DNA of 64,000 nucleotides from Acidobacteriota bacterium (lineage in GTDB: Bacteria; Acidobacteriota; Thermoanaerobaculia; UBA5066): assembly GCA_016716715.1 (NCBI GenBank), contig JADJVE010000007.1, positions 125,640 through 189,639 on the forward strand, given 5' to 3'. Positions 1 to 64,000 of the stretch are shown here, piece by piece. Under the pieces are notes generated by a model. The model saw nothing but the letters and a program-made list of their open reading frames with translations, was not told the origin of the DNA and ran no database searches. Numbering within the stretch: position 1 is the first letter of the stretch; each line of letters begins with the position of its first letter. The translations under genes were made by a program, and so were the position numbers.

Positions 1-29
1 GCCTCGCGGCGACGGGACTCGTCCATCTC

Positions 30-824
30 GTGGCCCCCGGGCGAACGATCGAGAAATCGGGAGTTCCCGAGGGGCTGCTTCTCCTGAACGTCGACGTGGC
101 CGGCGCCGCGCCAGCGGCGCGCGTGGCCGAACAGTCCGACATCCAGCGCGACCTCGTGCGCCGCACGTACCGCCGGCTCGATTGGGCGAGCCACTACGAC
201 GTGCTCGGCGTCGAGCGCGACGTCGCTCCGGAGGCGCTCGCGCGTGCGATTCACGAGCGGGCGCGTCTGTTCCATCCCGACCACCACCTCAAGGCGCACC
301 TCGGCGACGACCGCGATGCGCTCGAGGCGCTCTTCGCCCGCGTCCGGGAGGCCGAACGCGCCTTCCGCACACCGGAGAGCCGCGCGCAGTACGACCGCGC
401 ACAGGAGATCCACGGCGACACGGTGGCCCTGCCCGGCACCGAGCCGACCGTCGAGGTCCAGAAGGAGATCGCGCGCAAGAACTACGTGCGCGCCAAGGCC
501 CTCTACGAGGAGGAGGACTACTTCCCGGCCTACGAAATGATCCGGCAGGCGGTCGAGTTCGACCCGGAGCAGAAGGAGTACTGGGTGCTCCTCTCGCGCA
601 TCCAGCGCAAGAACCCCAAGTGGATCAAGCAGGCGACCGAGACGATGCGCCGCGCGGTCAAGAAAATGCCGGACAGCGTCGACCTCTGGTGGGAGCTGGC
701 CGAGGCCTGTGCGCACGAGCGTAACGCTCCCGAGCGCGTGAAGGCCCTGAAAGAGGTCATGCGTCTCGATCCCGTGAACCGGCGCGCCCAGCAGGCGCTC
801 GCCGAGATCAACGGGAAGTCCTGA
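30..824 (+). CDS. J-domain (DnaJ-like) protein with C-terminal TPR-like helical region
   Basis: J-domain signature HYDVLGVERDVAPEALARAIHERARLFHPDHH with an HPD motif. The frame is open back to base 3, so the true start may lie upstream of the window. Confidence 0.7.
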   Translation: MAPGRTIEKSGVPEGLLLLNVDVAGAAPAARVAEQSDIQRDLVRRTYRRLDWASHYDVLGVERDVAPEALARAIHERARLFHPDHHLKAHLGDDRDALEALFARVREAERAFRTPESRAQYDRAQEIHGDTVALPGTEPTVEVQKEIARKNYVRAKALYEEEDYFPAYEMIRQAVEFDPEQKEYWVLLSRIQRKNPKWIKQATETMRRAVKKMPDSVDLWWELAEACAHERNAPERVKALKEVMRLDPVNRRAQQALAEINGKS

Positions 825-825
825 G

Positions 826-1437
826 ATGAACGGCCTCCCGCAGCTCTTCGGCACGGGGCTCGGCCTTTCGGCCGCGGCCGGCCTCAATTCCTACGCCGTC
901 CTCCTCGTCTACGGAGCGATGGCGCGCTTCTTTCCCGAGGACTACACCGGCGCGATCGCACGCCTCCTCGCCTCGACGCCCGCGCTCGGCGTCGCGGCCG
1001 TGCTGTTCCTTCTCGAGTTCTTCGCGGACAAGATTCCGGGACTCGACCATTTCTGGCATCTGCTCCACTCGATCGTGCGCCCGCTCGTCGGCGCGCTCGT
1101 CGCGATCGCGGCGGTGCAGGCCGAGGGATCGACCGCGCTGAACGTCGTGGCGGGCGGCGCCGGCGGGGGAGTCGCGCTCGCGTCGCACCTCGTGAAGAGT
1201 GCGACGCGGCTCACGTCGACGGCGGTCACGTTCGGCGTCGCGAACGCGGGACTGTCGCTTGCGGAGGACGTCGTCGCGTTCCTCCAGAGTCTCGTTTCGA
1301 TCTTTCTGCCGCTCGTCGCGCTCGTCGTCGTGATCGCAATCGGCCTGCTCTTCGTCCTAACGGTTCCCCGGATGGCGCGCTTCCTCGACCTTTTCGGGAG
1401 GCGCCGCACCCGGCCGGAACCCACGCCGCCGGCCTGA
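826..1437 (+). CDS. DUF4126-like integral membrane protein
   Basis: Gly/Ala/Leu-rich multi-TM protein. The N-terminus GLGLSAAAGLNSYAVLLVYG resembles the DUF4126 family. It starts 2 nt after the upstream stop. Confidence 0.6.
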   Translation: MNGLPQLFGTGLGLSAAAGLNSYAVLLVYGAMARFFPEDYTGAIARLLASTPALGVAAVLFLLEFFADKIPGLDHFWHLLHSIVRPLVGALVAIAAVQAEGSTALNVVAGGAGGGVALASHLVKSATRLTSTAVTFGVANAGLSLAEDVVAFLQSLVSIFLPLVALVVVIAIGLLFVLTVPRMARFLDLFGRRRTRPEPTPPA

Positions 1438-1486
1438 CCCGTCAGGCCCGGCACGCCTCGTGCACTTCCCGTCGGAGGAACCTGCG

Positions 1487-4400
1487 ATGAAGTCCCGCCT
1501 CCCGCTCCTGACCACCGCCGCCGCCGTTCTGCTCCTCGGGACGGCCACGGCGGTCGCCGTGCGTCCCGAGGACGTCCTCCAGGGCGTCGCGCCGGTGCCG
1601 GCCGAGGTCTCCCGATCCGTGGACGTGGGGCGCCTCGACGGCGACGTCCGCTTCACGCGCGCGATCCTCGTCCTGCCCGCACGCGACGCCGCCGGTCTCG
1701 AGCAGCTTCTCGAATCGCAGCAGGACCCGTCCTCCCCCGACTTCAGGCGATGGCTCACGCCGGTTGAATTCGGCCGCCGCTTCGGCGCCCCCGAGGCCGA
1801 CGTCGCGGCGCTCCGCGCCCACCTCGAGGCGAACGGCCTCGAGGTGGAGGACGCTCCCGCGGGCCGCACGGCCCTTCTCTTCTCCGGGCGGGCCGCCGAC
1901 GTCGAGCGCGCGTTCGCGACCGAGCTCCGCGAGGTGTTCGTGGACGGCGCGATCCGCGTCGCGAACGTCCGCCCGGCGCGGCTGCCGGCCGGCCTCGCGC
2001 GCCGCACCGCGGGCCTGCTGTCCCTGAACTCGTTCCCGCGGCGCAGAGCGCTCGCGCGCCGGACCCCGGCGTACACGGACGGCTCGGGCCGCCACGTCCT
2101 CGCGCCCGCGGACTTCGCGACGATCTACGGGATCGACGCTCTCGCCGCGGCGGGGATCAACGGCGCGGGACGGAAGATCGCTGTCCTCGCGCAGACGAAC
2201 GTGACCGTCGCCGACACACGGTTCTTCCGGCAGTACTTCGGCCTGCCGGCGAACGACCCGCAGATCGTCCTGAACGGACCCGACGCCGGGATCAACGGGG
2301 ACGAGATCGAGGCGGACCTCGACATCCAGTGGGCGGGCGCCGTCGCGCCGGCCGCGCAGGTGCTCCTCGTCGTGTCCAAGACGACCCTCCCGTCCTACGG
2401 CGTCGACCTCTCGGCGCTGTACGCGGTGAACAACAACATCGCCGACGTCCTCAACCTGTCCTACGGGGCCTGCGAGAACGACTTCGTCGATTCCGACACG
2501 CTCTTCTACACGAACATCTGGGCGCAGGCCGCGGCGCAGGGGATGACGTCCTTCGTGGCGTCCGGCGACAGCGGCGCCGCGGGCTGCGAGGGCCTCTCGG
2601 CGACGACCGGCACGACCCGTTCCGTGAACGGCCTCGGGTCCTCGCCGTACGCGACGTGCGTCGGAGGGACGCAGTACCTCGACACGTCGGCCCCGGCTGC
2701 GTACTGGAGCTCGACCAACGACCCCGTCACGAAGAAGTCCGCGAAGGGGGCGATCCCCGAGGGCGCGTGGAACGAGAGCGGCGCCGGCTCGGGCCTCGCG
2801 GCGACGGGTGGCGGCGTGAGCGTGCTCTTCGCGCGGCCGCCCTGGCAGAACGTCGCAGGCGTTCCGGCGGGAACGGGCCGCGCCGTGCCGGACGTCTCCG
2901 TCGCCGGGGCCGGCCACACGCCGTACTACATCGTGCTGGGCGGCTCGGGGAGCGCATCGGGTCTCGCGCGCGTCTACGGCACTTCTGCGTCTTCCCCCGC
3001 GTTCGCGGGCATCGCGGCCCTCCTGTCGCAGAGGGCGGGATCGCGCCTCGGCAACCTCAACCCGCTCCTGTACGCGCTCGGCCAGACCCAGTACGGGACG
3101 TCCGGGGCCGCGTCGCCGGGAACGGGCCCGTTCCGCGACGTGACGGCGGGATCGAACTCCGTCCCCGGAGTCACGGGCTACGACGCGGGCCCCGGCTACG
3201 ACGCCGCGACGGGCCTCGGCTCGCCCGACGTCACGGCCCTGGCGGCGGCGATCGCGTCGCCCGTGGTGTCGGGCGTCGACCTCGCGCTGTCGGCCGCGCC
3301 GGCGGTGGCGTCGGTTCAAGCGGGCTCGCCGGTCACCGTCACGGCTTCGCTCGCACAGTCCGCGGTCGCTGCCGACGCTGTCGCGACGCTCACGCTCGCG
3401 GGCCTGCCGGCGGGCCTGACGGCCTCCTTCAGCCCCTCGAAGATGGACGAGCCCGGGACGGGCATCGTCTCGCGCGGGCAGAACGCGCTCCTGACCCTCG
3501 CCGCCGCGCCCTCGACGGCCGCCGGCACGTACACGCTCACGCTTGCCGCGTCGTCCGGCGCCGTCGTCCGGCGCGTCTCGCTCTTCGTCACCGTCGGCGC
3601 GCAGCCTGCCGCGCCTCCGTCCGGACCCGGCGTCCAGGCTCCCGTCGTTCTCGACGTTTTCGGAGCGGGAGGGTCGCACTACACGTCGGACCTCGTCGCC
3701 GTGAACCGCGGAACCTCCGACGCCACGCTCCTCCTGCGCTTCGCCCAGACGCCCGCGCCCGCGACGCCCGGGCCGACGATCGCACGTTCGCTCGGAGCGG
3801 GCCGCCAGTTCGCCGTGGCGGACGTGATCGGGTTCCTGAATGCGAACGGCTATTCGCTTCCGTCGGACGGGTCCGCGAAGCTCGGGACGCTGTTCGCGAC
3901 GTTCGTCGGCGCGTCCGATCCCCTCACCGTGTTCGTCGGCTCGCGCACGTCGACTCCCAACCCGAACGCCTCCGTCGGTGGTGCATTCGGGACGTTCTCG
4001 GCCGCGTCGGTGACGGGCGGAGCCTCCACGGGCGAAGCCTGGATCTACGGCCTCAGGGAGAACTCCCAGTACCGTTCCAACCTCGCTCTCGTGCATGCAC
4101 CCGGCGCCGCCTCGGGCGCGACGGCCGGCCCGGTCGCGCTGGAGGTCCAGATCTACGACGGCGACAGCGGGGCGCCGGCCGGCGCGCCGCTCACGCAGGT
4201 CCTCCAGCCAGGACAGTTCTTCCAGTTCAACCGCGTCCTCACGTTGGCACCGACGGGGGTCGCGAACGGCTACGCGCGCGTCCGGCTGACATCCGGATCC
4301 GACCGCTTCATCGCGTACGGAATCGTGAACGACGGCGCCGCGGCAGGCGGAGGCACGTCGGACGGGAGCTTCCTCCCGGCGAACGCGACGGAGGGACTGA

Positions 4401-5113
4401 TCCCGATCGTCCTCGACCTCCCGGGCGCGCCGCACTACACGAGCGACCTGACCCTGACGAATCCGACGTCGAGCGCGGTCACGGTGACTCTGACGTACAC
4501 GGCGTCGACGGCGTTCTCGGGCGCGGGCTCCGGCACGAAGACGGCCACGCTTGCCGCGCGCCAGCAGCTCGTCCTGCCGAACGCGATCACGTACCTCCGC
4601 GGACTCGGCCTCGCGATCCCGGCGACGGGCAACCAGGGCGGCACGCTCCTCGTCTCGGGCGCGCCGGCGCTCGCGCGCACCTCGAACCCGAACCCGGACG
4701 CGGCCGTCGGCGGGACTTTCGGGCTCGCGTATCCCGCGGTCGGCGCGTCCGCGCGGGCGAAGGGCGAGGCGTGGGTCTACGGCCTGAGGCAGGACGCCGA
4801 CGCGCGCACGAACCTCGCGATCGCGGACGCGCGAGCCGGCGACTCCGCCGGCGTGGAGTACGTCGTGGACGTCTTCGATGCGGATACGGGCGCGACCGAG
4901 CCGGTCCTCACGAAGAAGGTGACGCTCGCGGGCGGGCAATGGACGCAGTTCAACACGATCCTCGTCGACGCCGGAATCACGCACGGTTTCGCGCGTATCC
5001 GGCCCTCCTCCGGAACGTCGGACTTCGTCGCCTACGGCGTCGTGAACGACGGCCCGACGGCGGGCTCGCGCACGTCCGACGGGTCGTACGTCCCGATGGT
5101 CGTCGTGAACTGA
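1487..5113 (+). CDS. Secreted S53 (sedolisin/kumamolisin-type) serine peptidase with long duplicated C-terminal extension
   Basis: Signal peptide MKSRLPLLTTAAAVLLLGTATA. There is a pro-kumamolisin activation region, SGDSGAAGC and YGTSASSPAFAGIAALL catalytic-Ser motifs, and GGAGGA 7 nt upstream of ATG 1487. The C-terminal 600 aa has no recognisable family. Confidence 0.8.
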   Translation: MKSRLPLLTTAAAVLLLGTATAVAVRPEDVLQGVAPVPAEVSRSVDVGRLDGDVRFTRAILVLPARDAAGLEQLLESQQDPSSPDFRRWLTPVEFGRRFGAPEADVAALRAHLEANGLEVEDAPAGRTALLFSGRAADVERAFATELREVFVDGAIRVANVRPARLPAGLARRTAGLLSLNSFPRRRALARRTPAYTDGSGRHVLAPADFATIYGIDALAAAGINGAGRKIAVLAQTNVTVADTRFFRQYFGLPANDPQIVLNGPDAGINGDEIEADLDIQWAGAVAPAAQVLLVVSKTTLPSYGVDLSALYAVNNNIADVLNLSYGACENDFVDSDTLFYTNIWAQAAAQGMTSFVASGDSGAAGCEGLSATTGTTRSVNGLGSSPYATCVGGTQYLDTSAPAAYWSSTNDPVTKKSAKGAIPEGAWNESGAGSGLAATGGGVSVLFARPPWQNVAGVPAGTGRAVPDVSVAGAGHTPYYIVLGGSGSASGLARVYGTSASSPAFAGIAALLSQRAGSRLGNLNPLLYALGQTQYGTSGAASPGTGPFRDVTAGSNSVPGVTGYDAGPGYDAATGLGSPDVTALAAAIASPVVSGVDLALSAAPAVASVQAGSPVTVTASLAQSAVAADAVATLTLAGLPAGLTASFSPSKMDEPGTGIVSRGQNALLTLAAAPSTAAGTYTLTLAASSGAVVRRVSLFVTVGAQPAAPPSGPGVQAPVVLDVFGAGGSHYTSDLVAVNRGTSDATLLLRFAQTPAPATPGPTIARSLGAGRQFAVADVIGFLNANGYSLPSDGSAKLGTLFATFVGASDPLTVFVGSRTSTPNPNASVGGAFGTFSAASVTGGASTGEAWIYGLRENSQYRSNLALVHAPGAASGATAGPVALEVQIYDGDSGAPAGAPLTQVLQPGQFFQFNRVLTLAPTGVANGYARVRLTSGSDRFIAYGIVNDGAAAGGGTSDGSFLPANATEGLIPIVLDLPGAPHYTSDLTLTNPTSSAVTVTLTYTASTAFSGAGSGTKTATLAARQQLVLPNAITYLRGLGLAIPATGNQGGTLLVSGAPALARTSNPNPDAAVGGTFGLAYPAVGASARAKGEAWVYGLRQDADARTNLAIADARAGDSAGVEYVVDVFDADTGATEPVLTKKVTLAGGQWTQFNTILVDAGITHGFARIRPSSGTSDFVAYGVVNDGPTAGSRTSDGSYVPMVVVN

Positions 5114-5138
5114 GGGCGCCTCGCGGTAGACTGCCCGC

Positions 5139-5540
5139 GACTCGGGCCGGACAGGCGGTCGCCGCTCTTGACGCCTCGGCGGAAGGAGGGGAGGAAAGTC
5201 CGGACTCCAGCGGGCAGCGTGCCGGAGAAATCCCGGTCGGGGCAACCCGAAGGAAAGTGGCACAGAAAACAAACCGCCGACGCGCCGCAAGGCGCAGGTA
5301 AGGGTGAAAAGGTGCGGTAAGAGCGCACCGCGGTTCCGGCAACGGAACTGGCAGGCGAAACCCCACGCGGAGCAAGGCCAAATAGGGTGACGGAAGGGGC
5401 GCCCGCCCTCGCGGCTCACGCCGACGTCACCGGGTCGGTCGCTCGAGCCCGTCCGGAAGGACGGGCCTAGAGGAATGACCGCCAGCCGGAAGGCGCGAGC
5501 CGACCGGTCACAGAATCCGGCTTATCGTCCGGCCCGAGTC
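5139..5540 (+). ncRNA. rnpB: RNase P RNA, bacterial type A
   Basis: GAGGAAAGTCCGGACTCC (P4 5' strand) lies near 5186-5205. Also present are GGTAAGGGTGAAAAGGTGCGGTAAGAGCGCACC and ACAGAATCCGGCTTATCG (P4 3' strand). P1 pairs GACTCGGGCCGGAC (5139-5152) with GTCCGGCCCGAGTC (5527-5540). Confidence 0.9.
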
Positions 5541-5605
5541 ATTTCTCTCCCCGCGCGTTCCGTGTCATCCTGACGATCGAGATCCCCTCTCAATCAGGAG
5601 GCTTC

Positions 5606-6793
5606 ATGAACCGGCGCGCCGTTTGTGTGTCCTGTGTCCTTCTTCTCGCGTCGACGACGCGCTCGAAAGCCGTTGAGCCCGCCTCCAAGTCCCTCGTGAC
5701 GCAGCAGAAGGTGCCCGTGGCCGGCCTGACCCACGAGCAGATTCTGGCGAAGCCGGACGCGACGAAGCTCGTGACGGCCGACGGAAAAGAGACGACCGTC
5801 GCCGAGCTTCGTCGGCGGACGAACGCCCGCAAGCAGCTCATGGCTTCGAGCGGGCAGGGGTCGCTGACGGGCGGCTCGGCGAAAGTCGCGCATCCCCGCG
5901 GCGTCGCAAAGGCTCAGGGCCTCGTCACTCTGGCAAAGAACGAGAGCGCCGCCGCCGTCGGGATGCACACGGCCCGCAAGTCGATCCAGGCGTCCGGGGG
6001 AACCGAGGCCACCGCCAAGGCGCGGAAGATCCCGTACCCGGCCAAGGCCGTCGGAATCGAGACCGTGAACGGAAAGACCTCGGGGTTCGTCCTCTCGCCG
6101 GGCGGCAACGTGACGATCGCCGGAGGCGAGTTCGGCGACACGATCGGGCAGGCAAACGTGATGGGGCAGTTCCCCGGGGCGGCCGCTCCGCTGCGCGTCG
6201 TCGACTGGCGCGCCGACGAGATCTACGCGATCTTCCCTCCGGGCCTTCGAGGCGTGGGCGACCACGCCGTGACAGTCCAGGTGATCACGAGGGCCGGCAA
6301 GACGCACCGGCTCGAGGGCGGGAAGTTCGTGGCGACCCGCGAGGACGTCGTCATCACCAGCGGCGTGCTGCGCGTTCTTCGATTCGAAGGCCCCATGCGA
6401 TCAGGAGGGAGCAACTGGCCGGCGCAGATGAACGACGACGGGATGGTCGGCCGCCATGCGCTGGGCGATTCGATCAACTGCCCCTCTCCCGGCGTGGACC
6501 GGCTGACAACCGTCGACCCCGGGCGCGGCTTCGTCGTCACGGGCCTGGGCGCAACCTGGGGGCGCACGGACTCGGGCAACGGCGCCGGCAACGGCGAGCC
6601 CGGGAACCGGATCTTCTACCCGGGCTACAGCTTCGGGAGCTGGGATGGAGACGGAATACGGATCGATGTCCATTGGGGAGTCTGGCGGAGCCACGAGTCG
6701 CCGTACATAACCCTTCCGGGCTACGATCAGTGCCTTTCCAACTACAGGATCAGTGTGATCCTCAGCGGCCCGGCCGGCGTCTCGCCGTTCTGA
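5606..6793 (+). CDS. Secreted hypothetical protein (possible IPT/TIG-like fold in the middle)
   Basis: AGGAGG RBS before the ATG and signal peptide MNRRAVCVSCVLLLASTTRSKA. No diagnostic motifs. Confidence 0.55.
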   Translation: MNRRAVCVSCVLLLASTTRSKAVEPASKSLVTQQKVPVAGLTHEQILAKPDATKLVTADGKETTVAELRRRTNARKQLMASSGQGSLTGGSAKVAHPRGVAKAQGLVTLAKNESAAAVGMHTARKSIQASGGTEATAKARKIPYPAKAVGIETVNGKTSGFVLSPGGNVTIAGGEFGDTIGQANVMGQFPGAAAPLRVVDWRADEIYAIFPPGLRGVGDHAVTVQVITRAGKTHRLEGGKFVATREDVVITSGVLRVLRFEGPMRSGGSNWPAQMNDDGMVGRHALGDSINCPSPGVDRLTTVDPGRGFVVTGLGATWGRTDSGNGAGNGEPGNRIFYPGYSFGSWDGDGIRIDVHWGVWRSHESPYITLPGYDQCLSNYRISVILSGPAGVSPF

Positions 6794-6821
6794 CGCGCCG
6801 GGGTTTGAGACAATCGCCGCG

Positions 6822-7277
6822 GTGCCCGAGATCGTCGACGGCAACAACCTGATCGGCCGCCTGGGCGGCGGCACGCGCGACGGGCTCGTGACGGAGCTCT
6901 GCGAGGTCGCGCGGCGAAAGCGGAAACGGCTGACGGTCGTCTTCGACGGCCCGCCGGAAGCCGGGCGCGCGAAGGTTCAGGCTTTCGGCGACGTCCAGGT
7001 CGTCTACGCGGCGCCCCGCTCGGCCGACGAGGAAATCGTCCGGCGCATCCGCGAGGCGCGAGACCCGCGGGGCGTCACCGTCGTGACGGACGACCGTGCT
7101 CTCGCATCCGCCGTCTCGGCAGCAGGCGCCCGGATCGCGGGCATCGAGATCTTCCAGCGGGACGCATCGGCCCGGATGCGGGCCCCGGCGCCCGCCGAAG
7201 CGGTCAAGCCCTCCGTCGGCGGCGGTGCGAAGGACTGGGAACGCTGGTTCTCGGACCCGAAGAACCGGATCGAGTGA
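6822..7277 (+). CDS. NYN/YacP-like RNA-binding (predicted RNase) domain protein
   Basis: EIVDGNNLIG ... VVFDG ... SADEEIVRRI ... VTVVTDDRAL pattern typical of YacP/NYN proteins. Confidence 0.6.
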   Translation: MPEIVDGNNLIGRLGGGTRDGLVTELCEVARRKRKRLTVVFDGPPEAGRAKVQAFGDVQVVYAAPRSADEEIVRRIREARDPRGVTVVTDDRALASAVSAAGARIAGIEIFQRDASARMRAPAPAEAVKPSVGGGAKDWERWFSDPKNRIE

Positions 7278-8230
7278 TGGCGGACCTCGCGAGGCTGCCG
7301 CGTCTCGTCCCCGGCGACACGGTTGGCGTCGCGGCGCTGTCGGGGCCACCGGATCCGGACGCCCTCGCGGCGGGTGTCCGGGCGCTCGAGGGGTTCGGCT
7401 ACCGCGTCCGGCTCGCACCGAACGTCCTCTCGAAGGAACCGCTCCTCGGCCTCGCGGGCGCCGCCGAAGAACGCGCGGCGGGTTATCGCTCGCTACTCGT
7501 CGACCCGGGCGTGAAGGCCATCGTCTTCGCGCGCGGCGGCTACGGCGTCGCGTCCGCGCTCCCGTGCCTCGACCCGGCGGAAGCGGCCGCGCACCCGAAG
7601 ATCCACTGCGGCTTTTCGGACGTTACCGTCCTCTCCTCCTGGCTCCTGAAGGCGGGCGTGCCGTCGTTCCACGGGCCCATGGTTGCCGCCGATCTCGCGC
7701 GCGGACTCGACCCGCTCTCCGCGTCCTTCTTTCCTTCGATGCTCGAGGGGAGGGGACCCAAGGAGATTTTCTTGGAAGGTGAAGAGGGGAGAGGCGGCGC
7801 GACCGGGAGCAGCGTGCTCGTACCCGGCGCCGCCACGGGGAGGCTCGTCGGAGGCTGTCTCTCCCTCCTCGCGGCGTCCGTCGGGACGCCTTGGGAATTC
7901 GACTACTCCAACGGCCTCCTCTTCTTCGAAGACATCGCCGAGGAGGCCTATCGCATCGACCGCATGCTCGGGACCCTGATCGATTCCGGCCGATTCGCTA
8001 AACTGTCCGGCATCTTGATCGGCACGCTGTCGGCTGTCACGTTTTCGGGCGTCGAAGATTCCGAGCGGCTTCGCTCGGTCCTCACGGCCCGTCTCGCGCC
8101 CCTCGGCATCCCCGTGGCCCTCGGCCTCCCCGCCGGCCACCGCGGCTCCAACGCGACCCTGCCCGTCGGCGCCCGCGCCGCGTGGGACGGAGCCGGGACG
8201 CTCACCTTCCTCGAGGAGATTACGTCTTGA
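7274..8230 (+). CDS. ldcA: LD-carboxypeptidase (S66 family, muramoyltetrapeptide carboxypeptidase-like)
   Basis: GDTVGVAALSGPPD N-terminus, catalytic GFSDVTVL, GGCLSLL and LLFFEDIAEEAYRIDRML motifs. ATGA overlap with the upstream gene. Confidence 0.8.
   Translation: MMADLARLPRLVPGDTVGVAALSGPPDPDALAAGVRALEGFGYRVRLAPNVLSKEPLLGLAGAAEERAAGYRSLLVDPGVKAIVFARGGYGVASALPCLDPAEAAAHPKIHCGFSDVTVLSSWLLKAGVPSFHGPMVAADLARGLDPLSASFFPSMLEGRGPKEIFLEGEEGRGGATGSSVLVPGAATGRLVGGCLSLLAASVGTPWEFDYSNGLLFFEDIAEEAYRIDRMLGTLIDSGRFAKLSGILIGTLSAVTFSGVEDSERLRSVLTARLAPLGIPVALGLPAGHRGSNATLPVGARAAWDGAGTLTFLEEITS
7761..7790 (+). repeat. AT-rich dispersed repeat, forward copy inside ldcA
   Basis: AGGAGATTTTCTTGGAAGGTGAAGAGGGGA encodes KEIFLEGEEG. 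A possible degenerate reverse partner CCTCCTCTTCTTCGAAGACATC lies at 7915-7936. Confidence 0.7.
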
Positions 8231-8249
8231 AGGTCGTCGTGAAATCGGG
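8213..8249 (+). repeat. Degenerate forward copy at the ldcA stop / next gene start
   Basis: GAGGAGATTACGTCTTGAAGGTCGTCGTGAAATCGGG aligns to the consensus with small indels. Confidence 0.4.
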
Positions 8250-9009
8250 CACTCCGAGCGGCTTCGCGGACTACCTCATGAAGGCCGCGGCCGGGAAGGA
8301 CGTCTTCTCCGAGGGAGAGGTCGGCACCGAGATGTACGTCATCCAGGCCGGCACCGTCGAGATCTACAAGAAGAGCCGCAAGGGCGAGGAGAAGATTCTC
8401 GCGACGCTCGAAAAAGGCGACTTCTTCGGCGAGATGTCGATCCTCGAAGACGTCCCGCGAACGGCGTCCGCGCGCGCGAAGACCGAGTGCGAGCTCGTCC
8501 GGATCAACCAGACGACGTTCGACGAGATGCTGCGCCACAACGCGGAGATCGCCGTGCGGATGCTCCGCAAGCTCTCGCGCCGCCTGCGCGAGACGACGAA
8601 GCTCCTCGAGCAGTCGACGGGCGTCGCCCCGACGCTCGACCAGTCGTCGTCGGACATCTTCGCGAAGGAAGCCGACCGGCACGAGATCTTCCGGATCGTG
8701 GCGGACGCCGGCGGAGAATTCTTCCTGAACCGCGAGGGGGAGACCACCGTGGGGCGCATCGACCCCGTCACGGGGATCCGGCCGGACGTCGACCTCGCGA
8801 ACCTCGACACGCAGCGCTCCGTCTCCCGCCGCCATTCGAAGATCGTCCACTCCGGAAACGACTTCCGCGTCGTCGAGGAGATCGGAACCATGAACGGGAC
8901 GTTCGTGAACGGCACGCGCATCGTCACGGGCCAGCCGGTGTCGATCAAGGACGGCGACCGGATCCGCTTCGGACTCGTGGACCTCACGTTCCGCATCAGC
9001 AAGGCGTAG
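8227..9009 (+). CDS. Cyclic-nucleotide-binding domain plus FHA domain protein
   Basis: cNMP-binding core GEVGTEMYVIQAGTVEIY...GDFFGEMSILEDVPRTASARA. C-terminal FHA motif TTVGR...VSRRHSKIV...GTMNGTFVNG. The start is TTG 8227 (TTGA overlap with the ldcA stop) or GTG 8239. Confidence 0.8.
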   Translation: MKVVVKSGTPSGFADYLMKAAAGKDVFSEGEVGTEMYVIQAGTVEIYKKSRKGEEKILATLEKGDFFGEMSILEDVPRTASARAKTECELVRINQTTFDEMLRHNAEIAVRMLRKLSRRLRETTKLLEQSTGVAPTLDQSSSDIFAKEADRHEIFRIVADAGGEFFLNREGETTVGRIDPVTGIRPDVDLANLDTQRSVSRRHSKIVHSGNDFRVVEEIGTMNGTFVNGTRIVTGQPVSIKDGDRIRFGLVDLTFRISKA

Positions 9010-9014
9010 GGGTC

Positions 9015-11120
9015 ATTTCCGCTCCTCTTCCGCCCCTCGCGTCGCTGCCCGGAATCGGTCCCGCGCGCGCGAAGGAGCTGGCCGAGGCGGGCGTCGAGAC
9101 GGCGCTCGATCTCCTCCTCCACCTCCCGTTCCGGTACGAGGACCGCACGCGCATCGGACCGATCTCCGAGCTCGTCGCCGAAGGCCCGGCGACGACCGTC
9201 AAGGGAACGATCCTCTCCTCGCGCCTGATCCGGACGCGCCGGAGGGGCTTCACGATCTTCGAGGCGATCCTCGACGACGGCTCCGGCACGCTGCGCCTCG
9301 TCTTCTTCAACCAGCCGTACCTGCAGCGCTGGATGGCGCCGAAGAAGGTCTTCTGGGTTTACGGCATCGGCACACAGGCGGCGCGCTATCGACGCGGGCT
9401 CGTGATGGAGAACCCTCAAATCGAAGAGTTCTTAGAAGGTGAAGAGGGGAAGGACCCTCTTTCGGTGGGAAGGGTCGTCCCCATCTACCGAAAGTTGCCC
9501 GCGCTGACGCCGCGCTTGAGGCGGACCCTCGTCTTCCACCTTCTAAGAGATTTTGCAGACCATCTTCCCGAGCGCCTGCGCGACTCGCGAGAGAGGGAGC
9601 AGAGTCTCCCTCCCCTCGGCGAATCCCTGCGCGAGGCCCACTTTCCGGGCAGCGGCGGAGGGCCCGCGGACGCCGAGGCGTGGACGGAGCGGAAGTCGCC
9701 GCACCTGCACCGCCTCGTCTACGAGGAGTTCCTCGAGTTCCAGGTGGGCCTCCAGCGCCGCCGCGCCGAGCGCGACCGCGTGCCGGCGCCCGTCCTCGCG
9801 GCCGACGACGCGATCCGCGCGCGCCTCAAGGAAGCTCTGCCGTTCTCGCTGACGGCCGCGCAGAAACGCGTGATCCGCGAGATCGGCGAGGATTTCCGCG
9901 CGGGCCGGCCCATGCGGCGCCTGCTGCAGGGCGACGTCGGGAGCGGCAAGACGATCGTCGCCGTCCTCTCGGCCATTCTCGCGGCCGAGTGCGGCCGCCA
10001 GACCGCCCTCATGGCGCCGACCGAGATCCTCGCCGAGCAGCACTTCACGACCATCTTCCGGATCTTCGGCAAGACGCGCTTCCGCGCCGAGCTCCTGACG
10101 GGGCGCGTGAAAGGCAAGGCGCGGGCGCAGGTCCTCGACGCGCTGGCCGGCGGGCGCATCGACATGCTGGTGGGGACGCACGCGCTCCTCGAAGACCCCG
10201 TCGAGTTTCTGCGCCTCGGACTGATCGTGATCGACGAGCAGCACCGCTTCGGCGTGGCCCAGCGGACCGCCCTTGCGGCGAAGGCCGATCCCTCGGGCGC
10301 GCGCCCCCACCTCCTCGTCATGTCCGCCACGCCCATCCCGCGCTCGCTCGCCCTGACGCTCTACGGCGACCTCGACGTCTCGACGCTGGACGAGAAGCCG
10401 CCGGGCCGCACCGCGGTCACGACGCGCGTCCTGCCCGAGAGCGACCGCGCCACGGCGTTCCGCGAGATCGAGGGCGAGATCCGCGCCGGCGGCCAGGCGT
10501 ACGTCGTCGTCCCGCTCATCGAGGAGTCCGACACGATCGACGCCCGGGCGGTCGAGAAGCACGCCGGGGAGATCCGAAAGGCCCTGCCGGGCCGCCGCGT
10601 CGGCGTCCTCCACGGGCGCATCCCTCCTGACGAACGCGAGAGGACGATGGGGGAGTTCGCGGCGGGGAAGCTGGACGTCCTCGCGGCCACGACCGTCATC
10701 GAGGTGGGCGTCGACGTGCCGAACGCGTCGTACATGCTGGTCGAGAACGCGGAGCGCTTCGGCCTCGCGCAGCTCCACCAGTTGCGCGGCCGTGTCGGCC
10801 GCGGCCGGCGCACGTCGCGCTGCGTCCTCCTCTTCGGTCCGAAGACCTCGCCCGAGTCGCGGGAGCGCCTCGGCGTCCTCGAAAAGACGGACGACGGATT
10901 CGTCGTGGCCGAAGAAGATCTGAAACGCCGGGGCCCCGGCGACGCGCTCGGAACCCGCCAGAGCGGCGTCCCGATGTTCCGCATCGGGGACCTCGTCCGC
11001 GACGTCCGCTGGATGAGGGACGCGAAGGAAGAGGCGATGCGGCTCATCGCCGAAGGGCGCGACGCCGCTTTCCGCGAGCCGCTCTTCCTCCGGCCGGGGA
11101 CCGGCGCGGCGGGCGACTGA
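9015..11120 (+). CDS. recG: ATP-dependent DNA helicase RecG (start codon uncertain)
   Basis: LPGIGPARAKELAEAGVETALDLLLHLPFRYEDRT wedge/N-terminus, Walker A GDVGSGKT, DEQHRFGV, C-terminal RGPGDALGTRQSG. There is no ATG/GTG/TTG between the upstream stop (9009) and the conserved N-terminus. ATT 9015 or CTG 9045 are the only candidates. Confidence 0.85.
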   Translation: MSAPLPPLASLPGIGPARAKELAEAGVETALDLLLHLPFRYEDRTRIGPISELVAEGPATTVKGTILSSRLIRTRRRGFTIFEAILDDGSGTLRLVFFNQPYLQRWMAPKKVFWVYGIGTQAARYRRGLVMENPQIEEFLEGEEGKDPLSVGRVVPIYRKLPALTPRLRRTLVFHLLRDFADHLPERLRDSREREQSLPPLGESLREAHFPGSGGGPADAEAWTERKSPHLHRLVYEEFLEFQVGLQRRRAERDRVPAPVLAADDAIRARLKEALPFSLTAAQKRVIREIGEDFRAGRPMRRLLQGDVGSGKTIVAVLSAILAAECGRQTALMAPTEILAEQHFTTIFRIFGKTRFRAELLTGRVKGKARAQVLDALAGGRIDMLVGTHALLEDPVEFLRLGLIVIDEQHRFGVAQRTALAAKADPSGARPHLLVMSATPIPRSLALTLYGDLDVSTLDEKPPGRTAVTTRVLPESDRATAFREIEGEIRAGGQAYVVVPLIEESDTIDARAVEKHAGEIRKALPGRRVGVLHGRIPPDERERTMGEFAAGKLDVLAATTVIEVGVDVPNASYMLVENAERFGLAQLHQLRGRVGRGRRTSRCVLLFGPKTSPESRERLGVLEKTDDGFVVAEEDLKRRGPGDALGTRQSGVPMFRIGDLVRDVRWMRDAKEEAMRLIAEGRDAAFREPLFLRPGTGAAGD
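9421..9568. repeat. Convergent repeat doublet inside recG
   Basis: The forward copy is TCGAAGAGTTCTTAGAAGGTGAAGAGGGGA (9421-9450). The reverse copy is TTCCACCTTCTAAGAGATTTTGCAGACCATCTTCC (9534-9568). The 83-nt interior is GC-rich and encodes the conserved RecG segment VVPIYRKLPALTPRLRRTL. Confidence 0.8.
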
Positions 11121-11185
11121 GACCTCGCGATCCGGGTTAACATCCGCGCCCGCGCGGCCCCCGATGCGCCGCGCTCAAAGGCGCC

Positions 11186-11827
11186 GTGGACCCTCAAAAG
11201 ATTCTCGAAATCGTCATCCAGGTCGTCGTCCTTCTGTTCGCCGTCTCGTTCCACGAGTCGGCCCACGGCTTCGTCGCGATGAAGTGCGGCGACAACACGG
11301 CCCGCGACCTCGGCCGCATCACGATGAACCCGATCAAGCACCTCGACCCGATCGGCAGCCTTCTGTTTCCGGCGATGCTCGCGTTCTCCGGCCTGCCGGT
11401 GTTCGGCTGGGCCAAGCCCGTCCCCGTTTCCCTGCGCGGCGTCCCGAACCCGCGGCGGGCCAACCTCCTCGTCTCGGCGGCGGGCCCGCTCTCGAATCTC
11501 CTTCTCGCCCTCGCGTTCGCCGGGGCGTTTTCGCTCATCAAAGACGTTTCGATTCCTTCGAAAGCGAGTCCGCTCTACCCGCTCTCGCTCATCTTCGGCC
11601 TCTCGGTTCTCGTGAACGTCTCCCTCGCGATTTTCAATCTGCTCCCGATTCCGCCGTTGGACGGCTTCGGCGTCGTCGAGAGCCTCGCACCGCCGGCCGC
11701 GATTCCCGCCGTCATCTGGCTGCGCCGCTTCGGTTTCATCATCCTCGTCGTGATGATGTTCACGGGCGTGCTCGGCTTCATCATGCGACCGGTGCAGGAC
11801 CTCGTGATCGGCTGGCTGAGGTCCTGA
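11186..11827 (+). CDS. Site-2 protease family (M50) membrane metalloprotease
   Basis: HESAHGF (HExxH) in TM1, NPIKHLDPIGS, NLLPIPPLDG motifs. Confidence 0.8.
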   Translation: MDPQKILEIVIQVVVLLFAVSFHESAHGFVAMKCGDNTARDLGRITMNPIKHLDPIGSLLFPAMLAFSGLPVFGWAKPVPVSLRGVPNPRRANLLVSAAGPLSNLLLALAFAGAFSLIKDVSIPSKASPLYPLSLIFGLSVLVNVSLAIFNLLPIPPLDGFGVVESLAPPAAIPAVIWLRRFGFIILVVMMFTGVLGFIMRPVQDLVIGWLRS

Positions 11828-12822
11828 TGTCCGAGCCTTCTCAGAAGATCGTTCTTTCGGGGCTGCGCCCGACGGGCCGCGTCCACCTCGGCAACTACTG
11901 GGGCGCGGTGAAGAACTGGGTGGACCTGCAGTCGACCTACGCCTGCCGGTACTTCGTGGCCGACCTCCATGCGCTCACGACGGACTACGCCGACACCTCC
12001 GCGATCCGCGAGGCTTCGGTCGAGGCCGTGACGGACTGGCTCTCCGTGGGCCTCGACCCCGAGAAGAGCGTCATCTTCGTCCAGTCGCGCGTGCCGCAGA
12101 CCGCCGAGCTTGCGCTCGTCTTCGGGATGATCACGCCGCTCGGCTGGCTCGAGCGCGTGCCGACGTACAAGGAGCAGATCGAGCAGCTGCGCGAGCGGGA
12201 CCTCGGGACGTTCGGTTTCCTCGGCTACCCGGTTCTCATGACCGCCGACATCGCGCTTTACCTCGCGCACTACGTCCCGGTCGGCAAGGACCAGGAGAGC
12301 CACCTCGAGATCTGCCGCGAGATCGTGCGGCGCTTCAACGGCTTCTACGGGGACGTCTTCCCCGAGCCGAAGGCGCTGTTCACGGCGACGCCGAAGGTGC
12401 CCGGGCTCGACGGCCGGAAGATGTCCAAGAGCTACAACAACACGCTCGCGCTGTCGGACTCGGCCGAGGACGTGGCGAAGAAGGTCATGGGAATGGTCAC
12501 GGACCCGAACCGGGCGCGCCGCTCGGACCCCGGCGACCCGGACGTTTGCAACCTGTACCCGTTCCACGTGCTGTATTCGCCTACGGAAGAGCAGAAGGTC
12601 GTCGCCGAGGAGTGCCGTGCGGCCACGCGCGGCTGCGTGGACTGCAAGAAGCACCTCATCCGCAACATGAACGCGGCGCTCGAGCCCATTCGCCAGAAGC
12701 GCGCGGAGATCGTGGCGAAAAAGGACTACGTGAAGGACGTCCTCGAGGACGGAAATACCAGAGCCCGAGCGATTGCCTCAGAGACGATGGAGAAGGTCTC
12801 GAACGCAATGGGGCTGCTGTAG
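11827..12822 (+). CDS. trpS: Tryptophan--tRNA ligase
   Basis: SGLRPTGRVHLGNYWGA (HIGH-type), KMSKS, class I TrpRS layout. ATGA overlap with the upstream stop. Confidence 0.9.
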   Translation: MSEPSQKIVLSGLRPTGRVHLGNYWGAVKNWVDLQSTYACRYFVADLHALTTDYADTSAIREASVEAVTDWLSVGLDPEKSVIFVQSRVPQTAELALVFGMITPLGWLERVPTYKEQIEQLRERDLGTFGFLGYPVLMTADIALYLAHYVPVGKDQESHLEICREIVRRFNGFYGDVFPEPKALFTATPKVPGLDGRKMSKSYNNTLALSDSAEDVAKKVMGMVTDPNRARRSDPGDPDVCNLYPFHVLYSPTEEQKVVAEECRAATRGCVDCKKHLIRNMNAALEPIRQKRAEIVAKKDYVKDVLEDGNTRARAIASETMEKVSNAMGLL

Positions 12823-12863
12823 TGGCCGAGTTCCGGATCCCCGTCCCCGCGGGCGCGGACCTC

Positions 12864-13631
12864 ATGCAGCCGTACCCGGTGAAGGTGCCCCAGTTCGAGG
12901 GCCCGCTGGACCTGCTGCTCCACCTCATCCGCAAGAACGAGGTCGATCTCCGCAACATCCCGGTCGCGGACATCTGCCGCCAGTACCACGAGTACCTCGT
13001 CCTCATGCAGGAGCTGGACCTCGAGGTCGCGGCCGAGTTCCTCTACGTCGAGGCGCTCCTCGTCCACGTGAAGTCGCAGATGGTGCTTCCGCGCGCGGTC
13101 CTGCCGGACGGCACGCCGCAGGAAGACCCGCGCGACGAGCTCGTGCGGCGCCTCATCGAATACCGCAAGTACAAGGGCGTCGCCGAGACGCTCCACGAGA
13201 TGGAGGCGCTGCGCCTCGGTCTCTGGAGCCGCCCGCCCGCGAAGCTCGAGGCGTCGGAGGCCGAAGCCGAGGAAACGGATCTCTCCGAGGTGTCGCTCTT
13301 CGACCTCCTCACGTTCTTCAAGGGTGCGCTCGACCGCTACCGCTCGGCGCATCCGCCCTCCATGGAGATCGCGCACCAGAAGTACTCGATCAAGGAGAAG
13401 ATGGAAGACATGCTCGCGCGCGTGCGAAGCGGCAGCGGCCCCGTGCCGCTGTCGGACGTTTTCAAGGGCCTCGCGGGCCGCGCCGAGGCGATCGCCGTCT
13501 TTCTCGCCGTCCTCGAGCTCCTCCGCCTGCGCGTCGTCCGCGCCCGGCAGGAGGCCGAGTTCAGCGACATCCTCCTCGAGTCGACCGGCGAGGACGTGAC
13601 GCTCGAGGGCTACGAGGAGTCGTACCGATGA
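12864..13631 (+). CDS. scpA: Segregation and condensation protein A (kleisin)
   Basis: FEGPLDLLLHLIRKNEVDLRNIPVADI N-terminus. An alternative GTG at 12822 overlaps the trpS stop. Confidence 0.85.
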   Translation: MQPYPVKVPQFEGPLDLLLHLIRKNEVDLRNIPVADICRQYHEYLVLMQELDLEVAAEFLYVEALLVHVKSQMVLPRAVLPDGTPQEDPRDELVRRLIEYRKYKGVAETLHEMEALRLGLWSRPPAKLEASEAEAEETDLSEVSLFDLLTFFKGALDRYRSAHPPSMEIAHQKYSIKEKMEDMLARVRSGSGPVPLSDVFKGLAGRAEAIAVFLAVLELLRLRVVRARQEAEFSDILLESTGEDVTLEGYEESYR

Positions 13632-14440
13632 CCGACGACGTCCAGGTCCCCGAGGCGCCGGCGACTCCGGCTCCGTCCGCGCCTCCGGCCCACGTGGCGC
13701 TCGTGGAAGCGCTCCTCTTCGCGTCGGGCAAGCCGGCGAGCGTCGAGCGCCTCGTCGAGGCCTCCGAGCTGACTCCCCCCGAAGTGGAGGCCGCGCTCGA
13801 GGTTCTCGAACGGGCCCTCGAGGCCGACGCGCGCGGCGTCCGGCTGGACCGCGTCGCGGGCGGGGCGCGCCTCGTTTCGCGCAACGAATTCGACGTTCCC
13901 GTGCGCAAGCTCCTCGGGCTCGAAGGCAAGAACAAGCTCTCGATGGCGAGCCTCGAGACGCTCTCGATCATCGCGTACCGCCAGCCCGTCACGGCGCCCG
14001 AGATCGCCGAGCTGCGCGGGGTGAACTCGGCGTCCTCGCTCCGGACGCTGCTCGACAAGAAGCTCATCACGACGGCCGGCCGCAAGGAAGTCGTCGGGAC
14101 GCCGTTCCTCTACAAGACGACGAAGGAGTTCCTCGTCCACTTCGGCCTCGACGACGTCAAGGACCTCCCGAAGCCGGAAGACCTCGACGCGCTCTACGGC
14201 GTCGAGACGACCTCGACGCGCTGTTTCGGCGCCGAGACGAAAAAAGAAAAGAGGAAGATTCTTCGAATGGTTAATCCCGAGGACCGACGCCCCGAAGCCG
14301 GAGGCGCCCGGAGCATCCTTCAAAGGAATCGTCTCTTCGGACTCTTCCCATGCCCGCTGAGCGTCTCCAGAAGCTCCTGTCCGCCGCCGGCATCTCCTCG
14401 CGGCGCGAGGCGGAGAAGATCATCCTCGAGGGCCGGGTGA
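13628..14440 (+). CDS. scpB: Segregation and condensation protein B, with an unusually long C-terminal tail reading through a repeat doublet
   Basis: VEALLFASGKPASVERL, LSMASLETLSIIAYRQPVTAPEIAELRG, GTPFLYKTTKEFLVHFGL. There is no in-frame stop until 14440, which is 91 nt inside rluB. Confidence 0.75.
   Translation: MTDDVQVPEAPATPAPSAPPAHVALVEALLFASGKPASVERLVEASELTPPEVEAALEVLERALEADARGVRLDRVAGGARLVSRNEFDVPVRKLLGLEGKNKLSMASLETLSIIAYRQPVTAPEIAELRGVNSASSLRTLLDKKLITTAGRKEVVGTPFLYKTTKEFLVHFGLDDVKDLPKPEDLDALYGVETTSTRCFGAETKKEKRKILRMVNPEDRRPEAGGARSILQRNRLFGLFPCPLSVSRSSCPPPASPRGARRRRSSSRAG
14239..14349. repeat. Convergent repeat doublet between the scpB core and rluB start
   Basis: The forward copy is GAAAAAAGAAAAGAGGAAGATTCTTCGAATGGTTAATCCCGAGG (14239-14282). 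The reverse copy is CATCCTTCAAAGGAATCGTCTCTTCGGACTCTTCCC (14314-14349). Confidence 0.75.
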
Positions 14441-15198
14441 CCGTGAACGGCCACAAGGTCACCGAGCTCGGCGTGAAAGCCGACCCCGCGAAGGACCACG
14501 TCAAGGTGGACGGGAAGCTGCTCCGCATCGCGGTCGTGCGGCGTTACGTCCTCATGAACAAGCCGAAGGGCCTCATCGTGACGCGCGACGATCCGGGCGG
14601 CATCCCGACGGTGTTCGAGCTTCTGAAAGGGCGCGTCGGCGAGCGCGTCGTGGCCGTCGGCCGCCTCGACGTCGAGTCCGAGGGCCTTCTCCTCCTCACG
14701 GACGACGGCCCGCTCGTCCACAAGCTCACGCACCCCTCGGGCGGCTGCCGCAAGGAGTACGAGGTCAAGGTCTCCGGCGTCCCGTCGCCCGCGCAGCTCG
14801 AGCGCCTGCGGCGCGGCGTGCACCTCCCGGACGGCGTGAAGACGGCCCCCGCCGACATCTCGCTCAGCGAGACGACTCCGGAGAAGAACGGTGTCGGCGG
14901 CAACGCGTGGCTCAAGGTGATCCTCGGCGAAGGGCGCTCGCGCCAGATCCGCCGCATGTTCGACCTCGTCGGCCACCCGGTCACGAAGCTGCGCCGGGTC
15001 GCGATCGGACCGATCCGCGACCCGAAGCTCCCGCCCGGCGCCTTCCGCGACCTCGCGCCCGAGGAAGTCGCGGCGCTCAAGGCGATCCGCCCCGCGCCGC
15101 CGAAAGGCACGCGGCCGGCCCCGGCCTTCGCGCGCCCGGTCCGCCCCGGCGCAAAGAGCGACAAGCCGGTCGCGAAGAAGAAATGGCCCGCCCGCTGA
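14350..15198 (+). CDS. rluB: Pseudouridine synthase, RsuA/RluB family with S4 domain
   Basis: S4 domain RLQKLLSAAGISSRREAEKIILEGRVTVNG, catalytic GRLDVESEGLLLLTDDG, KEYEVKV. Confidence 0.8.
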   Translation: MPAERLQKLLSAAGISSRREAEKIILEGRVTVNGHKVTELGVKADPAKDHVKVDGKLLRIAVVRRYVLMNKPKGLIVTRDDPGGIPTVFELLKGRVGERVVAVGRLDVESEGLLLLTDDGPLVHKLTHPSGGCRKEYEVKVSGVPSPAQLERLRRGVHLPDGVKTAPADISLSETTPEKNGVGGNAWLKVILGEGRSRQIRRMFDLVGHPVTKLRRVAIGPIRDPKLPPGAFRDLAPEEVAALKAIRPAPPKGTRPAPAFARPVRPGAKSDKPVAKKKWPAR

Positions 15199-15857
15199 TC
15201 GTCGCGATCGACGGGCCGTCGGGCGTGGGGAAGTCGACCGTGGGAAAGGCCGTTGCGGCGCGCCTCGGCGTCGCGTATCTCGACACGGGCGCGATGTACC
15301 GCGCCGTGGGCCTCGCGGCCCGGCGCTCCGGCGTGACGCTCCCGATCGCCGATCCCGCAGGCGTGGTGGATCTCGCGAACCGCCTCGACGTGCGCGTGAC
15401 GGGCAGCGCGGCGGACGCCCGCACCTGGCTGGGCGGCGAGGACGTCTCGAAGGAGATCCGCACGCCGGAGATCTCGAAGTACGCGTCCGCGGTTTCCGCG
15501 ATTCCCGGCGTGCGTCGGCGGCTCGCGGGCATGCAGCGCAGCCTTGCCCTCGAGGGCGGCGGCGTGCTCGAGGGACGCGACATCGGGACGAAGGTGGTCC
15601 CGGAGACGAAGCACAAGTTCTTCCTGACCGCGACCGCCGAGGTCCGCGCGAAGCGGCGGCACGACGAGCTCGCCGCGAAGGGCACGCCGCCGGCCTACGA
15701 GCAGGTGCTGGCGGACATGGTCGCCCGCGACCACGCGGACTCCACGCGTGCCGATTCGCCCCTGACGGACGACGGAACGTACGTCCGCGTCGACACGTCG
15801 GAGCTCACGGCCGACCAGGTCGTCGAGCGCCTTCTGGAGACCGTCGAAAAGGGCTGA
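15183..15857 (+). CDS. cmk: (d)CMP kinase
   Basis: IVAIDGPSGVGKSTVGKAVAARLGVAYLDTGAMYRAV. Confidence 0.9.
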   Translation: MARPLIVAIDGPSGVGKSTVGKAVAARLGVAYLDTGAMYRAVGLAARRSGVTLPIADPAGVVDLANRLDVRVTGSAADARTWLGGEDVSKEIRTPEISKYASAVSAIPGVRRRLAGMQRSLALEGGGVLEGRDIGTKVVPETKHKFFLTATAEVRAKRRHDELAAKGTPPAYEQVLADMVARDHADSTRADSPLTDDGTYVRVDTSELTADQVVERLLETVEKG

Positions 15858-15869
15858 ACGAAGCCCCGG

Positions 15870-15899
15870 TTGACCGTTTCCGGGCAGGGCGTCTAACAT
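15870..15899 (+). promoter_or_regulatory. Candidate sigma-70-type promoter for rpsA
   Basis: TTGACC (15870-15875), an 18-nt spacer, then TAACAT (15894-15899), about 85 nt upstream of the rpsA ATG. Sequence match only. Confidence 0.3.
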
Positions 15900-15983
15900 C
15901 AGCGGTTCTGGCCGCTTAAGCGATTGCCTCGCGGACATTTAGGCAGGCCGGAAAATCGCGATGAGGTTAAGGAGCACGACGAC

Positions 15984-17687
15984 ATGTCGCCCACGGACCT
16001 GAGGAAGACTGGCCCCAAGGCTGAGGAAGGCGATCCCGGGGAATTCGCGCGCCTCCTCGCCGAGAGCGAACGCTCTCTGAAGGAGGGCGAGCTCATCAAG
16101 GGCCGCGTGCTTCAGGTGACGGCCGACGAGATTCTTGTGGACATCGGCTACAAGAGCGAAGGGATGATCCCGCGCTCCGAGTTCCACCACGTTCCCGCCG
16201 ACAAGCTGCCGCACCCGGGCCAGGAGATCGAAGCGATCCTCGAGCGCACGGAGGGCCCGAACGGCTACGTCGTGCTCTCGTACGAAAAGGCGCGCCGCGG
16301 GCGCGCGTGGGACATCGTGGAGGCGGCCTTCGCCGCGAACGAGCCCGTCAAGGGCCGCGTGATCGACCGCGTGAAGGGCGGACTCTCCGTCGACATCGGC
16401 GTGCGGGCGTTCCTGCCCGGCTCCATCGCGGACTCGCGCCCGCTCAAGAACCTCGACGTCCTCAAGGGACGCGAACTCGAGTTCCGCGTCGTGTCGCTCG
16501 ACAAGAAGCGCGGCAACATCGTTCTCTCGCGCAAGGCGCTCCTCGACGAGTTCGCCGAGGTCAAGAAGAAGGAAGCCGCTTCCGCGCTCGCGGACGGGCG
16601 CGTCCTCAAGGGCGTCGTCAAGAACCTCACCGACTACGGCGCGTTCGTCGACCTCGGGGGCATCGACGGCCTCCTGCACGTCACGGACATGACGTGGGGC
16701 CGCCTCGCCCACCCGTCCGACGCCGTTCACGTCGGACAGGAGGTGGACGTCAAGGTCCTCCGCTTCGACGAGGCAAGCGGCCGCATCTCGCTCGGGATGA
16801 AGCAGCTCAAGCCCGACCCGTGGCAGGACCTCCCGTCCCACTACCCGGTCGGCGCCCGCGTCCGCGGCAAGGTCGTGTCCCTGACCGACTACGGCGCTTT
16901 CGTCGAGCTCGAGGAAGGCGTCGAAGGCCTCATCCACGTGTCCGAGATGTCGTGGACGAAGCGGGTCAAGAACCCGTCGAAGCTCCTGAACGTCGGCGAC
17001 ACGATCGAAGCCGTCATCGCGGATGTGAACCCCGAGACGCGCCGCCTCTCGCTCTCGCTCCGCGCGACGGAGCCGAACCCGTGGGAGCAGCTCGCCGAGA
17101 AGTTCCACATCGGCGACCGCATCACGGGCACCGTGCGCAACCTGACCGACTTCGGCGCCTTCGTCGAGATCGAGGACGGCATCGACGGGCTCATCCACGT
17201 GTCCGACATGTCCTGGGGCCGCCGCGTGAAGCACCCCTCCGAGATCCTGAAAAAGGGCGACGAGGTCCAGGCCGTCCTCACCGCCATCGACGTCGAGAAC
17301 CGCCGGATCAGCCTCTCGATCAAGGAATTCCGCCCGAACGAGTGGGAAGAGTTCGCGTCGAAGCACCAGCCCGGCGACGTCGTCGACGGCAACGTGGCGA
17401 AGGTGGCCGACTTCGGCGTCTTCGTGCGCCTGCCCGAAGGGCTCGAGGGCCTCATGCATGTCTCCGAGACGCCGCTTCCGCGCGGCGAGAAGCCCGGCAA
17501 CGTCTACCACGAAGGCGATCCCGTCCGCGTGCGCATCCTGCGCATCGAGCCGGCGGAGCAGCGCATCGGGCTTTCCTCGCGCGACGTCGACCAGCCGGAA
17601 GCCGGTGCCGAGCCCGAAGCCGCGCCTTCCGAGGGCGAAGCGTCCGCCGACGACCACGTTCACGCGGACACGGAACCGTCCGAGTAG
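15984..17687 (+). CDS. rpsA: 30S ribosomal protein S1
   Basis: Six S1 repeats (e.g. GVVKNLTDYGAFVDLGGIDGLLHVTDM). AAGGAG lies 9 nt upstream of ATG 15984. Confidence 0.9.
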   Translation: MSPTDLRKTGPKAEEGDPGEFARLLAESERSLKEGELIKGRVLQVTADEILVDIGYKSEGMIPRSEFHHVPADKLPHPGQEIEAILERTEGPNGYVVLSYEKARRGRAWDIVEAAFAANEPVKGRVIDRVKGGLSVDIGVRAFLPGSIADSRPLKNLDVLKGRELEFRVVSLDKKRGNIVLSRKALLDEFAEVKKKEAASALADGRVLKGVVKNLTDYGAFVDLGGIDGLLHVTDMTWGRLAHPSDAVHVGQEVDVKVLRFDEASGRISLGMKQLKPDPWQDLPSHYPVGARVRGKVVSLTDYGAFVELEEGVEGLIHVSEMSWTKRVKNPSKLLNVGDTIEAVIADVNPETRRLSLSLRATEPNPWEQLAEKFHIGDRITGTVRNLTDFGAFVEIEDGIDGLIHVSDMSWGRRVKHPSEILKKGDEVQAVLTAIDVENRRISLSIKEFRPNEWEEFASKHQPGDVVDGNVAKVADFGVFVRLPEGLEGLMHVSETPLPRGEKPGNVYHEGDPVRVRILRIEPAEQRIGLSSRDVDQPEAGAEPEAAPSEGEASADDHVHADTEPSE

Positions 17688-17720
17688 CGGGGCCGCCGTG
17701 AGACGCGCGGGGTCCGCCCG

Positions 17721-18647
17721 ATGAAGCGCTCCACCGTCGCGTGGGGTGTCGCCGGCATCGGCTGCGCGTTCCTCGTTCTGCTCGTCGCGGCGGCCTTCCT
17801 CGTGAGCGGCGCCGCCGCGCGCGGAGGGACCCGGACGGACGGCCTCGGGTTCGCCCTCGGCGGCCGCGTCGGCGTCGTGGACCTCGACGGGGTGATCCTG
17901 TCCGCGGACCGCTTCCGGGAGACGCTCAAGCGCTTCCACGACGCGGCGAACGTCAAGGCCGTCGTCGTGCGCATCAATTCGCCCGGCGGCGGCGTCGCGG
18001 CCTCGCAGGAGCTCAACCGCGAGATCGCGCGCTTCCGCAAGGAGACGAAAAAGCCCGTCGTGGTGTCGATGGAATCCGTCGCGGCCTCGGGCGGCTACTA
18101 CGCCGCCGTCGCGGCCGACCACATCGTCGCGAACCCCGGCACGATCACGGGATCGATCGGCGTGATCATCCAGTGGGTCAACTACGGCGACCTCCTCGAG
18201 TGGGCGAAGCTGCGCGCCGTGACGATCAAGAGCGGCGCCCTCAAGGACTCCGGCAACCCGACGCGTCCGATCACCGACGAGGACCGCGCCTACTTCGAGG
18301 ATCTCATCCAGAAGCTCCGCGCCCAGTTCGTCGGCGCCGTCACCGAGGGCCGCAAGACGAAGTTGAAGCCCGGCGCGATGGACAGGATGGCCGACGGCCG
18401 CGTCGTCACGGGCGAGGAAGCGCTGACGCTCGGCCTCGTGGACGAGATCGGCGACTACCGCGACGCCGTGGACCGGGCCGCGCGCATGGCCGGAATGTCC
18501 CTGCCCGCCGAGGTCTGGCACCCGCGGCCGCAGCGCATGGGCCTTCTCGAGTTTCTCTCCGGTGGACCTTCGGAATCTTCGATTGCGGGGCGCCTGCTCT
18601 CCGGCGCTCCGGTGGGGGGCGGATGGAACGTGTTCTTTCTGTGGTAG
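17721..18647 (+). CDS. sppA: Signal peptide peptidase SppA, 36K type
   Basis: N-terminal TM, VVVRINSPGGGVAASQE, SMESVAASGGYYAA, GSIGV. Confidence 0.85.
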   Translation: MKRSTVAWGVAGIGCAFLVLLVAAAFLVSGAAARGGTRTDGLGFALGGRVGVVDLDGVILSADRFRETLKRFHDAANVKAVVVRINSPGGGVAASQELNREIARFRKETKKPVVVSMESVAASGGYYAAVAADHIVANPGTITGSIGVIIQWVNYGDLLEWAKLRAVTIKSGALKDSGNPTRPITDEDRAYFEDLIQKLRAQFVGAVTEGRKTKLKPGAMDRMADGRVVTGEEALTLGLVDEIGDYRDAVDRAARMAGMSLPAEVWHPRPQRMGLLEFLSGGPSESSIAGRLLSGAPVGGGWNVFFLW

Positions 18648-18982
18648 GCCGCGGCGAAGGCACGACCACGAAGGCCGACCTCGTCGAGGAGGTCGCGAAG
18701 GCGACCGACCTCACCAAGAAGCAGGCCGAGGTGATCGTCGAGTCCGTGTTCGACGGGATCATCGCGTCGCTCCGCTCGGGAGAGAAAATCGAGCTGCGCG
18801 GCTTCGGGAGCTTCCGCCTGCGCCAGCGCGGGGCCCGCATCGCGCGGAACCCGAAGCGCAGCGGCGTGAAGGTCATGGTGCCGCCGAAGCGGGTGCCGTA
18901 CTTCAAGCCCGGCAAGAAGCTCAAGGAGCTCATCAACCAGGCGGCTCCGGCCGCCGTGGCGGGGGAGCCGGACAAGGGCTGA
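18623..18982 (+). CDS. HU/IHF family DNA-binding protein
   Basis: TKADLVEEVAKATDLTKKQAEVIVESVFDGI...IELRGFGSF...ARIARNPKRSGVKVMVPPKRVPYFKPGKKL. The start is ATG 18623 or GTG 18641. Confidence 0.8.
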   Translation: MERVLSVVGRGEGTTTKADLVEEVAKATDLTKKQAEVIVESVFDGIIASLRSGEKIELRGFGSFRLRQRGARIARNPKRSGVKVMVPPKRVPYFKPGKKLKELINQAAPAAVAGEPDKG

Positions 18983-19470
18983 TGGAGGCCCTGTTCACGC
19001 CCTGGCGCGCCGCCTACCTCGCGGGCGGCGGCGTCGACCCGGGCGGCTGCCTGTTTTGCGAGCTCCCGAAACACGACGACGCCGAGGCGCTTCTCGTGAT
19101 GCGGGGCCGTCTCGCCTACGCGGTCCTGAACCGCTACCCGTACACGAACGGCCACGTCATGATCGCGCCGTTCGCGCACCGGTCCGGCCTCGACGAGATG
19201 ACGGCGGAGGAGCGCCACGAGGTCGTCGACCTGGCCGCGCGCTTCGAGGCGATCCTCCGAGAGACGTACCGCCCGCACGGCTTCAATGCCGGCCTCAACC
19301 TCGGCCGCAGCGCCGGGGCGGGCGTCGAGCACCACGCCCACCTGCACATCGTCCCGCGCTGGGACGGCGACACGAACTTCCTGACCGTCCTCGGGGGCAC
19401 GCGCACGATCCCCGAGGACCTGCCGACGACGCGCTCCCGCCTCGCGGCCGCGTTCGCGCGCGCGTCGTGA
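18982..19470 (+). CDS. HIT family hydrolase
   Basis: CLFCEL..., histidine triad VEHHAHLHIVPRW. ATGA overlap with the upstream stop. Confidence 0.8.
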   Translation: MEALFTPWRAAYLAGGGVDPGGCLFCELPKHDDAEALLVMRGRLAYAVLNRYPYTNGHVMIAPFAHRSGLDEMTAEERHEVVDLAARFEAILRETYRPHGFNAGLNLGRSAGAGVEHHAHLHIVPRWDGDTNFLTVLGGTRTIPEDLPTTRSRLAAAFARAS

Positions 19471-19736
19471 CGAAGCGGCCGGGAGAGGCCGCCCTCCTCG
19501 CTCTCGTCGCGGCGGCGTTTCCGGGGGTCGGGCACGTGTTTCTCGGGCAGCGCTCCCGCGGCGCGGCGTTCTGCACGATCGTCCTCCTGACGGCCCTGAC
19601 GGGCCTCGCCCTCGGCCCCTGGAACGACGTCGCGCCGCTCGCCGAGTACGCGCGGACTTTCCTGATCGTCGCGGGAATCATGCAGGCTCTTCTCGTCCTG
19701 GACGTCTTCGAGCGTGCGCGCGGGAGGCGCGGTTGA
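19467..19736 (+). CDS. Small membrane protein (hypothetical)
   Basis: GTGA overlap with the HIT stop. Predicted TM segments LLALVAAAFPGVGHVFLG, FCTIVLLTALTGLALG and FLIVAGIMQALLVL. Confidence 0.5.
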   Translation: MTKRPGEAALLALVAAAFPGVGHVFLGQRSRGAAFCTIVLLTALTGLALGPWNDVAPLAEYARTFLIVAGIMQALLVLDVFERARGRRG

Positions 19737-19915
19737 CCGTCTTCCGCGACCACTTCTTCCTCCTCGTCTGGCTCGCGGCGCTGCTGTCGGCTTTTCTCGC
19801 GCTCCTGTGGAGAGAGGACGCCCGGACACGGCCGAGGTTCTTCCTCAAGACCTTCGGCGCGCTCGTGGGCGGATCGGTCCTCGCCGCGTGGGCGCTGTCG
19901 GCGGTGGCCCGTTGA
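19733..19915 (+). CDS. Small membrane protein (hypothetical)
   Basis: TTGA overlaps at both ends link it to its neighbours. It has two hydrophobic segments. Weak call. Confidence 0.4.
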   Translation: MTVFRDHFFLLVWLAALLSAFLALLWREDARTRPRFFLKTFGALVGGSVLAAWALSAVAR

Positions 19916-21060
19916 AGCTCCTCGTCGTCGCCGGGGAGGTTTCGGGCGACCAGCACGCCTCCGCGCTCCTCGCGGCCCTGCGGCCGCGGGTTTCGTCGCT
20001 CGACGTCTTCGGCGTCGGCGGCGAGGGCATGAAGGCGGCCGGCGCCCGCCTTCTCGCCCACCAGAAAGACCTCGCGATCATCGGGCTCGTCGAGGCGTTC
20101 TCGAAGATCCGGTTCGCGCGGCGGCTCATCCACGCGCTCGTGGCCGAGGCGAGCCGCGAGAAGGCGGACGCCGCCGTTCTCATCGACTCGCCCGACTTCA
20201 ATCTCCCGCTCGCCAGACGCCTCGCGAAGGCGGGCGTCCCCGTCGTCTTCTACGTCTCGCCGCAGGTCTGGGCCTGGCGCAAGCGCCGGGCGAAAACGAT
20301 CGCCAGGCTCGGCCGGGCCGTGCTCGTCCTTTTCCGCTTCGAGAAGCGCTGGTACGACGCGCGCGGCCTCGGGGCAAACGTCACGTGGGTCGGCCATCCG
20401 CTGGTCGACGCCGCGGCCGAGGAGCTGGCGCACACCGCAGCGGCCCCGCCTTCGGGCGTCCGCCGTGTCGTCCTCATGCCGGGCTCGCGGAAAGGCGAAG
20501 TGAAGTCGATCCTTCCGGTGTTGCGTGACGCCGTCGAGATCCTTCGAAAAAGGGTGCCGGGGCTCGAGGTCGTGCTCGTCCGTGCGGACTCGGTCTCCGA
20601 CGCGTTGCTCGAAGAGCTGGCCGGCCCGGCGCTCGCCGACTGGCGCGTCGTCTCGGGCAAGCACCTCGCCCTCCTCGCCGCCTCCGACGTCCTGCTCGTC
20701 GCCTCCGGAACCGCCACGGTCGAGGGCCTCCTCGCCCGCGTGCCGATGGTCGTCGTCTACAAGGTCCATCCCGTCACGTTCTGGGTCGCCCGCCGGCTCG
20801 TGAAGGTCGCGCACGTCGCGATGGCGAACATCGTGTCCGACGACGGGACGGGCCGGCGCACGGTGCCGGAGCTCCTCCAGGAGGACGCGACGCCCGAGAA
20901 CGTGGCTGCCGAGGCCGAGAAGTTACTCGCGGACGCGACCCTCGCGGCCGAGACGCGCGAGCGCCTCGCGAGGGGCGCCGCCGACCTCGGGCCGCCCGGC
21001 GCGGCAGCGCGGACCTCCGAGGCCCTGCTCGCGGCCCTCGGACAGGGGAAGGCCGCGTGA
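19912..21060 (+). CDS. lpxB: Lipid-A-disaccharide synthase
   Basis: KLLVVAGEVSGDQHAS, LIDSPDFNLPLARRLAKAGVPVVFYVSPQVWAWR. TTG start overlaps the upstream stop. Confidence 0.85.
   Translation: MKLLVVAGEVSGDQHASALLAALRPRVSSLDVFGVGGEGMKAAGARLLAHQKDLAIIGLVEAFSKIRFARRLIHALVAEASREKADAAVLIDSPDFNLPLARRLAKAGVPVVFYVSPQVWAWRKRRAKTIARLGRAVLVLFRFEKRWYDARGLGANVTWVGHPLVDAAAEELAHTAAAPPSGVRRVVLMPGSRKGEVKSILPVLRDAVEILRKRVPGLEVVLVRADSVSDALLEELAGPALADWRVVSGKHLALLAASDVLLVASGTATVEGLLARVPMVVVYKVHPVTFWVARRLVKVAHVAMANIVSDDGTGRRTVPELLQEDATPENVAAEAEKLLADATLAAETRERLARGAADLGPPGAAARTSEALLAALGQGKAA
20536..20562 (+). repeat. Partial forward copy inside lpxB
   Basis: GAGATCCTTCGAAAAAGGGTGCCGGGG resembles the copies at 28826 and 54133. 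Weak, and could be chance. Confidence 0.3.
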
Positions 21061-22946
21061 ACGACTTCCGCCGCCTCGCGACCCTGTTCAAACCGCACCG
21101 CCGCGCGGCGGTCGTCGCGATCTGCGCGATGCTCGGAGTGTCGTTCTTCACCTCCTCTGTCGCGTACCTGATCGGCCCGCTCTTCGACGAGGTGCTGTCG
21201 GCAGAGGCGAAGAGCGCCGTGATGGAGCAGACGGGGAAGACCGGCGTCGGAAACCTCGTCGGCGAGAAGGCGGCGCTGAGGCGCACGGGCGTCGCCCGCA
21301 CGCTGGACCGCGGTCTCCGGACACTCGAAGAATCTTTCGGAGTCACGGAGAAGGGCCGTCGCCTCTTTCTGCCCCTTCTTCTCTTCGCGTGCTTCCTCCT
21401 CAAGAACCTCTGCACCTTCTTCGCGGAGTACCGCTTCAACGCCGTCGGCCTCGCGTTCGTGCGCGATCTTCGGCGGCGCGTTTACGAGAAGGTCCTCGGC
21501 CAGTCGGGCTCGTTCTTCGCAAAGCACCCGTCCGGCGACCTCATCGCGCGCGTCACGGGCGACGTGGACCGCATCCAGAGCCTGTTCGGGACGGACCTCG
21601 CCGACCTCGTGCAGTCCGTCGCGACGCTCCTCGGCCTCATGGTCCTCGTCGTCTCGCTCTCGCCGGAGCTGACGGCGGCCGCGCTCCTGATCGCGCCCGC
21701 CATCGTGATCCCGGTCGTCTTGATCGCCCGGCGCCTGCGGCACCTCTCGAAGGCGGCGCGGGAGCGGATGGGCGACCTCACGGGCGTCCTGTCGGAGACG
21801 ATCCGCGGGGCGCGCGTCGTGCAGGCCTACGGCGCCGAGAGCTGGGAGTCCGGCCGCTTCTCGGAGGTGAACGAGCGCACGTTCCGCCTCGCGAAGAAGG
21901 GCGCGCGCGTCATGGCGTTCGCCTCGCCGCTCGTGGAGTCCGCGTCCGTCCTCACGTTCCTCCTCCTCCTCGGTTACGCGTCCACGCGCATCGCGTCCGG
22001 GAAGATGACCCTCGGGACGTTCCTCTCGTTCGGCGTCGGCCTCGTCATGATGTACCAGCCGTTCAAGCGGGCCACGCGCACGAACCTCGCGCTCCAGCAG
22101 GCGCTCGCCTCGGCGCGGCGCGTCTTCGAGGTCCTCGACGCCCCGAACGACGTGGCCGACCGCCCGGCCGCGCCCTCGCTCGCCGTCCTCTCCCGCGAGG
22201 TCCGGTTCGAGCGCGTGACGTTTGCGTATCCGGGCGGAGCGCCCGTGCTGCACGAGATCGACCTCGCCCTCCCGCGGGGCTCCGTCACGGCTCTCGTCGG
22301 GCCGTCGGGCGGCGGAAAGTCGACGCTCGCGTCCCTCCTGCCGCGCTTCATGGACCCGACGGCGGGCCGCGTGACCGTCGACGGGACGGACCTCCGTAAC
22401 GTGACGCTGGCGTCGCTGAGGGCGCAGATCGGCCTCGTGACCCAGGACGTCGTTCTCTTCGACGAGACGGTCCGACGCAACGTGGCGTACGGGATGCCGG
22501 ACGTGGCCGACGCCAGAATCCGGGAAGCTCTCGACCACGCGAACGCGCTCGGCTTCGTGGACGCGCTGCCCGAGGGGCTCGACGCGCGCGTGGGCGAGGG
22601 CGGAGCCCGCCTGTCGGGCGGACAGCGGCAGAGGCTCGCGATCGCGCGCGCGCTCCTGAAAGACCCGCCGATCCTCGTCCTCGACGAGGCGACGTCGGCA
22701 CTCGACGCCGAGAGCGAGCGTGCCGTACAGGAGGCGCTCGAGCGGCTCATGGCGGGACGGACGACGCTCGTCATCGCGCACCGGCTCTCCACGGTCCGCC
22801 GCGCCGACCAGCTCGTCGTGATCGAGGCGGGCCGCATCATCGAGCGCGGCTCGCACGGCGACCTCCTCGCGACGGGAGGGTTGTATCGTCGGCTCCACGA
22901 CCTGCAGGTCTTCGAGAACGGAGACGGCGGGGGAGGAGTCTCATGA
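21057..22946 (+). CDS. msbA: ABC transporter permease/ATPase, MsbA-like lipid exporter
   Basis: Six-TM domain followed by GPSGGGKST, LSGGQRQRLAIARA, LVLDEATSALD. It sits directly downstream of lpxB with a GTGA overlap. The substrate is inferred from context. Confidence 0.7.
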   Translation: MNDFRRLATLFKPHRRAAVVAICAMLGVSFFTSSVAYLIGPLFDEVLSAEAKSAVMEQTGKTGVGNLVGEKAALRRTGVARTLDRGLRTLEESFGVTEKGRRLFLPLLLFACFLLKNLCTFFAEYRFNAVGLAFVRDLRRRVYEKVLGQSGSFFAKHPSGDLIARVTGDVDRIQSLFGTDLADLVQSVATLLGLMVLVVSLSPELTAAALLIAPAIVIPVVLIARRLRHLSKAARERMGDLTGVLSETIRGARVVQAYGAESWESGRFSEVNERTFRLAKKGARVMAFASPLVESASVLTFLLLLGYASTRIASGKMTLGTFLSFGVGLVMMYQPFKRATRTNLALQQALASARRVFEVLDAPNDVADRPAAPSLAVLSREVRFERVTFAYPGGAPVLHEIDLALPRGSVTALVGPSGGGKSTLASLLPRFMDPTAGRVTVDGTDLRNVTLASLRAQIGLVTQDVVLFDETVRRNVAYGMPDVADARIREALDHANALGFVDALPEGLDARVGEGGARLSGGQRQRLAIARALLKDPPILVLDEATSALDAESERAVQEALERLMAGRTTLVIAHRLSTVRRADQLVVIEAGRIIERGSHGDLLATGGLYRRLHDLQVFENGDGGGGVS

Positions 22947-23824
22947 AATCCATGACCGGGTTCGGCAAGGCGGCCGGCACGCTGCCCGACGGCACCGAGG
23001 TGAGCGTCGTCGTGAAGGGCGTGAACCACCGCTTCCTCGATCTCGGCCTCAAGCTCCGCGACGAGTACGCCTCGGCCGAGCCCGCGATCCGCAGAGCGGT
23101 GGCGAAGGTCGTACAGAGGGGTCACGTCGACGTGCTGATCCGGACCACGAAACCCGCGAGCGCGGCCGCAACGGCCCGCATCGACATGGACGCCGCGGAG
23201 AAATATGCGAGGGAGTGGAGAGAAGATTCTTTGAAAAGGGGATTGCCGGCGGATCTCTCGGCGAGGGACCTCCTCGCGCTGCCGGGGGTCGTGCGGTCGG
23301 ACGACGCCGGAGCCGCGCCTGATTCCACTTTCGAAGAATCTCTTCTTCCGATCGTCGATGAAGCCCTCCAGGACTTCGATGCCGCCCGGGCGCGCGAAGG
23401 GGCCGCTCTCTCTCTTACCTTCAAAGAAATTCTTCAAAGGATCGACGCCGGGGTGGCCCGTCTCGACGCGGAACGAGTCGGCATTTCCGACCGCATTCAA
23501 AGCAATCTCCGAGAGCGCATCGAGAAGCTGGCCGCCGGCATCCCGCTCGACGAGGGGCGGCTCGCTCAGGAAGTCGCCCAGCTGGCGGACCGCGCGGACA
23601 TCACGGAGGAGATCGACCGGTTGAAGACGCACCTCACGGAGGCGAGGCGTCTCCTCGCGGCGGACGGCGCGATCGGCCGCCGCCTCGACCATCTCGCGCA
23701 GGAGCTGCATCGCGAGGTCAACACGTCCGGCTCCAAGGTGCGGGAGGCGGGCGCGACGAAGCTCGTCCTCGACCTGAAGTCCGAGCTCGAAGCCTTCAAG
23801 GAACAGGTCCAGAACGTCGAATGA
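22943..23824 (+). CDS. yicC: YicC/YloC family stress-induced protein (endoribonuclease)
   Basis: MKSMTGFG N-terminus, VNHRFLDL, C-terminal EEIDRLKTHL...REVNTSGSK. Confidence 0.8.
   Translation: MKSMTGFGKAAGTLPDGTEVSVVVKGVNHRFLDLGLKLRDEYASAEPAIRRAVAKVVQRGHVDVLIRTTKPASAAATARIDMDAAEKYAREWREDSLKRGLPADLSARDLLALPGVVRSDDAGAAPDSTFEESLLPIVDEALQDFDAARAREGAALSLTFKEILQRIDAGVARLDAERVGISDRIQSNLRERIEKLAAGIPLDEGRLAQEVAQLADRADITEEIDRLKTHLTEARRLLAADGAIGRRLDHLAQELHREVNTSGSKVREAGATKLVLDLKSELEAFKEQVQNVE
23218..23440. repeat. Three repeat copies inside yicC (one forward, two reverse)
   Basis: The forward copy is GAGAGAAGATTCTTTGAAAAGGGGATTGCC (23218-23247). The reverse copies are GATTCCACTTTCGAAGAATCTCTTCTTCCG (23321-23350) and CTCTCTCTCTTACCTTCAAAGAAATTCTTCAAAGG (23406-23440). 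Confidence 0.75.
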
Positions 23825-23834
23825 GAGACGCCCG

Positions 23835-24458
23835 ATGACCCGCGGAGACCTCTTCATCGTCTCGTCCCCGTCCGGGGCCGGCAAGACCACGCTGATCCGC
23901 CGCGTCCTCGAGGACCCGCGGATCGGCGGCACGCTGCACTTCTCCGTGTCGCACACCACGCGCCCGCCGCGCGCCGGGGAGACGTCCGGCGTCGAGTACC
24001 ACTTCTGCGACGAGGCCGCGTTCCGCCGTCTCGAGAGCGAGGGGGGCTTCCTGGAGTGGGCAACGGTGCACGGGAATCTCTACGGGACGTCGCGCGGGGA
24101 AGTCGAGCCCCGACTCGAGAAGGGCTTCGACGTCCTTCTGGACATCGACGTCCAGGGCGCCCGCCAGGTGCGGTCCTCGGTCCCCGAAGCCGTCAAGGTC
24201 ATCGTCTTTCCACCCTCGCGGGAGGTCCTCGAGGCCCGGCTGAAGGCGAGGGCCTCCGACGCTCCCGAGGTCGTGGCCCGGCGCCTCGCCGTGGCGGCCA
24301 AGGAGATGGCCGAGTTCGGCGAGTACGACTATGCGATAATCAACGACAGCCTCGAGCCCGCGGTGGACGAGCTTCGCTCGATCATCGTGGCGCGCCGCGC
24401 AGGACGCGGGCGGAGGCGCGAGCGCCTCGAAGCGATTCTCAAGACTTTTGCACCCTGA
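23835..24458 (+). CDS. gmk: Guanylate kinase
   Basis: LFIVSSPSGAGKTTL, SHTTRPPRAGE..GVEYHF, EWATVHGNLYGTS. Confidence 0.9.
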   Translation: MTRGDLFIVSSPSGAGKTTLIRRVLEDPRIGGTLHFSVSHTTRPPRAGETSGVEYHFCDEAAFRRLESEGGFLEWATVHGNLYGTSRGEVEPRLEKGFDVLLDIDVQGARQVRSSVPEAVKVIVFPPSREVLEARLKARASDAPEVVARRLAVAAKEMAEFGEYDYAIINDSLEPAVDELRSIIVARRAGRGRRRERLEAILKTFAP

Positions 24459-24480
24459 CTTCACGGAGGGCTAACCCCAG

Positions 24481-24714
24481 ATGGCTCAGAACCTTCCCCC
24501 GAACGTCGAATCCAAGTTCCGCCTCGTCCACATCGCGTCGCGACGCGCCGAGCAGCTCGTCCAGGGCGCTCGCCCGAAGATCGAGAGCAAGCACGCGAAG
24601 GTGACGCGCGTCGCCCTCGAAGAGGTCGAGAACGACCTCGTGCGCTGGCAGCTCGCTTCCGCCGAACCGGTCGTCGAAGAGGCGCCGGCGGTCGACCCGC
24701 TCCCGACGGAGTGA
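24481..24714 (+). CDS. rpoZ: DNA-directed RNA polymerase subunit omega
   Basis: SKFRLVHIASRRAEQLVQGARP, directly downstream of gmk (the classical gmk-rpoZ pair). Confidence 0.85.
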   Translation: MAQNLPPNVESKFRLVHIASRRAEQLVQGARPKIESKHAKVTRVALEEVENDLVRWQLASAEPVVEEAPAVDPLPTE

Positions 24715-24794
24715 CCCTCCACGTCTGACCCGCTGGCTGATCTTCTCGCCTACTACCGCGACCTCGGGGTCGCGGAGCTGTACCTGGAGAAGGC

Positions 24795-24999
24795 GGAAAG
24801 AGAAGAAAGAGAAGAGAAGATTTCTTTGAAGGTGAATAGGGCAGGGGGCGGCGCCGCAGCAGGAAATGCACCGCTTGCGCAGACCGCTGCGACGCCTTCT
24901 TTCACCTTCGAAGAAAATGCGCCCTATCCCGCCGCTTCGAAGTCCACGCGAAGCGCTTCTGCGTCGGACCTGCCGTCCTTAGCAAAAGAAGTTTCTTCC
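24795..24999. repeat. Repeat cluster at the 5' end of udg (forward, reverse, reverse-variant)
   Basis: The forward copy is GGAAAGAGAAGAAAGAGAAGAGAAGATTTCTTTGAAGGTGAATAGGGCAGGGGG (24795-24848). The reverse copy is CCTTCTTTCACCTTCGAAGAAAATGC (24895-24920). The variant is GTCCTTAGCAAAAGAAGTTTCTTCC (24975-24999). Confidence 0.8.
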
Positions 25000-25542
25000 T
25001 GCGAGGCGTGTGCGCTGTGCCGCACACGCAAGCAGACCGTCTTCGCCGACGGCTCGCCGGACGCGAAGATCATGTTCATCGGCGAGGCGCCGGGGGCCGA
25101 CGAGGACGCGCAGGGCGTGCCGTTCGTCGGGCGCGCGGGGCAGCTGCTCACGCGCATGATCGAAGACGGCATGGGCCTGCCGCGCAAGTCCGTCTACATC
25201 GCGAACGTCCTCAAGTGCCGTCCGCCCGACAACCGAAACCCCGAGCCCGAGGAGATCGCCTCCTGCCGCGGCTACCTCGAAGCGCAGATCGACCTCGTGA
25301 AGCCCGAGGTCCTCGTCGCGCTCGGGAAGTTCGCGGCGCAGTTCCTTCTCGAGACGGACGAAGGAATCATGCGGCTGCGCGGCAAGTGGGGGACGTACCG
25401 CGGCATCCCCGTGATGCCGACGTACCACCCGTCGTTCCTGCTGCGCCAGCCCGGCCAGAAGAAGGACGCGTGGGAGGACCTGCTGAAGGTCCTCGCGAAG
25501 GTCGGCCTCCCGGCTCCTGCCCGGAAGGGAGCGAAGGCGTGA
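24826..25542 (+). CDS. udg: Uracil-DNA glycosylase, family 4 (start uncertain, may extend to CTG 24733)
   Basis: [49 protein letters not shown]. An in-frame upstream stretch LADLLAYYRDLGVAELY looks protein-like but offers only a CTG start. Confidence 0.8.
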
Positions 25543-26195
25543 CGCTGCGCTTCCGGCACGTTCTGGGCGTCGCGGCCCTCGCGCTCCTCGCCGCGGCGGC
25601 CGCGCTCATCCTCACGCGCCGTCTGCCGGCTCCGCAATCGTCGAAGCGCCCCGCGGCCGAGGCGGCCGGAACACGTACCGGGCTCCCGACGCCGGCCGAG
25701 AGGCGCGCGATCGACGCCGCGCTCGACGACGCCGCCGCGGCGGCTCCGAAGCTGACGCTGCGTGTCGCGGACGACGCCGACGCGACGGATACGGACGAGC
25801 ACCGGGACCTCGACGCCGTCTACGGCGTCTACCACCCGTACTTCACGCGCGGCGACCTCGACGGCGACGGCTGCCTCGATTTCGTCCAGGCCTTCGTGGA
25901 GAAGGGCCGGAGCGGGCTTTGGTTCCACGTCGCGGTGTTCTTCGGAAAGCCGGACGGAACGTTCGACACGGCCGTGTGGGTGGAACGGGCGATCTCTCTC
26001 TCGGATGGAGACGTGACGGTCGAGCGCAGCCTCGTCGTGATCACGCCCGACCTCGCGGGCGACGCCTCGCGCCGCTGGCGGTGGGAGCCCTCCGAACGCG
26101 TGTTCGTGGACCCCGACAAGGAGCCGCGCCCGGCGGTGACGGACGACGACGTGCCCGACGAGACGCCCGAGCAGAAGCCGAGGGCGAGAATCTGA
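25539..26195 (+). CDS. Membrane-anchored hypothetical protein (FG-GAP-like DLDGDG motif)
   Basis: GTGA overlap with the udg stop, N-terminal TM VLGVAALALLAAAAALIL, DLDGDGCLDF. Confidence 0.5.
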   Translation: MTLRFRHVLGVAALALLAAAAALILTRRLPAPQSSKRPAAEAAGTRTGLPTPAERRAIDAALDDAAAAAPKLTLRVADDADATDTDEHRDLDAVYGVYHPYFTRGDLDGDGCLDFVQAFVEKGRSGLWFHVAVFFGKPDGTFDTAVWVERAISLSDGDVTVERSLVVITPDLAGDASRRWRWEPSERVFVDPDKEPRPAVTDDDVPDETPEQKPRARI

Positions 26196-28597
26196 CGCGC
26201 CGGGTCGGCCTCCTCCTTCCGAACCGTTTTCCGGGCCTCCCGTCTTACCGGCTGCCCGACGACGCGGGCGAGCCCGTCCTCGGCGCGCGTGTCGCCGCAC
26301 CCTTCGGGAGCGCGCTCGTCACGGGGCTCGTGGCCGACCTCGACCCGCCTCCGCCTCCCGAGGGGACGACGGAGCGGGACGTCGTCGCGCTCCTCGAGGA
26401 CGATCCGTTCCTGCCTCCGGCGCTCGTCCAGGTGCTCGTCCGCGCCGCCGCGTACTACGTCGTCGCGCCGGGGGAGATGCTGCGCGCGGCCGTTCCCGGC
26501 CGACTGCTCGGCGGAAGCGAAGCCGTCTACGTTGCCGGGAGCGCGGCGGTGGGCGCGTCCGTCGCGGGGATCCCCGGCGACGTGCTTTCCCTGCTTCTCG
26601 AGCGCGGCGAGGCAAGGCTGCCCGAACTCGTCGAGGCGCTCGGGCGAAGGGGCCTTGCTTCCGCGCTCAAGGAGCTGGTTGGAAAGGGATACGCGCGCAT
26701 CCGTTCGGAGCACCTGCGGGCGGCCGCGGCCCCTTCCGACCGCGCGTGGATGGCGCGGCCGGCGCCGGACGATCACCCGGCGTTCGCCCGCGCGCCGAAG
26801 CGGAGGGCGCTCCACGCCCACCTTCTCGCGCTCGGCAGACCCGTTTCGCCCGAGGAGCTGCGCACGGCGGGAAGCACTCCCGCCGTGCTCGCCGCGCTCG
26901 CGAAGGCCGGCGTCGTCGTCGCCGTGGAGACGGAGCGTCGCGTGGACCTCGCGCGGCACGTCGGGGCCGCCGGCGCCGATCGCCGCCCGGTGCCGACGCC
27001 CGCGCAGCACGACGCGATCGCGGCGGTGGCCGTGTCCGTGTCGGCGCGCGGCGCGCGGGAGTTCCTCCTCGACGGCGTCACGGGCAGCGGCAAGACCGAG
27101 GTTTACCTCAACGCCCTCGAGCAGGCGGTCGCCGCCGGCCGGCGCGGAATCCTGCTGGTCCCGGAAATCGCGCTCGCACCCGCGCTCGTGCGCCGGCTCG
27201 TCGCGCGTTTCGGGGATCGGGTCTCGCTGCTGCACAGCGGCCTGTCGGACGGCGAGCGCGCGTCCGAGTGGGAGCGCGCGCGCCGGGGCGACGTCGACGC
27301 CGTCGTCGGTCCGCGCTCGGCGGTCTTCGCGCCGCTGCCGGACCTCGGCCTGATCGTGATCGACGAAGCGCACGACGCGTCGTACAAGCAGGCCGAGTCC
27401 CCGCGCTACGACGCGCGCGACGTCGCCCGCGTGCGGGCGAAGGAGGAGGGCGCGACGGTGGTCTTCGGGTCCGCGACGCCGTCGATGGAGCTCGAGCGCG
27501 CCGCGCGCGAGGCCCGTCTCCCGCGGCTCGTCCTCCCGGAGCGTCCGGGCGCCCGGCCGCGCGCGGCCGTCGAGGTCGTGGATCTGCGCGGCGAAACCGC
27601 GCAGGAAGGCGACCACGGGCGCGTGCTCTTCGCGGCGCGCACGGTGGAGATCCTCCGCGCGTGTTTCGACCGCGGCGAGCAGGCGATCGCGCTCCTGAAC
27701 CGGCGGGGCTTCTCGCCGTCTCTCCTGTGCCGGGCGTGCGGCGAGGACTTCCGCTGCCGAAACTGCTCGGTCGCGCGCACGTACCACCGCCGCAACGAGC
27801 GCCTCCTTTGCCACTACTGCGGCGACGACATCCGCCGGCCCCCGAAGTGCCCGGCTTGCGGGTCGGACGCGCTGCAGCCCGTCGGCTTCGGGACCGAGCG
27901 CCTCGCCGAGCGCTTCGCCGAGACGTTCCCCGGAATCTCGTATGCCGTTCTGGATCGCGACGCCGCCGCGCGGCGGGGCGGCGCCGCGGGCGTCCTCATG
28001 GACTTCGAGTCCGGGAAGTCGCAGGCGCTCCTCGGGACGCAGATGGTCGCCAAGGGTCACGACTTCCCGAACGCGACGGCGCTGGCGGTGCTGGACGCGG
28101 ACGCGCTGCTCTCTTTCCCGGATTTCCGGGCTGCCGAGAAGACGTTCCAGCTCGTGACGCAGGCGGCCGGGCGCGTGGGGCGCGGCGAGAAGCCGGGAAT
28201 CGTCGCGGTCCAGACTTCGCGTCCGGATCACGAGGCGATCCGCGCTGCGGTGAAGCAGGACCACGTCGCGTTCGCGGACGCCGAGCTGCGCTTCCGCAAG
28301 GCGTTCCGCTATCCGCCGTACACGCGGCTGCTGCTCGCGCTCTTCGCGGACACGGACCTCGCGAAGGCGCACCGCGCGGCGGGGGAGGCGTTCACGGCGC
28401 TGTCGTCCTCGCCGGTCGCGGCGCGGGTGAAGCTCCTCGGCCCCGCGCCCGCGCCGCTCGAGCGTCTGAAAGGTCTCTGGCGCTACCAGCTCATCGTCAA
28501 GGCCGAGAAGCGCGAGGCGATCGCGGAAGCCGCGCGCATCCTCGCGTCGCTGCCGGACCCGCCGAAGCTGGACGTCGACCCGCAGAACCTGCTCTAG
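26192..28597 (+). CDS. priA: Primosomal protein N' (replication restart helicase PriA), start uncertain
   Basis: GARVAAPFGSALVTGLV, Walker A GVTGSGKTEVY, DEAHD, Cys-rich zinc insertion CRACGEDFRCRNC...CHYCG...CPACGS. The only start near the conserved N-terminus is CTG 26192, which forms a CTGA overlap with the upstream stop. Confidence 0.85.
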   Translation: MTRRVGLLLPNRFPGLPSYRLPDDAGEPVLGARVAAPFGSALVTGLVADLDPPPPPEGTTERDVVALLEDDPFLPPALVQVLVRAAAYYVVAPGEMLRAAVPGRLLGGSEAVYVAGSAAVGASVAGIPGDVLSLLLERGEARLPELVEALGRRGLASALKELVGKGYARIRSEHLRAAAAPSDRAWMARPAPDDHPAFARAPKRRALHAHLLALGRPVSPEELRTAGSTPAVLAALAKAGVVVAVETERRVDLARHVGAAGADRRPVPTPAQHDAIAAVAVSVSARGAREFLLDGVTGSGKTEVYLNALEQAVAAGRRGILLVPEIALAPALVRRLVARFGDRVSLLHSGLSDGERASEWERARRGDVDAVVGPRSAVFAPLPDLGLIVIDEAHDASYKQAESPRYDARDVARVRAKEEGATVVFGSATPSMELERAAREARLPRLVLPERPGARPRAAVEVVDLRGETAQEGDHGRVLFAARTVEILRACFDRGEQAIALLNRRGFSPSLLCRACGEDFRCRNCSVARTYHRRNERLLCHYCGDDIRRPPKCPACGSDALQPVGFGTERLAERFAETFPGISYAVLDRDAAARRGGAAGVLMDFESGKSQALLGTQMVAKGHDFPNATALAVLDADALLSFPDFRAAEKTFQLVTQAAGRVGRGEKPGIVAVQTSRPDHEAIRAAVKQDHVAFADAELRFRKAFRYPPYTRLLLALFADTDLAKAHRAAGEAFTALSSSPVAARVKLLGPAPAPLERLKGLWRYQLIVKAEKREAIAEAARILASLPDPPKLDVDPQNLL

Positions 28598-29535
28598 GAG
28601 CGCCGGACCTCGAGGACGAGATACGGGTTCAGAGGCGTCCCGGCGAGCCACGTGAAGCCCGGCACCGCTGTGAGCGCGTAGAAACCCGCCATCGGCGCGC
28701 GAAACGCCCTGCCGTACCAGTGCGCGCCGACCTGGTTGAAGCGCAGCCGCCGGTGGGGAGAGCGGACGGAAACGCGGTACTCGGGGCCGACGGACCTCGC
28801 AAGCGCGGCGATCTCGTTCACTTTCGGAAGAAATCCTTCGAAGGGTGAATGAATTCTGGCGCCACCCGCGCTGGTGCCGTGCCAGAAGTCGATCGGGAAG
28901 GCGCCGTTCGGGAAGTCGAGATAGAGGGCGCCGCCGGGCGCCACGACCCGGACAAGACCCGCGAGGAAGTCCCGGCGCCTCTCGTCGCGGTCGGGGAGGG
29001 GAGAAACCTCGTAAGACCCGGGGCCGCCTCGCTCGGCGACGCCGACGTGCTCGAGGACGCCCGAGGAGATCACGGCGTCGAAGTAGCCGTCTGAAAACGG
29101 CAAGCGCAGACCGTCTGCGACGACGAGCCGCTCGCGGTGCGCGCGCGAACGCCACTGCCATTTGCGAAACGCGGAGAGGTCGTGCCCCCACGCCTCGAGC
29201 CCCGCCTCCGACAGAGTGTCGATCGCCTCGCCGTTTCCGCAGCCGGAGTCGAGGACGCGCCGCGCGCCCGTCGCGAGGAGGAGCGGCAGATAGTAGTCCT
29301 CGATCCGCCGCCCTGCATTCTCGTTCTCGTATCCGCGGAGCGCCTCCGCGGATAGCGACGACGGGTCTGCGTGATCGTCGAAATACCGCCCTTCGGCGAA
29401 GTCCGCGATGCCGTCATCCACGGGGAATGAGCGGTCGCAGCTCAAACACGCGAGCGCGGAAGACGACGCCGAAAGCGCGCCGTGGCAAGCCGGGCAGGCG
29501 AGGCTCGATGAGCGCAATGCTGCTTTCTCCTCCAT
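28594..29535 (-). CDS. Class I SAM-dependent methyltransferase with N-terminal Trm112-like zinc ribbon
   Basis: CPACHGAL...CLSCDRSFPVDDGIADF followed by VLDSGCGNGE (motif I). It is the only minus-strand gene in the first 54 kb. Confidence 0.75.
   Translation of the reverse strand: MEEKAALRSSSLACPACHGALSASSSALACLSCDRSFPVDDGIADFAEGRYFDDHADPSSLSAEALRGYENENAGRRIEDYYLPLLLATGARRVLDSGCGNGEAIDTLSEAGLEAWGHDLSAFRKWQWRSRAHRERLVVADGLRLPFSDGYFDAVISSGVLEHVGVAERGGPGSYEVSPLPDRDERRRDFLAGLVRVVAPGGALYLDFPNGAFPIDFWHGTSAGGARIHSPFEGFLPKVNEIAALARSVGPEYRVSVRSPHRRLRFNQVGAHWYGRAFRAPMAGFYALTAVPGFTWLAGTPLNPYLVLEVRRS
28815..28859. repeat. Compact palindromic copy inside the minus-strand methyltransferase gene
   Basis: CGTTCACTTTCGGAAGAAATCCTTCGAAGGGTGAATGAATTCTGG. 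The TTCAC...GTGAA ends face outward, which is the opposite polarity to the other doublets. Confidence 0.6.
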
Positions 29536-29719
29536 TCGCAGATATCTCTCTTCGGATCTTGCTCTGCGAAAAGGCGGCCTGTCGAGCCGACGAGAGGTGC
29601 TTCATTCTGGGCAGCGAGACGACTTTGTCCTTGCGCTGACGGCCCGGGTAACCCACGTTCTACTCAAGACCGGGGCGTTCCGGACGGTCGGGCTGCGGAC
29701 GCGTAAACCCTTCGATGCA

Positions 29720-29746
29720 GCCGCCTCCGACGACCCGGGAGGCGGC
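29720..29746 (+). promoter_or_regulatory. Perfect 9-bp hairpin covering the Shine-Dalgarno of the kinase gene
   Basis: GCCGCCTCC (29720-29728) pairs with GGAGGCGGC (29738-29746). The 3' arm contains GGAGG, 8 nt before ATG 29750. Confidence 0.3.
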
Positions 29747-29749
29747 AAA

Positions 29750-32380
29750 ATGGGCCTCTCCGCGGGCACCCAACTGGGCCCGTACGAGGTTCTTGGCCCG
29801 CTCGGGGCGGGCGGAATGGGCGAGGTCTATCGCGCCCGCGACACGCGCCTTGGGCGCCAGGTCGCCGTAAAGATCCTCCCGGACGCGGTCTCGCAGGATT
29901 CCCGCCGGGTCGCCCTGTTCGAGACCGAGGCCCGGACTCTCGCGGCGCTGTCCCACCCGAACGTCCTCGCGATCCACGACGTGGGCCGCGTCGAAGGGCG
30001 TCTCTACGCCGTCACGGAGTTGCTCGACGGGGAGAACCTGCGCAGCCGGATGGGCGACGGGACTGTGTCGTGGCGCAAGGCAGCCGAGGTTGCCGCCGCG
30101 ATCGCCGACGGCCTCGCGTCCGCGCACGCGGCGGGCATCGTCCATCGGGACCTCAAGCCCGAAAACGTTTTTCTCACGACCGACGGGCGCCTGAAGATCC
30201 TCGACTTCGGCCTCGCAACCTACGCCGAGCCCGTGCTGGACGACGCCGTCACCCTCACGTCGCCCTCCGGCGGCACCCTGTCGGGCGCGGTCGTCGGAAC
30301 GCTCTCCTACATGGCCCCCGAGCAGCTCCGCGGCCGCCGGGTGGACGGTCGGACGGACATCTTCGCGCTGGGCTGCGTGCTCTACGAGATGCTCGCGGGG
30401 AAGCGCCCGTTCAGCGGGGCCACGCCCGCGGACACGCTCGCGGCAATCCTCCACCACGATCCCGAGCCCTTCGCTCCGGGCGCGCCCGGCATTCCTCCGG
30501 GGCTTCAGACGATCGTCCTTCGGTGCCTCGAGAAGAGGCCGGAGGACCGGTTCGACACGGCACACGACCTCGCAATAGCGCTCCGGGGCATCTCCGCCGA
30601 GCAACCGGTCGTGAGATCGGGGGAGAGCCCGGCCCCCGCCCGTCCGGCGCGCGGGAGTCGGCTCGTGACGCTTGGAATCGCGTCCACGATCGTCGTTGGC
30701 GGCTTAATCCTGATCGCAAGACTCACGCGGACGTCGTCGGCCGCCTTCCCAAACGCCGGGAGTTGGAGTCCCCCCAAGCAGATCACGAGCGCGCCCGGGT
30801 GGGAGGGCGAACCCGCAATCTCGCCGGATGGGACGCTCGTCGCATATAGCTCCAACGCTTCGGGAAAGGCGGACATCTGGGTGGTCGATCCCGAGGGAGG
30901 AGAACCCCTGCGCCTTACCGACAGCGCTGCCGAGGACCGGAGTCCCGCTTGGTTCCCGGACGGGCGAACGATCGCCTTCGTTTCGAGACAAGGCGGTGCG
31001 CCTTCCGTCCGGACGGTGTCCCGCCTCGGCGGGAGCACGTGCCTGATCGTCGACGAAGCTGAGGAGCCCGCGATTTCGCCGGACGGCGCGCAAGTTGCGT
31101 TTGCACGGATCACGGAGGGAGGGCTCCATCGCATCTGGGTCGCGCCGATCGCCGATCCGGCCCGGGTGAGGCGACTGACCGGCGACGACGACGGCCCTTG
31201 GGAGCACATGGGCCCCGCCTGGTCACCAGACGGGACACGCCTTTATTACGCGGCCTTCCATGACCTCTGGACAGTGCCCGTCGCGGGTGGCAAGGCCGAG
31301 AGGCTGACGCGCGACGGCGTACCGGACTGCGAGCCAGTGGCCTCTCGGGACGGCGGCTTTGTGTACTTCAGCTCCCGCCGCGGCGGACCTCCGTCGATCT
31401 GGCGGGTCTCCGCCACGGGCGGCGCGCCCGAAAGGGTCACGTCCGGAACGGGCGGTGCCAGCCACCCTTCTCTGTCGCGCGATGGCCGCCGTCTCGTCTT
31501 CGGGAGTTCCGTGCGCGACATGGACGTCGTCCTAATCGACCGCCGCTCCGGAGCCGTGAGCCGCATCGGAACCACCAAAGACGACGAGAGTCCGGCGCTC
31601 GCCCCGGACGGAAACACCGTGGCCTTCGTGTCGAATCGGCTCGGCCCGTGGGACCTCTGGATCGCGGACGTGCAGGGAGGCCGAATTGGGAAAGGGCCCG
31701 CCCGACGGCTGACGGCCTTCGATCGAGGCATGGCGACGCCTGCGTTTTCCCCGGACGGCAAATGGATTGCGTTCTTCAGGCCGATGCCGGGACATCGCGA
31801 GATCTGGGCGCTGCCCCTGAACGGCGGCGCGACGATCCCGCTCATCCGGAGCGACGCGGACAACCTCCATCCGGCATATGCGCCCGACATGTCGCGGCTC
31901 GCGTTCGTTTCGGACCGCGCCGGCCAGTTGAACATCTGGGCAGTCGCGCTCAGCGGGGGTCGGCCGACCGGCGAGCCTTGGCGGGTCACGCGAGGGGGAG
32001 GCACGGACGCCTTCCCCGTCTGGTCGCCCGACGGCAGCAGGATCGCATTCCTCCGCGGAATGGACATCTGGGTCGTCGCAACGCACCCCGGAACCGAGGA
32101 AATCGCCCTGACGCGTGGAGCGGGAGTTCAAGCAGTCGCCTTCGAACCCGACGGCACCGCTGTGATCGCGCCCGGCCTGTTCGGCACTCCGGCCCTCCAC
32201 CTTCGACGGGTGTCTCTTGCGACGGGTGTGTCTGAGGCCGTCTCCCCGCCGCTGTCGCTGGGCGATCGGAATGCACTCGGATCCGTGAGCCTGAGCCGTG
32301 ATGGCCGCTTCGTCGCCACGGACGCCACTGAGTTGAAAGGAAACATCTGGATGACGACGGCGACCCGCGACGGCCGGTAA
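29750..32380 (+). CDS. Ser/Thr protein kinase fused via a TM segment to a TolB/PD40-type beta-propeller
   Basis: [45 protein letters not shown]. The TM segment is LVTLGIASTIVVGGLILIA. It is followed by repeated PD40-like units (ISPDG..VAF.S.R.G...IW). Confidence 0.85.
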   Translation: MGLSAGTQLGPYEVLGPLGAGGMGEVYRARDTRLGRQVAVKILPDAVSQDSRRVALFETEARTLAALSHPNVLAIHDVGRVEGRLYAVTELLDGENLRSRMGDGTVSWRKAAEVAAAIADGLASAHAAGIVHRDLKPENVFLTTDGRLKILDFGLATYAEPVLDDAVTLTSPSGGTLSGAVVGTLSYMAPEQLRGRRVDGRTDIFALGCVLYEMLAGKRPFSGATPADTLAAILHHDPEPFAPGAPGIPPGLQTIVLRCLEKRPEDRFDTAHDLAIALRGISAEQPVVRSGESPAPARPARGSRLVTLGIASTIVVGGLILIARLTRTSSAAFPNAGSWSPPKQITSAPGWEGEPAISPDGTLVAYSSNASGKADIWVVDPEGGEPLRLTDSAAEDRSPAWFPDGRTIAFVSRQGGAPSVRTVSRLGGSTCLIVDEAEEPAISPDGAQVAFARITEGGLHRIWVAPIADPARVRRLTGDDDGPWEHMGPAWSPDGTRLYYAAFHDLWTVPVAGGKAERLTRDGVPDCEPVASRDGGFVYFSSRRGGPPSIWRVSATGGAPERVTSGTGGASHPSLSRDGRRLVFGSSVRDMDVVLIDRRSGAVSRIGTTKDDESPALAPDGNTVAFVSNRLGPWDLWIADVQGGRIGKGPARRLTAFDRGMATPAFSPDGKWIAFFRPMPGHREIWALPLNGGATIPLIRSDADNLHPAYAPDMSRLAFVSDRAGQLNIWAVALSGGRPTGEPWRVTRGGGTDAFPVWSPDGSRIAFLRGMDIWVVATHPGTEEIALTRGAGVQAVAFEPDGTAVIAPGLFGTPALHLRRVSLATGVSEAVSPPLSLGDRNALGSVSLSRDGRFVATDATELKGNIWMTTATRDGR

Positions 32381-32421
32381 CGGAGCCGCCATCTGAAGCA
32401 CCGGCACAAGGAGACAAACCC

Positions 32422-32727
32422 ATGTCCGAGATGCACGTCAGCCCGGTCACTCTCATACACCTGCTGGAAGTTCTCTCGAAGCGCGTCCGGAAGGCCAAGG
32501 TCTGGGTGGGCAAGCACAAGACTTCGTTCGCAATCGAAGTGCCGGACCACCTCGCCCCCACCATCGGTCCCAAGGACGGTCGCTGCCTTGCGCCGTTCGC
32601 GCCCGTCGACGACGCCGACGATCAGGCCATCGTAGAGGTGCTGTGGCTGGTTCTGGACGCAATGGAGCCCTCGAAGCCGGTCCGCCGCCGGGCGGCAAAG
32701 CGGCCGACGGTGAGAAAACGCCGGTAA
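32422..32727 (+). CDS. Small hypothetical protein with single Cys and highly basic C-terminal tail
   Basis: AAGGAG lies 7 nt upstream of the ATG. The protein is 101 aa with the only Cys in DGRCLAPFAP and a KPVRRRAAKRPTVRKRR tail. There are 5 nt between its stop and the radical SAM gene. Confidence 0.55.
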   Translation: MSEMHVSPVTLIHLLEVLSKRVRKAKVWVGKHKTSFAIEVPDHLAPTIGPKDGRCLAPFAPVDDADDQAIVEVLWLVLDAMEPSKPVRRRAAKRPTVRKRR

Positions 32728-32732
32728 CTCCA

Positions 32733-33962
32733 ATGCGCAGCCGGCTCCTCACGGGCGTGGCGGCGCTCGACCCCGGGGTGAGGGTCGTCGAGACGATGCT
32801 CACGACGCAGTGCAACATGCGTTGCCGATACTGCGACCAGCGACGCAGCGCTTCACGGGCGATGCCGTCGACCGTTCTCGACGCCGCCGTGCGCCGGCTG
32901 GTGTCCTCGAAGCTCGTGCGCCCGCAGCTGACGTTGTACGGGGGCGAACCCCTGCTTGCGGCGCCTCTCGTCCGGCGGGCCCTCGATCGCGTCCGCGAAT
33001 GGGCGCCGCCGTGGATGACTCCCGACGTCAGGATCGTGACCAACGGAACGCGGCTCGACGAGGAGATGTCGGGGCTCCTCGTGAGGAGAGAAGTCTTCAT
33101 CACGATCTCCTGCGACGGCGTCCCGGCCGCTCAGAATGCCCGAAGCCCCGGGAGCTTCGAGGACCTCGACGAGCTCTTCGTCCGAATGCGCCGGGAACAT
33201 CCGGCCCACTTCCGCAACCGGGTCGCGGTCAAAGTGACCCTCACGCCTTCCAACGTGAGTCATCTGGCCGAGTCATTCCGGTACTTTCTCTCGCGCGGCA
33301 TCCGGACCGTTGAGATTGCGCCGGCGGCCGCGCGGGCATCGGGCTGGAGTCGCCGGCAGGCCAGGGAGCTCGACCGCCAGCTGGCCGCCGTAGTCCGGTT
33401 GTCACGCGAGGAGTACCGACGTTCGGGCCGGATCCCGTTTCGCGCGCTGAGGCCCTACGAGGCATCCGCGCCGGCACCGGGAGGCCCGGCCTGCGGTTGC
33501 GGCAGCCACGGGTTGCTCTTCGTCGACGTCGACGGCCGCATCGCACCGTGCGCAGCCTTCATCCCGTCGGCGCTTCCGGAACGTGCCCCCATTCATCGCA
33601 GGATCGTGGCCGCTCTCGACGGCCTTCACGTCTCCGCCCCGGACCTCGCGTCCGGACTTCTGCGCCGCGAGGGCCGAGCACGAAGACTCCGTTCACTGCG
33701 GAGGCCCGCGGACCGGAACCGGACTTCCCGGCGCTGTTCGCGTTGCCCGGCCCGCGCCTCCTGTCTCGTCTGCCCGGGCGCCACCGCTCTGGCCGGCGGC
33801 CGTGTCCCCGAGTTTCAATGCGACGTCAACCGGCTCGTCGTTTTCCACAGGACGCAGTTTCATCGGCGTCTCCGCAAGGAAGCCGAAGCGGAAGGCCGCT
33901 TTCGGAAGGGAGTCCTGCACGCGCGGTTCCTGCGCGATCACGCGCTCGCGCTTCTCCCGTAG
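32733..33962 (+). CDS. Radical SAM enzyme with C-terminal SPASM-like auxiliary cluster domain
   Basis: CNMRCRYC (CxxxCxxC) at residues 27-34 (position 57-64 of the longer 32643 track ORF), GGEPLL, CGCGSHGLLFVDVDGRIAPC, and CSRCPARASCLVCPG Cys cluster. No N-terminal extension that could be an RRE. Confidence 0.8.
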   Translation: MRSRLLTGVAALDPGVRVVETMLTTQCNMRCRYCDQRRSASRAMPSTVLDAAVRRLVSSKLVRPQLTLYGGEPLLAAPLVRRALDRVREWAPPWMTPDVRIVTNGTRLDEEMSGLLVRREVFITISCDGVPAAQNARSPGSFEDLDELFVRMRREHPAHFRNRVAVKVTLTPSNVSHLAESFRYFLSRGIRTVEIAPAAARASGWSRRQARELDRQLAAVVRLSREEYRRSGRIPFRALRPYEASAPAPGGPACGCGSHGLLFVDVDGRIAPCAAFIPSALPERAPIHRRIVAALDGLHVSAPDLASGLLRREGRARRLRSLRRPADRNRTSRRCSRCPARASCLVCPGATALAGGRVPEFQCDVNRLVVFHRTQFHRRLRKEAEAEGRFRKGVLHARFLRDHALALLP

Positions 33963-33986
33963 CCGACGAAGCAAGGAGGGACGGTC

Positions 33987-34445
33987 ATGAGCCTCGGGTA
34001 TGCCATCGCGATCAAGGTCAGGCGTCGTAACGATCCGGCAATGCCTAAATTCCTGGATCTGTTCGCCGCGCTCGTGCCGGGGGACATCCTCGCGGCGCAT
34101 GGAGTGATCCTCGCCTTCACGACGACGTCCGTAGAGAATGGATCCACAATCCGAGGCGCCGATTCGACACTCGCCCTCCAAGTCGCCTTCTTCGGGTTGA
34201 TGGTAGTTAGCGTCTTCCTCTATGTTGCCGTGCACCACAAGGACTGGCAGCGCGAGGATTACGGTCGAATGCTGATCCCGCCGGCGGCTTTCGTCGGATG
34301 GACGATGCTTCAGAGACCAACGGCGTTCGATGCGGTCTTCCCGGGGCACTGGCCCATCAGGGTCGTTCTGGCGCTGCTTCTCGCGCTGGTTCTCGGCGCG
34401 ACTGCCTACTGGTTGAGCTACAAGCCCGCGCGCAAGGGCCACTAG
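33987..34445 (+). CDS. Four-TM membrane protein (hypothetical)
   Basis: AAGGAGGG RBS 7 nt upstream of the ATG. There are four hydrophobic segments and no recognisable family. Confidence 0.55.
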   Translation: MSLGYAIAIKVRRRNDPAMPKFLDLFAALVPGDILAAHGVILAFTTTSVENGSTIRGADSTLALQVAFFGLMVVSVFLYVAVHHKDWQREDYGRMLIPPAAFVGWTMLQRPTAFDAVFPGHWPIRVVLALLLALVLGATAYWLSYKPARKGH

Positions 34446-34504
34446 GCCCGTGAGGTCTGGTCGGGAAACGGAGGGCTCGGATCCCCCTCTGCTACAGTCT
34501 CCCC

Positions 34505-35451
<947 letters not shown>

Positions 35452-35455
<4 letters not shown>

Positions 35456-37212
35456 GCGCGCGGGTCCGTGCCCCGCGCCTCGTCCGCCGCCGCCTGCGGA
35501 CGCAGAACCCAGAAGCGGCCGCTCGGCTCTCGCGCGAGCTGGGCGTTCCGCCCGCGGCCTCGCGCATCCTCGCGGCTCGCGGCTTCGACGACGTGGAGGC
35601 CGCCCGCGCGCACCTCTCGCCCGAGCCCGACGGGCTCCACGATCCGTTCGGGATGGGCGGCCTGCCCGAGGCCGTCGAGCGTCTCGCGGCCACGGCGGCG
35701 CGCGGCGGGCGCGTGGTCGTCTTCGGCGACTACGACTGCGACGGCATCGGCGCTCTCGCGATTCTCACGACGGCGCTCCGCAAGCTCGGCGCCGACGCGC
35801 GCCCGTTCATCCCGCACCGCCTCCACGACGGCTACGGCCTGAGGGCGCCGGCGCTGCGGCGCGCGCTCGACGAGCACGACCCCGAGGGCATCGTCACCGT
35901 CGACTGCGGAATCACGGCCGTCGAGACGGTCGCCGAGGCCACGGGCCGCGGCGTCTACGTCGTCGTGACGGACCACCACCTCCCGCCGGCCGCGCTGCCG
36001 GAAGGCGCGGTCCTCGTGGACCCGAAGCTGCCCGGCTGCAAGTACCCGTTCAAGGAGCTCTGCGGCGCCGGCATCGCGTGGAAGCTCTCGGAAGCCCTGT
36101 TCATCCATTCGGGCGCGCGCGTCGGAATCGACGCCGCCGCCCGGCGCCGCTGGCTCGCCTCGCTCGCGAAGATCGCGGCGCTCTCGACCGTGGCGGACAT
36201 GGTGCCGCTCACCGGCGAGAACCGCGTCCTCGTGTCGTGGGGCCTCGCGGGCCTCGCCGACCCGCGCTCCCCGGGCCTCGCCGCGCTCCTCAAGCGGTCG
36301 GGGGTCCCGGCGGGGCGCGCCCCCTCGACGCGCGAGGTCGCGTTCCGGATCGCGCCGCGCCTGAACGCCACCGGACGGATCGACCACGCGGCGCGGGCCT
36401 TCGAGCTGCTCACGACCGCGGACGCGGCGCGCGCCGAGACGCTGGCCGACGAGATCGAGGCTGCGAACGACGAGCGGCGCGCCGTGCAGGAAAAACTCGT
36501 CGAGACGGTGCTCGCGCGTCTCGAGACGAGCTACGACCCGGCCCGCGACGCCGTGGTCGTGGAAGCGGGTGCGGCCTCCGAGGGCTGGCACCGAGGCGTC
36601 CTCGGGATCGCGGCGTCCCGCGTGGCGCAGCAGATCGGCCGCCCCGTGCTCCTCCTCTCGAGCGACGGAGACACCGTAGGCGGCAGCGGCCGCTCCTTCG
36701 GCCGGACGCCGCTCTACGAGCGGGTCGCGCCCGTCGCCGCGCGCTACACGAAGGAGTTCGGCGGACACACGGCAGCCCTCGGCCTGACGCTGCCCGCGGC
36801 GTCCTGGGAGGCGTTCCGCGAGGACCTCCGGACCGCGTTCGCGGCGGCGCGCGACGACGCGGAGTGGGCCTCCGAGCTGGAGGTCGACACCGAAGTCGAG
36901 GCGCCCGAGGCGGACGAAGCCCTCGCGCGAGCGCTCGAGCGCTTCGAGCCGCACGGCCAGGAAAACCCCAAGCCGCTGCTTCTCCTCCGCGGCCTCACGT
37001 GGGACGGGCGCGGCAAACCCGTAGGCGATGCCGGACTGCGCGTCTCGTTCGCGTCGTCCGGCCGCCGCCTCGACGCCGTGGGCTGGAATCTCGCCGAGAT
37101 CCCGGCGCCCTCGCGAGCGGGCCGGTGGGACGTCGCGGCGAACCTCGCGGTCGACTCGTTCACGGGCCGGCCCGGCCTGACCGTCGTCGACCTTTCCCCG
37201 GAGGCCGCGTGA
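35452..37212 (+). CDS. recJ: Single-stranded-DNA-specific exonuclease RecJ
   Basis: VVVFGDYDCDGIGA, VTVDCGI, VVVTDHH, ALSTVADMVPL, GGHTAA. GTGA overlap with accA. Confidence 0.85.
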
Positions 37213-39224
37213 GCCGTTTCGCGCGCCTCGCGCGCGCGGCGGTCCTGGCGGTGGGGGCGGCGTTCGCCCTGCTCGTCGTCCTCTCTTACCGCAAGCCGGG
37301 GGCCCGCACGGAGGGAGCGAAAGACCCGGTGGCCGAGACGCTCCTCGCGGAGGCGAACGGCGCCCGCGACCGCATGCGCTTCCGCGATTTCCAGTACGAC
37401 GAGACGCGCGAGTCCGAGGGGCGCTACCGCGTCACCGCCTCCGAGGCGGTTCGCTTCGACGACCAGGGCAACCGCCTGTTCCGCCTCAAGGACGTCCTGT
37501 TCGAATCTCGCGAGTCGCGGGACGGGCGCACGGTCGCGATCCGCGCGCCGCGCGCCGAGCTCGCGGAGGGTTCGAAGGCTTTCCGGATCTTCGACGGCGT
37601 CGAGGTGGCGGGGGAGGAGATGCGCGTCACCGGGGAGTCCTTCCGGTACGACCCGGCCCGGCGTCTGCTCGCGTCGGACGGGCCCGTCGACGCGACCCGC
37701 GGCGGCCTCGTCGCGAGCGCGAACGCGGGCTCCGTGGACACGCGCGACGGCGTCCTCGTCCTCGACGGCGACGCGAGGCTGCGGGGTCGCGGGGACGAGG
37801 GCCGGCCCGTCGAGCTGCGCGCCCCTCGCGTCCTCGTGGGCCGCAACGGCCGGCTCGAGGCGAGCGGCGGCGCGGTCCTGAAAACGGACCGGTTCGTCCT
37901 CCGGGGAGCGACCTTCGTCCGGGAAGCCACGCCCGAGGGCAGCCACCTCCGGGCGACGACGGACGCCCGGCTCTTCGTGCCGCCGGATCGCGGCCAGCCG
38001 CCGGCCGCCCTGGCGGTCGCCGGCGACGTCCTCGACCTGGCGCTCGACGTACAGGGCCGGCCTGCTGCCTTCGAGGCGAGCGCGGCCGGAGCCGCCCGGC
38101 TGGACCTCGCTCCCGCCGAGACGTCCGGCGCGCGCCGCGCCGAGGCGCCCCGCTTCTCGGGCCGCTTCGAAAACGGCCGCCTCGCCGAGCTGAACGTGCC
38201 CGAGGACCTGCGCACCGCCGAGTCGGCCCGCGCCGGCGGCCCTCCGGGCTCGGGCCTCCGCACGTTCGCGGCCGGCTTCGCGCGCCTCACGTTCGGCCCC
38301 GGCCTCGCGCTCGAGACGGGCACGTTCGAGAAGAACGTCGTCGCGGCGGACGGCACGCGGGCCTCGGTCAAGGCCCCTCACGCGACCTTGCGCGGCCGCG
38401 ACGAGACGGCTGTCTTTTCCGGGGAACCCGGCGCCCCGGCCGACTACCGTGACGAACGCGGGACGATCCGCGCGAAGACGCTCTCGTGGAGCCGCCGGGA
38501 TGAGCGCGTGGACGCGGCCGGCGACGTGAAGGCCACGTACGCGGGCGGCGGGGATCGGCGCGTCGGTCTCCTCGGCAGCGAGAGCACGGCGCCGTTCTTC
38601 ACGGAGTCCGACACGCTCCGGCTCTCGGGCCGGACGTCGAAAGTCCTGCTGACGGGATCGGTTCGCGCGTGGCAGAACGAGAACGTTCTGCGCTGCGGGA
38701 CGCTGGAGCTGGACGACAAGGAGAAGACCCTGCGCGCCGAACAGAACGTCCGCGCGTTCTTCCGCCGGGAGACGGCGCCGGCGAAAGGGAAGGCGGGGAA
38801 GGCCGCGGCGCCCGCGGGATCCGAAACGGTGAACGCCGCGAGCGACGTCCTGACCCACCGGGAGGCCGACCGGTTCGTCCGGCTGGAAGGTCATGCGACG
38901 ATCACGTCCGGGCCCTGGACCATGAACGCCGACGTGACCGACATCCGCCTGAGCGAGACGCGCGCCATCGAGTACGCCGAGGCGCGGGGCGCCGTCGTCG
39001 TCGAGGACCGCGCCGAGCATCGCCGCGGAGAGGGCTCGAAGGCGGTCTGGCGCCCGCTGACGGAGGCCGTGACGCTCGAGGGCTCGCCGGCGACCGCGCT
39101 GGACGGGCGCGGCAACAAGTCCACCGGCGCCGCGCTCACGTTCCGGCAGGGGCGCTCGCAGGTGGACGTCGAGACGGGCGGCAAGGTCCCGACCGAGACC
39201 GTCCTGAGGCCGGAGGGATCGTGA
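37209..39224 (+). CDS. Large LptC/LptA (OstA-like) domain protein, probable periplasmic LPS-transport bridge component
   Basis: N-terminal TM anchor [16 protein letters not shown]. It is long and beta-rich, with OstA-like stretches near the C-terminus ([21 protein letters not shown]..., [14 protein letters not shown]). GTGA overlaps link it to recJ upstream and lptB downstream. The domain assignment is contextual. Confidence 0.5.
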
Positions 39225-39958
39225 GCGACGGCAAGCCGCTGCTCGAAGGGCGGGGCCTGCGCAAGGTCTACCGCGGCCGCACGGTCGTCAACGACGTCAG
39301 CGTCCGCGTGGAGGCCGGCGAGGTCGTCGGCCTTCTCGGGCCGAACGGCGCGGGCAAGACGACGACGTTCTCCATGACGGTCGGGCTCGTGACGCCCGAC
39401 GCGGGCGCGGTCCTCCTCGACGGCGAAGACGTCACGACGCTCCCGATGTTCCGCCGGGCGCGCCGCGGCCTCGGGTACCTTCCGCAGGAGCCGTCGATCT
39501 TCCGCCGCATGACGGCGGTCGAGAACCTTCTGGCCATCCTCGAGACGCTCCCCGGCAGCCGGGCCGGGCGCGAGGAGACGGCGCACGGCCTTCTCGACCG
39601 CTTCAAACTTTCGCACCTCGCGCACTCCGTCGCGGACACGCTCTCGGGCGGCGAGCGGCGGCGCCTCGAGATCGCGCGCGCCCTCACGCTCTCGCCGCGC
39701 TTCATCCTCCTCGACGAGCCGTTCGCCGGCATCGACCCGATCACCGTGCTCGACCTCCAGCAGGTCATCCGGGACCTCGCGACGGCGGGGATCGGGATCC
39801 TGATCACGGACCACAACGTCCGCGACACGCTCGCGATCGTCAATCGCGGCTACATCATCCATTCCGGGACCATCTTCCGGACGGGATCGCCCGAGACCCT
39901 CTCGGCCGACCCGGAGGTCCGGCGGGTCTACCTGGGCGAGAGTTTCCGGCTGGACTGA
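39221..39958 (+). CDS. lptB: LPS export ABC transporter ATP-binding protein LptB
   Basis: [51 protein letters not shown]. Confidence 0.9.
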
Positions 39959-40037
39959 GGCACGGCGGCTCCGATCGAGGAGGTCAGAGCTAGAATCGTG
40001 CCAAGGTCGGACCCAGAGACGGGGCCGCCGGTTTCAA

Positions 40038-41717
40038 ATGGGACTCGAACAGAAACTTTCGCTGAGGCTCTCGCAGCGCCTGGTCATGACGCCGACGCTG
40101 CAGCAGGCCATCAAGCTGCTGCAGATGACGCGCCTGGAGCTCCAGGACGTGGTGAACCAGGAGCTCGTCTCGAACCCCGTCCTCGACGAGGAAGACCCCG
40201 GGGACGGGTCGACTCCCGACGAGGAGCCGGGCGCCGCCGAGACCCGCGAGATGGATCTCTCCTCCTCGGCCGAGGCGCCCGACGCGGCCCTCGAGGCCGC
40301 CGTCGCCGACGACCGGGAGTTCGCCGCGGCGGCGACCGACGCCGACGCCCGTGCCGAGTCCGCCGAGGCGCTGCCTGCGCCGACGTCCGACGTCTCCGCC
40401 CCGGAACCGGTGGTCGACTCGTCCACGGGCGCCACGGACGATCCGTTCTCCGACCTCGAGCTCGAGGCGTACTTCGGCGACTACATGGAAGGCACGGCGA
40501 CGGCGCCGCGCATGAGCGAGGAGGCCGAGGAGTTCTCGCTCGAGAACCGGCCCGAGTCGCCGCCCGGTCTCGAGCCCCACCTGACGGAGCAGCTCGGCGT
40601 TTCGGACGCGCCGCCCGACGTGCGCGAGGCCTGCGGATTCCTGATCGGCAACGTGGACCCCGACGGCTGTCTGCGCGTGACGCTCGAGGAGGTCTCCCTG
40701 GCGGTCCCGTGCCCTCTCGAGACGGCGGAAAAGGCGCTCGCGCTGCTCCAGTCGTTCGACCCCGTCGGCGTCGGCGGACGCAGCCTCGCCGAGATCCTCC
40801 TCCTGCAGGCGCGGGCCGCGAACGTCGCGACGCCGCTCCTCGTCGAGCTCGTCACCCAGCGCTTCGCCGAGCTGGGTTCGAAGCCCCCGGCCCTCCTCGC
40901 GCGCCAGATGGGCGTGCCCGTGGAGAACATCCAGCAGGCCCTCGAGTGGATCCGCAAGCTGGACCCGAAGCCCGGCCGCCGCTACGACTCGACTCGCACG
41001 ATCTACGTCGAGCCCGACGTGGCCGTCGTGAAGGTCGAGGACGACTACATCGTCGTGTTCAACGACGACGGGCTGCCGCGCCTGAAGGTGTCGGCGCTCT
41101 ACCGGCGGATGCTCCTCTCGCGCGACGGGAATCTCGACGGCGAGGGGAAGAGCTACCTGCGCGAGAAGATGCGCGCCGCCCAGTGGCTCCTCAAGAGCCT
41201 CGACCAGAGGAAGCGCACGATCGTGCGGGTCGCCGAGTCGATCGTGAAGAAGCAGCGCGACTTCCTCGACTGGGGCGTGGCGCACCTCAAGCCGCTCGTC
41301 CTCCGCGACGTGGCCGAGGACATCGGGATGCACGAGAGCACCGTCTCCCGCGTCGTCTCCAACAAGTGGATGGCGACGCCGCGCGGCCTCGTGCCGATGA
41401 AGTTCTTCTTCCACTCGGCGATCGCCTCGACGGCGGGAGAGGACGTCTCGTCCCTCGCGGTGAAGAACAAGATCCGCGGCCTCATCGAGGCCGAGGACGC
41501 CGCCCATCCGCTCTCGGACGCCCGGCTCGCCGAGCTGCTCGCTCACGAGGGAATCCAGATCGCCCGCCGGACGGTCGCGAAGTACCGCGAGGAGCTCCGA
41601 ATTCCGCCAAGCTCGATCCGCCGCACGGGCGAAACGTCGCCGGCGCCGGCGCCTCCCGAGATCGCGGACGAGCCCGCGGAGACCCCAGGGGAGCCTTCCG
41701 AACAGGAGGAGCCATGA
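40038..41717 (+). CDS. rpoN: RNA polymerase sigma-54 factor
   Basis: MGLEQKLSLRLSQRLVMTPTLQQAIKLLQM region I. RpoN box ARRTVAKYRE near the C-terminus. Confidence 0.9.
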   Translation: MGLEQKLSLRLSQRLVMTPTLQQAIKLLQMTRLELQDVVNQELVSNPVLDEEDPGDGSTPDEEPGAAETREMDLSSSAEAPDAALEAAVADDREFAAAATDADARAESAEALPAPTSDVSAPEPVVDSSTGATDDPFSDLELEAYFGDYMEGTATAPRMSEEAEEFSLENRPESPPGLEPHLTEQLGVSDAPPDVREACGFLIGNVDPDGCLRVTLEEVSLAVPCPLETAEKALALLQSFDPVGVGGRSLAEILLLQARAANVATPLLVELVTQRFAELGSKPPALLARQMGVPVENIQQALEWIRKLDPKPGRRYDSTRTIYVEPDVAVVKVEDDYIVVFNDDGLPRLKVSALYRRMLLSRDGNLDGEGKSYLREKMRAAQWLLKSLDQRKRTIVRVAESIVKKQRDFLDWGVAHLKPLVLRDVAEDIGMHESTVSRVVSNKWMATPRGLVPMKFFFHSAIASTAGEDVSSLAVKNKIRGLIEAEDAAHPLSDARLAELLAHEGIQIARRTVAKYREELRIPPSSIRRTGETSPAPAPPEIADEPAETPGEPSEQEEP

Positions 41718-42253
41718 GGACCACCTTCATCGCGCGCAACATCCGAATCCACTCCGGGGTCCGCGAAGAGGTCGAGACGAAGCTCTCCCGGCTCGAGCGG
41801 GTGCTCCCGCCTCGCGCCCAGGTGCGGGTCGTGGTGACCGCCGGCAAGAAGGACGTCGAGGTCGAGGTGACCGTCGCGGACAAGACCCGCACGATCACGG
41901 CGGCCGCGCGCGGCGCCGACCAGCGCACGGCCGCGCAGGCCGCAATGGAGAAGCTTGCAGGCCAGGTCCGCAAGACGAAGTCGATCCTGAAGGAGTCCAA
42001 GAAGCACCGCCCGTCGGGCGTCCGTGGCGCCGAGCCCTGGACCGCTCCCACGCCGGAGCCCGCGCCGCGGGCGGTTCCCGGTCCCAAGCGCGAGACCGTG
42101 AGTCCAAGGGCGATGTTCGAGGAGGACGCCCTCACGCACTTCGCGGCCTCGAAGCGCGAGTTCATGGTGTTCCGCGACGCGGGATCCGGGCATCAGATCC
42201 GGTTCCTCTACCGGCGGCGCGACGGGGGTTTCCACCTCGTCGTGCCCGAATAG
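41714..42253 (+). CDS. hpf: Ribosome hibernation promoting factor, long form
   Basis: IRIHSGVREEVETKLSRLER N-terminal S30AE domain, then the C-terminal dimerisation segment FMVFRDAGSGHQIRFLYRRRDGGFHLVVPE. ATGA overlap with rpoN. Confidence 0.85.
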   Translation: MRTTFIARNIRIHSGVREEVETKLSRLERVLPPRAQVRVVVTAGKKDVEVEVTVADKTRTITAAARGADQRTAAQAAMEKLAGQVRKTKSILKESKKHRPSGVRGAEPWTAPTPEPAPRAVPGPKRETVSPRAMFEEDALTHFAASKREFMVFRDAGSGHQIRFLYRRRDGGFHLVVPE

Positions 42254-42255
42254 CC

Positions 42256-43275
42256 GTGCGCGACCCGTCCGAGCTGCGGGCGCCTCTCGTCCGGTCCATC
42301 GACCTCAGATCGCCGGTCCTCGCGTCCCTGAACCTCAAGCTCGTCGCGGGCCACCAGGGCCTTCAGCGCCCCATCGACTGGCCGCGCGTCCAGAAGCCCG
42401 GGCTCGCGATCGCGGGCTTCCTCGACTACGTGAAGGAAAACCGCGTCCAGATCCTCGGCGCGTCCGAGTTCAACTATCTCAAGACGCTGCCGCCCTCGGT
42501 CGTGCGCGAAAGGCTCGACGCGTTCACGAAGCTTCCGCTCTCGGCCGTCGTCGTCACGAAGGGGATCCACCCCGGCCCCGTCCTCACGGGTCTCTGCCGC
42601 CGCCGCCACATCCCGCTCTTCACGACCGAGCGGCTCACGAGCGTCGTCATCGAGGGCCTCACGGCGTTCCTCGAGGAGTCTCTCGCGCCGCGCGCGACCC
42701 TGCACGGTGTCCTCATGGAGGTCGGCGGACTCGGGACGCTTCTCCTCGGCGACTCCGGCGTCGGCAAGAGCGAGTGCGCGCTCTCTCTCGTCCAGCGCGG
42801 CCACCGCCTCGTCGCGGACGACCTCGTCGTCGTCCAGCGCTTCCCGAACGACGTCCTGATCGGCTCGTCGTCCGGCCTCATCCGGCACCACATGGAGCTG
42901 CGCGGCCTCGGCATCGTGAACGTGCCGATGCTCTTTGGCGTCGCGGCCGTCCTCGAGCGCCACACCGTCGAATTCGTCATCCAGCTCCAGGACTGGAACG
43001 AGCAGACCGAGGTCGACCGCCTCGGCCTCGACGAGGAGTTCGAGGAGATCCTCGGCGTCCAGGTGCCCCGGGTGAGGATGCCCGTCGCGACGGGCCGCGA
43101 CGTCGCGCTCCTCGTCGAGATCGCGGCTCGCAACCAGCTCCTGAAGCGCCGCGGGTTCAACGCGGCCCGGGAGATCGCCCAGAAGGTCCACGACGAGATC
43201 GTCCGCAAGGCGGCCGCCGACCACGTCGGGAGGCGCGCGAAGAGGAAGCTCACGGCCCGGGAGCGCGAACGGTGA
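42256..43275 (+). CDS. hprK: HPr kinase/phosphorylase
   Basis: GVLMEVGGLGTLLLGDSGVGKSECALSLVQRGHRLVADD, MELRGLGIVNV. Confidence 0.85.
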   Translation: MRDPSELRAPLVRSIDLRSPVLASLNLKLVAGHQGLQRPIDWPRVQKPGLAIAGFLDYVKENRVQILGASEFNYLKTLPPSVVRERLDAFTKLPLSAVVVTKGIHPGPVLTGLCRRRHIPLFTTERLTSVVIEGLTAFLEESLAPRATLHGVLMEVGGLGTLLLGDSGVGKSECALSLVQRGHRLVADDLVVVQRFPNDVLIGSSSGLIRHHMELRGLGIVNVPMLFGVAAVLERHTVEFVIQLQDWNEQTEVDRLGLDEEFEEILGVQVPRVRMPVATGRDVALLVEIAARNQLLKRRGFNAAREIAQKVHDEIVRKAAADHVGRRAKRKLTARERER

Positions 43276-44138
43276 GTGAAGGGAATCGCCTCGTCATCGC
43301 GACGGGGCTCTCGGGATCCGGGAAGAGCTACGTCGCGCACGCGCTCGAGGACATCGGCTACGCGACGGTCGACAACCTTCCGCTGTCGCTCCTGGAGGAG
43401 TACGTCGGCGAGGTCGCGGCCGACCGCACGCCGCGCCGGCGCAACGCCGTCGTCCTGGACGTCCGGAACCCGGATTTCGCGACGCGCTTCCCGGAGCTCC
43501 TCGAGACGCTCCGCGCGCGCCTTCCGATCACCGTCGTCTTCCTCGACTGCGAGGCGAAGTGCCTTCTGAACCGCTTCTCGGAGACGCGCCGCCCGCACCC
43601 GCTCGGCGAGGGCCGGTCCGTGGCCGAGGCCGTGGCCTACGAGCGACGCCTCCTCGCCGAAGTCAAGGCGAAAGCCGACCTCGTGATCGACACGACGGTC
43701 ATGACCGTTCACGAGCTGCGCGCTGCGGTCGCGCAGCACTTTCGCGAGCCCGGGGACCCCGGAGTCCTGGCGGTGTCGCTCGTCTCGTTCGGGTTCAAGC
43801 ACGGACTCCCCGCGGCTCTCGACCTCTGCTTCGACGTGCGGTTCCTCGCGAACCCGCACTTCGACGCGCGCCTCCGTCCGCTCACCGGAAAGGACGCCGA
43901 GGTGGCGCGATTCGTCGAGGCCGGCGAGCTGACCGAGCCGTTCTACCGGCACCTCGCCGGATTCCTGGCATTCTGCCTTCCCAACTACCGGCGCGAGAAC
44001 CGCGCGTACCTCACGATCGGGATCGGCTGCACGGGCGGGCGTCACCGCTCGGTCTACGTGGCCGAGCGACTCGCGCGCGACCTGACCGCGATGGGGTACC
44101 CCGTGCGGGTCTCGCACCGTGACGAGGCGCTCGACTGA
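43272..44138 (+). CDS. rapZ: RNase adapter protein RapZ
   Basis: LVIATGLSGSGKSYVAHALEDIGYATVDNLP, FGFKHGLP, DVRFLANPHF, IGCTGGRHRSV. Confidence 0.85.
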   Translation: MSEGNRLVIATGLSGSGKSYVAHALEDIGYATVDNLPLSLLEEYVGEVAADRTPRRRNAVVLDVRNPDFATRFPELLETLRARLPITVVFLDCEAKCLLNRFSETRRPHPLGEGRSVAEAVAYERRLLAEVKAKADLVIDTTVMTVHELRAAVAQHFREPGDPGVLAVSLVSFGFKHGLPAALDLCFDVRFLANPHFDARLRPLTGKDAEVARFVEAGELTEPFYRHLAGFLAFCLPNYRRENRAYLTIGIGCTGGRHRSVYVAERLARDLTAMGYPVRVSHRDEALD

Positions 44139-44139
44139 C

Positions 44140-44583
44140 ATGACTGCACCGGCCGGTCCCGCCGTGGGCCTCATCCTCCTGTCGCACGGACCGCTCGCGA
44201 ACGCCCTGCGCGAGACCGTCCACATGCTCGAGCCCGAAGAGCCGGACGAAATCGGCGCCCTTTCCCTCGCGTGGGACGAGGCGACCGAAGCCGCCACGCG
44301 CCGCCTCGAGAAGGCGATCGCCGGCCACGACCGGGGCCGCGGGGTCGTGATTCTCACGGACATGTTCGGCGGAACTCCGTCCAACCTCGCGCTCGCGTTT
44401 CTCGAGCCGGGCAAGGTGGAGATCGTGTCGGGCATCAACCTTCCGATGGTCGTGAAGGCCCGCGCTCTCGCCCGCGAGGGCAAGAGCGCCCGCGAGATCG
44501 CCCACGTGCTCGTGGAACGCGGCCGGCGCGCGATCGTCGCCGCCGCCGAGCTCGTGGACGGCGCCGCGAAGGGCAAGCCTTGA
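44140..44583 (+). CDS. PTS EIIA component, mannose/fructose family
   Basis: VGLILLSHGPLANAL and VILTDMFGGTPSN. An alternative GTG at 44119 overlaps rapZ. Confidence 0.75.
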   Translation: MTAPAGPAVGLILLSHGPLANALRETVHMLEPEEPDEIGALSLAWDEATEAATRRLEKAIAGHDRGRGVVILTDMFGGTPSNLALAFLEPGKVEIVSGINLPMVVKARALAREGKSAREIAHVLVERGRRAIVAAAELVDGAAKGKP

Positions 44584-44849
44584 AGGAAGAGGTCCTGACG
44601 CTCCGGAACCGACTCGGTCTCCACGCCCGCGCGGCCGCCAAGTTCGTCCACGCCGCGGCGAATTTCGAGTCGAAGATCACGATCACGAAGGACGGCGACG
44701 AGGTGGACGGCAAGAGCATCCTCGGCCTGCTGCTTCTCGCCGCGGGGAAGGGCACGCCTCTTCTCGTGAGGGCCGAGGGGCCCGACGAGGACCGGGCGCT
44801 GGCGGCGCTGCGTGACCTCGTCGACCGCCGCTTCGATGAAGCCGAGTAG
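44580..44849 (+). CDS. ptsH: HPr family phosphocarrier protein
   Basis: NRLGLHARAAAKFV (active-site His), DGKSILGLLLLAA (regulatory Ser). TTGA overlap with EIIA. Confidence 0.8.
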   Translation: MKEEVLTLRNRLGLHARAAAKFVHAAANFESKITITKDGDEVDGKSILGLLLLAAGKGTPLLVRAEGPDEDRALAALRDLVDRRFDEAE

Positions 44850-44870
44850 GCGCCCCGCTACAATAGGAAG

Positions 44871-46661
44871 GTGAAGCGTCCCCTTTCGTTGACCGGCATC
44901 GCGGTTTCCCCCGGCGTGGCCGTGGGTCGTGCGGTGCTCTGGGTCTCGCGCGAGGACACGTCGCCGCGGCGCACGCTCGAGCCCGAGGAGATCCCGGGCG
45001 AGATCGAGCGCTTCCGGCGCGCGGCGCAGGCCTCCGTCGCCGAGATCGAGGAGACCGCGCGCCACGTCAAGGAGCGGCTCGGCTCCGAGTACGCCGGAAT
45101 CTTCCACGCCCACGCGCTCTTCCTGCAGGACAAGGCCTTCGTCGGCCCCGTCGAGCGCCGCATCGTGCACGACGCCGCCAACGCCGAGTGGGCGGTCGCG
45201 CAGACCACGGAGGACCTCGTGGCGCGCTTCCGGAGCCTTCCAGACGAGAGCCTGAGGGACCGGGCCTCCGATCTCGACGACGTCTCGCGCGTCCTGCGCC
45301 GCCACCTCGGCGGCGAGGAACAGTCGCGCCTGAAGATGAGCGACCTTGCGGGCGAGGCCATCGTCCTCGTCGCGGACGAGCTCACGCCCTCGGACGCGGT
45401 TCGCATTCCGCGCGACCGGGTCATCGCGTTCGTCACGGAGCGCGGCGGCAAGACGTCCCACGCGGCGATCCTCGCGCGCTCCTTCGGCCTTCCGGCGGTC
45501 GTCGCGGTCCACGGCCTCCTCACGGCCGTGGGGGACGGCGACCGGGTCGTCGTGGACGGACGCGACGGGGTCGTGTGGCGCGAGCCCTCCGAGGACATCG
45601 TTTCCCTTTTCCGCGACCGGCGCGACTCCGAGGCCCGCCGCGAGCTTTCCCTCAAGGAGCGGGCGCTCTCCGGCCCCGCGCACTCGGCCGACGGGACGCC
45701 CGTCGAGATCCGCGCGAACATCGAGCTCACGAGCGAGATCCCGGACGTCGTCGGCTACGGCGCGGACGGCGTCGGCCTCTTCCGCTCGGAGTTTCTCTAC
45801 CTCTCCAAGGAGGGCGTCGAGTTCCCGAGCGAGGAGGAGCAGGCGGCCGTCTACCGCGAGGTCGTCGCGGGCATCGCGCCGCGGCCGGTCGTGATCCGCA
45901 CGTACGACCTCGGCGGGAAGAAGGGCGCGCGCCACCTCGTCGGCGCCGAGGAGATCAACCCCGTCCTCGGCCTGAGGGGCGTGCGCCTCTGCTTCGCCCG
46001 GCCCGAGATGTTCATGACGCAGCTTCGGGCGCTGCTCTCGGCCGCGAACGCGGGCGACCTCCGGATCCTCGTCCCGATGGTCTCCAGCGTCGAGGAGTTC
46101 CGCCGCGTGCGCGAGATGGTGAAGGAGGCGCGAGAGCAGGTGCTCGCGAAGGGCATCGCGGTGCCCGACGACATCCCGGTCGGCGCGATGATCGAGGTTC
46201 CCTCGGCGGCCATCACGGCCGACCTCCTCGCTCCGGAGACCGACTTTCTCGCGCTCGGGACGAACGACCTCATCCAGTACACGCTCGCCGTCGACCGCTC
46301 GAACGAGACCGTCTCCGAGCTCTTCCGCCCGACCCACCCAGCGGTCCTGCGCCTCATCGCGCAGGTCGCGGGGGCGGCGCAGGCGGCGCGCAAGCCGCTC
46401 TCGGTCTGCGGCGAGATGGCGGCCGACCCCGCGCTCATGCTGCTGTTCCTCGGCTTCGGGATCCGCGAGTTCTCGATGGGCGCGCGGTCCGTGCCCATCC
46501 TGAAGGACTTCGTGCGCGGCGTGAACGTTGCCGACGCGGCGCGCATCGCGAAGGCCGCGCTGTCGCTCTCGACGGCCGACGAGGTGTCCTCGCTGCTCGC
46601 CCAGGAGCTGCGCAGCCTGCCGGCGGGGGAGCCCCTGCGGCGGGTGGAGATGTCCGCGTGA
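44871..46661 (+). CDS. ptsI: Phosphoenolpyruvate--protein phosphotransferase (PTS enzyme I)
   Basis: GIAVSPGVAVGRA, ERGGKTSHAAILARSFGLPAV, GVGLFRSEFLY, GTNDLIQYTLAVDR. Confidence 0.9.
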   Translation: MKRPLSLTGIAVSPGVAVGRAVLWVSREDTSPRRTLEPEEIPGEIERFRRAAQASVAEIEETARHVKERLGSEYAGIFHAHALFLQDKAFVGPVERRIVHDAANAEWAVAQTTEDLVARFRSLPDESLRDRASDLDDVSRVLRRHLGGEEQSRLKMSDLAGEAIVLVADELTPSDAVRIPRDRVIAFVTERGGKTSHAAILARSFGLPAVVAVHGLLTAVGDGDRVVVDGRDGVVWREPSEDIVSLFRDRRDSEARRELSLKERALSGPAHSADGTPVEIRANIELTSEIPDVVGYGADGVGLFRSEFLYLSKEGVEFPSEEEQAAVYREVVAGIAPRPVVIRTYDLGGKKGARHLVGAEEINPVLGLRGVRLCFARPEMFMTQLRALLSAANAGDLRILVPMVSSVEEFRRVREMVKEAREQVLAKGIAVPDDIPVGAMIEVPSAAITADLLAPETDFLALGTNDLIQYTLAVDRSNETVSELFRPTHPAVLRLIAQVAGAAQAARKPLSVCGEMAADPALMLLFLGFGIREFSMGARSVPILKDFVRGVNVADAARIAKAALSLSTADEVSSLLAQELRSLPAGEPLRRVEMSA

Positions 46662-47035
46662 CCCTCGGCACGAGCCGCCCCCGCGTCGTCCCCAAGCCCT
46701 GGGGCGAGGAGCGGATCTTCGCGGAGACCGGCCGCTACGCCGGGAAACTCCTCGTGATCCGCAAGGGCGAATCGCTTTCCTACCAGTACCACGTCCGTAA
46801 GGAAGAGACGATCCACGTCCTCGACGGCGTGCTCGGCCTCCAGCTCGAGAGGGACGGAGAGGCGGCCGATCTGCGCGTCCCGCCCGGCGAAACCTTCCAC
46901 GTCACTCCCGGGACCCGCCACCGGATGTACGCACCCGAGGGCGACTGCCTTCTCGTCGAGGTTTCGACGCCCGAGCTCGACGACGTCGTGCGCCTCGACG
47001 ACCGCTACGGACGCGCGGGGACGTCGGCCCCATGA
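46658..47035 (+). CDS. Cupin domain protein (type II phosphomannose-isomerase-like C-terminal domain)
   Basis: KPWGEERIFAETGRYAGKLLVIRKGESLSYQYHVRKEETIHVLDG. GTGA overlap with ptsI. Confidence 0.7.
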   Translation: MTLGTSRPRVVPKPWGEERIFAETGRYAGKLLVIRKGESLSYQYHVRKEETIHVLDGVLGLQLERDGEAADLRVPPGETFHVTPGTRHRMYAPEGDCLLVEVSTPELDDVVRLDDRYGRAGTSAP

Positions 47036-47736
47036 CGCGTCGCGCCGTTCCCGAAGTCCTGGCGGTGGTTCTGTTCGCGGCCGCAGCCGCGACCGCCCAG
47101 ACGCCGGCGTTCTCCGGCCTGTCGCCGACGCCCACGCCTCCGGCGGCGACGAGCGGCGAGGGCACGCCGGACCCGACACCGGCCCCGAAGCTCAAGGGCG
47201 TCGCGGGCCCCCCGACCGAGGCCGGGCGCTCCGGCCAGTCGCTCGCGGACGTCGTCCGCGTCTCGAAGGAGGCGCGGAAGGACCAGAAGCCGAAGAAGTC
47301 CCTCGGAACGATCACGAACGAGACGCTGCACAAGGGAGGCTCCACGACCGCGGTGACCGCGAAGGGCCCGTCGAAGACCCCGGCTGCGTCCGCGGCGCGG
47401 AAGGAGCCGACGCCCGCGCCCACGTACGACGTGCCCCGCGACGACCAGGGCCGCAGCGAAGCGCAGTGGAAGGCGACGATGGACCACGCGCGCTCCCTCG
47501 TGCAGGACGGCGAGCGGCGCGTGAGGGAGCTCGAGACCAAATCCAAGCAGCTCGAGAACGACTTCTACGCGCAGAGCGACGGCTATCGCCGCGACGGCGT
47601 CATCAAGCCCGCGTGGGACAAGTCGCGCGACGAACTCGCGAAGGCTCGCGTCGACCTCGACGCCGCGCGCAAGTCGCTCGAGGACCTGTCCGACGAGGCC
47701 CGGCGCTCGAACGCCTCGCCCGGCTGGCTCCGCTGA
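47032..47736 (+). CDS. Secreted hypothetical protein with Pro/Thr-rich linker and coiled-coil C-terminus
   Basis: Signal peptide VLAVVLFAAAAATAQTPA. ATGA overlap with the upstream gene. No family motif. Confidence 0.55.
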   Translation: MTRRAVPEVLAVVLFAAAAATAQTPAFSGLSPTPTPPAATSGEGTPDPTPAPKLKGVAGPPTEAGRSGQSLADVVRVSKEARKDQKPKKSLGTITNETLHKGGSTTAVTAKGPSKTPAASAARKEPTPAPTYDVPRDDQGRSEAQWKATMDHARSLVQDGERRVRELETKSKQLENDFYAQSDGYRRDGVIKPAWDKSRDELAKARVDLDAARKSLEDLSDEARRSNASPGWLR

Positions 47737-47757
47737 CGCCCTGCTAATCTTCGGGCC

Positions 47758-49119
47758 GTGAGCGTGAATCCCGATCTCAAGGGCGGCCGCCGTGTCTTCG
47801 TCGAGACGTGGGGCTGCCAGATGAACGTCCTGGACGGGCGGCGCTTCGCGGGCCTCCTCGCGCGCGACGGGTACGACGAGACGTTCGACGAGTCGGACGC
47901 CGACGTCTTCATCCTCAACACCTGCTCCGTGCGCGACAAGGCGGAGCAGAAAGTCTACGACCGAGTCGGACGCCTTGCGAAGCTCAAGCGGGCCAAGCCG
48001 GGGCTCGTGCTCGGCGTGTGCGGCTGCGTGGCCCAGCAGGAGGGCGAGTCGCTCCTCGAGCGCCTGCCCGCCGTCGACTTCGTCCTCGGGACCGGCCGCA
48101 TCGAGACGCTGCCGTCCGTGCTGCGGCGCGTCCGCGAGGAGGGCGATCGGCCGTGCGACACGGGTTTCGACACGGGCGAGGTCGTGTACACGCCCGGCGC
48201 CATCGCGCGCCTCGTGAGACACCGTGCGTCGATCACGGTGATCGAGGGCTGCAACAAGAACTGCACGTTCTGCGTCGTCCCGCAGACGCGCGGGCGCGAG
48301 CGCAACCGGCGCCTCGCCGACGTCGTGGAGGAGAGCCGCCGGCTGCTCGCAGACGGCGTCGTCGAGCTCGAGCTGCTCGGGCAGACCGTCAACGCGTTCC
48401 GCGATCCCGTCACCGGCGAGGACTTCGCGGACCTCGTCCGCGCGGTGGGCGCGCTGCCGGGGCTCCGCCGCCTGCGCTTCGTGACCTCGCACCCGAAGAA
48501 CTTCGACACGAAGCTCATCGACGCGATGGCCGACACCGCCACCGTCGCTCCGTACCTTCACCTGCCGGTCCAGTCGGGGTCGGACGCCGTCCTCAGGCGC
48601 ATGAAGCGCCAGTACACACGCGCCGAGTACGTGGATCTCGCGGGACGCCTCCGCGACCGTCTCCCGGGCCTCGCGCTCTCCACGGACGTCATCGTCGGAT
48701 TTCCGGGGGAGACCGAGGTGGATTTCGAGGACTCGCTGTCGCTGCTCACCGAGCTGCGGTTCGCGCTCATCTATTCGTTCACGTACTCGCCCCGGCCCGA
48801 CACGGCCGCCGCCCGGTGGGAGCACGACGTCCCGCCCCGCGAGGCGTCGCGCCGACTGGCGGCGCTGATGGACCTGCAGCAGGAGATTCAGCGAGAGACT
48901 CACCGGCGCCTGGAGGGCCGGGTGATGGAGGTCCTCGTCGAAGGACTGGACCGGAAGGGCGTCCGGAGCTCGGGCCGGTCGCTGTGCAGCCGGGTCGTGA
49001 ACATCGCGCAGCCGGAAGGGGAGCCTCCGATCCCGCCGGGATCGTTCGTGAACGTGCTGATCGAGCGCGGCTACCCGAATTCGCTGCTCGGAAGAGAGAT
49101 TTTTGCTTTCGGAAAATAG
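47758..49119 (+). CDS. miaB: tRNA-2-methylthio-N6-dimethylallyladenosine synthase
   Basis: VFVETWGCQMNV, ILNTCSVRDKAEQK, radical SAM CNKNCTFCVVP, C-terminal TRAM domain. Confidence 0.9.
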   Translation: MSVNPDLKGGRRVFVETWGCQMNVLDGRRFAGLLARDGYDETFDESDADVFILNTCSVRDKAEQKVYDRVGRLAKLKRAKPGLVLGVCGCVAQQEGESLLERLPAVDFVLGTGRIETLPSVLRRVREEGDRPCDTGFDTGEVVYTPGAIARLVRHRASITVIEGCNKNCTFCVVPQTRGRERNRRLADVVEESRRLLADGVVELELLGQTVNAFRDPVTGEDFADLVRAVGALPGLRRLRFVTSHPKNFDTKLIDAMADTATVAPYLHLPVQSGSDAVLRRMKRQYTRAEYVDLAGRLRDRLPGLALSTDVIVGFPGETEVDFEDSLSLLTELRFALIYSFTYSPRPDTAAARWEHDVPPREASRRLAALMDLQQEIQRETHRRLEGRVMEVLVEGLDRKGVRSSGRSLCSRVVNIAQPEGEPPIPPGSFVNVLIERGYPNSLLGREIFAFGK

Positions 49120-49233
49120 ATTTCGTCGAATGGTTAATAAAGAGGGGTGGCACGACCCCGCTGCGGGTCGGCATGTCGCGTGTTGCGGCCCGCTCCTAAA
49201 CCTCTCTAAGCAAATCTCTTAGGTGCTCTTCGG
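49089..49233. repeat. Repeat doublet spanning the miaB 3' end and the miaB-BFN intergenic region
   Basis: The tandem forward copies are GGAAGAGAGATTTTTGCTTTCGGAAAATAG and ATTTCGTCGAATGGTTAATAAAGAGGGG (49089-49147). The reverse copy is AACCTCTCTAAGCAAATCTCTTAGGTGCTCTTCGG (49199-49233). Confidence 0.75.
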
Positions 49234-49305
49234 AGTCCGCCGGCTGTGATTTCTCCTTGCGCAATGGCGTTGTGCTCCCTAGATTCATTCTCAGGAGGCG
49301 TTCGA

Positions 49306-49791
49306 GTGCGCATCAAGATGGACGTCAAGGCGTTGATCGTGGATCCCATCGCGAACGTTCCGGTCGTGATCCTCAGGGATGCGGATGAGAAGAACTTCCT
49401 CCCGATCTGGGTGGGTGTTTTCGAGGCGAACGCCATCGCACTGCAGATGGAGGGCGTCACGACGCCGCGCCCGATGACGCACGACCTCCTGCGAAACATC
49501 ATTCGCCAGATCGAAGGGGACGTGACCCGCGTCGTCATCAACAGCCTGGAAGAAAACACGTTCTACGCCCAGATTCACATCAAGCTCGCGGACCGTGAGC
49601 TCACCGTGGACAGCCGGCCCTCCGATGCGATCGCCTTGGCCCTGCGAACGCACGCGCCCCTCTTCGTCGAGGAGTCCGTGCTGGAGAGGAGCCGGACTGG
49701 CGACGATTCGGCTGAGGCCCACAGCGCCGAGCGGCTGCGCAAGTGGCTCGAGGATGCTGACCCAGAGAGCCTCGGCAAGTACAAAATGTAG
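49306..49791 (+). CDS. Bifunctional nuclease (BFN/DUF151) family protein
   Basis: VPVVILRDADEKNFLPIWVGVFEANAIA, RPMTHDLL, DSRPSDAIALALR. AGGAGG lies 7 nt upstream of GTG 49306. Confidence 0.75.
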   Translation: MRIKMDVKALIVDPIANVPVVILRDADEKNFLPIWVGVFEANAIALQMEGVTTPRPMTHDLLRNIIRQIEGDVTRVVINSLEENTFYAQIHIKLADRELTVDSRPSDAIALALRTHAPLFVEESVLERSRTGDDSAEAHSAERLRKWLEDADPESLGKYKM

Positions 49792-49834
49792 CCTCGGCCT
49801 CCGGATCTCCTTGAAGGCCGGCCGGGCCCTCCGT

Positions 49835-49859
49835 ATCATGCGCATCTCTCTCGCATGAT
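49835..49859 (+). promoter_or_regulatory. 8-bp perfect inverted repeat spanning the parA start codon, with a 6-codon upstream mini-ORF
   Basis: ATCATGCG (49835-49842) pairs with CGCATGAT (49852-49859). ATG 49838 opens MRISLA-stop, and its TGA overlaps the parA ATG at 49855. Confidence 0.3.
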
Positions 49860-50616
49860 CATCACAGTCGCGAACCAGAAAGGCGGAGTGGGGAAGACCA
49901 CGACGGCGATCAACATCGCCGCCGCCTTCGCGCAGAAGGGTCTTCGCACCCTTCTCATCGACCTCGATCCCCAGGGGAACTCCACGATGTCCTTCATCGA
50001 CCGGAAGGAGATCGGGAAGTCGATGTACGACGTCCTCACGGACCCGGCGACGTCGATCTTCGAGATCATCCGGCCGGCCGCTCTGCCGAAGCTCACCATC
50101 GCCCCGGCTCGCATCGCTCTCGCGAAGGTCGAGTCGAAGCTCCTCGGCGAGCTCGACGGCCACTTCCGCCTCAAGGACAAGCTCCAGGTCGTGAAGGAGT
50201 CGGGGGAGTACGACGCGATCATCATCGACACGCCGCCGACGCTGGGAATGATCACGGTGAACGCGCTCGTGGCGTCGTCCCACATCCTCATTCCGATCCA
50301 GTCGTCCTACTTCGCTCTCGAAGGCACGGACGACCTTCTCGAGACGATCGAGAAGATCAAGGGCCGCCCGAATCCGAACCTCCAGATTCTCGGCGTGGTC
50401 ATCACGCTGCACGACCGGCGCACAACGCTCGGGCGCGACATTCAGGCCCAGATCGACGAAGTCTTCAAGGGCAAGGTTTTCAAGACGACGATCTCGAAGT
50501 CCATTCGTCTCGAGGAATCCCCGGCGTACAAGGAATCCATCTTCACGTTCGCTCCGCGCTCGTCAGGCGCGCTCGAGTACTACAGCCTGACGGAGGAGAT
50601 CCTCTCCCGTGTCTAA
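49855..50616 (+). CDS. parA: Chromosome partitioning ATPase ParA/Soj
   Basis: IITVANQKGGVGKTTTAINIAAAFA, IIIDTPPTLG. Confidence 0.9.
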   Translation: MIITVANQKGGVGKTTTAINIAAAFAQKGLRTLLIDLDPQGNSTMSFIDRKEIGKSMYDVLTDPATSIFEIIRPAALPKLTIAPARIALAKVESKLLGELDGHFRLKDKLQVVKESGEYDAIIIDTPPTLGMITVNALVASSHILIPIQSSYFALEGTDDLLETIEKIKGRPNPNLQILGVVITLHDRRTTLGRDIQAQIDEVFKGKVFKTTISKSIRLEESPAYKESIFTFAPRSSGALEYYSLTEEILSRV

Positions 50617-51508
50617 GCGTCGCGGCCTCCCCGAAACATCCCGCATGCGCCACGATTCGCACTTCGTCGAGCAGCTCGTGCGGGCGGACGAACTGCCCGT
50701 CGGGCGGCGCATCCCGATCCACCTCATCGAGGCGAACCCGGACCAGCCCCGTAGCTCGATGGGCGACCTTGCCGAGCTCACGAAGTCGATCACCGACAAG
50801 GGCGTTCTCGAGCCGATCCTCGTGCGCCCTCGTGAAGACGGCCGCTACACGATCATCTCCGGCGAACGGCGCTTCCGGGCGTCGCTCGACGCCGGCCTCA
50901 CGGAGATTCCGTGCATCGAGATGGAGATCTCCGACAGCGAAGTCCTCGAGATCGCCCTCGTTGAGAATCTCCAGCGCAAGGATCTCAGCCCGTTCGAGGA
51001 AGCCGACGGATACCGCGCGCTGCAGGAGCGGCACGCGTACACGCACGTTCAGATCGCGGATGCCGTGGGGAAGTCGCGCGTCACGATCACGGAGGCCCTC
51101 GCGATCGGCAGGCTGCCTGAGGCCGTCAGGGAGGAATGTCGGCGCGCCGACATCCAGTCCCGTTCCTTCCTCCTCGAGCTCGGCCGCCTCAAGGACGAGG
51201 ACCTCATGCTTGCCATGGTCGCCGCGATGGCGAGGGGCGAAGACGTGAGCCGCGACGTCCTGCGCGAGGCGAAGGGCGCTGCACGCCGGGGCGCCACGCC
51301 TGCCAAACCGGGAGCGATGAAGCGCGCGTACACGCTCGATTACGCTCCCGAGGATCGTCGCTACAAGGTGAGCCTCGTCCTCAAGGGAAAGCTCCACAGG
51401 AAGGACGAGATCCTCGAAGCGATCCGCGACCTGGCGCGCCGCATTGAAGCGGGCGACATCGACCTCGAGTCCCAGGGCCGCTTCGTCAAAGCGAAGCCGA
51501 AGAAGTAG
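50609..51508 (+). CDS. parB: Chromosome partitioning protein ParB/Spo0J
   Basis: GVLEPILVRP...YTIISGERRFRAS, ALVENLQRKDLSPFEEA, HTH segment QIADAVGKSRVTITEAL. Confidence 0.9.
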   Translation: MSKRRGLPETSRMRHDSHFVEQLVRADELPVGRRIPIHLIEANPDQPRSSMGDLAELTKSITDKGVLEPILVRPREDGRYTIISGERRFRASLDAGLTEIPCIEMEISDSEVLEIALVENLQRKDLSPFEEADGYRALQERHAYTHVQIADAVGKSRVTITEALAIGRLPEAVREECRRADIQSRSFLLELGRLKDEDLMLAMVAAMARGEDVSRDVLREAKGAARRGATPAKPGAMKRAYTLDYAPEDRRYKVSLVLKGKLHRKDEILEAIRDLARRIEAGDIDLESQGRFVKAKPKK

Positions 51509-51513
51509 CGCCC

Positions 51514-51817
51514 GAAGAGAACCAGAGAGAACGAAGAGAAGATCTTCCTAGAAGGTGAAGAAGGGGCCAGGCGCCGCGTAACCGCCGCACGCGCAGACGA
51601 CAGAGGCGCCCCCCACACGTTCTAGGAATATCTCCGACGCCCGCTCCCGGTTCGAGAAGCCTAATAAATTCAGGCCTGGCGTCCCTCGTATTTAACATAA
51701 TAAATATTATCGGACGTTGCCTATTGGCGCCGGAATCCGGTCATGCAGCAGCTCGTGGCGCGGCGAATAGCCCGCTGAAGCCCTCTTAACCTTCTAAGAA
51801 AATCTTTGTCCTCTTCC
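51514..51817. repeat. Repeat doublet flanking an extremely AT-rich core between parB and lptFG
   Basis: The forward copy is GAAGAGAACCAGAGAGAACGAAGAGAAGATCTTCCTAGAAGGTGAAGAAGGGG (51514-51566). The reverse copy is CCCTCTTAACCTTCTAAGAAAATCTTTGTCCTCTTCC (51781-51817). The interior holds CCTAATAAATTC and TATTTAACATAATAAATATTATC. Confidence 0.8.
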
Positions 51818-51833
51818 GGCTACCATCGGTCCC

Positions 51834-54130
51834 GTGCTGCGTCGGCTGGATCGGTACGTCTTCAGCGAGGTGCTGGCACCGACCGTCGTCGGCTTTCTCG
51901 CCTACACCGGCTTCATGGCGGTGCGCGGCCTCGTCCAGTTCTCCGATCTGCTCGTCCAGAGCGAGCAGCCGCTCGCCGAGGCCGGGATCGTCCTTGCCCT
52001 CTCCCTCCCGCACATCGTCGTCCTCACGCTGCCGGTCGCCTTCCTGCTCGGCCTCCTCATCGGCATCGGGAGAATGTCGGCCGACTCGGAGCTGACCGCC
52101 CTCCGGGCCTCGGGCATCGACCTGGCCGGTCTCTACCGCCCGATCGGCGTCCTCGCGGCGGCCATCGCCGGGCTCACGCTGTTTCTCATGCTCGCCGTCG
52201 TCCCCCGGACGAACCACCTGCTCTACACGATGAAGCTCCGCCTCTCGAGCTTCGCGTTCGCCCAGCGGATCCAGCCAGGCGTCTTCAGCCCCGAGTTCGG
52301 GGGCCTGAGGGTCTACGTCGAGAAGGCGTCCGCCGACCGCCGCGAGCTCTCCGGTCTCATCATCTCGGACCGCTCGAACCCCGACGAGGGCGACCGCCTC
52401 ACGCTGGCCCGCAAGGGCTGGCTCGAGCTCGAGGAGGACCAGGGCCGCCTCTGGCTGCGGGTCGAAGGCGCCGAGACGCATCACCAGCAGGACGGCGGCA
52501 AGTCCTACGACGTGACGTCCTTCTCCAAGCAGCGGATGGTCCTCCAGGACAACGGCCCGGCCGGTCTCGTGAAAGAGAAGCTCATTCGCGAGCAGAACCT
52601 CCGGGAGCTCATCGCCCGGGCCGCCGCTCCCTCCCGCAGGCCCGAGGACCGCCGCCTGGCCATGACCGAAGTCCACAAGAAGTTCGCCCTGCCTGCCGCG
52701 TGCCTCGTCTTCGGGCTCATCGGACTCCCCCTCGGCATCGTCAACCGGCGCGGCGGCCGCGCGGCCGGGTTCGCGGTCTCGGTCGGGATCGTGCTCCTCT
52801 ACTACGCCCTCATCGCAACGGGCGAGGCCCGGGCGATCGAGGGCCGGATGTCCCCCGCCCTCGCGATGTGGCTGCCGAACGCGCTCCTCCTCGCGTTCGG
52901 CCTCTTCGCGCTCGCGCGCGTCCGCCGCGACCGCACCGTCTTCGAAGTGACGTGGCGTACCCCCGCGCGGCCCGAACCGCAGCAGCCCGCCGGCGCCACG
53001 GCCCCGGCCGCCAGGCGGAGCGTTTCGAGCCGGCGGACGATGCGCCTGCCCGGCCTCCTCCTCATCGACCGCTACGTCGCGCGCCGGTTCCTGGCGACGT
53101 TCCTGCTCGTCGTCGCGTCCATCGCGGTTCTCTACGTCCTGATCGACTATCTCGAGATCTCCGACGACATCGCGCGGAACAAGACGCCGTTCGCGATGGT
53201 GCTCCGGTACTACCAGACGTTTCTCGCGCCCATCCTCCTCGACATCGTGCCGTTCGCGTTCCTCGTCGCGGCCCTCGTCACGACGGCGAGCCTCGTGAGG
53301 TCCGCCGAGACGACGGCGCTCCTGTCGCACGGCGTCTCGCTCCACCGCGCCGCAGCGCCGCTCCTCGTCATGGCCGCCGCCGCGGGCGCGTTCCTGTTCC
53401 TCTTCGCCGAGCGCGTCGTGCCGGCCGCGGCGGCCGAGTCCGACCGGCTGCGCTACCTGCTCAAGGGCCAGACGCCTCCGGCGGCCGGCTCCACCGGCGT
53501 CTGGGTGCGAGGCGAACACGGGCGCTTCTTCGCGTCGGCCGCGTACGACCCGGCGACGCGGCGCGTAGACGGCCTCACCATGCTGCAGATCGATCCGGAG
53601 ACCTGGCATCTCGAGGCGCGGACCGACACGGAGCACGCGACCGTCGTCCCCGGACGCGGGCTTCTCGCGCGGGGCGGCTGGGTGCGGTCGTTCACGGGGC
53701 CGTCCGCAATGGCCGCGCGGCGGGACGACGACTTCATCCTCGACGCGCCCGAGGCCGCGGCCGCGTTCGTCGCGGGGCCGTCCGACATCAAGCGCATGAA
53801 GTTCTTCGAGCTGCGCCGTTACATCGCGGCGCGGCGGCGCGCGGGAGCCGACTCCGCGGCGCTCGCGACGGGCCTGTACCAAAAGACGTCGACTGCGGCG
53901 TCGGCGCTCCTGCTCACGCTCGTCGGACTCCCCTTCGCCTTCAAATACGGAAAGCGCGGCGCCGTCGCGGGGATCGGCGTCGCGCTGTTCCTGGGGCTGA
54001 CCTACCTGTTCCTGACGTCGCTCTTCGTCAGGTTCGGAGAGTCGGGATCGCTCCCTCCCCTCCTCGCCGCCTGGGTGCCAAACGTCTTCTTCGGCCTCGG
54101 CGCGGCCTGGGGACTTCTCGGAGTAAGAAC

Positions 54131-54134
<4 letters not shown>
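51834..54134 (+). CDS. Fused LptF-LptG LPS export permease (single 766-aa ORF)
   Basis: The N-terminal half starts LRRLDRYVFSEVL (LptF/YjgP pattern). The second half starts MRLPGLLLIDRYVARRFL at 53040 (LptG/YjgQ pattern). No stop codon separates them. Confidence 0.8.
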
Positions 54135-56489
<2,355 letters not shown>

Positions 56490-56503
56490 CGCGAGGTTAT
56501 ATC

Positions 56504-56520
56504 ACAGAATCAGATTCTGT
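56504..56520. promoter_or_regulatory. AT-rich palindrome, candidate ArsR-type operator upstream of the ArsR-methyltransferase gene
   Basis: ACAGAAT-CAG-ATTCTGT lies 15-31 nt upstream of GTG 56489 on the minus strand. It is adjacent to a TGTGATATAAC -10-like element, in the 40-nt gap after the metK stop. Confidence 0.4.
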
Positions 56521-56529
56521 TGATGTAAC

Positions 56530-57696
56530 TCAGACCTTCGCCGGAACGGCGGCACCCGCCGCGGCCGCCAGCGCGGCCGCCTTGTCCGTCTGCTCCCAGG
56601 TGAACTCCGGGAGACGGCGGCCGAAGTGGCCGTAGGACGCGGTCTTCTTGAAGATCGGCCGGCGCAGCTGGAGGGTCTCGATGATGCCCTTCGGCGTGAG
56701 CAGGAAGTGGTCCCGGACGATCTTCGAGAGGATCTCGGGGTCGACCTTCGACGTCCCGAACGCGTCCACGTAGACGGAGACGGGGTCCGCCACGCCGATC
56801 GCATACGCGAGCTGGACTTCCACCTTGTCGGCGAGGCCCGCCGCGACGAGGTTCTTGGCGATGTAGCGCGCCATGTACGAGGCCGACCGGTCCACCTTCG
56901 TCGCGTCCTTGCCCGAGAACGCCCCGCCGCCGTGGCGCCCGTAGCCGCCGTACGTGTCGACGATGATCTTCCGGCCCGTGAGGCCGGTGTCGCCCTGCGG
57001 CCCACCGGTGACGAAGCGGCCGGTCGGGTTGATGTGGAACTTCGTCTTCTCGTCCATGAGGGCCGCCGGAACGACCGGCTTGATGATCTCCTCGCGGATC
57101 GCCTCGCGGAGCTCGGGCGTCGGGATCGACTCGGAGTGCTGCGTCGAGATGACGACCGTGTCCACGCGCACGGGCTTGCCGTCCGCGTACTCCACCGAGA
57201 CCTGGCTCTTGCCGTCCGGGCGCAGCCACTCGAGCGTGCGGTTCTTGCGGGCCTCGGCGAGACGCATCGTGAGCTTGTGGGCGAGCGTGATCGGGAGCGG
57301 CATGAGCTCCTCGGTCTCGCGCACGGCGAGGCCGAACATGAGGCCCTGGTCGCCCGCGCCGCCCGTGTCGACGCCCATCGCAATGTCCGGCGACTGCTTG
57401 TCGATCGTGGAGATCACGGCGCACGTTTCGTAGTCGAATCCGTACTTTGCCCGCGTGTAGCCGACGTCCTTGATCGTCTGCCGCACGATGCCGGGGATGT
57501 CGACGTACGTCTTCGTCGTGATCTCGCCTGCGATGAGGGCGAGACCTGTCGTCACGAGCGTTTCGCACGCGACGCGGCCCATCGGGTCGTCCGTCAGGAT
57601 GGCATCGAGGATGGCGTCCGAGATCTGGTCGGCGATCTTGTCGGGATGCCCCTCGGTGACGGACTCCGACGTGAAGAGATGACGGTTCTTGCTCAT
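56530..57696 (-). CDS. metK: S-adenosylmethionine synthase
   Basis: [44 protein letters not shown]. Confidence 0.9.
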
Positions 57697-57752
57697 GAAA
57701 TGTCTCCGCGCCGCGTGCGGCGAAAGGCGGATGTTAGCAGGCGGGAAATCGG

Positions 57753-58274
57753 TCAGGGACGGTAGATCAGGAACCGCGTGAGGCCGTAGCGGCGGCGGTC
57801 GGACGGCGAAACGCCGCCTGGAGAGAGTTCGGAATCGTCGCCGCGTTCGTGGAACAGCCACCCGCCGACCACGACGACCGAGAGAAGGAGTTGAAGATCG
57901 GATTCGGAAGAGATTTCTTTGAAAGGGGGATCGTGGAAGACCACGTCGAACGAGGCACGTCCGGGCGCAAATCTTCCTGCGGACATCACCTCGAGCCGCG
58001 ACGTGGCCGTTGCGCCGAGACGCTCCACGTTCCCCCTCAAGACCTCCGCGACCTTCCGATCCGCTTCGACGAACGTCGCGTGCGCCGCGCCCCGCGAGAG
58101 GGCCTCGAGCCCGTACGCCCCTGAGCCGGCGCACGCGTCGAGGACGCGCGCACCGCGGATCGCGTCCCCGAGGATGTCGAACGCCGCCTTGCGTGCGACC
58201 TCCGTCGTCGGCCGGATCCCATCCGGCACCTCGAGCTTCCGCCCGCGCCACTCCCCTGCCGTGATGCGGACCAC
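57753..58274 (-). CDS. rsmD: 16S rRNA (guanine966-N2)-methyltransferase
   Basis: [41 protein letters not shown]. Confidence 0.85.
57881..57931 (+). repeat. Forward copy inside rsmD (gene on the opposite strand)
   Basis: GAGAGAAGGAGTTGAAGATCGGATTCGGAAGAGATTTCTTTGAAAGGGGGA. Read on the minus strand it encodes the catalytic DPPF motif followed by [10 protein letters not shown]. Confidence 0.65.
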
Positions 58275-59036
58275 CTAGTGCCGCCTTGCGGGGGGAACCG
58301 GCGTCGGGGCCGGCCCCACCTTCTCGGGATTCTCGAAAAGCCGCGCAATGTCCCCCCGGTAGAGGAAGAGGCGCATCTTGTGGCTGCCGTCGCCCCCCGT
58401 AACGGCCATCTCCTCGAGCTCGAAGTCGTGGTCGAGCACGTCGTCGTGGACGATGCGGTACCAGACGCCGTCGGACCGCTTCTTCAGGAGAGACCCGGCC
58501 TTGAGGCCCTTCGTGTCCCAGTTGATCTCGGACGGGTCCTCCTTCTCGAAGCGCGCTCGCAGGTCCTCGATGGCGCCCCGCGCATGCCCGACGGCGAGCG
58601 GGAGGGTCGAGAGCTCGTCGAATGGGTATGCCCGGATCTTCCCCGGCCCGTCCGCGATCTCCAGCCGCATGCGTCGGGCGGCCGAGTCGCCCAGCACCAT
58701 GCGGGCCGGATCCTCGACGTCGCGCCGCTCCACGACGAGCGCGTCCTGGCAGACCCGCTTGATGACCTCGAGCTCCTGCTGCGAGACGGTTCGACGCTCC
58801 ATCGTGTCGACTCCGCGGAAGCTCAGGATCTTCACGAGCGTGCCGTCGTCGAAGAGCGCCGTGCGCTCGCGGCCGACGCCCTGCCACGACTCGAGCGCGA
58901 TGACGAGGCGGGGATTCCGGATCTCCGGAGTCCGCGTGGGCGTGACCGTGGCGGTCGGCGTCGGCGTGAGCGTCGGGAACGGCGCTTCGCCCGGCGCAAA
59001 CGCGAGCGCGGCCGCGAGGACGAAGAAAACGCTCAC
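58275..59036 (-). CDS. Secreted hypothetical protein
   Basis: Signal peptide [14 protein letters not shown] followed by a PT-rich linker. It abuts the rsmD start and overlaps the cca-like stop. Confidence 0.55.
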
Positions 59037-59980
59037 GAGGGGACCCCGGCCGCGCGCCGGAGCGCGCGCGAGAAGTTGAGACGCGCGGCGGCGGCGGCGC
59101 GCTCGGGCCCCGGCAGGGGCTCGAGGAGCCGGCGCCAGATTTCCTCTTGCTTCGGACGCGCATCCGCCGCAAGGGGCTCGTCGAGCGATCTCGAAGCATC
59201 GGAACCGATGGTTGAAGATTTCTTAGAAGGTGAATGGGAGCCCGCCCAGCCTGGAAGCACATCGCCGAAGAGTTCGAGCTCCGCCGCGAGCCCAACCGCC
59301 TGGCCCCAATTACCTTCTAAGAAAATCTCTTCGATCCCTCTTCTCATTCGGTCGCCCGAAAGGCGACCGAATGCATCTCCCTTTCGTGCCGCTTTCAGAG
59401 CCTTTCCGAACTCCGCGTCCCAGGCGAAGCCAAGCCGCACCGCGTACTTCACCGCGCGGTACGCGCGCGTGGGGTCGTCGACGAGGGACTTCGCGTGCAG
59501 GAGCCGCAGGGTCTTCGCCGCGAGGTCGCGCTTGCCGCCGAAGGGGTCGAGGGTCGCGCCGACGAGGCCGCGCTTCCCGATGCGCCGCGCCATCGCGTGG
59601 ATCGTGAAGTCCCGTCGCCCGAGGTCGTCGTCGATCGTGGCCGTGCCCGTCACGACGGGCAGGCTCGCGGGCGCGGGGTATTCCTCGCGCCGCGTCGCCG
59701 CGAGGTCGACGCGCAGGCCGCCGGGCGCTTCGAGCGTCGCCGTTCCGAATCGCTCGTGCCGCGCCTTGAGCGTCCAGCCCGGGAGCGCCGCGAGGCGGGA
59801 GGCGAGCTCCAGCGCGCTCGCGGCCCCCGCCTCCACGGCGAGGTCGACGTCTTTCGTCGGGCGCCCGAGCAGCAGGTCGCGCAGCGCGCCTCCAACGAGC
59901 CAGAGTCCCATCTCGCGGCGCTCCGCCGCCTCGCCGATCCGGGCGAGAAACGGCCGGAGGTCTTCCGCGTCCGGCGTCAT
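59033..59980 (-). CDS. Poly(A) polymerase / CCA-adding tRNA nucleotidyltransferase family protein (head domain only, no HD domain)
   Basis: [58 protein letters not shown] overlap with the dnaE stop. Confidence 0.75.
59214..59346. repeat. Convergent repeat doublet inside the cca-like gene
   Basis: The forward copy is GAAGATTTCTTAGAAGGTGAATGGGAGCCC (59214-59243). The reverse copy is AATTACCTTCTAAGAAAATCTCTTCGATCCCTCTTCTC (59309-59346). On the minus strand the copies encode [13 protein letters not shown] and [11 protein letters not shown]. Confidence 0.8.
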
Positions 59981-62900
59981 GCCGACGGCGCGTAGCCGTA
60001 CCGGACGGATCCCGGGCCGAGGAGCGTCTCCATCGACGTCGTGAACTCCGGCGTGGGCCGAATCCAGTACTCCGACGACAGCTTGAGCGGGGCCGCGAAC
60101 TGGCCCGAGCGGCGCATCTCGAGAAAGACCGGCGTCGAGCCCGGGAACCTTCTGAGAATCTCTCCGAGCGACTTCTCGTCGAACGTGTCGAAGTTCGATG
60201 GGGCGATCACGACGTGCCGCGCGCCCTGCTCCTTCATCCCCTCGAGCGGCTGGATCTCCCGCGCGATCACCTCGATCGGCATCGACGACGTCTCGCCCTC
60301 GTGCTCGCCGGAAGCGGTGCCGCCGCCGATCTGCATCGAGGATCGGACGGTCCCGGTCACGAGAATGGCCTTGCCGGGCACGAACCAGCCGTTGATGCGC
60401 TCCAGCAGGCTCGCGAAGACCGTGACGGGCACGGTGCCCGTGAGATCCTCGACGACCGCCTTCGCCATCATCTTCCCCTCGTTCTGGCCCTTCTTGATCT
60501 GGTTCTTCTTGATCGAGGACACGAGGCCGACGAGCTTGACCGGCGCGTCGAGCCGTTCGTGGAGCGTCTCGCATGTCGCGTCGCCGAACATGCGGATCTC
60601 GTCCTCGAACCGCGTCAGCGGATGGCCCGTGATGTAGAACCCGAGCGTCTCCTTCTCGAAGCGGATCTTCTCGTCCGCGCTCATCTCGGGCTTGTCCGGG
60701 AAGCGGTCTTCCACCTGCGCGTCCTTCGGGACGTCGAAGAGGAGGCTCTGGTTCGACGTCGCGGCCTCGCGGGCGGCCGCGGCCACGTCGACCGCCATGT
60801 CGAGGCCGTCGAGAAGGGCCGCGCGGGTCTTGCCGAGCGTGTCGAAGCACCCGGACTTCACGAGCGCCTCGATGACGCGCCGGTTGTTGAGCCGCAGGTC
60901 GACGCGCGAGCAGAAGTCCGTGAGCGACCGGAACGGCCCCTCGCCCCGGCGCGCGTCGAGAACGGAGTTGACCGAGCCGTCGCCGACGCCCTTGACGGCG
61001 CCGAGGCCGAATCGGATGGAATCGCCGTCGGGCGTGAAGGACAGCTCCGACTTGTTGACGTCCGGCGGGAGGACCGCGATCTTCATCTCGCGGCACGTGT
61101 TGACGTACTTCACGACGTCGTCCGAGCTCCCCGACGAGGCCGTCAGCGTCGCCGCGAGGAACTCCACGGGGTGGTGGACCTTCATCCAGGCCGTGCGGTA
61201 GGCGAGGAGCGCGTAGACGACCGAGTGCGACTTGTTGAAGCCGTAACGCCCGAACGGCAGGATGAGCGCCCACAGCTCCTCGGCCTTTTTCTTCGGCGTC
61301 CCGGCGGCCGCCGCCTTCTTCATGAACTTGTCGCCCTCGGCCTTGAGGAGCGCGTCGTCCTTCTTGCCGATGGCCTTGCGGAGCTTGTCGGCCTCGCCGG
61401 GCGAATAGCCCGCCACGGCGCGGGCCGCGAGCATGACCTGCTCCTGGTAGACGAGGATGCCGTACGTTTCCTTCAGGATCGGCTCGAGCTGCGGGAGCGG
61501 GTACTCGAACTTCTTGCCGCGCCGGCGCTCGATGTAGATCTCGACCGTGCCCGCGTCGAGGGCGCCCGGCCGGTAGAGGGCGTTCAAGGCGGCAAGGTCC
61601 TCGAAGACGTCGGGCCTCACGCGGCGGAGGAGGTCGCGCATGCCCGACGACTCGAACTGGAAGATGCCGTCCGTCCTTCCGTCCGCAAACAGCCTGTAGA
61701 CCTCCGGGTCGTCCAGGGGGATCGTCGAGAGGTCCGGCCTGACGCCCGTCTTTCGCTCGACGAACGCGAGCGCGTCGTCGAGGATCGTGAGCGTGATGAG
61801 CCCGAGAAAGTCCATCTTCAGGAGGCCCATCCGGTCGACGGACTTCATCTCGAACTGGGTCGTGATCTCGTCGTTGCTGTTGCGGTAGAGCGGCAGGTAC
61901 TCGACGAGAGGCCTCGGCGCGATCAGGACGCCGGCGGCGTGGACGCCCGCGTGCCTCGAGACACCCTCGAGGCGCTCCCCGAGGTCGAAGAGGCGCCGGT
62001 ACGTCTCGTTGTCGCGCAGCGCGTCCGCGAGCTCCTTCACGTCCCGGCGGGCCTCGGCGAGCATCGTCGGCTTGCCCGGGTTCGCCGGGATGAGGGAGCA
62101 GAGGCGGTTCACCTCGGCGAGCGGGACGTCGAGGACGCGGCCCACGTCGCGGATGACCGCGCGGGCCTTCATCGAGTTGAACGTGATGATCTGCCCCACG
62201 TTCTCGCGCCCGTACTTGCGGCGCACGTACTCGATGACCTCGCCGCGGCGGCGCTCGCAGAGGTCGACGTCGATGTCGGGCATCGAGATGCGGTCGGGGT
62301 TCAGGAACCGCTCGAAGAGGAGGTCGTACCGAAGCGGGTCGACGTCCGTGATCCCGAGCGCCCACGCAACGAGCGAGCCGGCCGCCGAGCCGCGGCCCGG
62401 ACCGACGGGAATTCCCTCGTCCTTGGCGTACTTGATGAAGTCCCAGACGATGAGGAAATAGCTCGACAGCCCCATCTTCAGGATGACGGAGAGCTCCCAC
62501 GTGAGGCGTTCGTCGTATTCGGCGCGCGTCTTCGGCGGCTTCGACCCCGCCGGATAGGGCGCCGGATGCGCGAGGCGCTTCTCGAGGCCCTCCTTGGCGA
62601 GAGATCCTCGAGGTACTCGTCCGGGTTCCGGTCGGGCACGGGGACCGGGTACGTCGGGATCTTCAGGCCCGTGTCGATGATGACGCTCGGCGTGATCCGG
62701 TCCGCGATCGCGGCCGTGTTCTTCACGGCCTCCAGCGTGTAGGGGCGGAAGACGTCGCTCATCTCCTCGGGGTTCTTCACGTAGAACTCCGAGTTGTAGA
62801 ACTTCATCCGCTTGGTGTCCGTGAGCGTCTTGCCCGTGCCGATGCAGAGGAGGACGTCCTGCGCCGCCGCGTCGTCGCGCGTCAGGTAGTGAGAGTCGTT

Positions 62901-63527
62901 CGTCGCGACGGGCGGGATGCCCGTCTCCTGCGAGAGGCGCAGCAGGTCGGGCAGGATCTGCCGTTGCTCGGGCAGGCCGTGATCCATGATCTCGATGAAA
63001 TACCGGTCCTTGCCGAAGAGGGCCTGGTACTTCAGCGCGACCTTCTTCGCCCCCTCGTAGTCGCCGGCGCGGAGGCGCTTCGGCACCTCGCCGTTCAGGC
63101 ACCCGGAGAGCGCGATGATGCCGTCGTGGTGCTTCTCGAGAAGCTCCCAGTCCATCCGGGGCTTGTAGTAGAAGCCCGTCAGGAACGCCTCCGAGACGAG
63201 CCGCGCGAGGTTCTTGTAGCCCTCGGGCGTCTCGACGAGGAGCGTCAGGTGGTAGTTGTTCCCCTCGCCGTCGAACGTCTTGACGTTCTCGCGGTCGAAG
63301 CGCGAGCCGGGCGCGATGTAGGCCTCCACGCCGACGATCGGCTTGATTCCCGCTTCGAGCGCCGTCGTCTGCAGGTCGTACGCCCCGAACATGTTCCCGT
63401 GGTCCGTCACGGCCACGGCATCCATCCCGGCCGCCTTCACGTTGCGGATGAGGTCCTTGACGCGGTTGGCGCCGTCCAGGAGCGAGTACTGCGTGTGCAG
63501 GTGGAGGTGAACGAAGTCGCCGGACAT
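59977..63527 (-). CDS. dnaE: DNA polymerase III subunit alpha, split into two frames by a frameshift near 62599-62604
   Basis: N-terminal PHP part FVHLHLHTQYSLLDGA...VTDHGNMFGA is in one frame and runs to ...NPDEYLEDL. The rest (LAKEGLEKRL...YFLIVWDFI...GPGRGSAAGSLVAWALGITDVDP...FNKSHS...) is in the -1 frame. The junction lies at a GAGAGA run. Confidence 0.85.
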
Positions 63528-63561
63528 CCGGGCCGGATTGTAGACTCGCCCCCACCAGGCC

Positions 63562-64000
63562 ATGGCGCTGACTCCCGGAACGAAACTCGGACCCTACGAG
63601 GTGGTCGCTCCGCTCGGCGCGGGCGGGATGGGCGAGGTCTGGCGCGCCCACGACTCGCGCCTTTCCCGCGACGTGGCCCTGAAGGTCCTTCCCGATTCCG
63701 TCGCACAGGACGCCACGTTCCTCGCGCGCTTCCAGGCCGAGGCGCGGGCGGCGTCCGCTCTCAATCACCCGAACATCGTCGTCGTCTACGACGTCGGGCA
63801 GCAGGACGGCCGCGCCTTCATGTCGATGGAGCTGCTCGAGGGCAAGTCCCTCCGGGCCGTCCTCGACGGCGGCGCTCCCCCGCTCCGCAAGGCGCTCCAG
63901 ATCGCCGCCCAGATCGCCGACGGCCTCGCGGCCGCGCACGCGAAGGGCATCGTCCACCGCGACCTCAAGCCGGAGAACGTCGTCGTCACGAAGGACGGCG
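63562..64000 (+). CDS. Ser/Thr protein kinase, 5' part (runs off the window)
   Basis: [40 protein letters not shown]. It is absent from the ORF track because no stop is reached. Confidence 0.8.

Follow-up and report, generated by a model that had tools for sequence, protein, structure and literature searches.

Convergently paired 26-nt repeats as putative DNA recognition sites in a GC-rich lineage of Thermoanaerobaculia

A family of AT-rich repeats recurs in a window of GC-rich DNA (the whole stretch analyzed, 64,000 nucleotides of a Thermoanaerobaculia contig). The repeats consist of a 26-nt asymmetric motif, GAAGATTTCTTNGAAGGTGAAGAGGG, and the unit of the family is a convergent doublet with the GGTGAAGAGGG ends pointing inward. 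With moderate confidence, they are interpreted as paired recognition sites in duplex DNA for a putative lineage-specific protein, and as neither a mobile element nor a structured RNA. The best reading of their persistence is that the sites are kept by selection at the DNA level or by a drive similar to that of uptake sequences.

The core of the motif, TTCTTAGAAGGTG, was found 15 times in the window with up to two mismatches, versus 0.30 expected (100 dinucleotide shuffles, largest 2), and 23 times with up to three (shuffle mean 4.5). The four most over-represented 9-mers of the window, 50–105-fold, were the motif's own (TTCTAAGAA, TTAGAAGGT). A 26-nt position weight matrix (PWM) built from 213 unique instances found 16 sites scoring ≥10 bits in the window; lowering the threshold to ≥0 bits gave about 40, where shuffles gave about 2. 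As background for weak copies, random 75-nt windows were scored, their 95th percentile being −4.9 bits. A recurrent AT-rich family had been proposed in a preliminary description, and these counts show it to be real. By PWM scoring, 14 of the 24 positions listed there were strong (18–46 bits: 7761, 9421, 9534, 23321, 23406, 24795, 24895, 51514, 51781, 54131, 54164, 57881, 59214 and 59309) and six were weak but above background (3.6–12.6 bits: 14239, 14314, 23218, 28815, 49089 and 49199), with orthologue support for 14239/14314 and 23218. The other four (8213, 20536, 24975 and 44858) were unsupported; 44858 reads as a Shine-Dalgarno-like stretch shortly before ptsI begins. The copies, at their PWM positions, are as follows.

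7763..7788 (+), forward arm in ldcA (LD-carboxypeptidase, 7274-8230), 39.0 bits, in the linker joining the S66 N- and C-terminal domains (Pfam: residues 17-134, 188-302)
7914..7939 (−), weak reverse arm facing 7763 from 151 nt inward, in ldcA codons LFFEDIAE, 9.8 bits
9423..9448 (+), forward arm in recG encoding IEEFLEGEEG, 39.9 bits, aligned to E. coli RecG (9wm0) without insertion
9530..9555 (−), reverse arm in recG encoding LVFHLLRDF (E. coli counterpart LTDQALDLL), 29.4 bits
14253..14278 (+), degenerate forward arm at the scpB 3' end (GAAGATTCTTCGAATGGTTAA), 6.4 bits, conserved across the lineage, where relatives have their stop codon within it
14308..14333 (−), degenerate reverse arm a short way before the start of rluB (14350), 7.8 bits
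23221..23246 (+), degenerate forward arm, yicC site 1 (WREDSLKRGL), 3.8 bits
23319..23344 (−), reverse arm, yicC site 2 (TFEESLL), 23.9 bits, with codon alignment
23409..23434 (−), reverse arm, yicC site 3 (LTFKEIL), 36.2 bits, with codon alignment
24816..24841 (+), forward arm in the N-terminal linker region of a family-4 uracil-DNA glycosylase (UDG) gene, 45.8 bits, kept in relatives, of which L003 and L001 have it in frame
24896..24921 (−), reverse arm of the UDG doublet, 32.3 bits
28812..28853 (both strands), weak back-to-back pair, divergent and overlapping, in a methyltransferase gene (28594-29421, −), 7.4 (−) and 12.6 (+) bits
49116..49141 (+), degenerate forward arm across the stop codon of a miaB/rimO-like radical SAM gene (TTCGTCGAATGGTTAA), 9.0 bits
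49193..49218 (−), degenerate reverse partner in the gap preceding a bifunctional-nuclease gene, 3.6 bits
51539..51564 (+), forward arm 31 nt past the parB stop, 30.3 bits
51609..51634 (−), reverse arm with a TTCCT variant common to 51539, 15.5 bits
51781..51806 (−), reverse arm lying 28 nt before lptF/G begins, 38.2 bits
54138..54182 (both strands), tight doublet (54138-54163 +, 54157-54182 −) between convergent lptF/G and ahcY, 21.6 and 18.1 bits
57909..57934 (+), single antisense arm in rsmD (57753-58274, −), 19.1 bits
59214..59239 (+), arm in a CCA-adding/poly(A) polymerase family gene (59033-59980, −), 44.1 bits
59304..59329 (−), second arm in the same gene, 34.6 bits
60139..60164 (−), weak single copy in dnaE, 7.0 bits, a core match with 2 mismatches

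The copies at 51609-51634 and the weak ones at 7914-7939 and 60139-60164 (all −) were outside the preliminary list.

Strong arms had an opposite-strand partner 40–260 nt inward in 72–83% of cases, and outward in 2–7%. Of 103 adjacent pairs in convergent arrangement, 93 were no more than 300 bp apart; of 62 divergent ones, only 5 were. Pairs are typically 60–250 bp apart, with a median of 89 bp and a floor near 60. Flanks of the arms are purine-rich on the outer side and G+C-rich on the inner side. The inward-facing GGTGAAGAGGG ends described for eight convergent doublets were thereby confirmed and extended to the family. The opposite polarity at 28815, which corresponds to the divergent pair at 28812-28853, was confirmed too. 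The near-obligatory pairing across the family goes beyond those eight doublets. The rsmD arm had no partner (best inward score −7.6). Classical protein-mediated loops often show 10.5-bp helical phasing, and none was found in the doublet spacing.

Inverted arms could pair with each other, giving extended hairpins in RNA (as RNase III sites, mRNA stabilizers or terminators) or cruciforms in DNA. Folding against shuffles gave stems of 20–26 bp for well-matched doublets (z = −3 to −5), including the tight pair 54138-54182 between convergent genes (z = −4.5), and the TTCCT variant is common to both arms of 51539/51609. Thus, a structural role is possible for the best-matched pairs. However, the degenerate doublet 14232-14346 folded no better than shuffles (z = −0.09), and divergent pairs are almost absent although a simple need for hairpins would accept them equally. 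In the covariation test, position 3 reached z = 5; over 90 pairs, arm-to-arm covariation was absent at about 16 variable positions. This lack of compensatory changes indicates that base pairing is not the target of selection; each arm follows the consensus independently of its partner, so that the sequence of the arm itself, and not inter-arm pairing, is what is read. Doublets also occur within genes and in tandem, divergent and convergent gaps alike, with no link to expression signals; no terminator-like T-run was present, and no Rfam family matched the doublets. Altogether, pairing between arms is an improbable explanation of the family.

How arms came to lie inside genes was visible in alignments. 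In yicC, recG, cca and Ser/Thr kinase genes the arms take the place of ordinary codons with length unchanged. YicC is 290–301 aa long in every relative aligned or searched, the match being full length in sister lineages too; RecG and the CCA enzyme align to PDB homologues without insertions (the peptide encoded at 59304..59329 to LEKILEEKNPL of T. maritima 3h37); kinase paralogues with and without a doublet are of equal length; and RsmD matches Pfam Cons_hypoth95 over its full length without insertion. At the three yicC sites, motif codons in the lineage correspond, in the same columns, to other amino acids and GC-rich codons in sister lineages. The A/T fraction at third positions in yicC was 0.58 for motif codons and 0.13 elsewhere, and A/T-ending motif codons were retained at 83–100% over 25 genomes, those of site 1 included, which are absent from sister lineages. 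Between the conserved arms of the UDG doublet, the interior has diverged in sequence but kept its length (43–56 nt, mostly 54), a further sign of constraint at the DNA level. The preliminary description had asked whether the motif was an insertion or a substitution, and the yicC and recG alignments show substitution; it had also considered that the peptide EEIFLEGE might simply be a conserved protein motif, which fails since the corresponding positions in sister lineages encode other peptides with GC-rich codons. On these alignments, arms are shown to arise and persist by point substitution, even in essential genes, overriding a strong GC3 bias and altering amino acids. Ordinary per-site selection would hardly sustain a 26-bp site in many hundreds of copies at such a coding cost.

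These observations bear on two further explanations. According to the first, the doublets are mobile elements of the MITE, Rickettsia palindromic element (RPE) or REPIN type, inserted in frame with the arms as terminal inverted repeats. The doublet layout resembles such repeats, and at the scpB-rluB junction the reverse arm and spacer are present or absent among close relatives: the arm upstream of rluB scores 18–33 bits in L127, L128, L138, L139, L142 and L149 and is missing from L125, L131, L135 and L144. Against this, gene length is unchanged, no target-site duplication was found at any offset, and sequences between arms are locus-specific (92 doublets fell into 66 clusters, and those clusters shown join orthologous loci). 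Long pairs enclose no autonomous partner, arm conservation is highest at the centre and declines towards the outside without an abrupt edge, and arm positions are shared across the lineage. A mobile origin is thus extremely unlikely, and the MITE, RPE or REPIN identity was rejected for its lack of length change, target-site duplications and homologous interiors. According to the second, a site-specific recombinase acts on the arms as inverted repeats, and the doublets make up an extensive inverton regulon both between and within genes. Convergent asymmetric sites of about 26 bp, spaced by at least about 60 bp, are reminiscent of the limits on recombinase synapsis, and there are reports of invertons inside genes from other bacteria. 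However, none of 27 orthologous doublet pairs had an interior inverted relative to its flanks, and inversion of interiors that encode conserved cores of RecG, AlaRS, LigA and kinases would inactivate the proteins. The variable central position was the same in both arms of 32% of pairs (31% expected), and the window holds no recombinase gene, making a recombinase regulon very doubtful.

The motif is confined to a single lineage of Thermoanaerobaculia (Acidobacteria from soil and sediment) of about 70% GC, in which it is spread genome-wide. Most of loci L125-L150, plus L169, were positive (YicC identity roughly 69–94%), L133 and L139 having no core match with up to two mismatches; it was absent from the equally GC-rich sister genomes L151-L168. 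Arm sites are kept at orthologous positions across the genomes of the lineage. About 90 high-GC metagenome contigs contained the 19-mer, most of them without homology to the window, and density was one arm per 4–6 kb, from which several hundred or more copies per genome are estimated by extrapolation. Genes contain 62% of the copies; the remaining 38% are intergenic, in 9% of the DNA (about 4-fold enrichment). In agreement with the preliminary description, gene map and Pfam placed copies in coding and intergenic DNA and in frame within conserved genes, and no copy at ≥10 bits was detected at 28.9-49.1 kb or before 7.7 kb, 29524 being borderline (1.4 bits). Within the former region, the 34.5-49 kb core (15 kb) lacks any copy, making the distribution uneven, and a 29.7-34.4 kb island missing from relatives is also devoid of the motif. 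Origin by substitution and confinement to one lineage are likewise additions to that description.

Such a distribution recalls DNA uptake sequences, for which competence machinery would prefer motif-containing DNA and recombination would spread better matches by molecular drive. This would be one specific functional version of the paired-site explanation. Consistent with it are the density, the two orientations, the intergenic enrichment, the restriction to one lineage, the absence from the island and the lack of the 19-mer in every high-GC viral contig searched. The arms arose by substitution where residues are poorly conserved, changing the peptides, and this agrees with the account that Findlay and Redfield gave of the uptake sequences USS and DUS (PMC2817400). 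On the other hand, about 80% of the arms here belong to convergent pairs whose spacing has a floor of about 60 bp, unlike known uptake sequences. The latter act as single 9–12 nt cores, inverted pairs being a closely spaced minority. The 15 kb of core genes without copies and the lack of competence genes in the window also count against uptake, which is best considered a possible but less likely function.

Under the preferred reading, paired recognition sites, one lineage-specific, sequence-specific protein or complex would bind each arm, and the two bound arms would be read jointly, probably on a folded-back DNA loop. Joint reading on such a loop would account for the constant inward orientation and the minimum spacing. 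Selection for a chromosome-wide role, in folding or as a mark of own DNA, might maintain the sites; alternatively, they might be maintained by a biased-transmission drive like the one by which uptake sequences spread. Weighing against the paired-site reading are the coding cost of so many 26-bp sites, the missing helical phasing, the hairpins formed by strong doublets, the variant common to 51539/51609, the score at position 3, the uneven distribution and the lack of recombinase, transposase, RAYT and competence genes in the window. The preliminary interpretation is partly supported: its REPIN/RPE-like and inverton candidates are not upheld, and both an uptake-signal-like sequence and binding by a nucleoid protein or regulator are possible.

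The paired 26-base word fits no known class of bacterial repeat, REP/BIME, CRISPR and ordinary MITEs included, as the preliminary description had noted. Like REP, BIME and REPIN sequences with their RAYTs, it is a short dispersed repeat, often in inverted pairs, with a lineage-specific consensus; REPs, however, are extragenic, RAYT-linked and each a hairpin-forming palindrome, whereas here most copies are intragenic, an arm forms no hairpin and selection does not act on pairing. No transposase or RAYT gene occurs in the window. RPEs, Correia elements and other MITEs are likewise units of about 100–150 bp with inverted-repeat ends, some in frame, but they are insertions with defined ends and common interiors. 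Invertons share inverted repeats around short segments, sometimes within genes, but here orthologues show no inversion and interiors are conserved protein cores; to our knowledge, several hundred or more inverton sites with one consensus would be unprecedented. By analogy, the closest counterparts are cyanobacterial HIP1 and the USS and DUS of Haemophilus/Pasteurellaceae and Neisseria. HIP1 (GCGATCGC), whose role was obscure for decades and is now tied to methylation and transformation (PMC5861425; bioRxiv 10.1101/2024.09.10.611283), is also a hyper-abundant word in and between genes conserved under selection, but it is a perfect palindrome of 8 bp associated with methyltransferases and lacks both paired architecture and polarity. 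USS and DUS, present hundreds to thousands of times, lie on either strand, within and outside coding DNA; they are clade-specific, arise by substitution, alter peptides and are missing from recently acquired genes (PMC2817400). The present family resembles them in copy number, use of both strands, substitution origin, clade limits and absence from acquired DNA, and differs in what is new here: an asymmetric site of 26 nt and its obligate pairing, almost always convergent and 60–250 bp apart.

The AT-rich motif proved to be strongly over-represented in the window, whose GC content is 70%. Allowing up to two mismatches, the 13-mer core TTCTTAGAAGGTG matched 15 times on the two strands, compared to 0.30 times in dinucleotide shuffles; with up to three mismatches there were 23 matches versus 4.5 expected. 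The four most over-represented 9-mers of the window were all motif 9-mers, exceeding Markov expectation 50- to 105-fold, and a scan with a 26-nt position weight matrix (PWM) gave 16 matches of at least 10 bits, and about 40 at 0 bits or above as compared with about 2 in shuffles. These excesses confirm that the dispersed repeat family announced in a preliminary description of this DNA is real. Among the 24 positions listed there, the PWM recovered 14 as strong copies and 6 as weak copies yet above background, and lent no support to those at 8213, 20536, 24975 and 44858; the list had also missed copies at 51609 (-), 7914 (-) and 60139 (-).

A 26-nt consensus, GAAGATTTCTTNGAAGGTGAAGAGGG, was derived from 213 unique instances. 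Its centre, TTCTTNGAAGGTG, is almost invariant; the outer flank is purine-rich over about 18 nt, and the inner flank, which faces the partner copy, is very G+C-rich and T-poor over about 12 nt. Both flanks are strongly conserved and differ from each other. Because the palindrome is limited to TTCTNAGAA, the complete site is asymmetric. Copies lay within called genes in 224 of 361 cases, an intragenic position that was confirmed for recG, yicC and cca, and copies were enriched about 4-fold in intergenic DNA, 9% of the sequence holding 38% of the copies. Five of the six reading frames are used, and those under-used are the ones in which the motif creates TAG or TGA. This explains the higher scores of antisense arms (31.7 bits versus 26.2 bits for sense arms) as well as the excess of antisense (76) over sense (30) among unpaired intragenic copies.

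The copies, hereafter arms, are arranged in pairs. Adjacent PWM matches at most 300 bp apart were recorded for 93/103 convergent pairs, in which a forward arm is followed by a reverse one, versus 5/62 divergent pairs. An opposite-strand partner, often degenerate, was present 40–260 nt inward of 72–83% of 226 strong arms, versus 2–7% when the corresponding stretch on the outward side was examined. Across 66 doublets that are not orthologous, the distance between arms had a median of 89 bp (interquartile range 73–143) and a floor near 59–61 bp, and their spacing showed no helical phasing of 10–11.5 bp. The unit of the family is the convergent doublet.

Orthologues were compared across the genes that carry arms. 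YicC measured 290–301 aa in every relative that was aligned or searched, and its match was full length also in the sister lineages that lack the motif. In a codon alignment of yicC, three sites carried motif codons in the motif-bearing lineage, as follows.

Codons at the three motif sites of yicC in the motif-bearing lineage.
Site 1: AGA GAA GAT TCT TCG AAA AGG GGA TTG
Site 2: ACC TTC GAA GAA ATC
Site 3: TCT CTT ACC TTC GAA GAA ATC

The same columns in the sister lineages read WREAAARTGLP, DEAVLEAL and ALAAALAVIL, with GC-rich codons. Alignment of RecG with the E. coli protein (9wm0) across the doublet required gaps of 1–2 residues only, and the interior of the doublet corresponded to the canonical PVYPTTEGV...LRKL segment. 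In both recG and yicC the motif was thus acquired by substitution and not by insertion. Similarly, the 10-residue peptide encoded by the arm in the CCA enzyme aligned with LEKILEEKNPL of the T. maritima protein (3h37). Doublets elsewhere flank the conserved cores of Ser/Thr kinases, and further doublet-flanked proteins were putatively identified, by sequence motif only, as AlaRS and LigA. In this lineage, kinase paralogues located on further contigs have a doublet in the N-lobe; the two kinases of the window have the same length and no doublet. The N-terminal regions of these two paralogues (29750–30186 and 63562–63999) are 73–81% identical in DNA. A weak convergent pair was also noted in yicC, at 23424–23449 (+) and 23485–23510 (-), with 3.7 and 9.0 bits; it adjoins the strong arm at 23409, and yicC may therefore carry two doublets. 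At the scpB–rluB junction, a forward arm bearing the stop codon was retained by the whole lineage. The reverse arm, together with a spacer of 10–110 nt, was present in most genomes and missing at four loci (L125, L131, L135 and L144), a pattern suggestive of repeated losses and not of an insertion.

Clustering of 92 doublet interiors yielded 66 clusters, and those shown group orthologous loci. Target-site duplications were sought at every offset and not found, and the longer convergent pairs enclosed no transposase-like gene. An origin as MITEs or Rickettsia palindromic elements was rejected on the combined grounds of the orthologue and PDB alignments, the clustering of interiors, the lack of target-site duplications and the lack of any such gene between long pairs. 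The preliminary description had been right to dismiss REP elements, CRISPR repeats and MITEs (62% of the copies are intragenic, with no insertion, shared interior or target-site duplication). The mobile repeats of REPIN or Rickettsia-palindromic-element type that it retained as a candidate are rejected too, since gene length does not change and interiors are locus-specific.

Codon usage and divergence located the constraint. In yicC, AT3 was 0.58 under the motif versus 0.13 elsewhere, and the A/T-ending codons of the motif were kept in 83–100% of 25 genomes. In the linker of uracil-DNA glycosylase (UDG) both arms were conserved and the interior diverged freely with its length held (43–56 nt, mostly 54). 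The constraint on the motif acts on DNA. Selection for a hairpin would be another way of conserving two facing arms, and well-matched doublets do fold as long hairpins (z = -3 to -5), which they do because both arms match the consensus; for degenerate doublets z was -0.09. Arm-to-arm covariation was not detected: over about 16 variable positions, the arms of a doublet were no more alike, and hence no more complementary on one strand, than randomly re-paired arms, and hairpin selection was rejected on this basis. Moreover, divergent pairs, which are nearly absent, would also satisfy a hairpin requirement, so pairing is not what is selected. The doublets had no match in Rfam. A role as terminator or promoter was likewise rejected, as the frequency of intergenic doublets at a given gap length was similar whether the flanking genes were in tandem, divergent or convergent, and doublets occurred also inside genes. 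No sigma-70-like or terminator-like site was called at 51.4–51.9 kb, in the parB–lptF gap. Between the motif arms of this gap lies a very AT-rich stretch (51650–51720; CCTAATAAATTCAGG...TATTTAACATAATAAATATTATCGG), where searches for sigma-70-like promoters, terminators and Rfam families gave no call. As for the suggestion that the arms are inverted repeats of an inverton regulon, it found no support: 0/27 orthologous doublet pairs had an inverted interior, in consensus assemblies that would hide minority orientations.

The distribution of the motif was assessed in 80 loci taken via YicC alignment, with one genome per species. The YicC homologues assigned the window to Thermoanaerobaculia (Acidobacteriota), and the matches came from MAGs and metagenome contigs only. 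The motif was present in most genomes with a YicC identity of about 69% or more (loci L125–L150 and L169), among which L133 and L139 had no core match at up to two mismatches. Within the 80 loci it was absent from L151–L168, sisters of equal GC content (70–74%), and from all more distant loci; no alternative iterated word, or 'dialect', was detected in the sister lineages in about 140–300 kb per group. A metagenome scan with a 19-mer version gave at least 120 matches. About 90 among the matches listed were high-GC contigs, most of them without homology to the window, which indicates that the family is genome-wide and not regional. An origin-proximal, parS-like cluster was rejected because metagenome contigs with the motif mostly bear no relation to the window, and because canonical parS is absent (see below). 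Arm density was one per 4 kb in the window and the yicC loci, and one per 6 kb in the metagenome contigs with the selected match masked. In viral contigs the 19-mer occurred in low-GC contigs and in no high-GC one, and a 15-mer pattern gave, among the matches listed, chance matches only. No paper in the literature searched described the motif in a microbial context, and none connected this lineage with uptake sequences or a repeat of this kind.

Annotation of the window and comparison with relatives also revealed the following features.

Other features of the window.
5143–5540 (+): bacterial RNase P RNA class A, full length (269 bits), in the gap between a kumamolisin-like protease gene and the next ORF
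24323–24346: gmk codons TAC GAC TAT GCG ATA ATC AAC GAC (YDYAIIND), conserved in DNA sequence, down to the A/T-ending codons, in both motif-bearing and sister lineages, once per locus
24715–24815: coaBC missing, the UDG N-terminal region with its doublet coming directly after rpoZ; in relatives coaBC (410 aa) lies between rpoZ and the UDG gene (L001, 11769–13001; L003, 11766–12998)
About 29700–34450: block of a Ser/Thr kinase with PD40 beta-propeller (29750–32380), a radical SAM protein (32643–33962) and small ORFs, with no motif copy of at least 10 bits; missing in relatives, where the methyltransferase gene is directly followed by accA
About 62480–62980 (-): dnaE, with the PHP-domain ORF (62478–63527) in a different frame from the rest (59977–62475), implying a frameshift or assembly error between the PHP domain and position 62560

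Combined, the data show that the motif is a lineage-specific, position-conserved pair of asymmetric DNA words propagated by substitution. Each arm would be read as duplex DNA by a putative sequence-specific protein, and fixed polarity and minimum distance suggest that the two arms of a doublet are read together. The sites may owe their maintenance to a function of the whole chromosome or to a drive like that of uptake sequences. The uptake-signal and protein-binding candidates of the preliminary description both survive. A tentative proposal, which we regard as possible rather than probable, is that the doublets represent an unrecognised class of chromosomal element, in which a putative protein peculiar to the lineage reads two 26-bp sites in convergent orientation together, the DNA folding back as a short loop. 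Substitution would write such sites throughout the genome at the expense of codon bias and protein sequence, essential genes not excepted, and they would either mark 'own DNA' as a paired signature when DNA is exchanged or repaired, or anchor the folding of the chromosome. Candidates for the reader protein (recombinase, transposase, RAYT, competence genes) were not found in the window.

To our knowledge, only a handful of sequence words are imposed on entire bacterial genomes, genes as well as intergenic DNA, at the level of the DNA itself. Each of those known (USS/DUS, HIP1, Chi and KOPS) has brought to light a basic mechanism by which DNA is taken up, repaired or segregated. The motif is longer and more specific than these and obligately paired with fixed polarity, and it has visibly reshaped conserved proteins (YicC, RecG, the CCA enzyme and kinases, with AlaRS and LigA as assignments from sequence motifs). 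These traits point to a DNA-reading machine in uncultured Acidobacteria widespread in soil, peat and sediment. Comparison of motif-positive with motif-negative sisters, and the doublet as bait, offer a handle for finding it, and the motif itself could help to bin genomes of the lineage and to recognise foreign DNA in them.

Like USS/DUS, the motif is over-represented on either strand, within genes and outside them; it builds up through substitution, and related species share it. By contrast, the USS/DUS unit is a single core of 9–12 nt for which pairing is optional, whereas the motif has 26 nt and 72–83% of its strong arms are paired inward. Bacteria with USS/DUS are naturally competent and prefer motif-bearing DNA for uptake; the motif-bearing organisms are uncultured MAGs, and no competence genes were found in the window. 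HIP1 is a short perfect palindrome read by cognate DNA methyltransferases, and the motif is palindromic only at TTCTNAGAA. MITEs and Rickettsia palindromic elements are insertions with shared interiors and target-site duplications, neither of which the doublets have, and the motif entered YicC, RecG, the CCA enzyme and kinases without length change. REP, REPIN and BIME elements are extragenic, unlike 224/361 motif copies, and no RAYT (IS200-like tyrosine transposase), the enzyme associated with such elements, was found in the window. Sites of parS or Noc type for ParB are 16-bp palindromes related to TGTTNCACGTGAAACA in few to tens of copies, whereas the motif is asymmetric and occurs once per 4–6 kb. 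Canonical parS (TGTTNCACGTGAAACA) was absent from the 64 kb window at up to three mismatches, despite the presence of parA and parB (49855–51508), and from 1.08 Mb of lineage DNA at up to two. Structured RNAs preserve base pairs through compensatory change, and intrinsic terminators are stems followed by a U-run at gene ends; the doublets show neither covariation nor a terminator-like site, and some lie within genes or between divergent ones. Among words that enter genes by substitution and change the encoded peptides, the nearest parallels are uptake sequences (PMC2817400) and HIP1 (PMC5861425 and related preprints). Neither has an asymmetric site of 26 nt, and neither is built as an obligate pair with polarity. 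The most apt description of the element is that of a new, paired form within the rare class of DNA signature words that span a genome.

Follow-up and report, generated by a model that had tools for sequence, protein, structure and literature searches.

A convergent box pair inside recG is one copy of a dispersed repeat family specific to a lineage of Acidobacteriota

REPs and REPINs are regarded as extragenic, and the in-gene elements of rickettsiae as block insertions. Rickettsia palindromic elements (RPEs) lengthen the host protein by one continuous block of about 30-50 residues. REPINs are REP doublets that form hairpins and are mobilised by RAYT transposases (Bertels & Rainey 2011, PMC3116915). 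REPs are located almost exclusively outside genes (14 of 1,067 overlap genes in SBW25), and compensatory changes between the arms of REPINs are frequent (PMC3116915). In-frame insertions of MITEs and RPEs into protein-coding genes have been reviewed (PMC10969869). The uptake sequences (USS/DUS) of Pasteurellaceae and Neisseriaceae number 765-1,892 per genome (Findlay & Redfield 2009, PMC2817400), and intragenic invertons are also documented (bioRxiv 10.1101/2023.03.11.532203).

The doublet described here lies inside recG in a 64-kb stretch of Acidobacteriota DNA, hereafter the window. It is a single member of a repeat family that is specific to the lineage and found genome-wide, and it therefore tells little about recG itself. 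The family consensus is A.GATTTCTTAGAAGGTGAAGAGGG, an asymmetric box (X) of about 23-25 nt that is rich in purines at its outer flank and in G at its inner end. A search with a 27-nt weight matrix (scores in bits) found about 20 boxes in the window and 307 boxes across 964 kb of Thermoanaerobaculia/Acidobacteriota MAG loci. In the source genome and its relatives, which form one Thermoanaerobaculia (Acidobacteriota) subgroup, the density of boxes is about one per 4-5 kb. The 16-nt core, with up to three mismatches allowed, matched the window eight times, against 0.14 matches expected from shuffles. An exact 18-mer was found at 120 loci at least; among the matches listed, 109 were in high-GC Thermoanaerobaculia/Acidobacteriota MAGs and the other 11 were lone chance matches in AT-rich genomes. 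The closest box-less relatives, L006 and L130, had zero boxes in 22 kb each. A metagenome scan with AhcY, intended to find near relatives of the window's 44-64 kb part, gave relatives of no more than 75% identity, and their loci were therefore used as a negative control. In 770 kb of such unrelated loci, the weight matrix gave seven matches that reached 18 bits, and no match reached 23 bits. We found no description of the box repeat in Thermoanaerobaculia in the literature. Soils and sediments commonly contain box-bearing Acidobacteriota, which, to our knowledge, are known from metagenomes only. Genes of the window were called with a codon model trained on annotated relatives, which replaced gene finding by GC3 only (unreliable). 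About half of the boxes (130 of 254) were wholly within called genes.

The features of the recG locus are as follows.

9015..11120, + strand: recG coding sequence (ORF; start approximate, gene callers start later in relatives)
9422..9448, + strand: left box CGAAGAGTTCTTAGAAGGTGAAGAGGG, 40.0 bits, encoding EEFLEGEEG
9449..9529, + strand: interior KDPLSVGRVVPIYRKLPALTPRLRRTL, 81 nt of ordinary conserved coding sequence, not repeat-derived
9530..9556, - strand: right box, inverted, 35.1 bits; VFHLLRDFA on the + strand

The encoded protein matches the Pfam families RecG_wedge (residues 13-159), DEAD (281-444), Helicase_C (488-596) and RecG_dom3_C (625-684), and RecG proteins of 90-93% identity were found in relatives. 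The initial annotation had placed two copies of the motif inside recG, and both were recovered: the forward copy reads GAAGAGTTCTTAGAAGGTGAAGAGGG (9422-9448, +) and the inverted copy reads GCAAAATCTCTTAGAAGGTGGAAGACG on the minus strand (9530-9556). The left box falls at the C-terminal end of the wedge-domain match. It occupies the same place in L001-L005 and L007, with conserved GAA and GGT codons. The interior encodes DPLSVGRVVPIYRKLPALTPRLRRTLV and had been taken for normal RecG coding DNA. Indeed, it aligns without gaps to box-less RecGs, including all 120 homologues over the 81 nt, and corresponds residue for residue to E. coli RecG (tltpvypttegvkqatlrkl; PDB 9wm0) and T. maritima RecG (1gm5).

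The same annotation held that the motif had been imposed on existing codons with no change in protein length. This applies to the right box, at which the length is identical in 120 of 120 homologues, as in pure substitution. In relatives without the motif, the corresponding stretches are not missing; for example, box-less L130 has CTCGAGGAGGAAGGGGAG at the site of TTCTTAGAAGGTGAAGAG in the window. The left box, however, adds 2-4 residues relative to box-less relatives. The left linker has 13 residues in the window RecG versus 9-13 in box-less RecGs, and the whole protein is three residues longer than the closest box-less RecG (L006). Most RecGs of the clade carry 5-40 extra residues directly after the left box, at times including a duplicated box. 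Therefore, the left box probably came with a small insertion. Both boxes were present in all 58 RecGs (cluster representatives) of one monophyletic clade, which shows that the recG pair arose once, in the clade ancestor. In a second clade, the box-bearing RecGs are mosaic proteins whose N-terminal third resembles that of the box clade, and in the L128 lineage the boxes at the same positions have decayed to GC-rich codons. The right box carries a locus-specific variant, …TAAGAGATTTTGCAGACC, which is kept in all seven genomes compared, so that ongoing gene conversion from other copies, the alternative first offered for the doublet, is unlikely.

Codon usage in the two boxes was extremely atypical, in agreement with the initial impression that their codons are rare. 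Among 20,173 codons, TTA was found 4 times, CTA 5 times and AGA 31 times. The right recG box had the lowest score of 19,583 ten-codon windows of the whole 64 kb and the left box was in the lowest 0.7%; ten of the fifteen worst codon-usage patches of the window were boxes. GC3 was 0.32 in the recG boxes versus 0.92 in the remainder of recG. Among 468 recG columns with invariant residues in seven genomes, eight of the nine columns with conserved AT-ending codons were inside the boxes. The AT-ending codons TTA, CTA, AGA, GGT, GAA, TTT and GCA were kept in six to seven of the seven genomes, as were CTT, CTA, AGA, TTT and GCA in the right box. These results show that box nucleotides are retained against strong GC3 pressure, and they uphold the earlier argument for selection at the DNA or RNA level. 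Conservation in recG could in part be at the protein level, as FLEG and HLLR are conserved peptides, but such constraint leaves the conservation of synonymous AT-ending codons unexplained.

The other boxes and box-like matches of the window are the following.

7762..7788, + strand: box in a Peptidase_S66 gene (LD-carboxypeptidase, ldcA), 43.2 bits; EIFLEGEEG, in the reading frame used in recG
23222-23248 (+), 23319-23345 (-) and 23409-23435 (-): three boxes in yicC, 11.2, 13.3 and 33.9 bits
24815-24841 (+) and 24896-24922 (-): convergent pair at a family-4 uracil-DNA glycosylase (UDG) gene, 44.5 and 34.0 bits
28812..28853, unstranded: overlapping divergent box-like matches in a methyltransferase gene (Pfam Methyltransf_11), 12.2 and 12.1 bits; family membership doubtful
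49116..49219, unstranded: degenerate convergent pair in the spacer after a MiaB-like radical-SAM gene, 10.8 and 12.1 bits
51538-51564 (+), 51609-51635 (-) and 51781-51807 (-): intergenic element between parB and lptF/G, 39.3, 19.5 and 45.8 bits
54137..54183, unstranded: minimal element of overlapping convergent boxes, a compact hairpin, 21.9 and 15.7 bits
57909..57935, + strand: weak box-like match over the DPPF catalytic motif of RsmD (Pfam Cons_hypoth95), 10.1 bits; probably chance or a proto-box
59213..59330, unstranded: convergent pair in a CCA-adding/poly(A) polymerase family gene (minus strand), 42.3 and 42.4 bits

The boxes in coding regions overlie homologous residues in recG, yicC, the CCA enzyme gene, ldcA and mnmA. 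Those of yicC change the length by 0 to +3 residues relative to E. coli YicC (8ver/8hvj), and the TTCAAAGAA variant there sidesteps an in-frame TAA. The boxes of the CCA enzyme encode EEIFLEGNW and SHSPSKKSS, and the host sequence that they bracket is gapless against the T. maritima enzyme (3h37). The ldcA box is orthologous in L001, L002, L004 and L007, and the window protein has four additional residues in an alignment to 6uuk. This box has no strong partner; about 165 nt downstream, at 7920-7945, there is a conserved LFFEDI motif similar to an inverted box, and the FFED site of L007 scores 15 bits. These comparisons show, for at least five housekeeping genes, boxes lying over poorly conserved residues with the conserved host sequence between them intact. 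Copies between genes are true insertions. Six genomes have an empty trpS-scpA junction, and in L005, L004 and L003 this junction contains 39, 51 and 320 nt, respectively, of box sequence. No clear direct repeat flanked the trpS-scpA insertion; the TA in TTCT-TA-GAA is compatible with one, yet inseparable from the repeat. A whole element is also inserted in frame in Fmt of L079 (6006-6114).

The unit of the family is almost always a convergent pair, namely X followed by the reverse complement of X. Among neighbouring boxes less than 300 nt apart, 80 pairs were convergent and 3 divergent, and a convergent partner was found for 76% of 152 strong boxes versus 1% in the divergent control. The boxes of a pair are 10-300 nt apart with unrelated sequence between them, giving elements of about 50-350 nt. 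The spacing has its mode at 43-50 nt, and interiors of the modal 43-46 nt class show weak mutual similarity; some pairs overlap or have interiors of 11-12 nt. Between parB and lptF/G, the weak inverted box lies at the canonical 44-nt spacing, and the sequence between both inverted boxes is unusually AT-rich. Only 24 similar pairs, mostly orthologues, were found among 85 interiors. In orthologous intergenic elements (eight orthologue comparisons only), the arms were 81% identical versus 71% for the interiors. Pair spacing had no 10-11-nt periodicity, and DNA looping with helical phasing was rejected. The palindrome in the consensus is limited to TTCT-T-AGAA (4 bp with a 1-nt centre), and a single box has no palindrome capable of forming a hairpin. 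Identity of a box to its true partner equalled that to shuffled partners (z about 0), and paired boxes shared 92 deviations against 98±9 expected from shuffled partners. Given this lack of covariation between paired boxes, and the closeness of each box to the family consensus, we infer that conservation acts on the box sequence itself, not on a stem. Template switching or hairpin homogenisation as a source of the second box was rejected, within-pair similarity being not above consensus.

The family thus has several features of REPINs: a short conserved box in hundreds of copies, inverted doublets with a preferred spacing, a spacer less conserved than the boxes, lone boxes resembling decayed doublets, and copies long-lived at orthologous positions. 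Unlike the extragenic REPs, however, about half of the Acidobacteriota boxes are in genes. A REP has its own palindromic core where the box has only the 4-bp one, and compensatory arm changes, which REPINs show, were not seen in the box pairs. In addition, no RAYT gene was found in about 0.9-1 Mb of box-bearing loci. Clustering of 665 proteins from these loci gave no recurrent transposase-like family, and no insertion sequence with box ends was found there. No transposase or recombinase lies between long-range convergent pairs, where the ORFs are ordinary host genes. An Rfam scan of the window found only RNase P RNA, so that a known RNA family was rejected, and the window has no tRNA or tmRNA genes. 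Terminator and promoter consensus scans called nothing at the elements. No parS match was found within the window, which does encode parAB.

We give about an even chance to the reading that the recG doublet is an ancient, vertically inherited copy of the lineage-specific repeat, the box pairs of which would be read by a putative sequence-specific factor. Each box would then be a recognition site for this REPIN- or MITE-like factor system, and two inverted boxes would be needed. The likeliest candidates would be a transposase or recombinase, or a domesticated protein of the REP-binding type. The boxes may be tolerated in recG because the peptides they encode, the acidic EEFLEGEEG and the helix FHLLRDFAD, suit the residues that the two surface segments held before. 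We do not think that the pair regulates recG specifically. A model in which boxes are simply transposase ends does not explain the pairs of right polarity that bracket pre-existing host sequence without duplication or displacement (three of about eight in the window), nor does it explain the conservation of resident copies. The lack of within-pair covariation would also result from independent drift of the arms in old MITE copies. There is a small but real chance that a process of this lineage installs inverted pairs of 25-nt boxes round existing DNA, leaving the sequence in between untouched, at hundreds of sites per genome including essential genes. Such a process could be templated or guided writing or conversion tied to a putative factor, unlike cut-or-copy transposition, and the boxes would then be kept by host-level selection.

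Four other explanations were weighed. The hairpin formed in RNA or single-stranded DNA (or as a cruciform) may be the functional unit, acting in mRNA stability, processing (e.g. by RNase III) or termination. Folding of both strands, a check proposed with the initial annotation, did pair the recG boxes in predicted minimum-energy structures (z = -2.2 and -3.2), as it did the boxes in 59190-59355 (z = -2.9) and the minimal element (54120-54200; z = -4.6). The convergent layout yields an RNA with a 5' purine arm and a 3' pyrimidine arm from either strand, and the minimal element sits between the convergent genes lptF/G and ahcY. However, pairing in the folds is not accompanied by compensatory covariation, and changes in one arm of recG in L002, L005 and L007 have no match in the other arm. 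The outer purine and pyrimidine flanks are complementary only to the extent of their composition, and the hairpin alone leaves the fixed polarity unexplained. The elements have neither an Rfam match nor a terminator-like call, and gene 3' ends are not preferred, boxes being found in 19% of convergent, 10% of tandem and 13% of divergent spacers. We consider a functional hairpin unlikely. An inversion of the segment by a site-specific recombinase, giving a recoded RecG isoform and phase variation, is very improbable. Like invertons (bioRxiv 10.1101/2023.03.11.532203), the recG pair consists of inverted repeats round a short segment inside a gene, and one consensus at many loci would be expected of one master invertase. 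The reading frame also stays open when 9430-9548 is inverted in silico, but open antisense frames are expected by chance at 70% GC, and the inverted product would wreck a conserved RecG segment. The inverted isoform was found in 0 of 58 box-bearing RecG representatives, all eight orthologous element comparisons were collinear with their flanks, and pairs that overlap or have interiors of 11-12 nt are too short to invert. Inversion was therefore rejected.

The remaining two are directional writing of the boxes and inert remains of a MITE. Directional writing, either by molecular drive as for uptake sequences or by biased short-patch gene conversion, would make box-like loci drift toward the box. 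It accounts for boxes with few or no indels over existing codons, at poorly conserved residues and peptides that are already box-like (e.g. in L130), and for the large share of boxes in called genes. The overlay matches that of uptake sequences, which are likewise lineage-specific and occupy many coding sites by substitution at poorly conserved, frame-compatible residues (Findlay & Redfield 2009, PMC2817400). The boxes are also conserved at orthologous sites, and the mosaic RecGs of the second clade fit recombinational spread. Uptake sequences, however, have 9-12-nt cores acting singly in either orientation at about one per kb, whereas at least 76% of the boxes form convergent pairs of fixed polarity and wide spacing (up to 300 nt), the conserved box is about 23 nt long, and one box per 4-5 kb is several-fold under 765-1,892 per genome (PMC2817400). 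Intergenic boxes are insertions of tens to hundreds of nt, and the locus-specific right-box variant of recG counters ongoing homogenisation. Directional writing thus appears improbable to us. A similarly low probability is assigned to inert MITE remains that were inserted in frame in the manner of RPEs, and persisted in recG through protein constraint and limited divergence. Known in-frame MITE insertions (PMC10969869) provide a precedent, and the terminal inverted repeats, the small size, the weakly alike modal interiors and the presence/absence polymorphism at trpS-scpA are MITE-like. The palindromic repeats resemble RPEs in residing in essential genes at surface or poorly conserved positions with an unbroken frame. 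The family has at least one whole in-frame element (Fmt of L079), and the hypervariable extra residues after the left box of many RecGs also fit. Nevertheless, a single insertion cannot yield the copies in recG, yicC, cca and mnmA, in which conserved host sequence makes up the interior and the boxes stand in place of homologous residues. The recG boxes, 81 nt apart with a length change of 0-4 residues, differ in this from RPEs. The box-element interiors are not homologous except between orthologues, and no parent insertion sequence or autonomous partner element was found in the box-bearing loci. Inert remains would not be expected to have arms conserved above their interiors or to keep synonymous AT-ending codons in a GC-rich gene, and the GC-rich decay in L128 shows how relaxed constraint looks.

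In contrast to the usual view of REPs and rickettsial elements, the paired boxes lie over homologous residues of conserved housekeeping proteins, leave the host sequence between them untouched, and are conserved as DNA. If the preferred reading is true and a factor reads the box pairs, it would have hundreds of sites, essential genes included. If pairs arise other than by insertion, the installing process would be new to knowledge. Each of these two possibilities could be addressed through complete MAG contigs, long reads and simple assays of DNA binding. The family also accounts for most of the oddest codon-usage patches in these Acidobacteriota genes, and gene callers put starts wrongly near boxes. 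The pair at the family-4 UDG gene lies in the 5' region of the gene or in an N-terminal extension, as the UDG domain and the alignment to Thermus UDG begin at residue 89 of the ORF.

The recG gene of this window, where GC is about 70%, carries two inverted boxes, copies of a lineage-specific dispersed repeat of about 25 nt. Its product contains the Pfam domains RecG_wedge (13-159), DEAD (281-444), Helicase_C (488-596) and RecG_dom3_C (625-684). The sequence itself, together with the weight-matrix and core counts below, confirmed the coordinates and description of this doublet in the initial annotation. A 27-nt weight matrix built on nine copies scored the recG boxes at 40 and 35 bits and gave about 20 sites in the window, while mononucleotide shuffles never exceeded 11 bits. 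A 16-nt core with at most 3 mismatches occurred eight times against 0.14 expected. The doublet is not particular to recG: it is part of a genome-wide family, and the initial annotation needs correcting on this point.

Boxes (27-nt weight matrix) and associated genes in the window
7762 (+): box
9015-11120 (+), roughly: recG, open reading frame
9422-9448 (+): recG left box, CGAAGAGTTCTTAGAAGGTGAAGAGGG
9530-9556 (minus strand): recG right box, GCAAAATCTCTTAGAAGGTGGAAGACG
23222 (+), 23319 (-), 23409 (-): three boxes
24815 (+), 24896 (-): pair
28812/28827 and 57909: two doubtful weak sites
49116 (+), 49193 (-): pair
49855-51508: parA-like gene, then parB (ParB_N and HTH_ParB)
51538 (+), 51609 (-), 51781 (-): three boxes
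54137 (+), 54157 (-): pair
59213 (+), 59304 (-): pair

A scan for the exact 18-mer TTCTTAGAAGGTGAAGAG, with one genome per species, matched at least 120 loci. Among the matches listed, 109 of 120 lay in high-GC MAGs labelled Thermoanaerobaculia or Acidobacteriota, and the remaining 11 were lone matches in AT-rich genomes. The 116 high-GC loci (964 kb) contained 307 boxes that scored 18 bits or more, and their box neighbours up to 300 nt apart were convergent, (+) then (-), in 80 cases versus divergent in 3. Within 350 nt, 76% of 152 strong boxes had a partner in convergent orientation scoring at least 10 bits, compared with 1% for the divergent control. Spacing within pairs spanned 11-301 nt, with 43-50 nt as the modal range, and no helical periodicity was detected in it. 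The consensus runs from an outer purine-rich flank of about 20 nt through A.GATTTCTTAGAAGGTGAAGAGGG to a GC-rich interior, and the interiors of non-orthologous copies are unrelated to one another. Loci selected by RecG, not by the motif, showed about one box per 4 kb, and the window one per 5 kb. Unrelated loci (770 kb) gave seven weak matches, and two syntenic, more distant relatives of the same GC, L006 and L130 (RecG identity 69-72%), had zero boxes in 22 kb each.

The initial annotation proposed that the boxes were written over existing codons with protein length unchanged. In an alignment of 120 RecG homologues, both sites correspond to homologous residues, which supports the overlay in substance; the length claim holds for the right box and fails for the left, where there is a small net insertion. 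In all 58 members of a monophyletic RecG clade, the first site reads FLEG(E/K)E… and the second (F/H)HLLR(D/N)FAD, and the interior DPLSVGRVVPIYRKLPxLTPRxRR was found in all 120 homologues. At the second site, box-less RecGs have ordinary sequence of equal length (e.g. LVAKLLDALGDRL); on this alignment, the right box is a substitution only. At the first site, box-less RecGs have an acidic linker of 9-13 residues (13 in the window), and the window RecG is longer than that of L006 by 3 residues and than that of E. coli by 1-3. Box-less L130 reads CTCGAGGAGGAAGGGGAG where the window reads TTCTTAGAAGGTGAAGAG, indicating that the ancestral acidic linker was already partly box-like. Directly after the left box, many RecGs of the clade have 5-40 added G/A/S-rich residues or a tandem 30-nt duplicate of the box (…EEFLEGQGKEKEFLEGEEG…; proteins P0011, P0012, P0014, P0054 and P0055; L004 10090-10146 and L007 about 10250-10305). 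Judging from these additions, the left box probably arrived with a small insertion that was later trimmed in the window's lineage. Within the clade this site is a hot spot for indels, and the G/A/S-rich linker after the left box is hypervariable (0-40 residues).

Weaker boxes occupy the same positions in four RecGs outside the main clade (P0065, P0082, P0083 and P0087). In these RecGs, P0065, P0082 and P0083 of loci L129 and L128 among them, the N-terminal third (about 200 residues, boxes included) is nearer the box clade and the remaining helicase part is nearer box-less neighbours. This pattern suggests a recombinant (mosaic) gene rather than an independent origin of boxes. The box positions of L128 read GCCCTCGAAGG and CCTTCTGGGGGGCGTCGCA, and look like boxes decayed toward GC-rich codons. 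At the start of the window's recG (9007-9020), no canonical start codon directly follows the stop of the upstream FHA/cNMP-binding gene; gene calls in relatives start RecG at varied downstream positions (599-720 aa), some without a wedge-domain match.

The recG codon alignment of seven genomes (the window, L001-L005 and L007) gave 468 degenerate columns in which the residue does not vary, and mean GC3 was 0.32 inside boxes versus 0.92 outside. An AT-ending codon was kept in at least six of the seven genomes in only nine columns, eight of which (GAA, GAA, GGT, CTT, CTA, AGA, TTT, GCA) lie within the two boxes, so the DNA-level constraint first suggested is right in substance. The atypical codons were likewise borne out: the right box ranks last among 19,583 ten-codon windows, boxes account for 10 of the 15 worst codon-usage patches in the window, and TTA, CTA and AGA occur 4, 5 and 31 times in the 20,173 codons of 59 predicted genes. 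Eight orthologous intergenic elements showed identities of 81% in arms, 71% in interiors and 76% in flanks. A locus-specific variant (…CTAAGAGATTTTGCAGACC) of the recG right box is retained in all seven genomes, which points to vertical inheritance under constraint rather than to continuing homogenisation from other copies.

Overlay in other genes was judged by alignment to solved structures. Boxes fall on homologous residues in YicC (+3, +3 and 0 residues), MnmA of L062 (0 and +2) and LdcA (+4). In the CCA-adding enzyme family gene (59036-59980), EEIFLEGNW aligns ungapped with EKILEEKN and the interior is host sequence. Near the uracil-DNA glycosylase gene, a pair lies within an 88-residue N-terminal extension or 5' region, and Fmt of L079 contains an entire element as an in-frame insertion. 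The trpS and scpA genes overlap stop to start in six genomes, among them the window (12819-12825) and three close relatives; at this junction L005, L004 and L003 have 39 nt (6828-6866), 51 nt (13544-13594) and 320 nt (13709-14026) of box sequence, which from this comparison is a genuine insertion. Its pyrimidine-rich tail abuts the scpA ATG with no Shine-Dalgarno sequence, and no clear target duplication was found at this insertion. About half of all boxes lie inside called genes, and density per base is about 7-fold enriched in intergenic DNA (10% of DNA). About 165 nt downstream of the solitary 7762 box, the sequence CTCTTCTTCGAAGACATC (7920-7945), which encodes the conserved LD-carboxypeptidase motif LFFEDI, looks like an inverted box; its counterpart in L007 has a score of 15 bits.

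In recG, yicC, cca and mnmA, a pair of correct polarity brackets untouched, conserved host sequence. A single insertion cannot yield an intact host interior between boxes, two insertions with later trimming should have left every one of the four arm combinations, and template switching is opposed by the absence of within-pair similarity. The data agree with in-place evolution toward the box, at sites where peptides already resembled its translation. Predicted folds base-pair the two boxes of a pair with each other. Likeness within pairs equals that between different elements for the box, the 25-nt outer flank and the 12-nt inner flank (z ~0), deviations from consensus common to both partners number 92 against 98±9 expected, and recG relatives show single-arm changes without compensation in the other arm. 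Therefore, the family consensus is maintained in each box separately. Recognition of the box sequence by a putative factor would fit better than selection for a stem, and we consider the chances about even that this is a repeat family with boxes recognised in this way. Polarity is fixed, with the G-rich end always inward, as would be expected of a transposase or recombinase end but not required of a hairpin or uptake signal. No transposase or recombinase gene was found between long-range pairs or among recurrent families of box-bearing loci.

The same in-place pattern has been described for uptake sequences (PMC2817400), which likewise overlie codons but are shorter and work as single sites. 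REPINs (PMC3116915) share doublet organisation and long persistence, whereas they are extragenic, with palindromic cores and compensatory changes. In-frame MITEs such as the rickettsial palindromic elements (PMC10969869) are similarly located in genes but are block insertions. Invertons likewise have inverted repeats, although no inverted copy was seen among the relatives examined here. Because of these differences, we class the box pairs as a variant of dispersed inverted-repeat element outside all four systems.

The element between parB and lptF/G begins 30 nt past the parB stop codon, and a parS-like site (TGTTTCACGTGAAACA, up to 3 mismatches) is absent from the whole window. Between two inverted boxes of this element, 51640-51720 is strikingly AT-rich (…cctaataaattcaggcc…tatttaacataataaatattatcgg…), with local GC of 0.64-0.66 over 48-52 kb; this stretch could represent a promoter region or an insertion of foreign DNA within the element. 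Elsewhere, a full-length bacterial class A RNase P RNA (5143-5540 (+), 269 bits) lies between a large kumamolisin-like protease gene and the next ORF. Direct repeats at 16600-17490 (period about 258-261 nt) are the ordinary S1 domains of ribosomal protein S1. Stretches at 29750-30186 and 63562-63998 are 73-81% identical; the former starts a Ser/Thr protein kinase with PD40 beta-propeller repeats (29750-32380), the latter starts an ORF running past the window end, and the two ORFs are probably paralogues.
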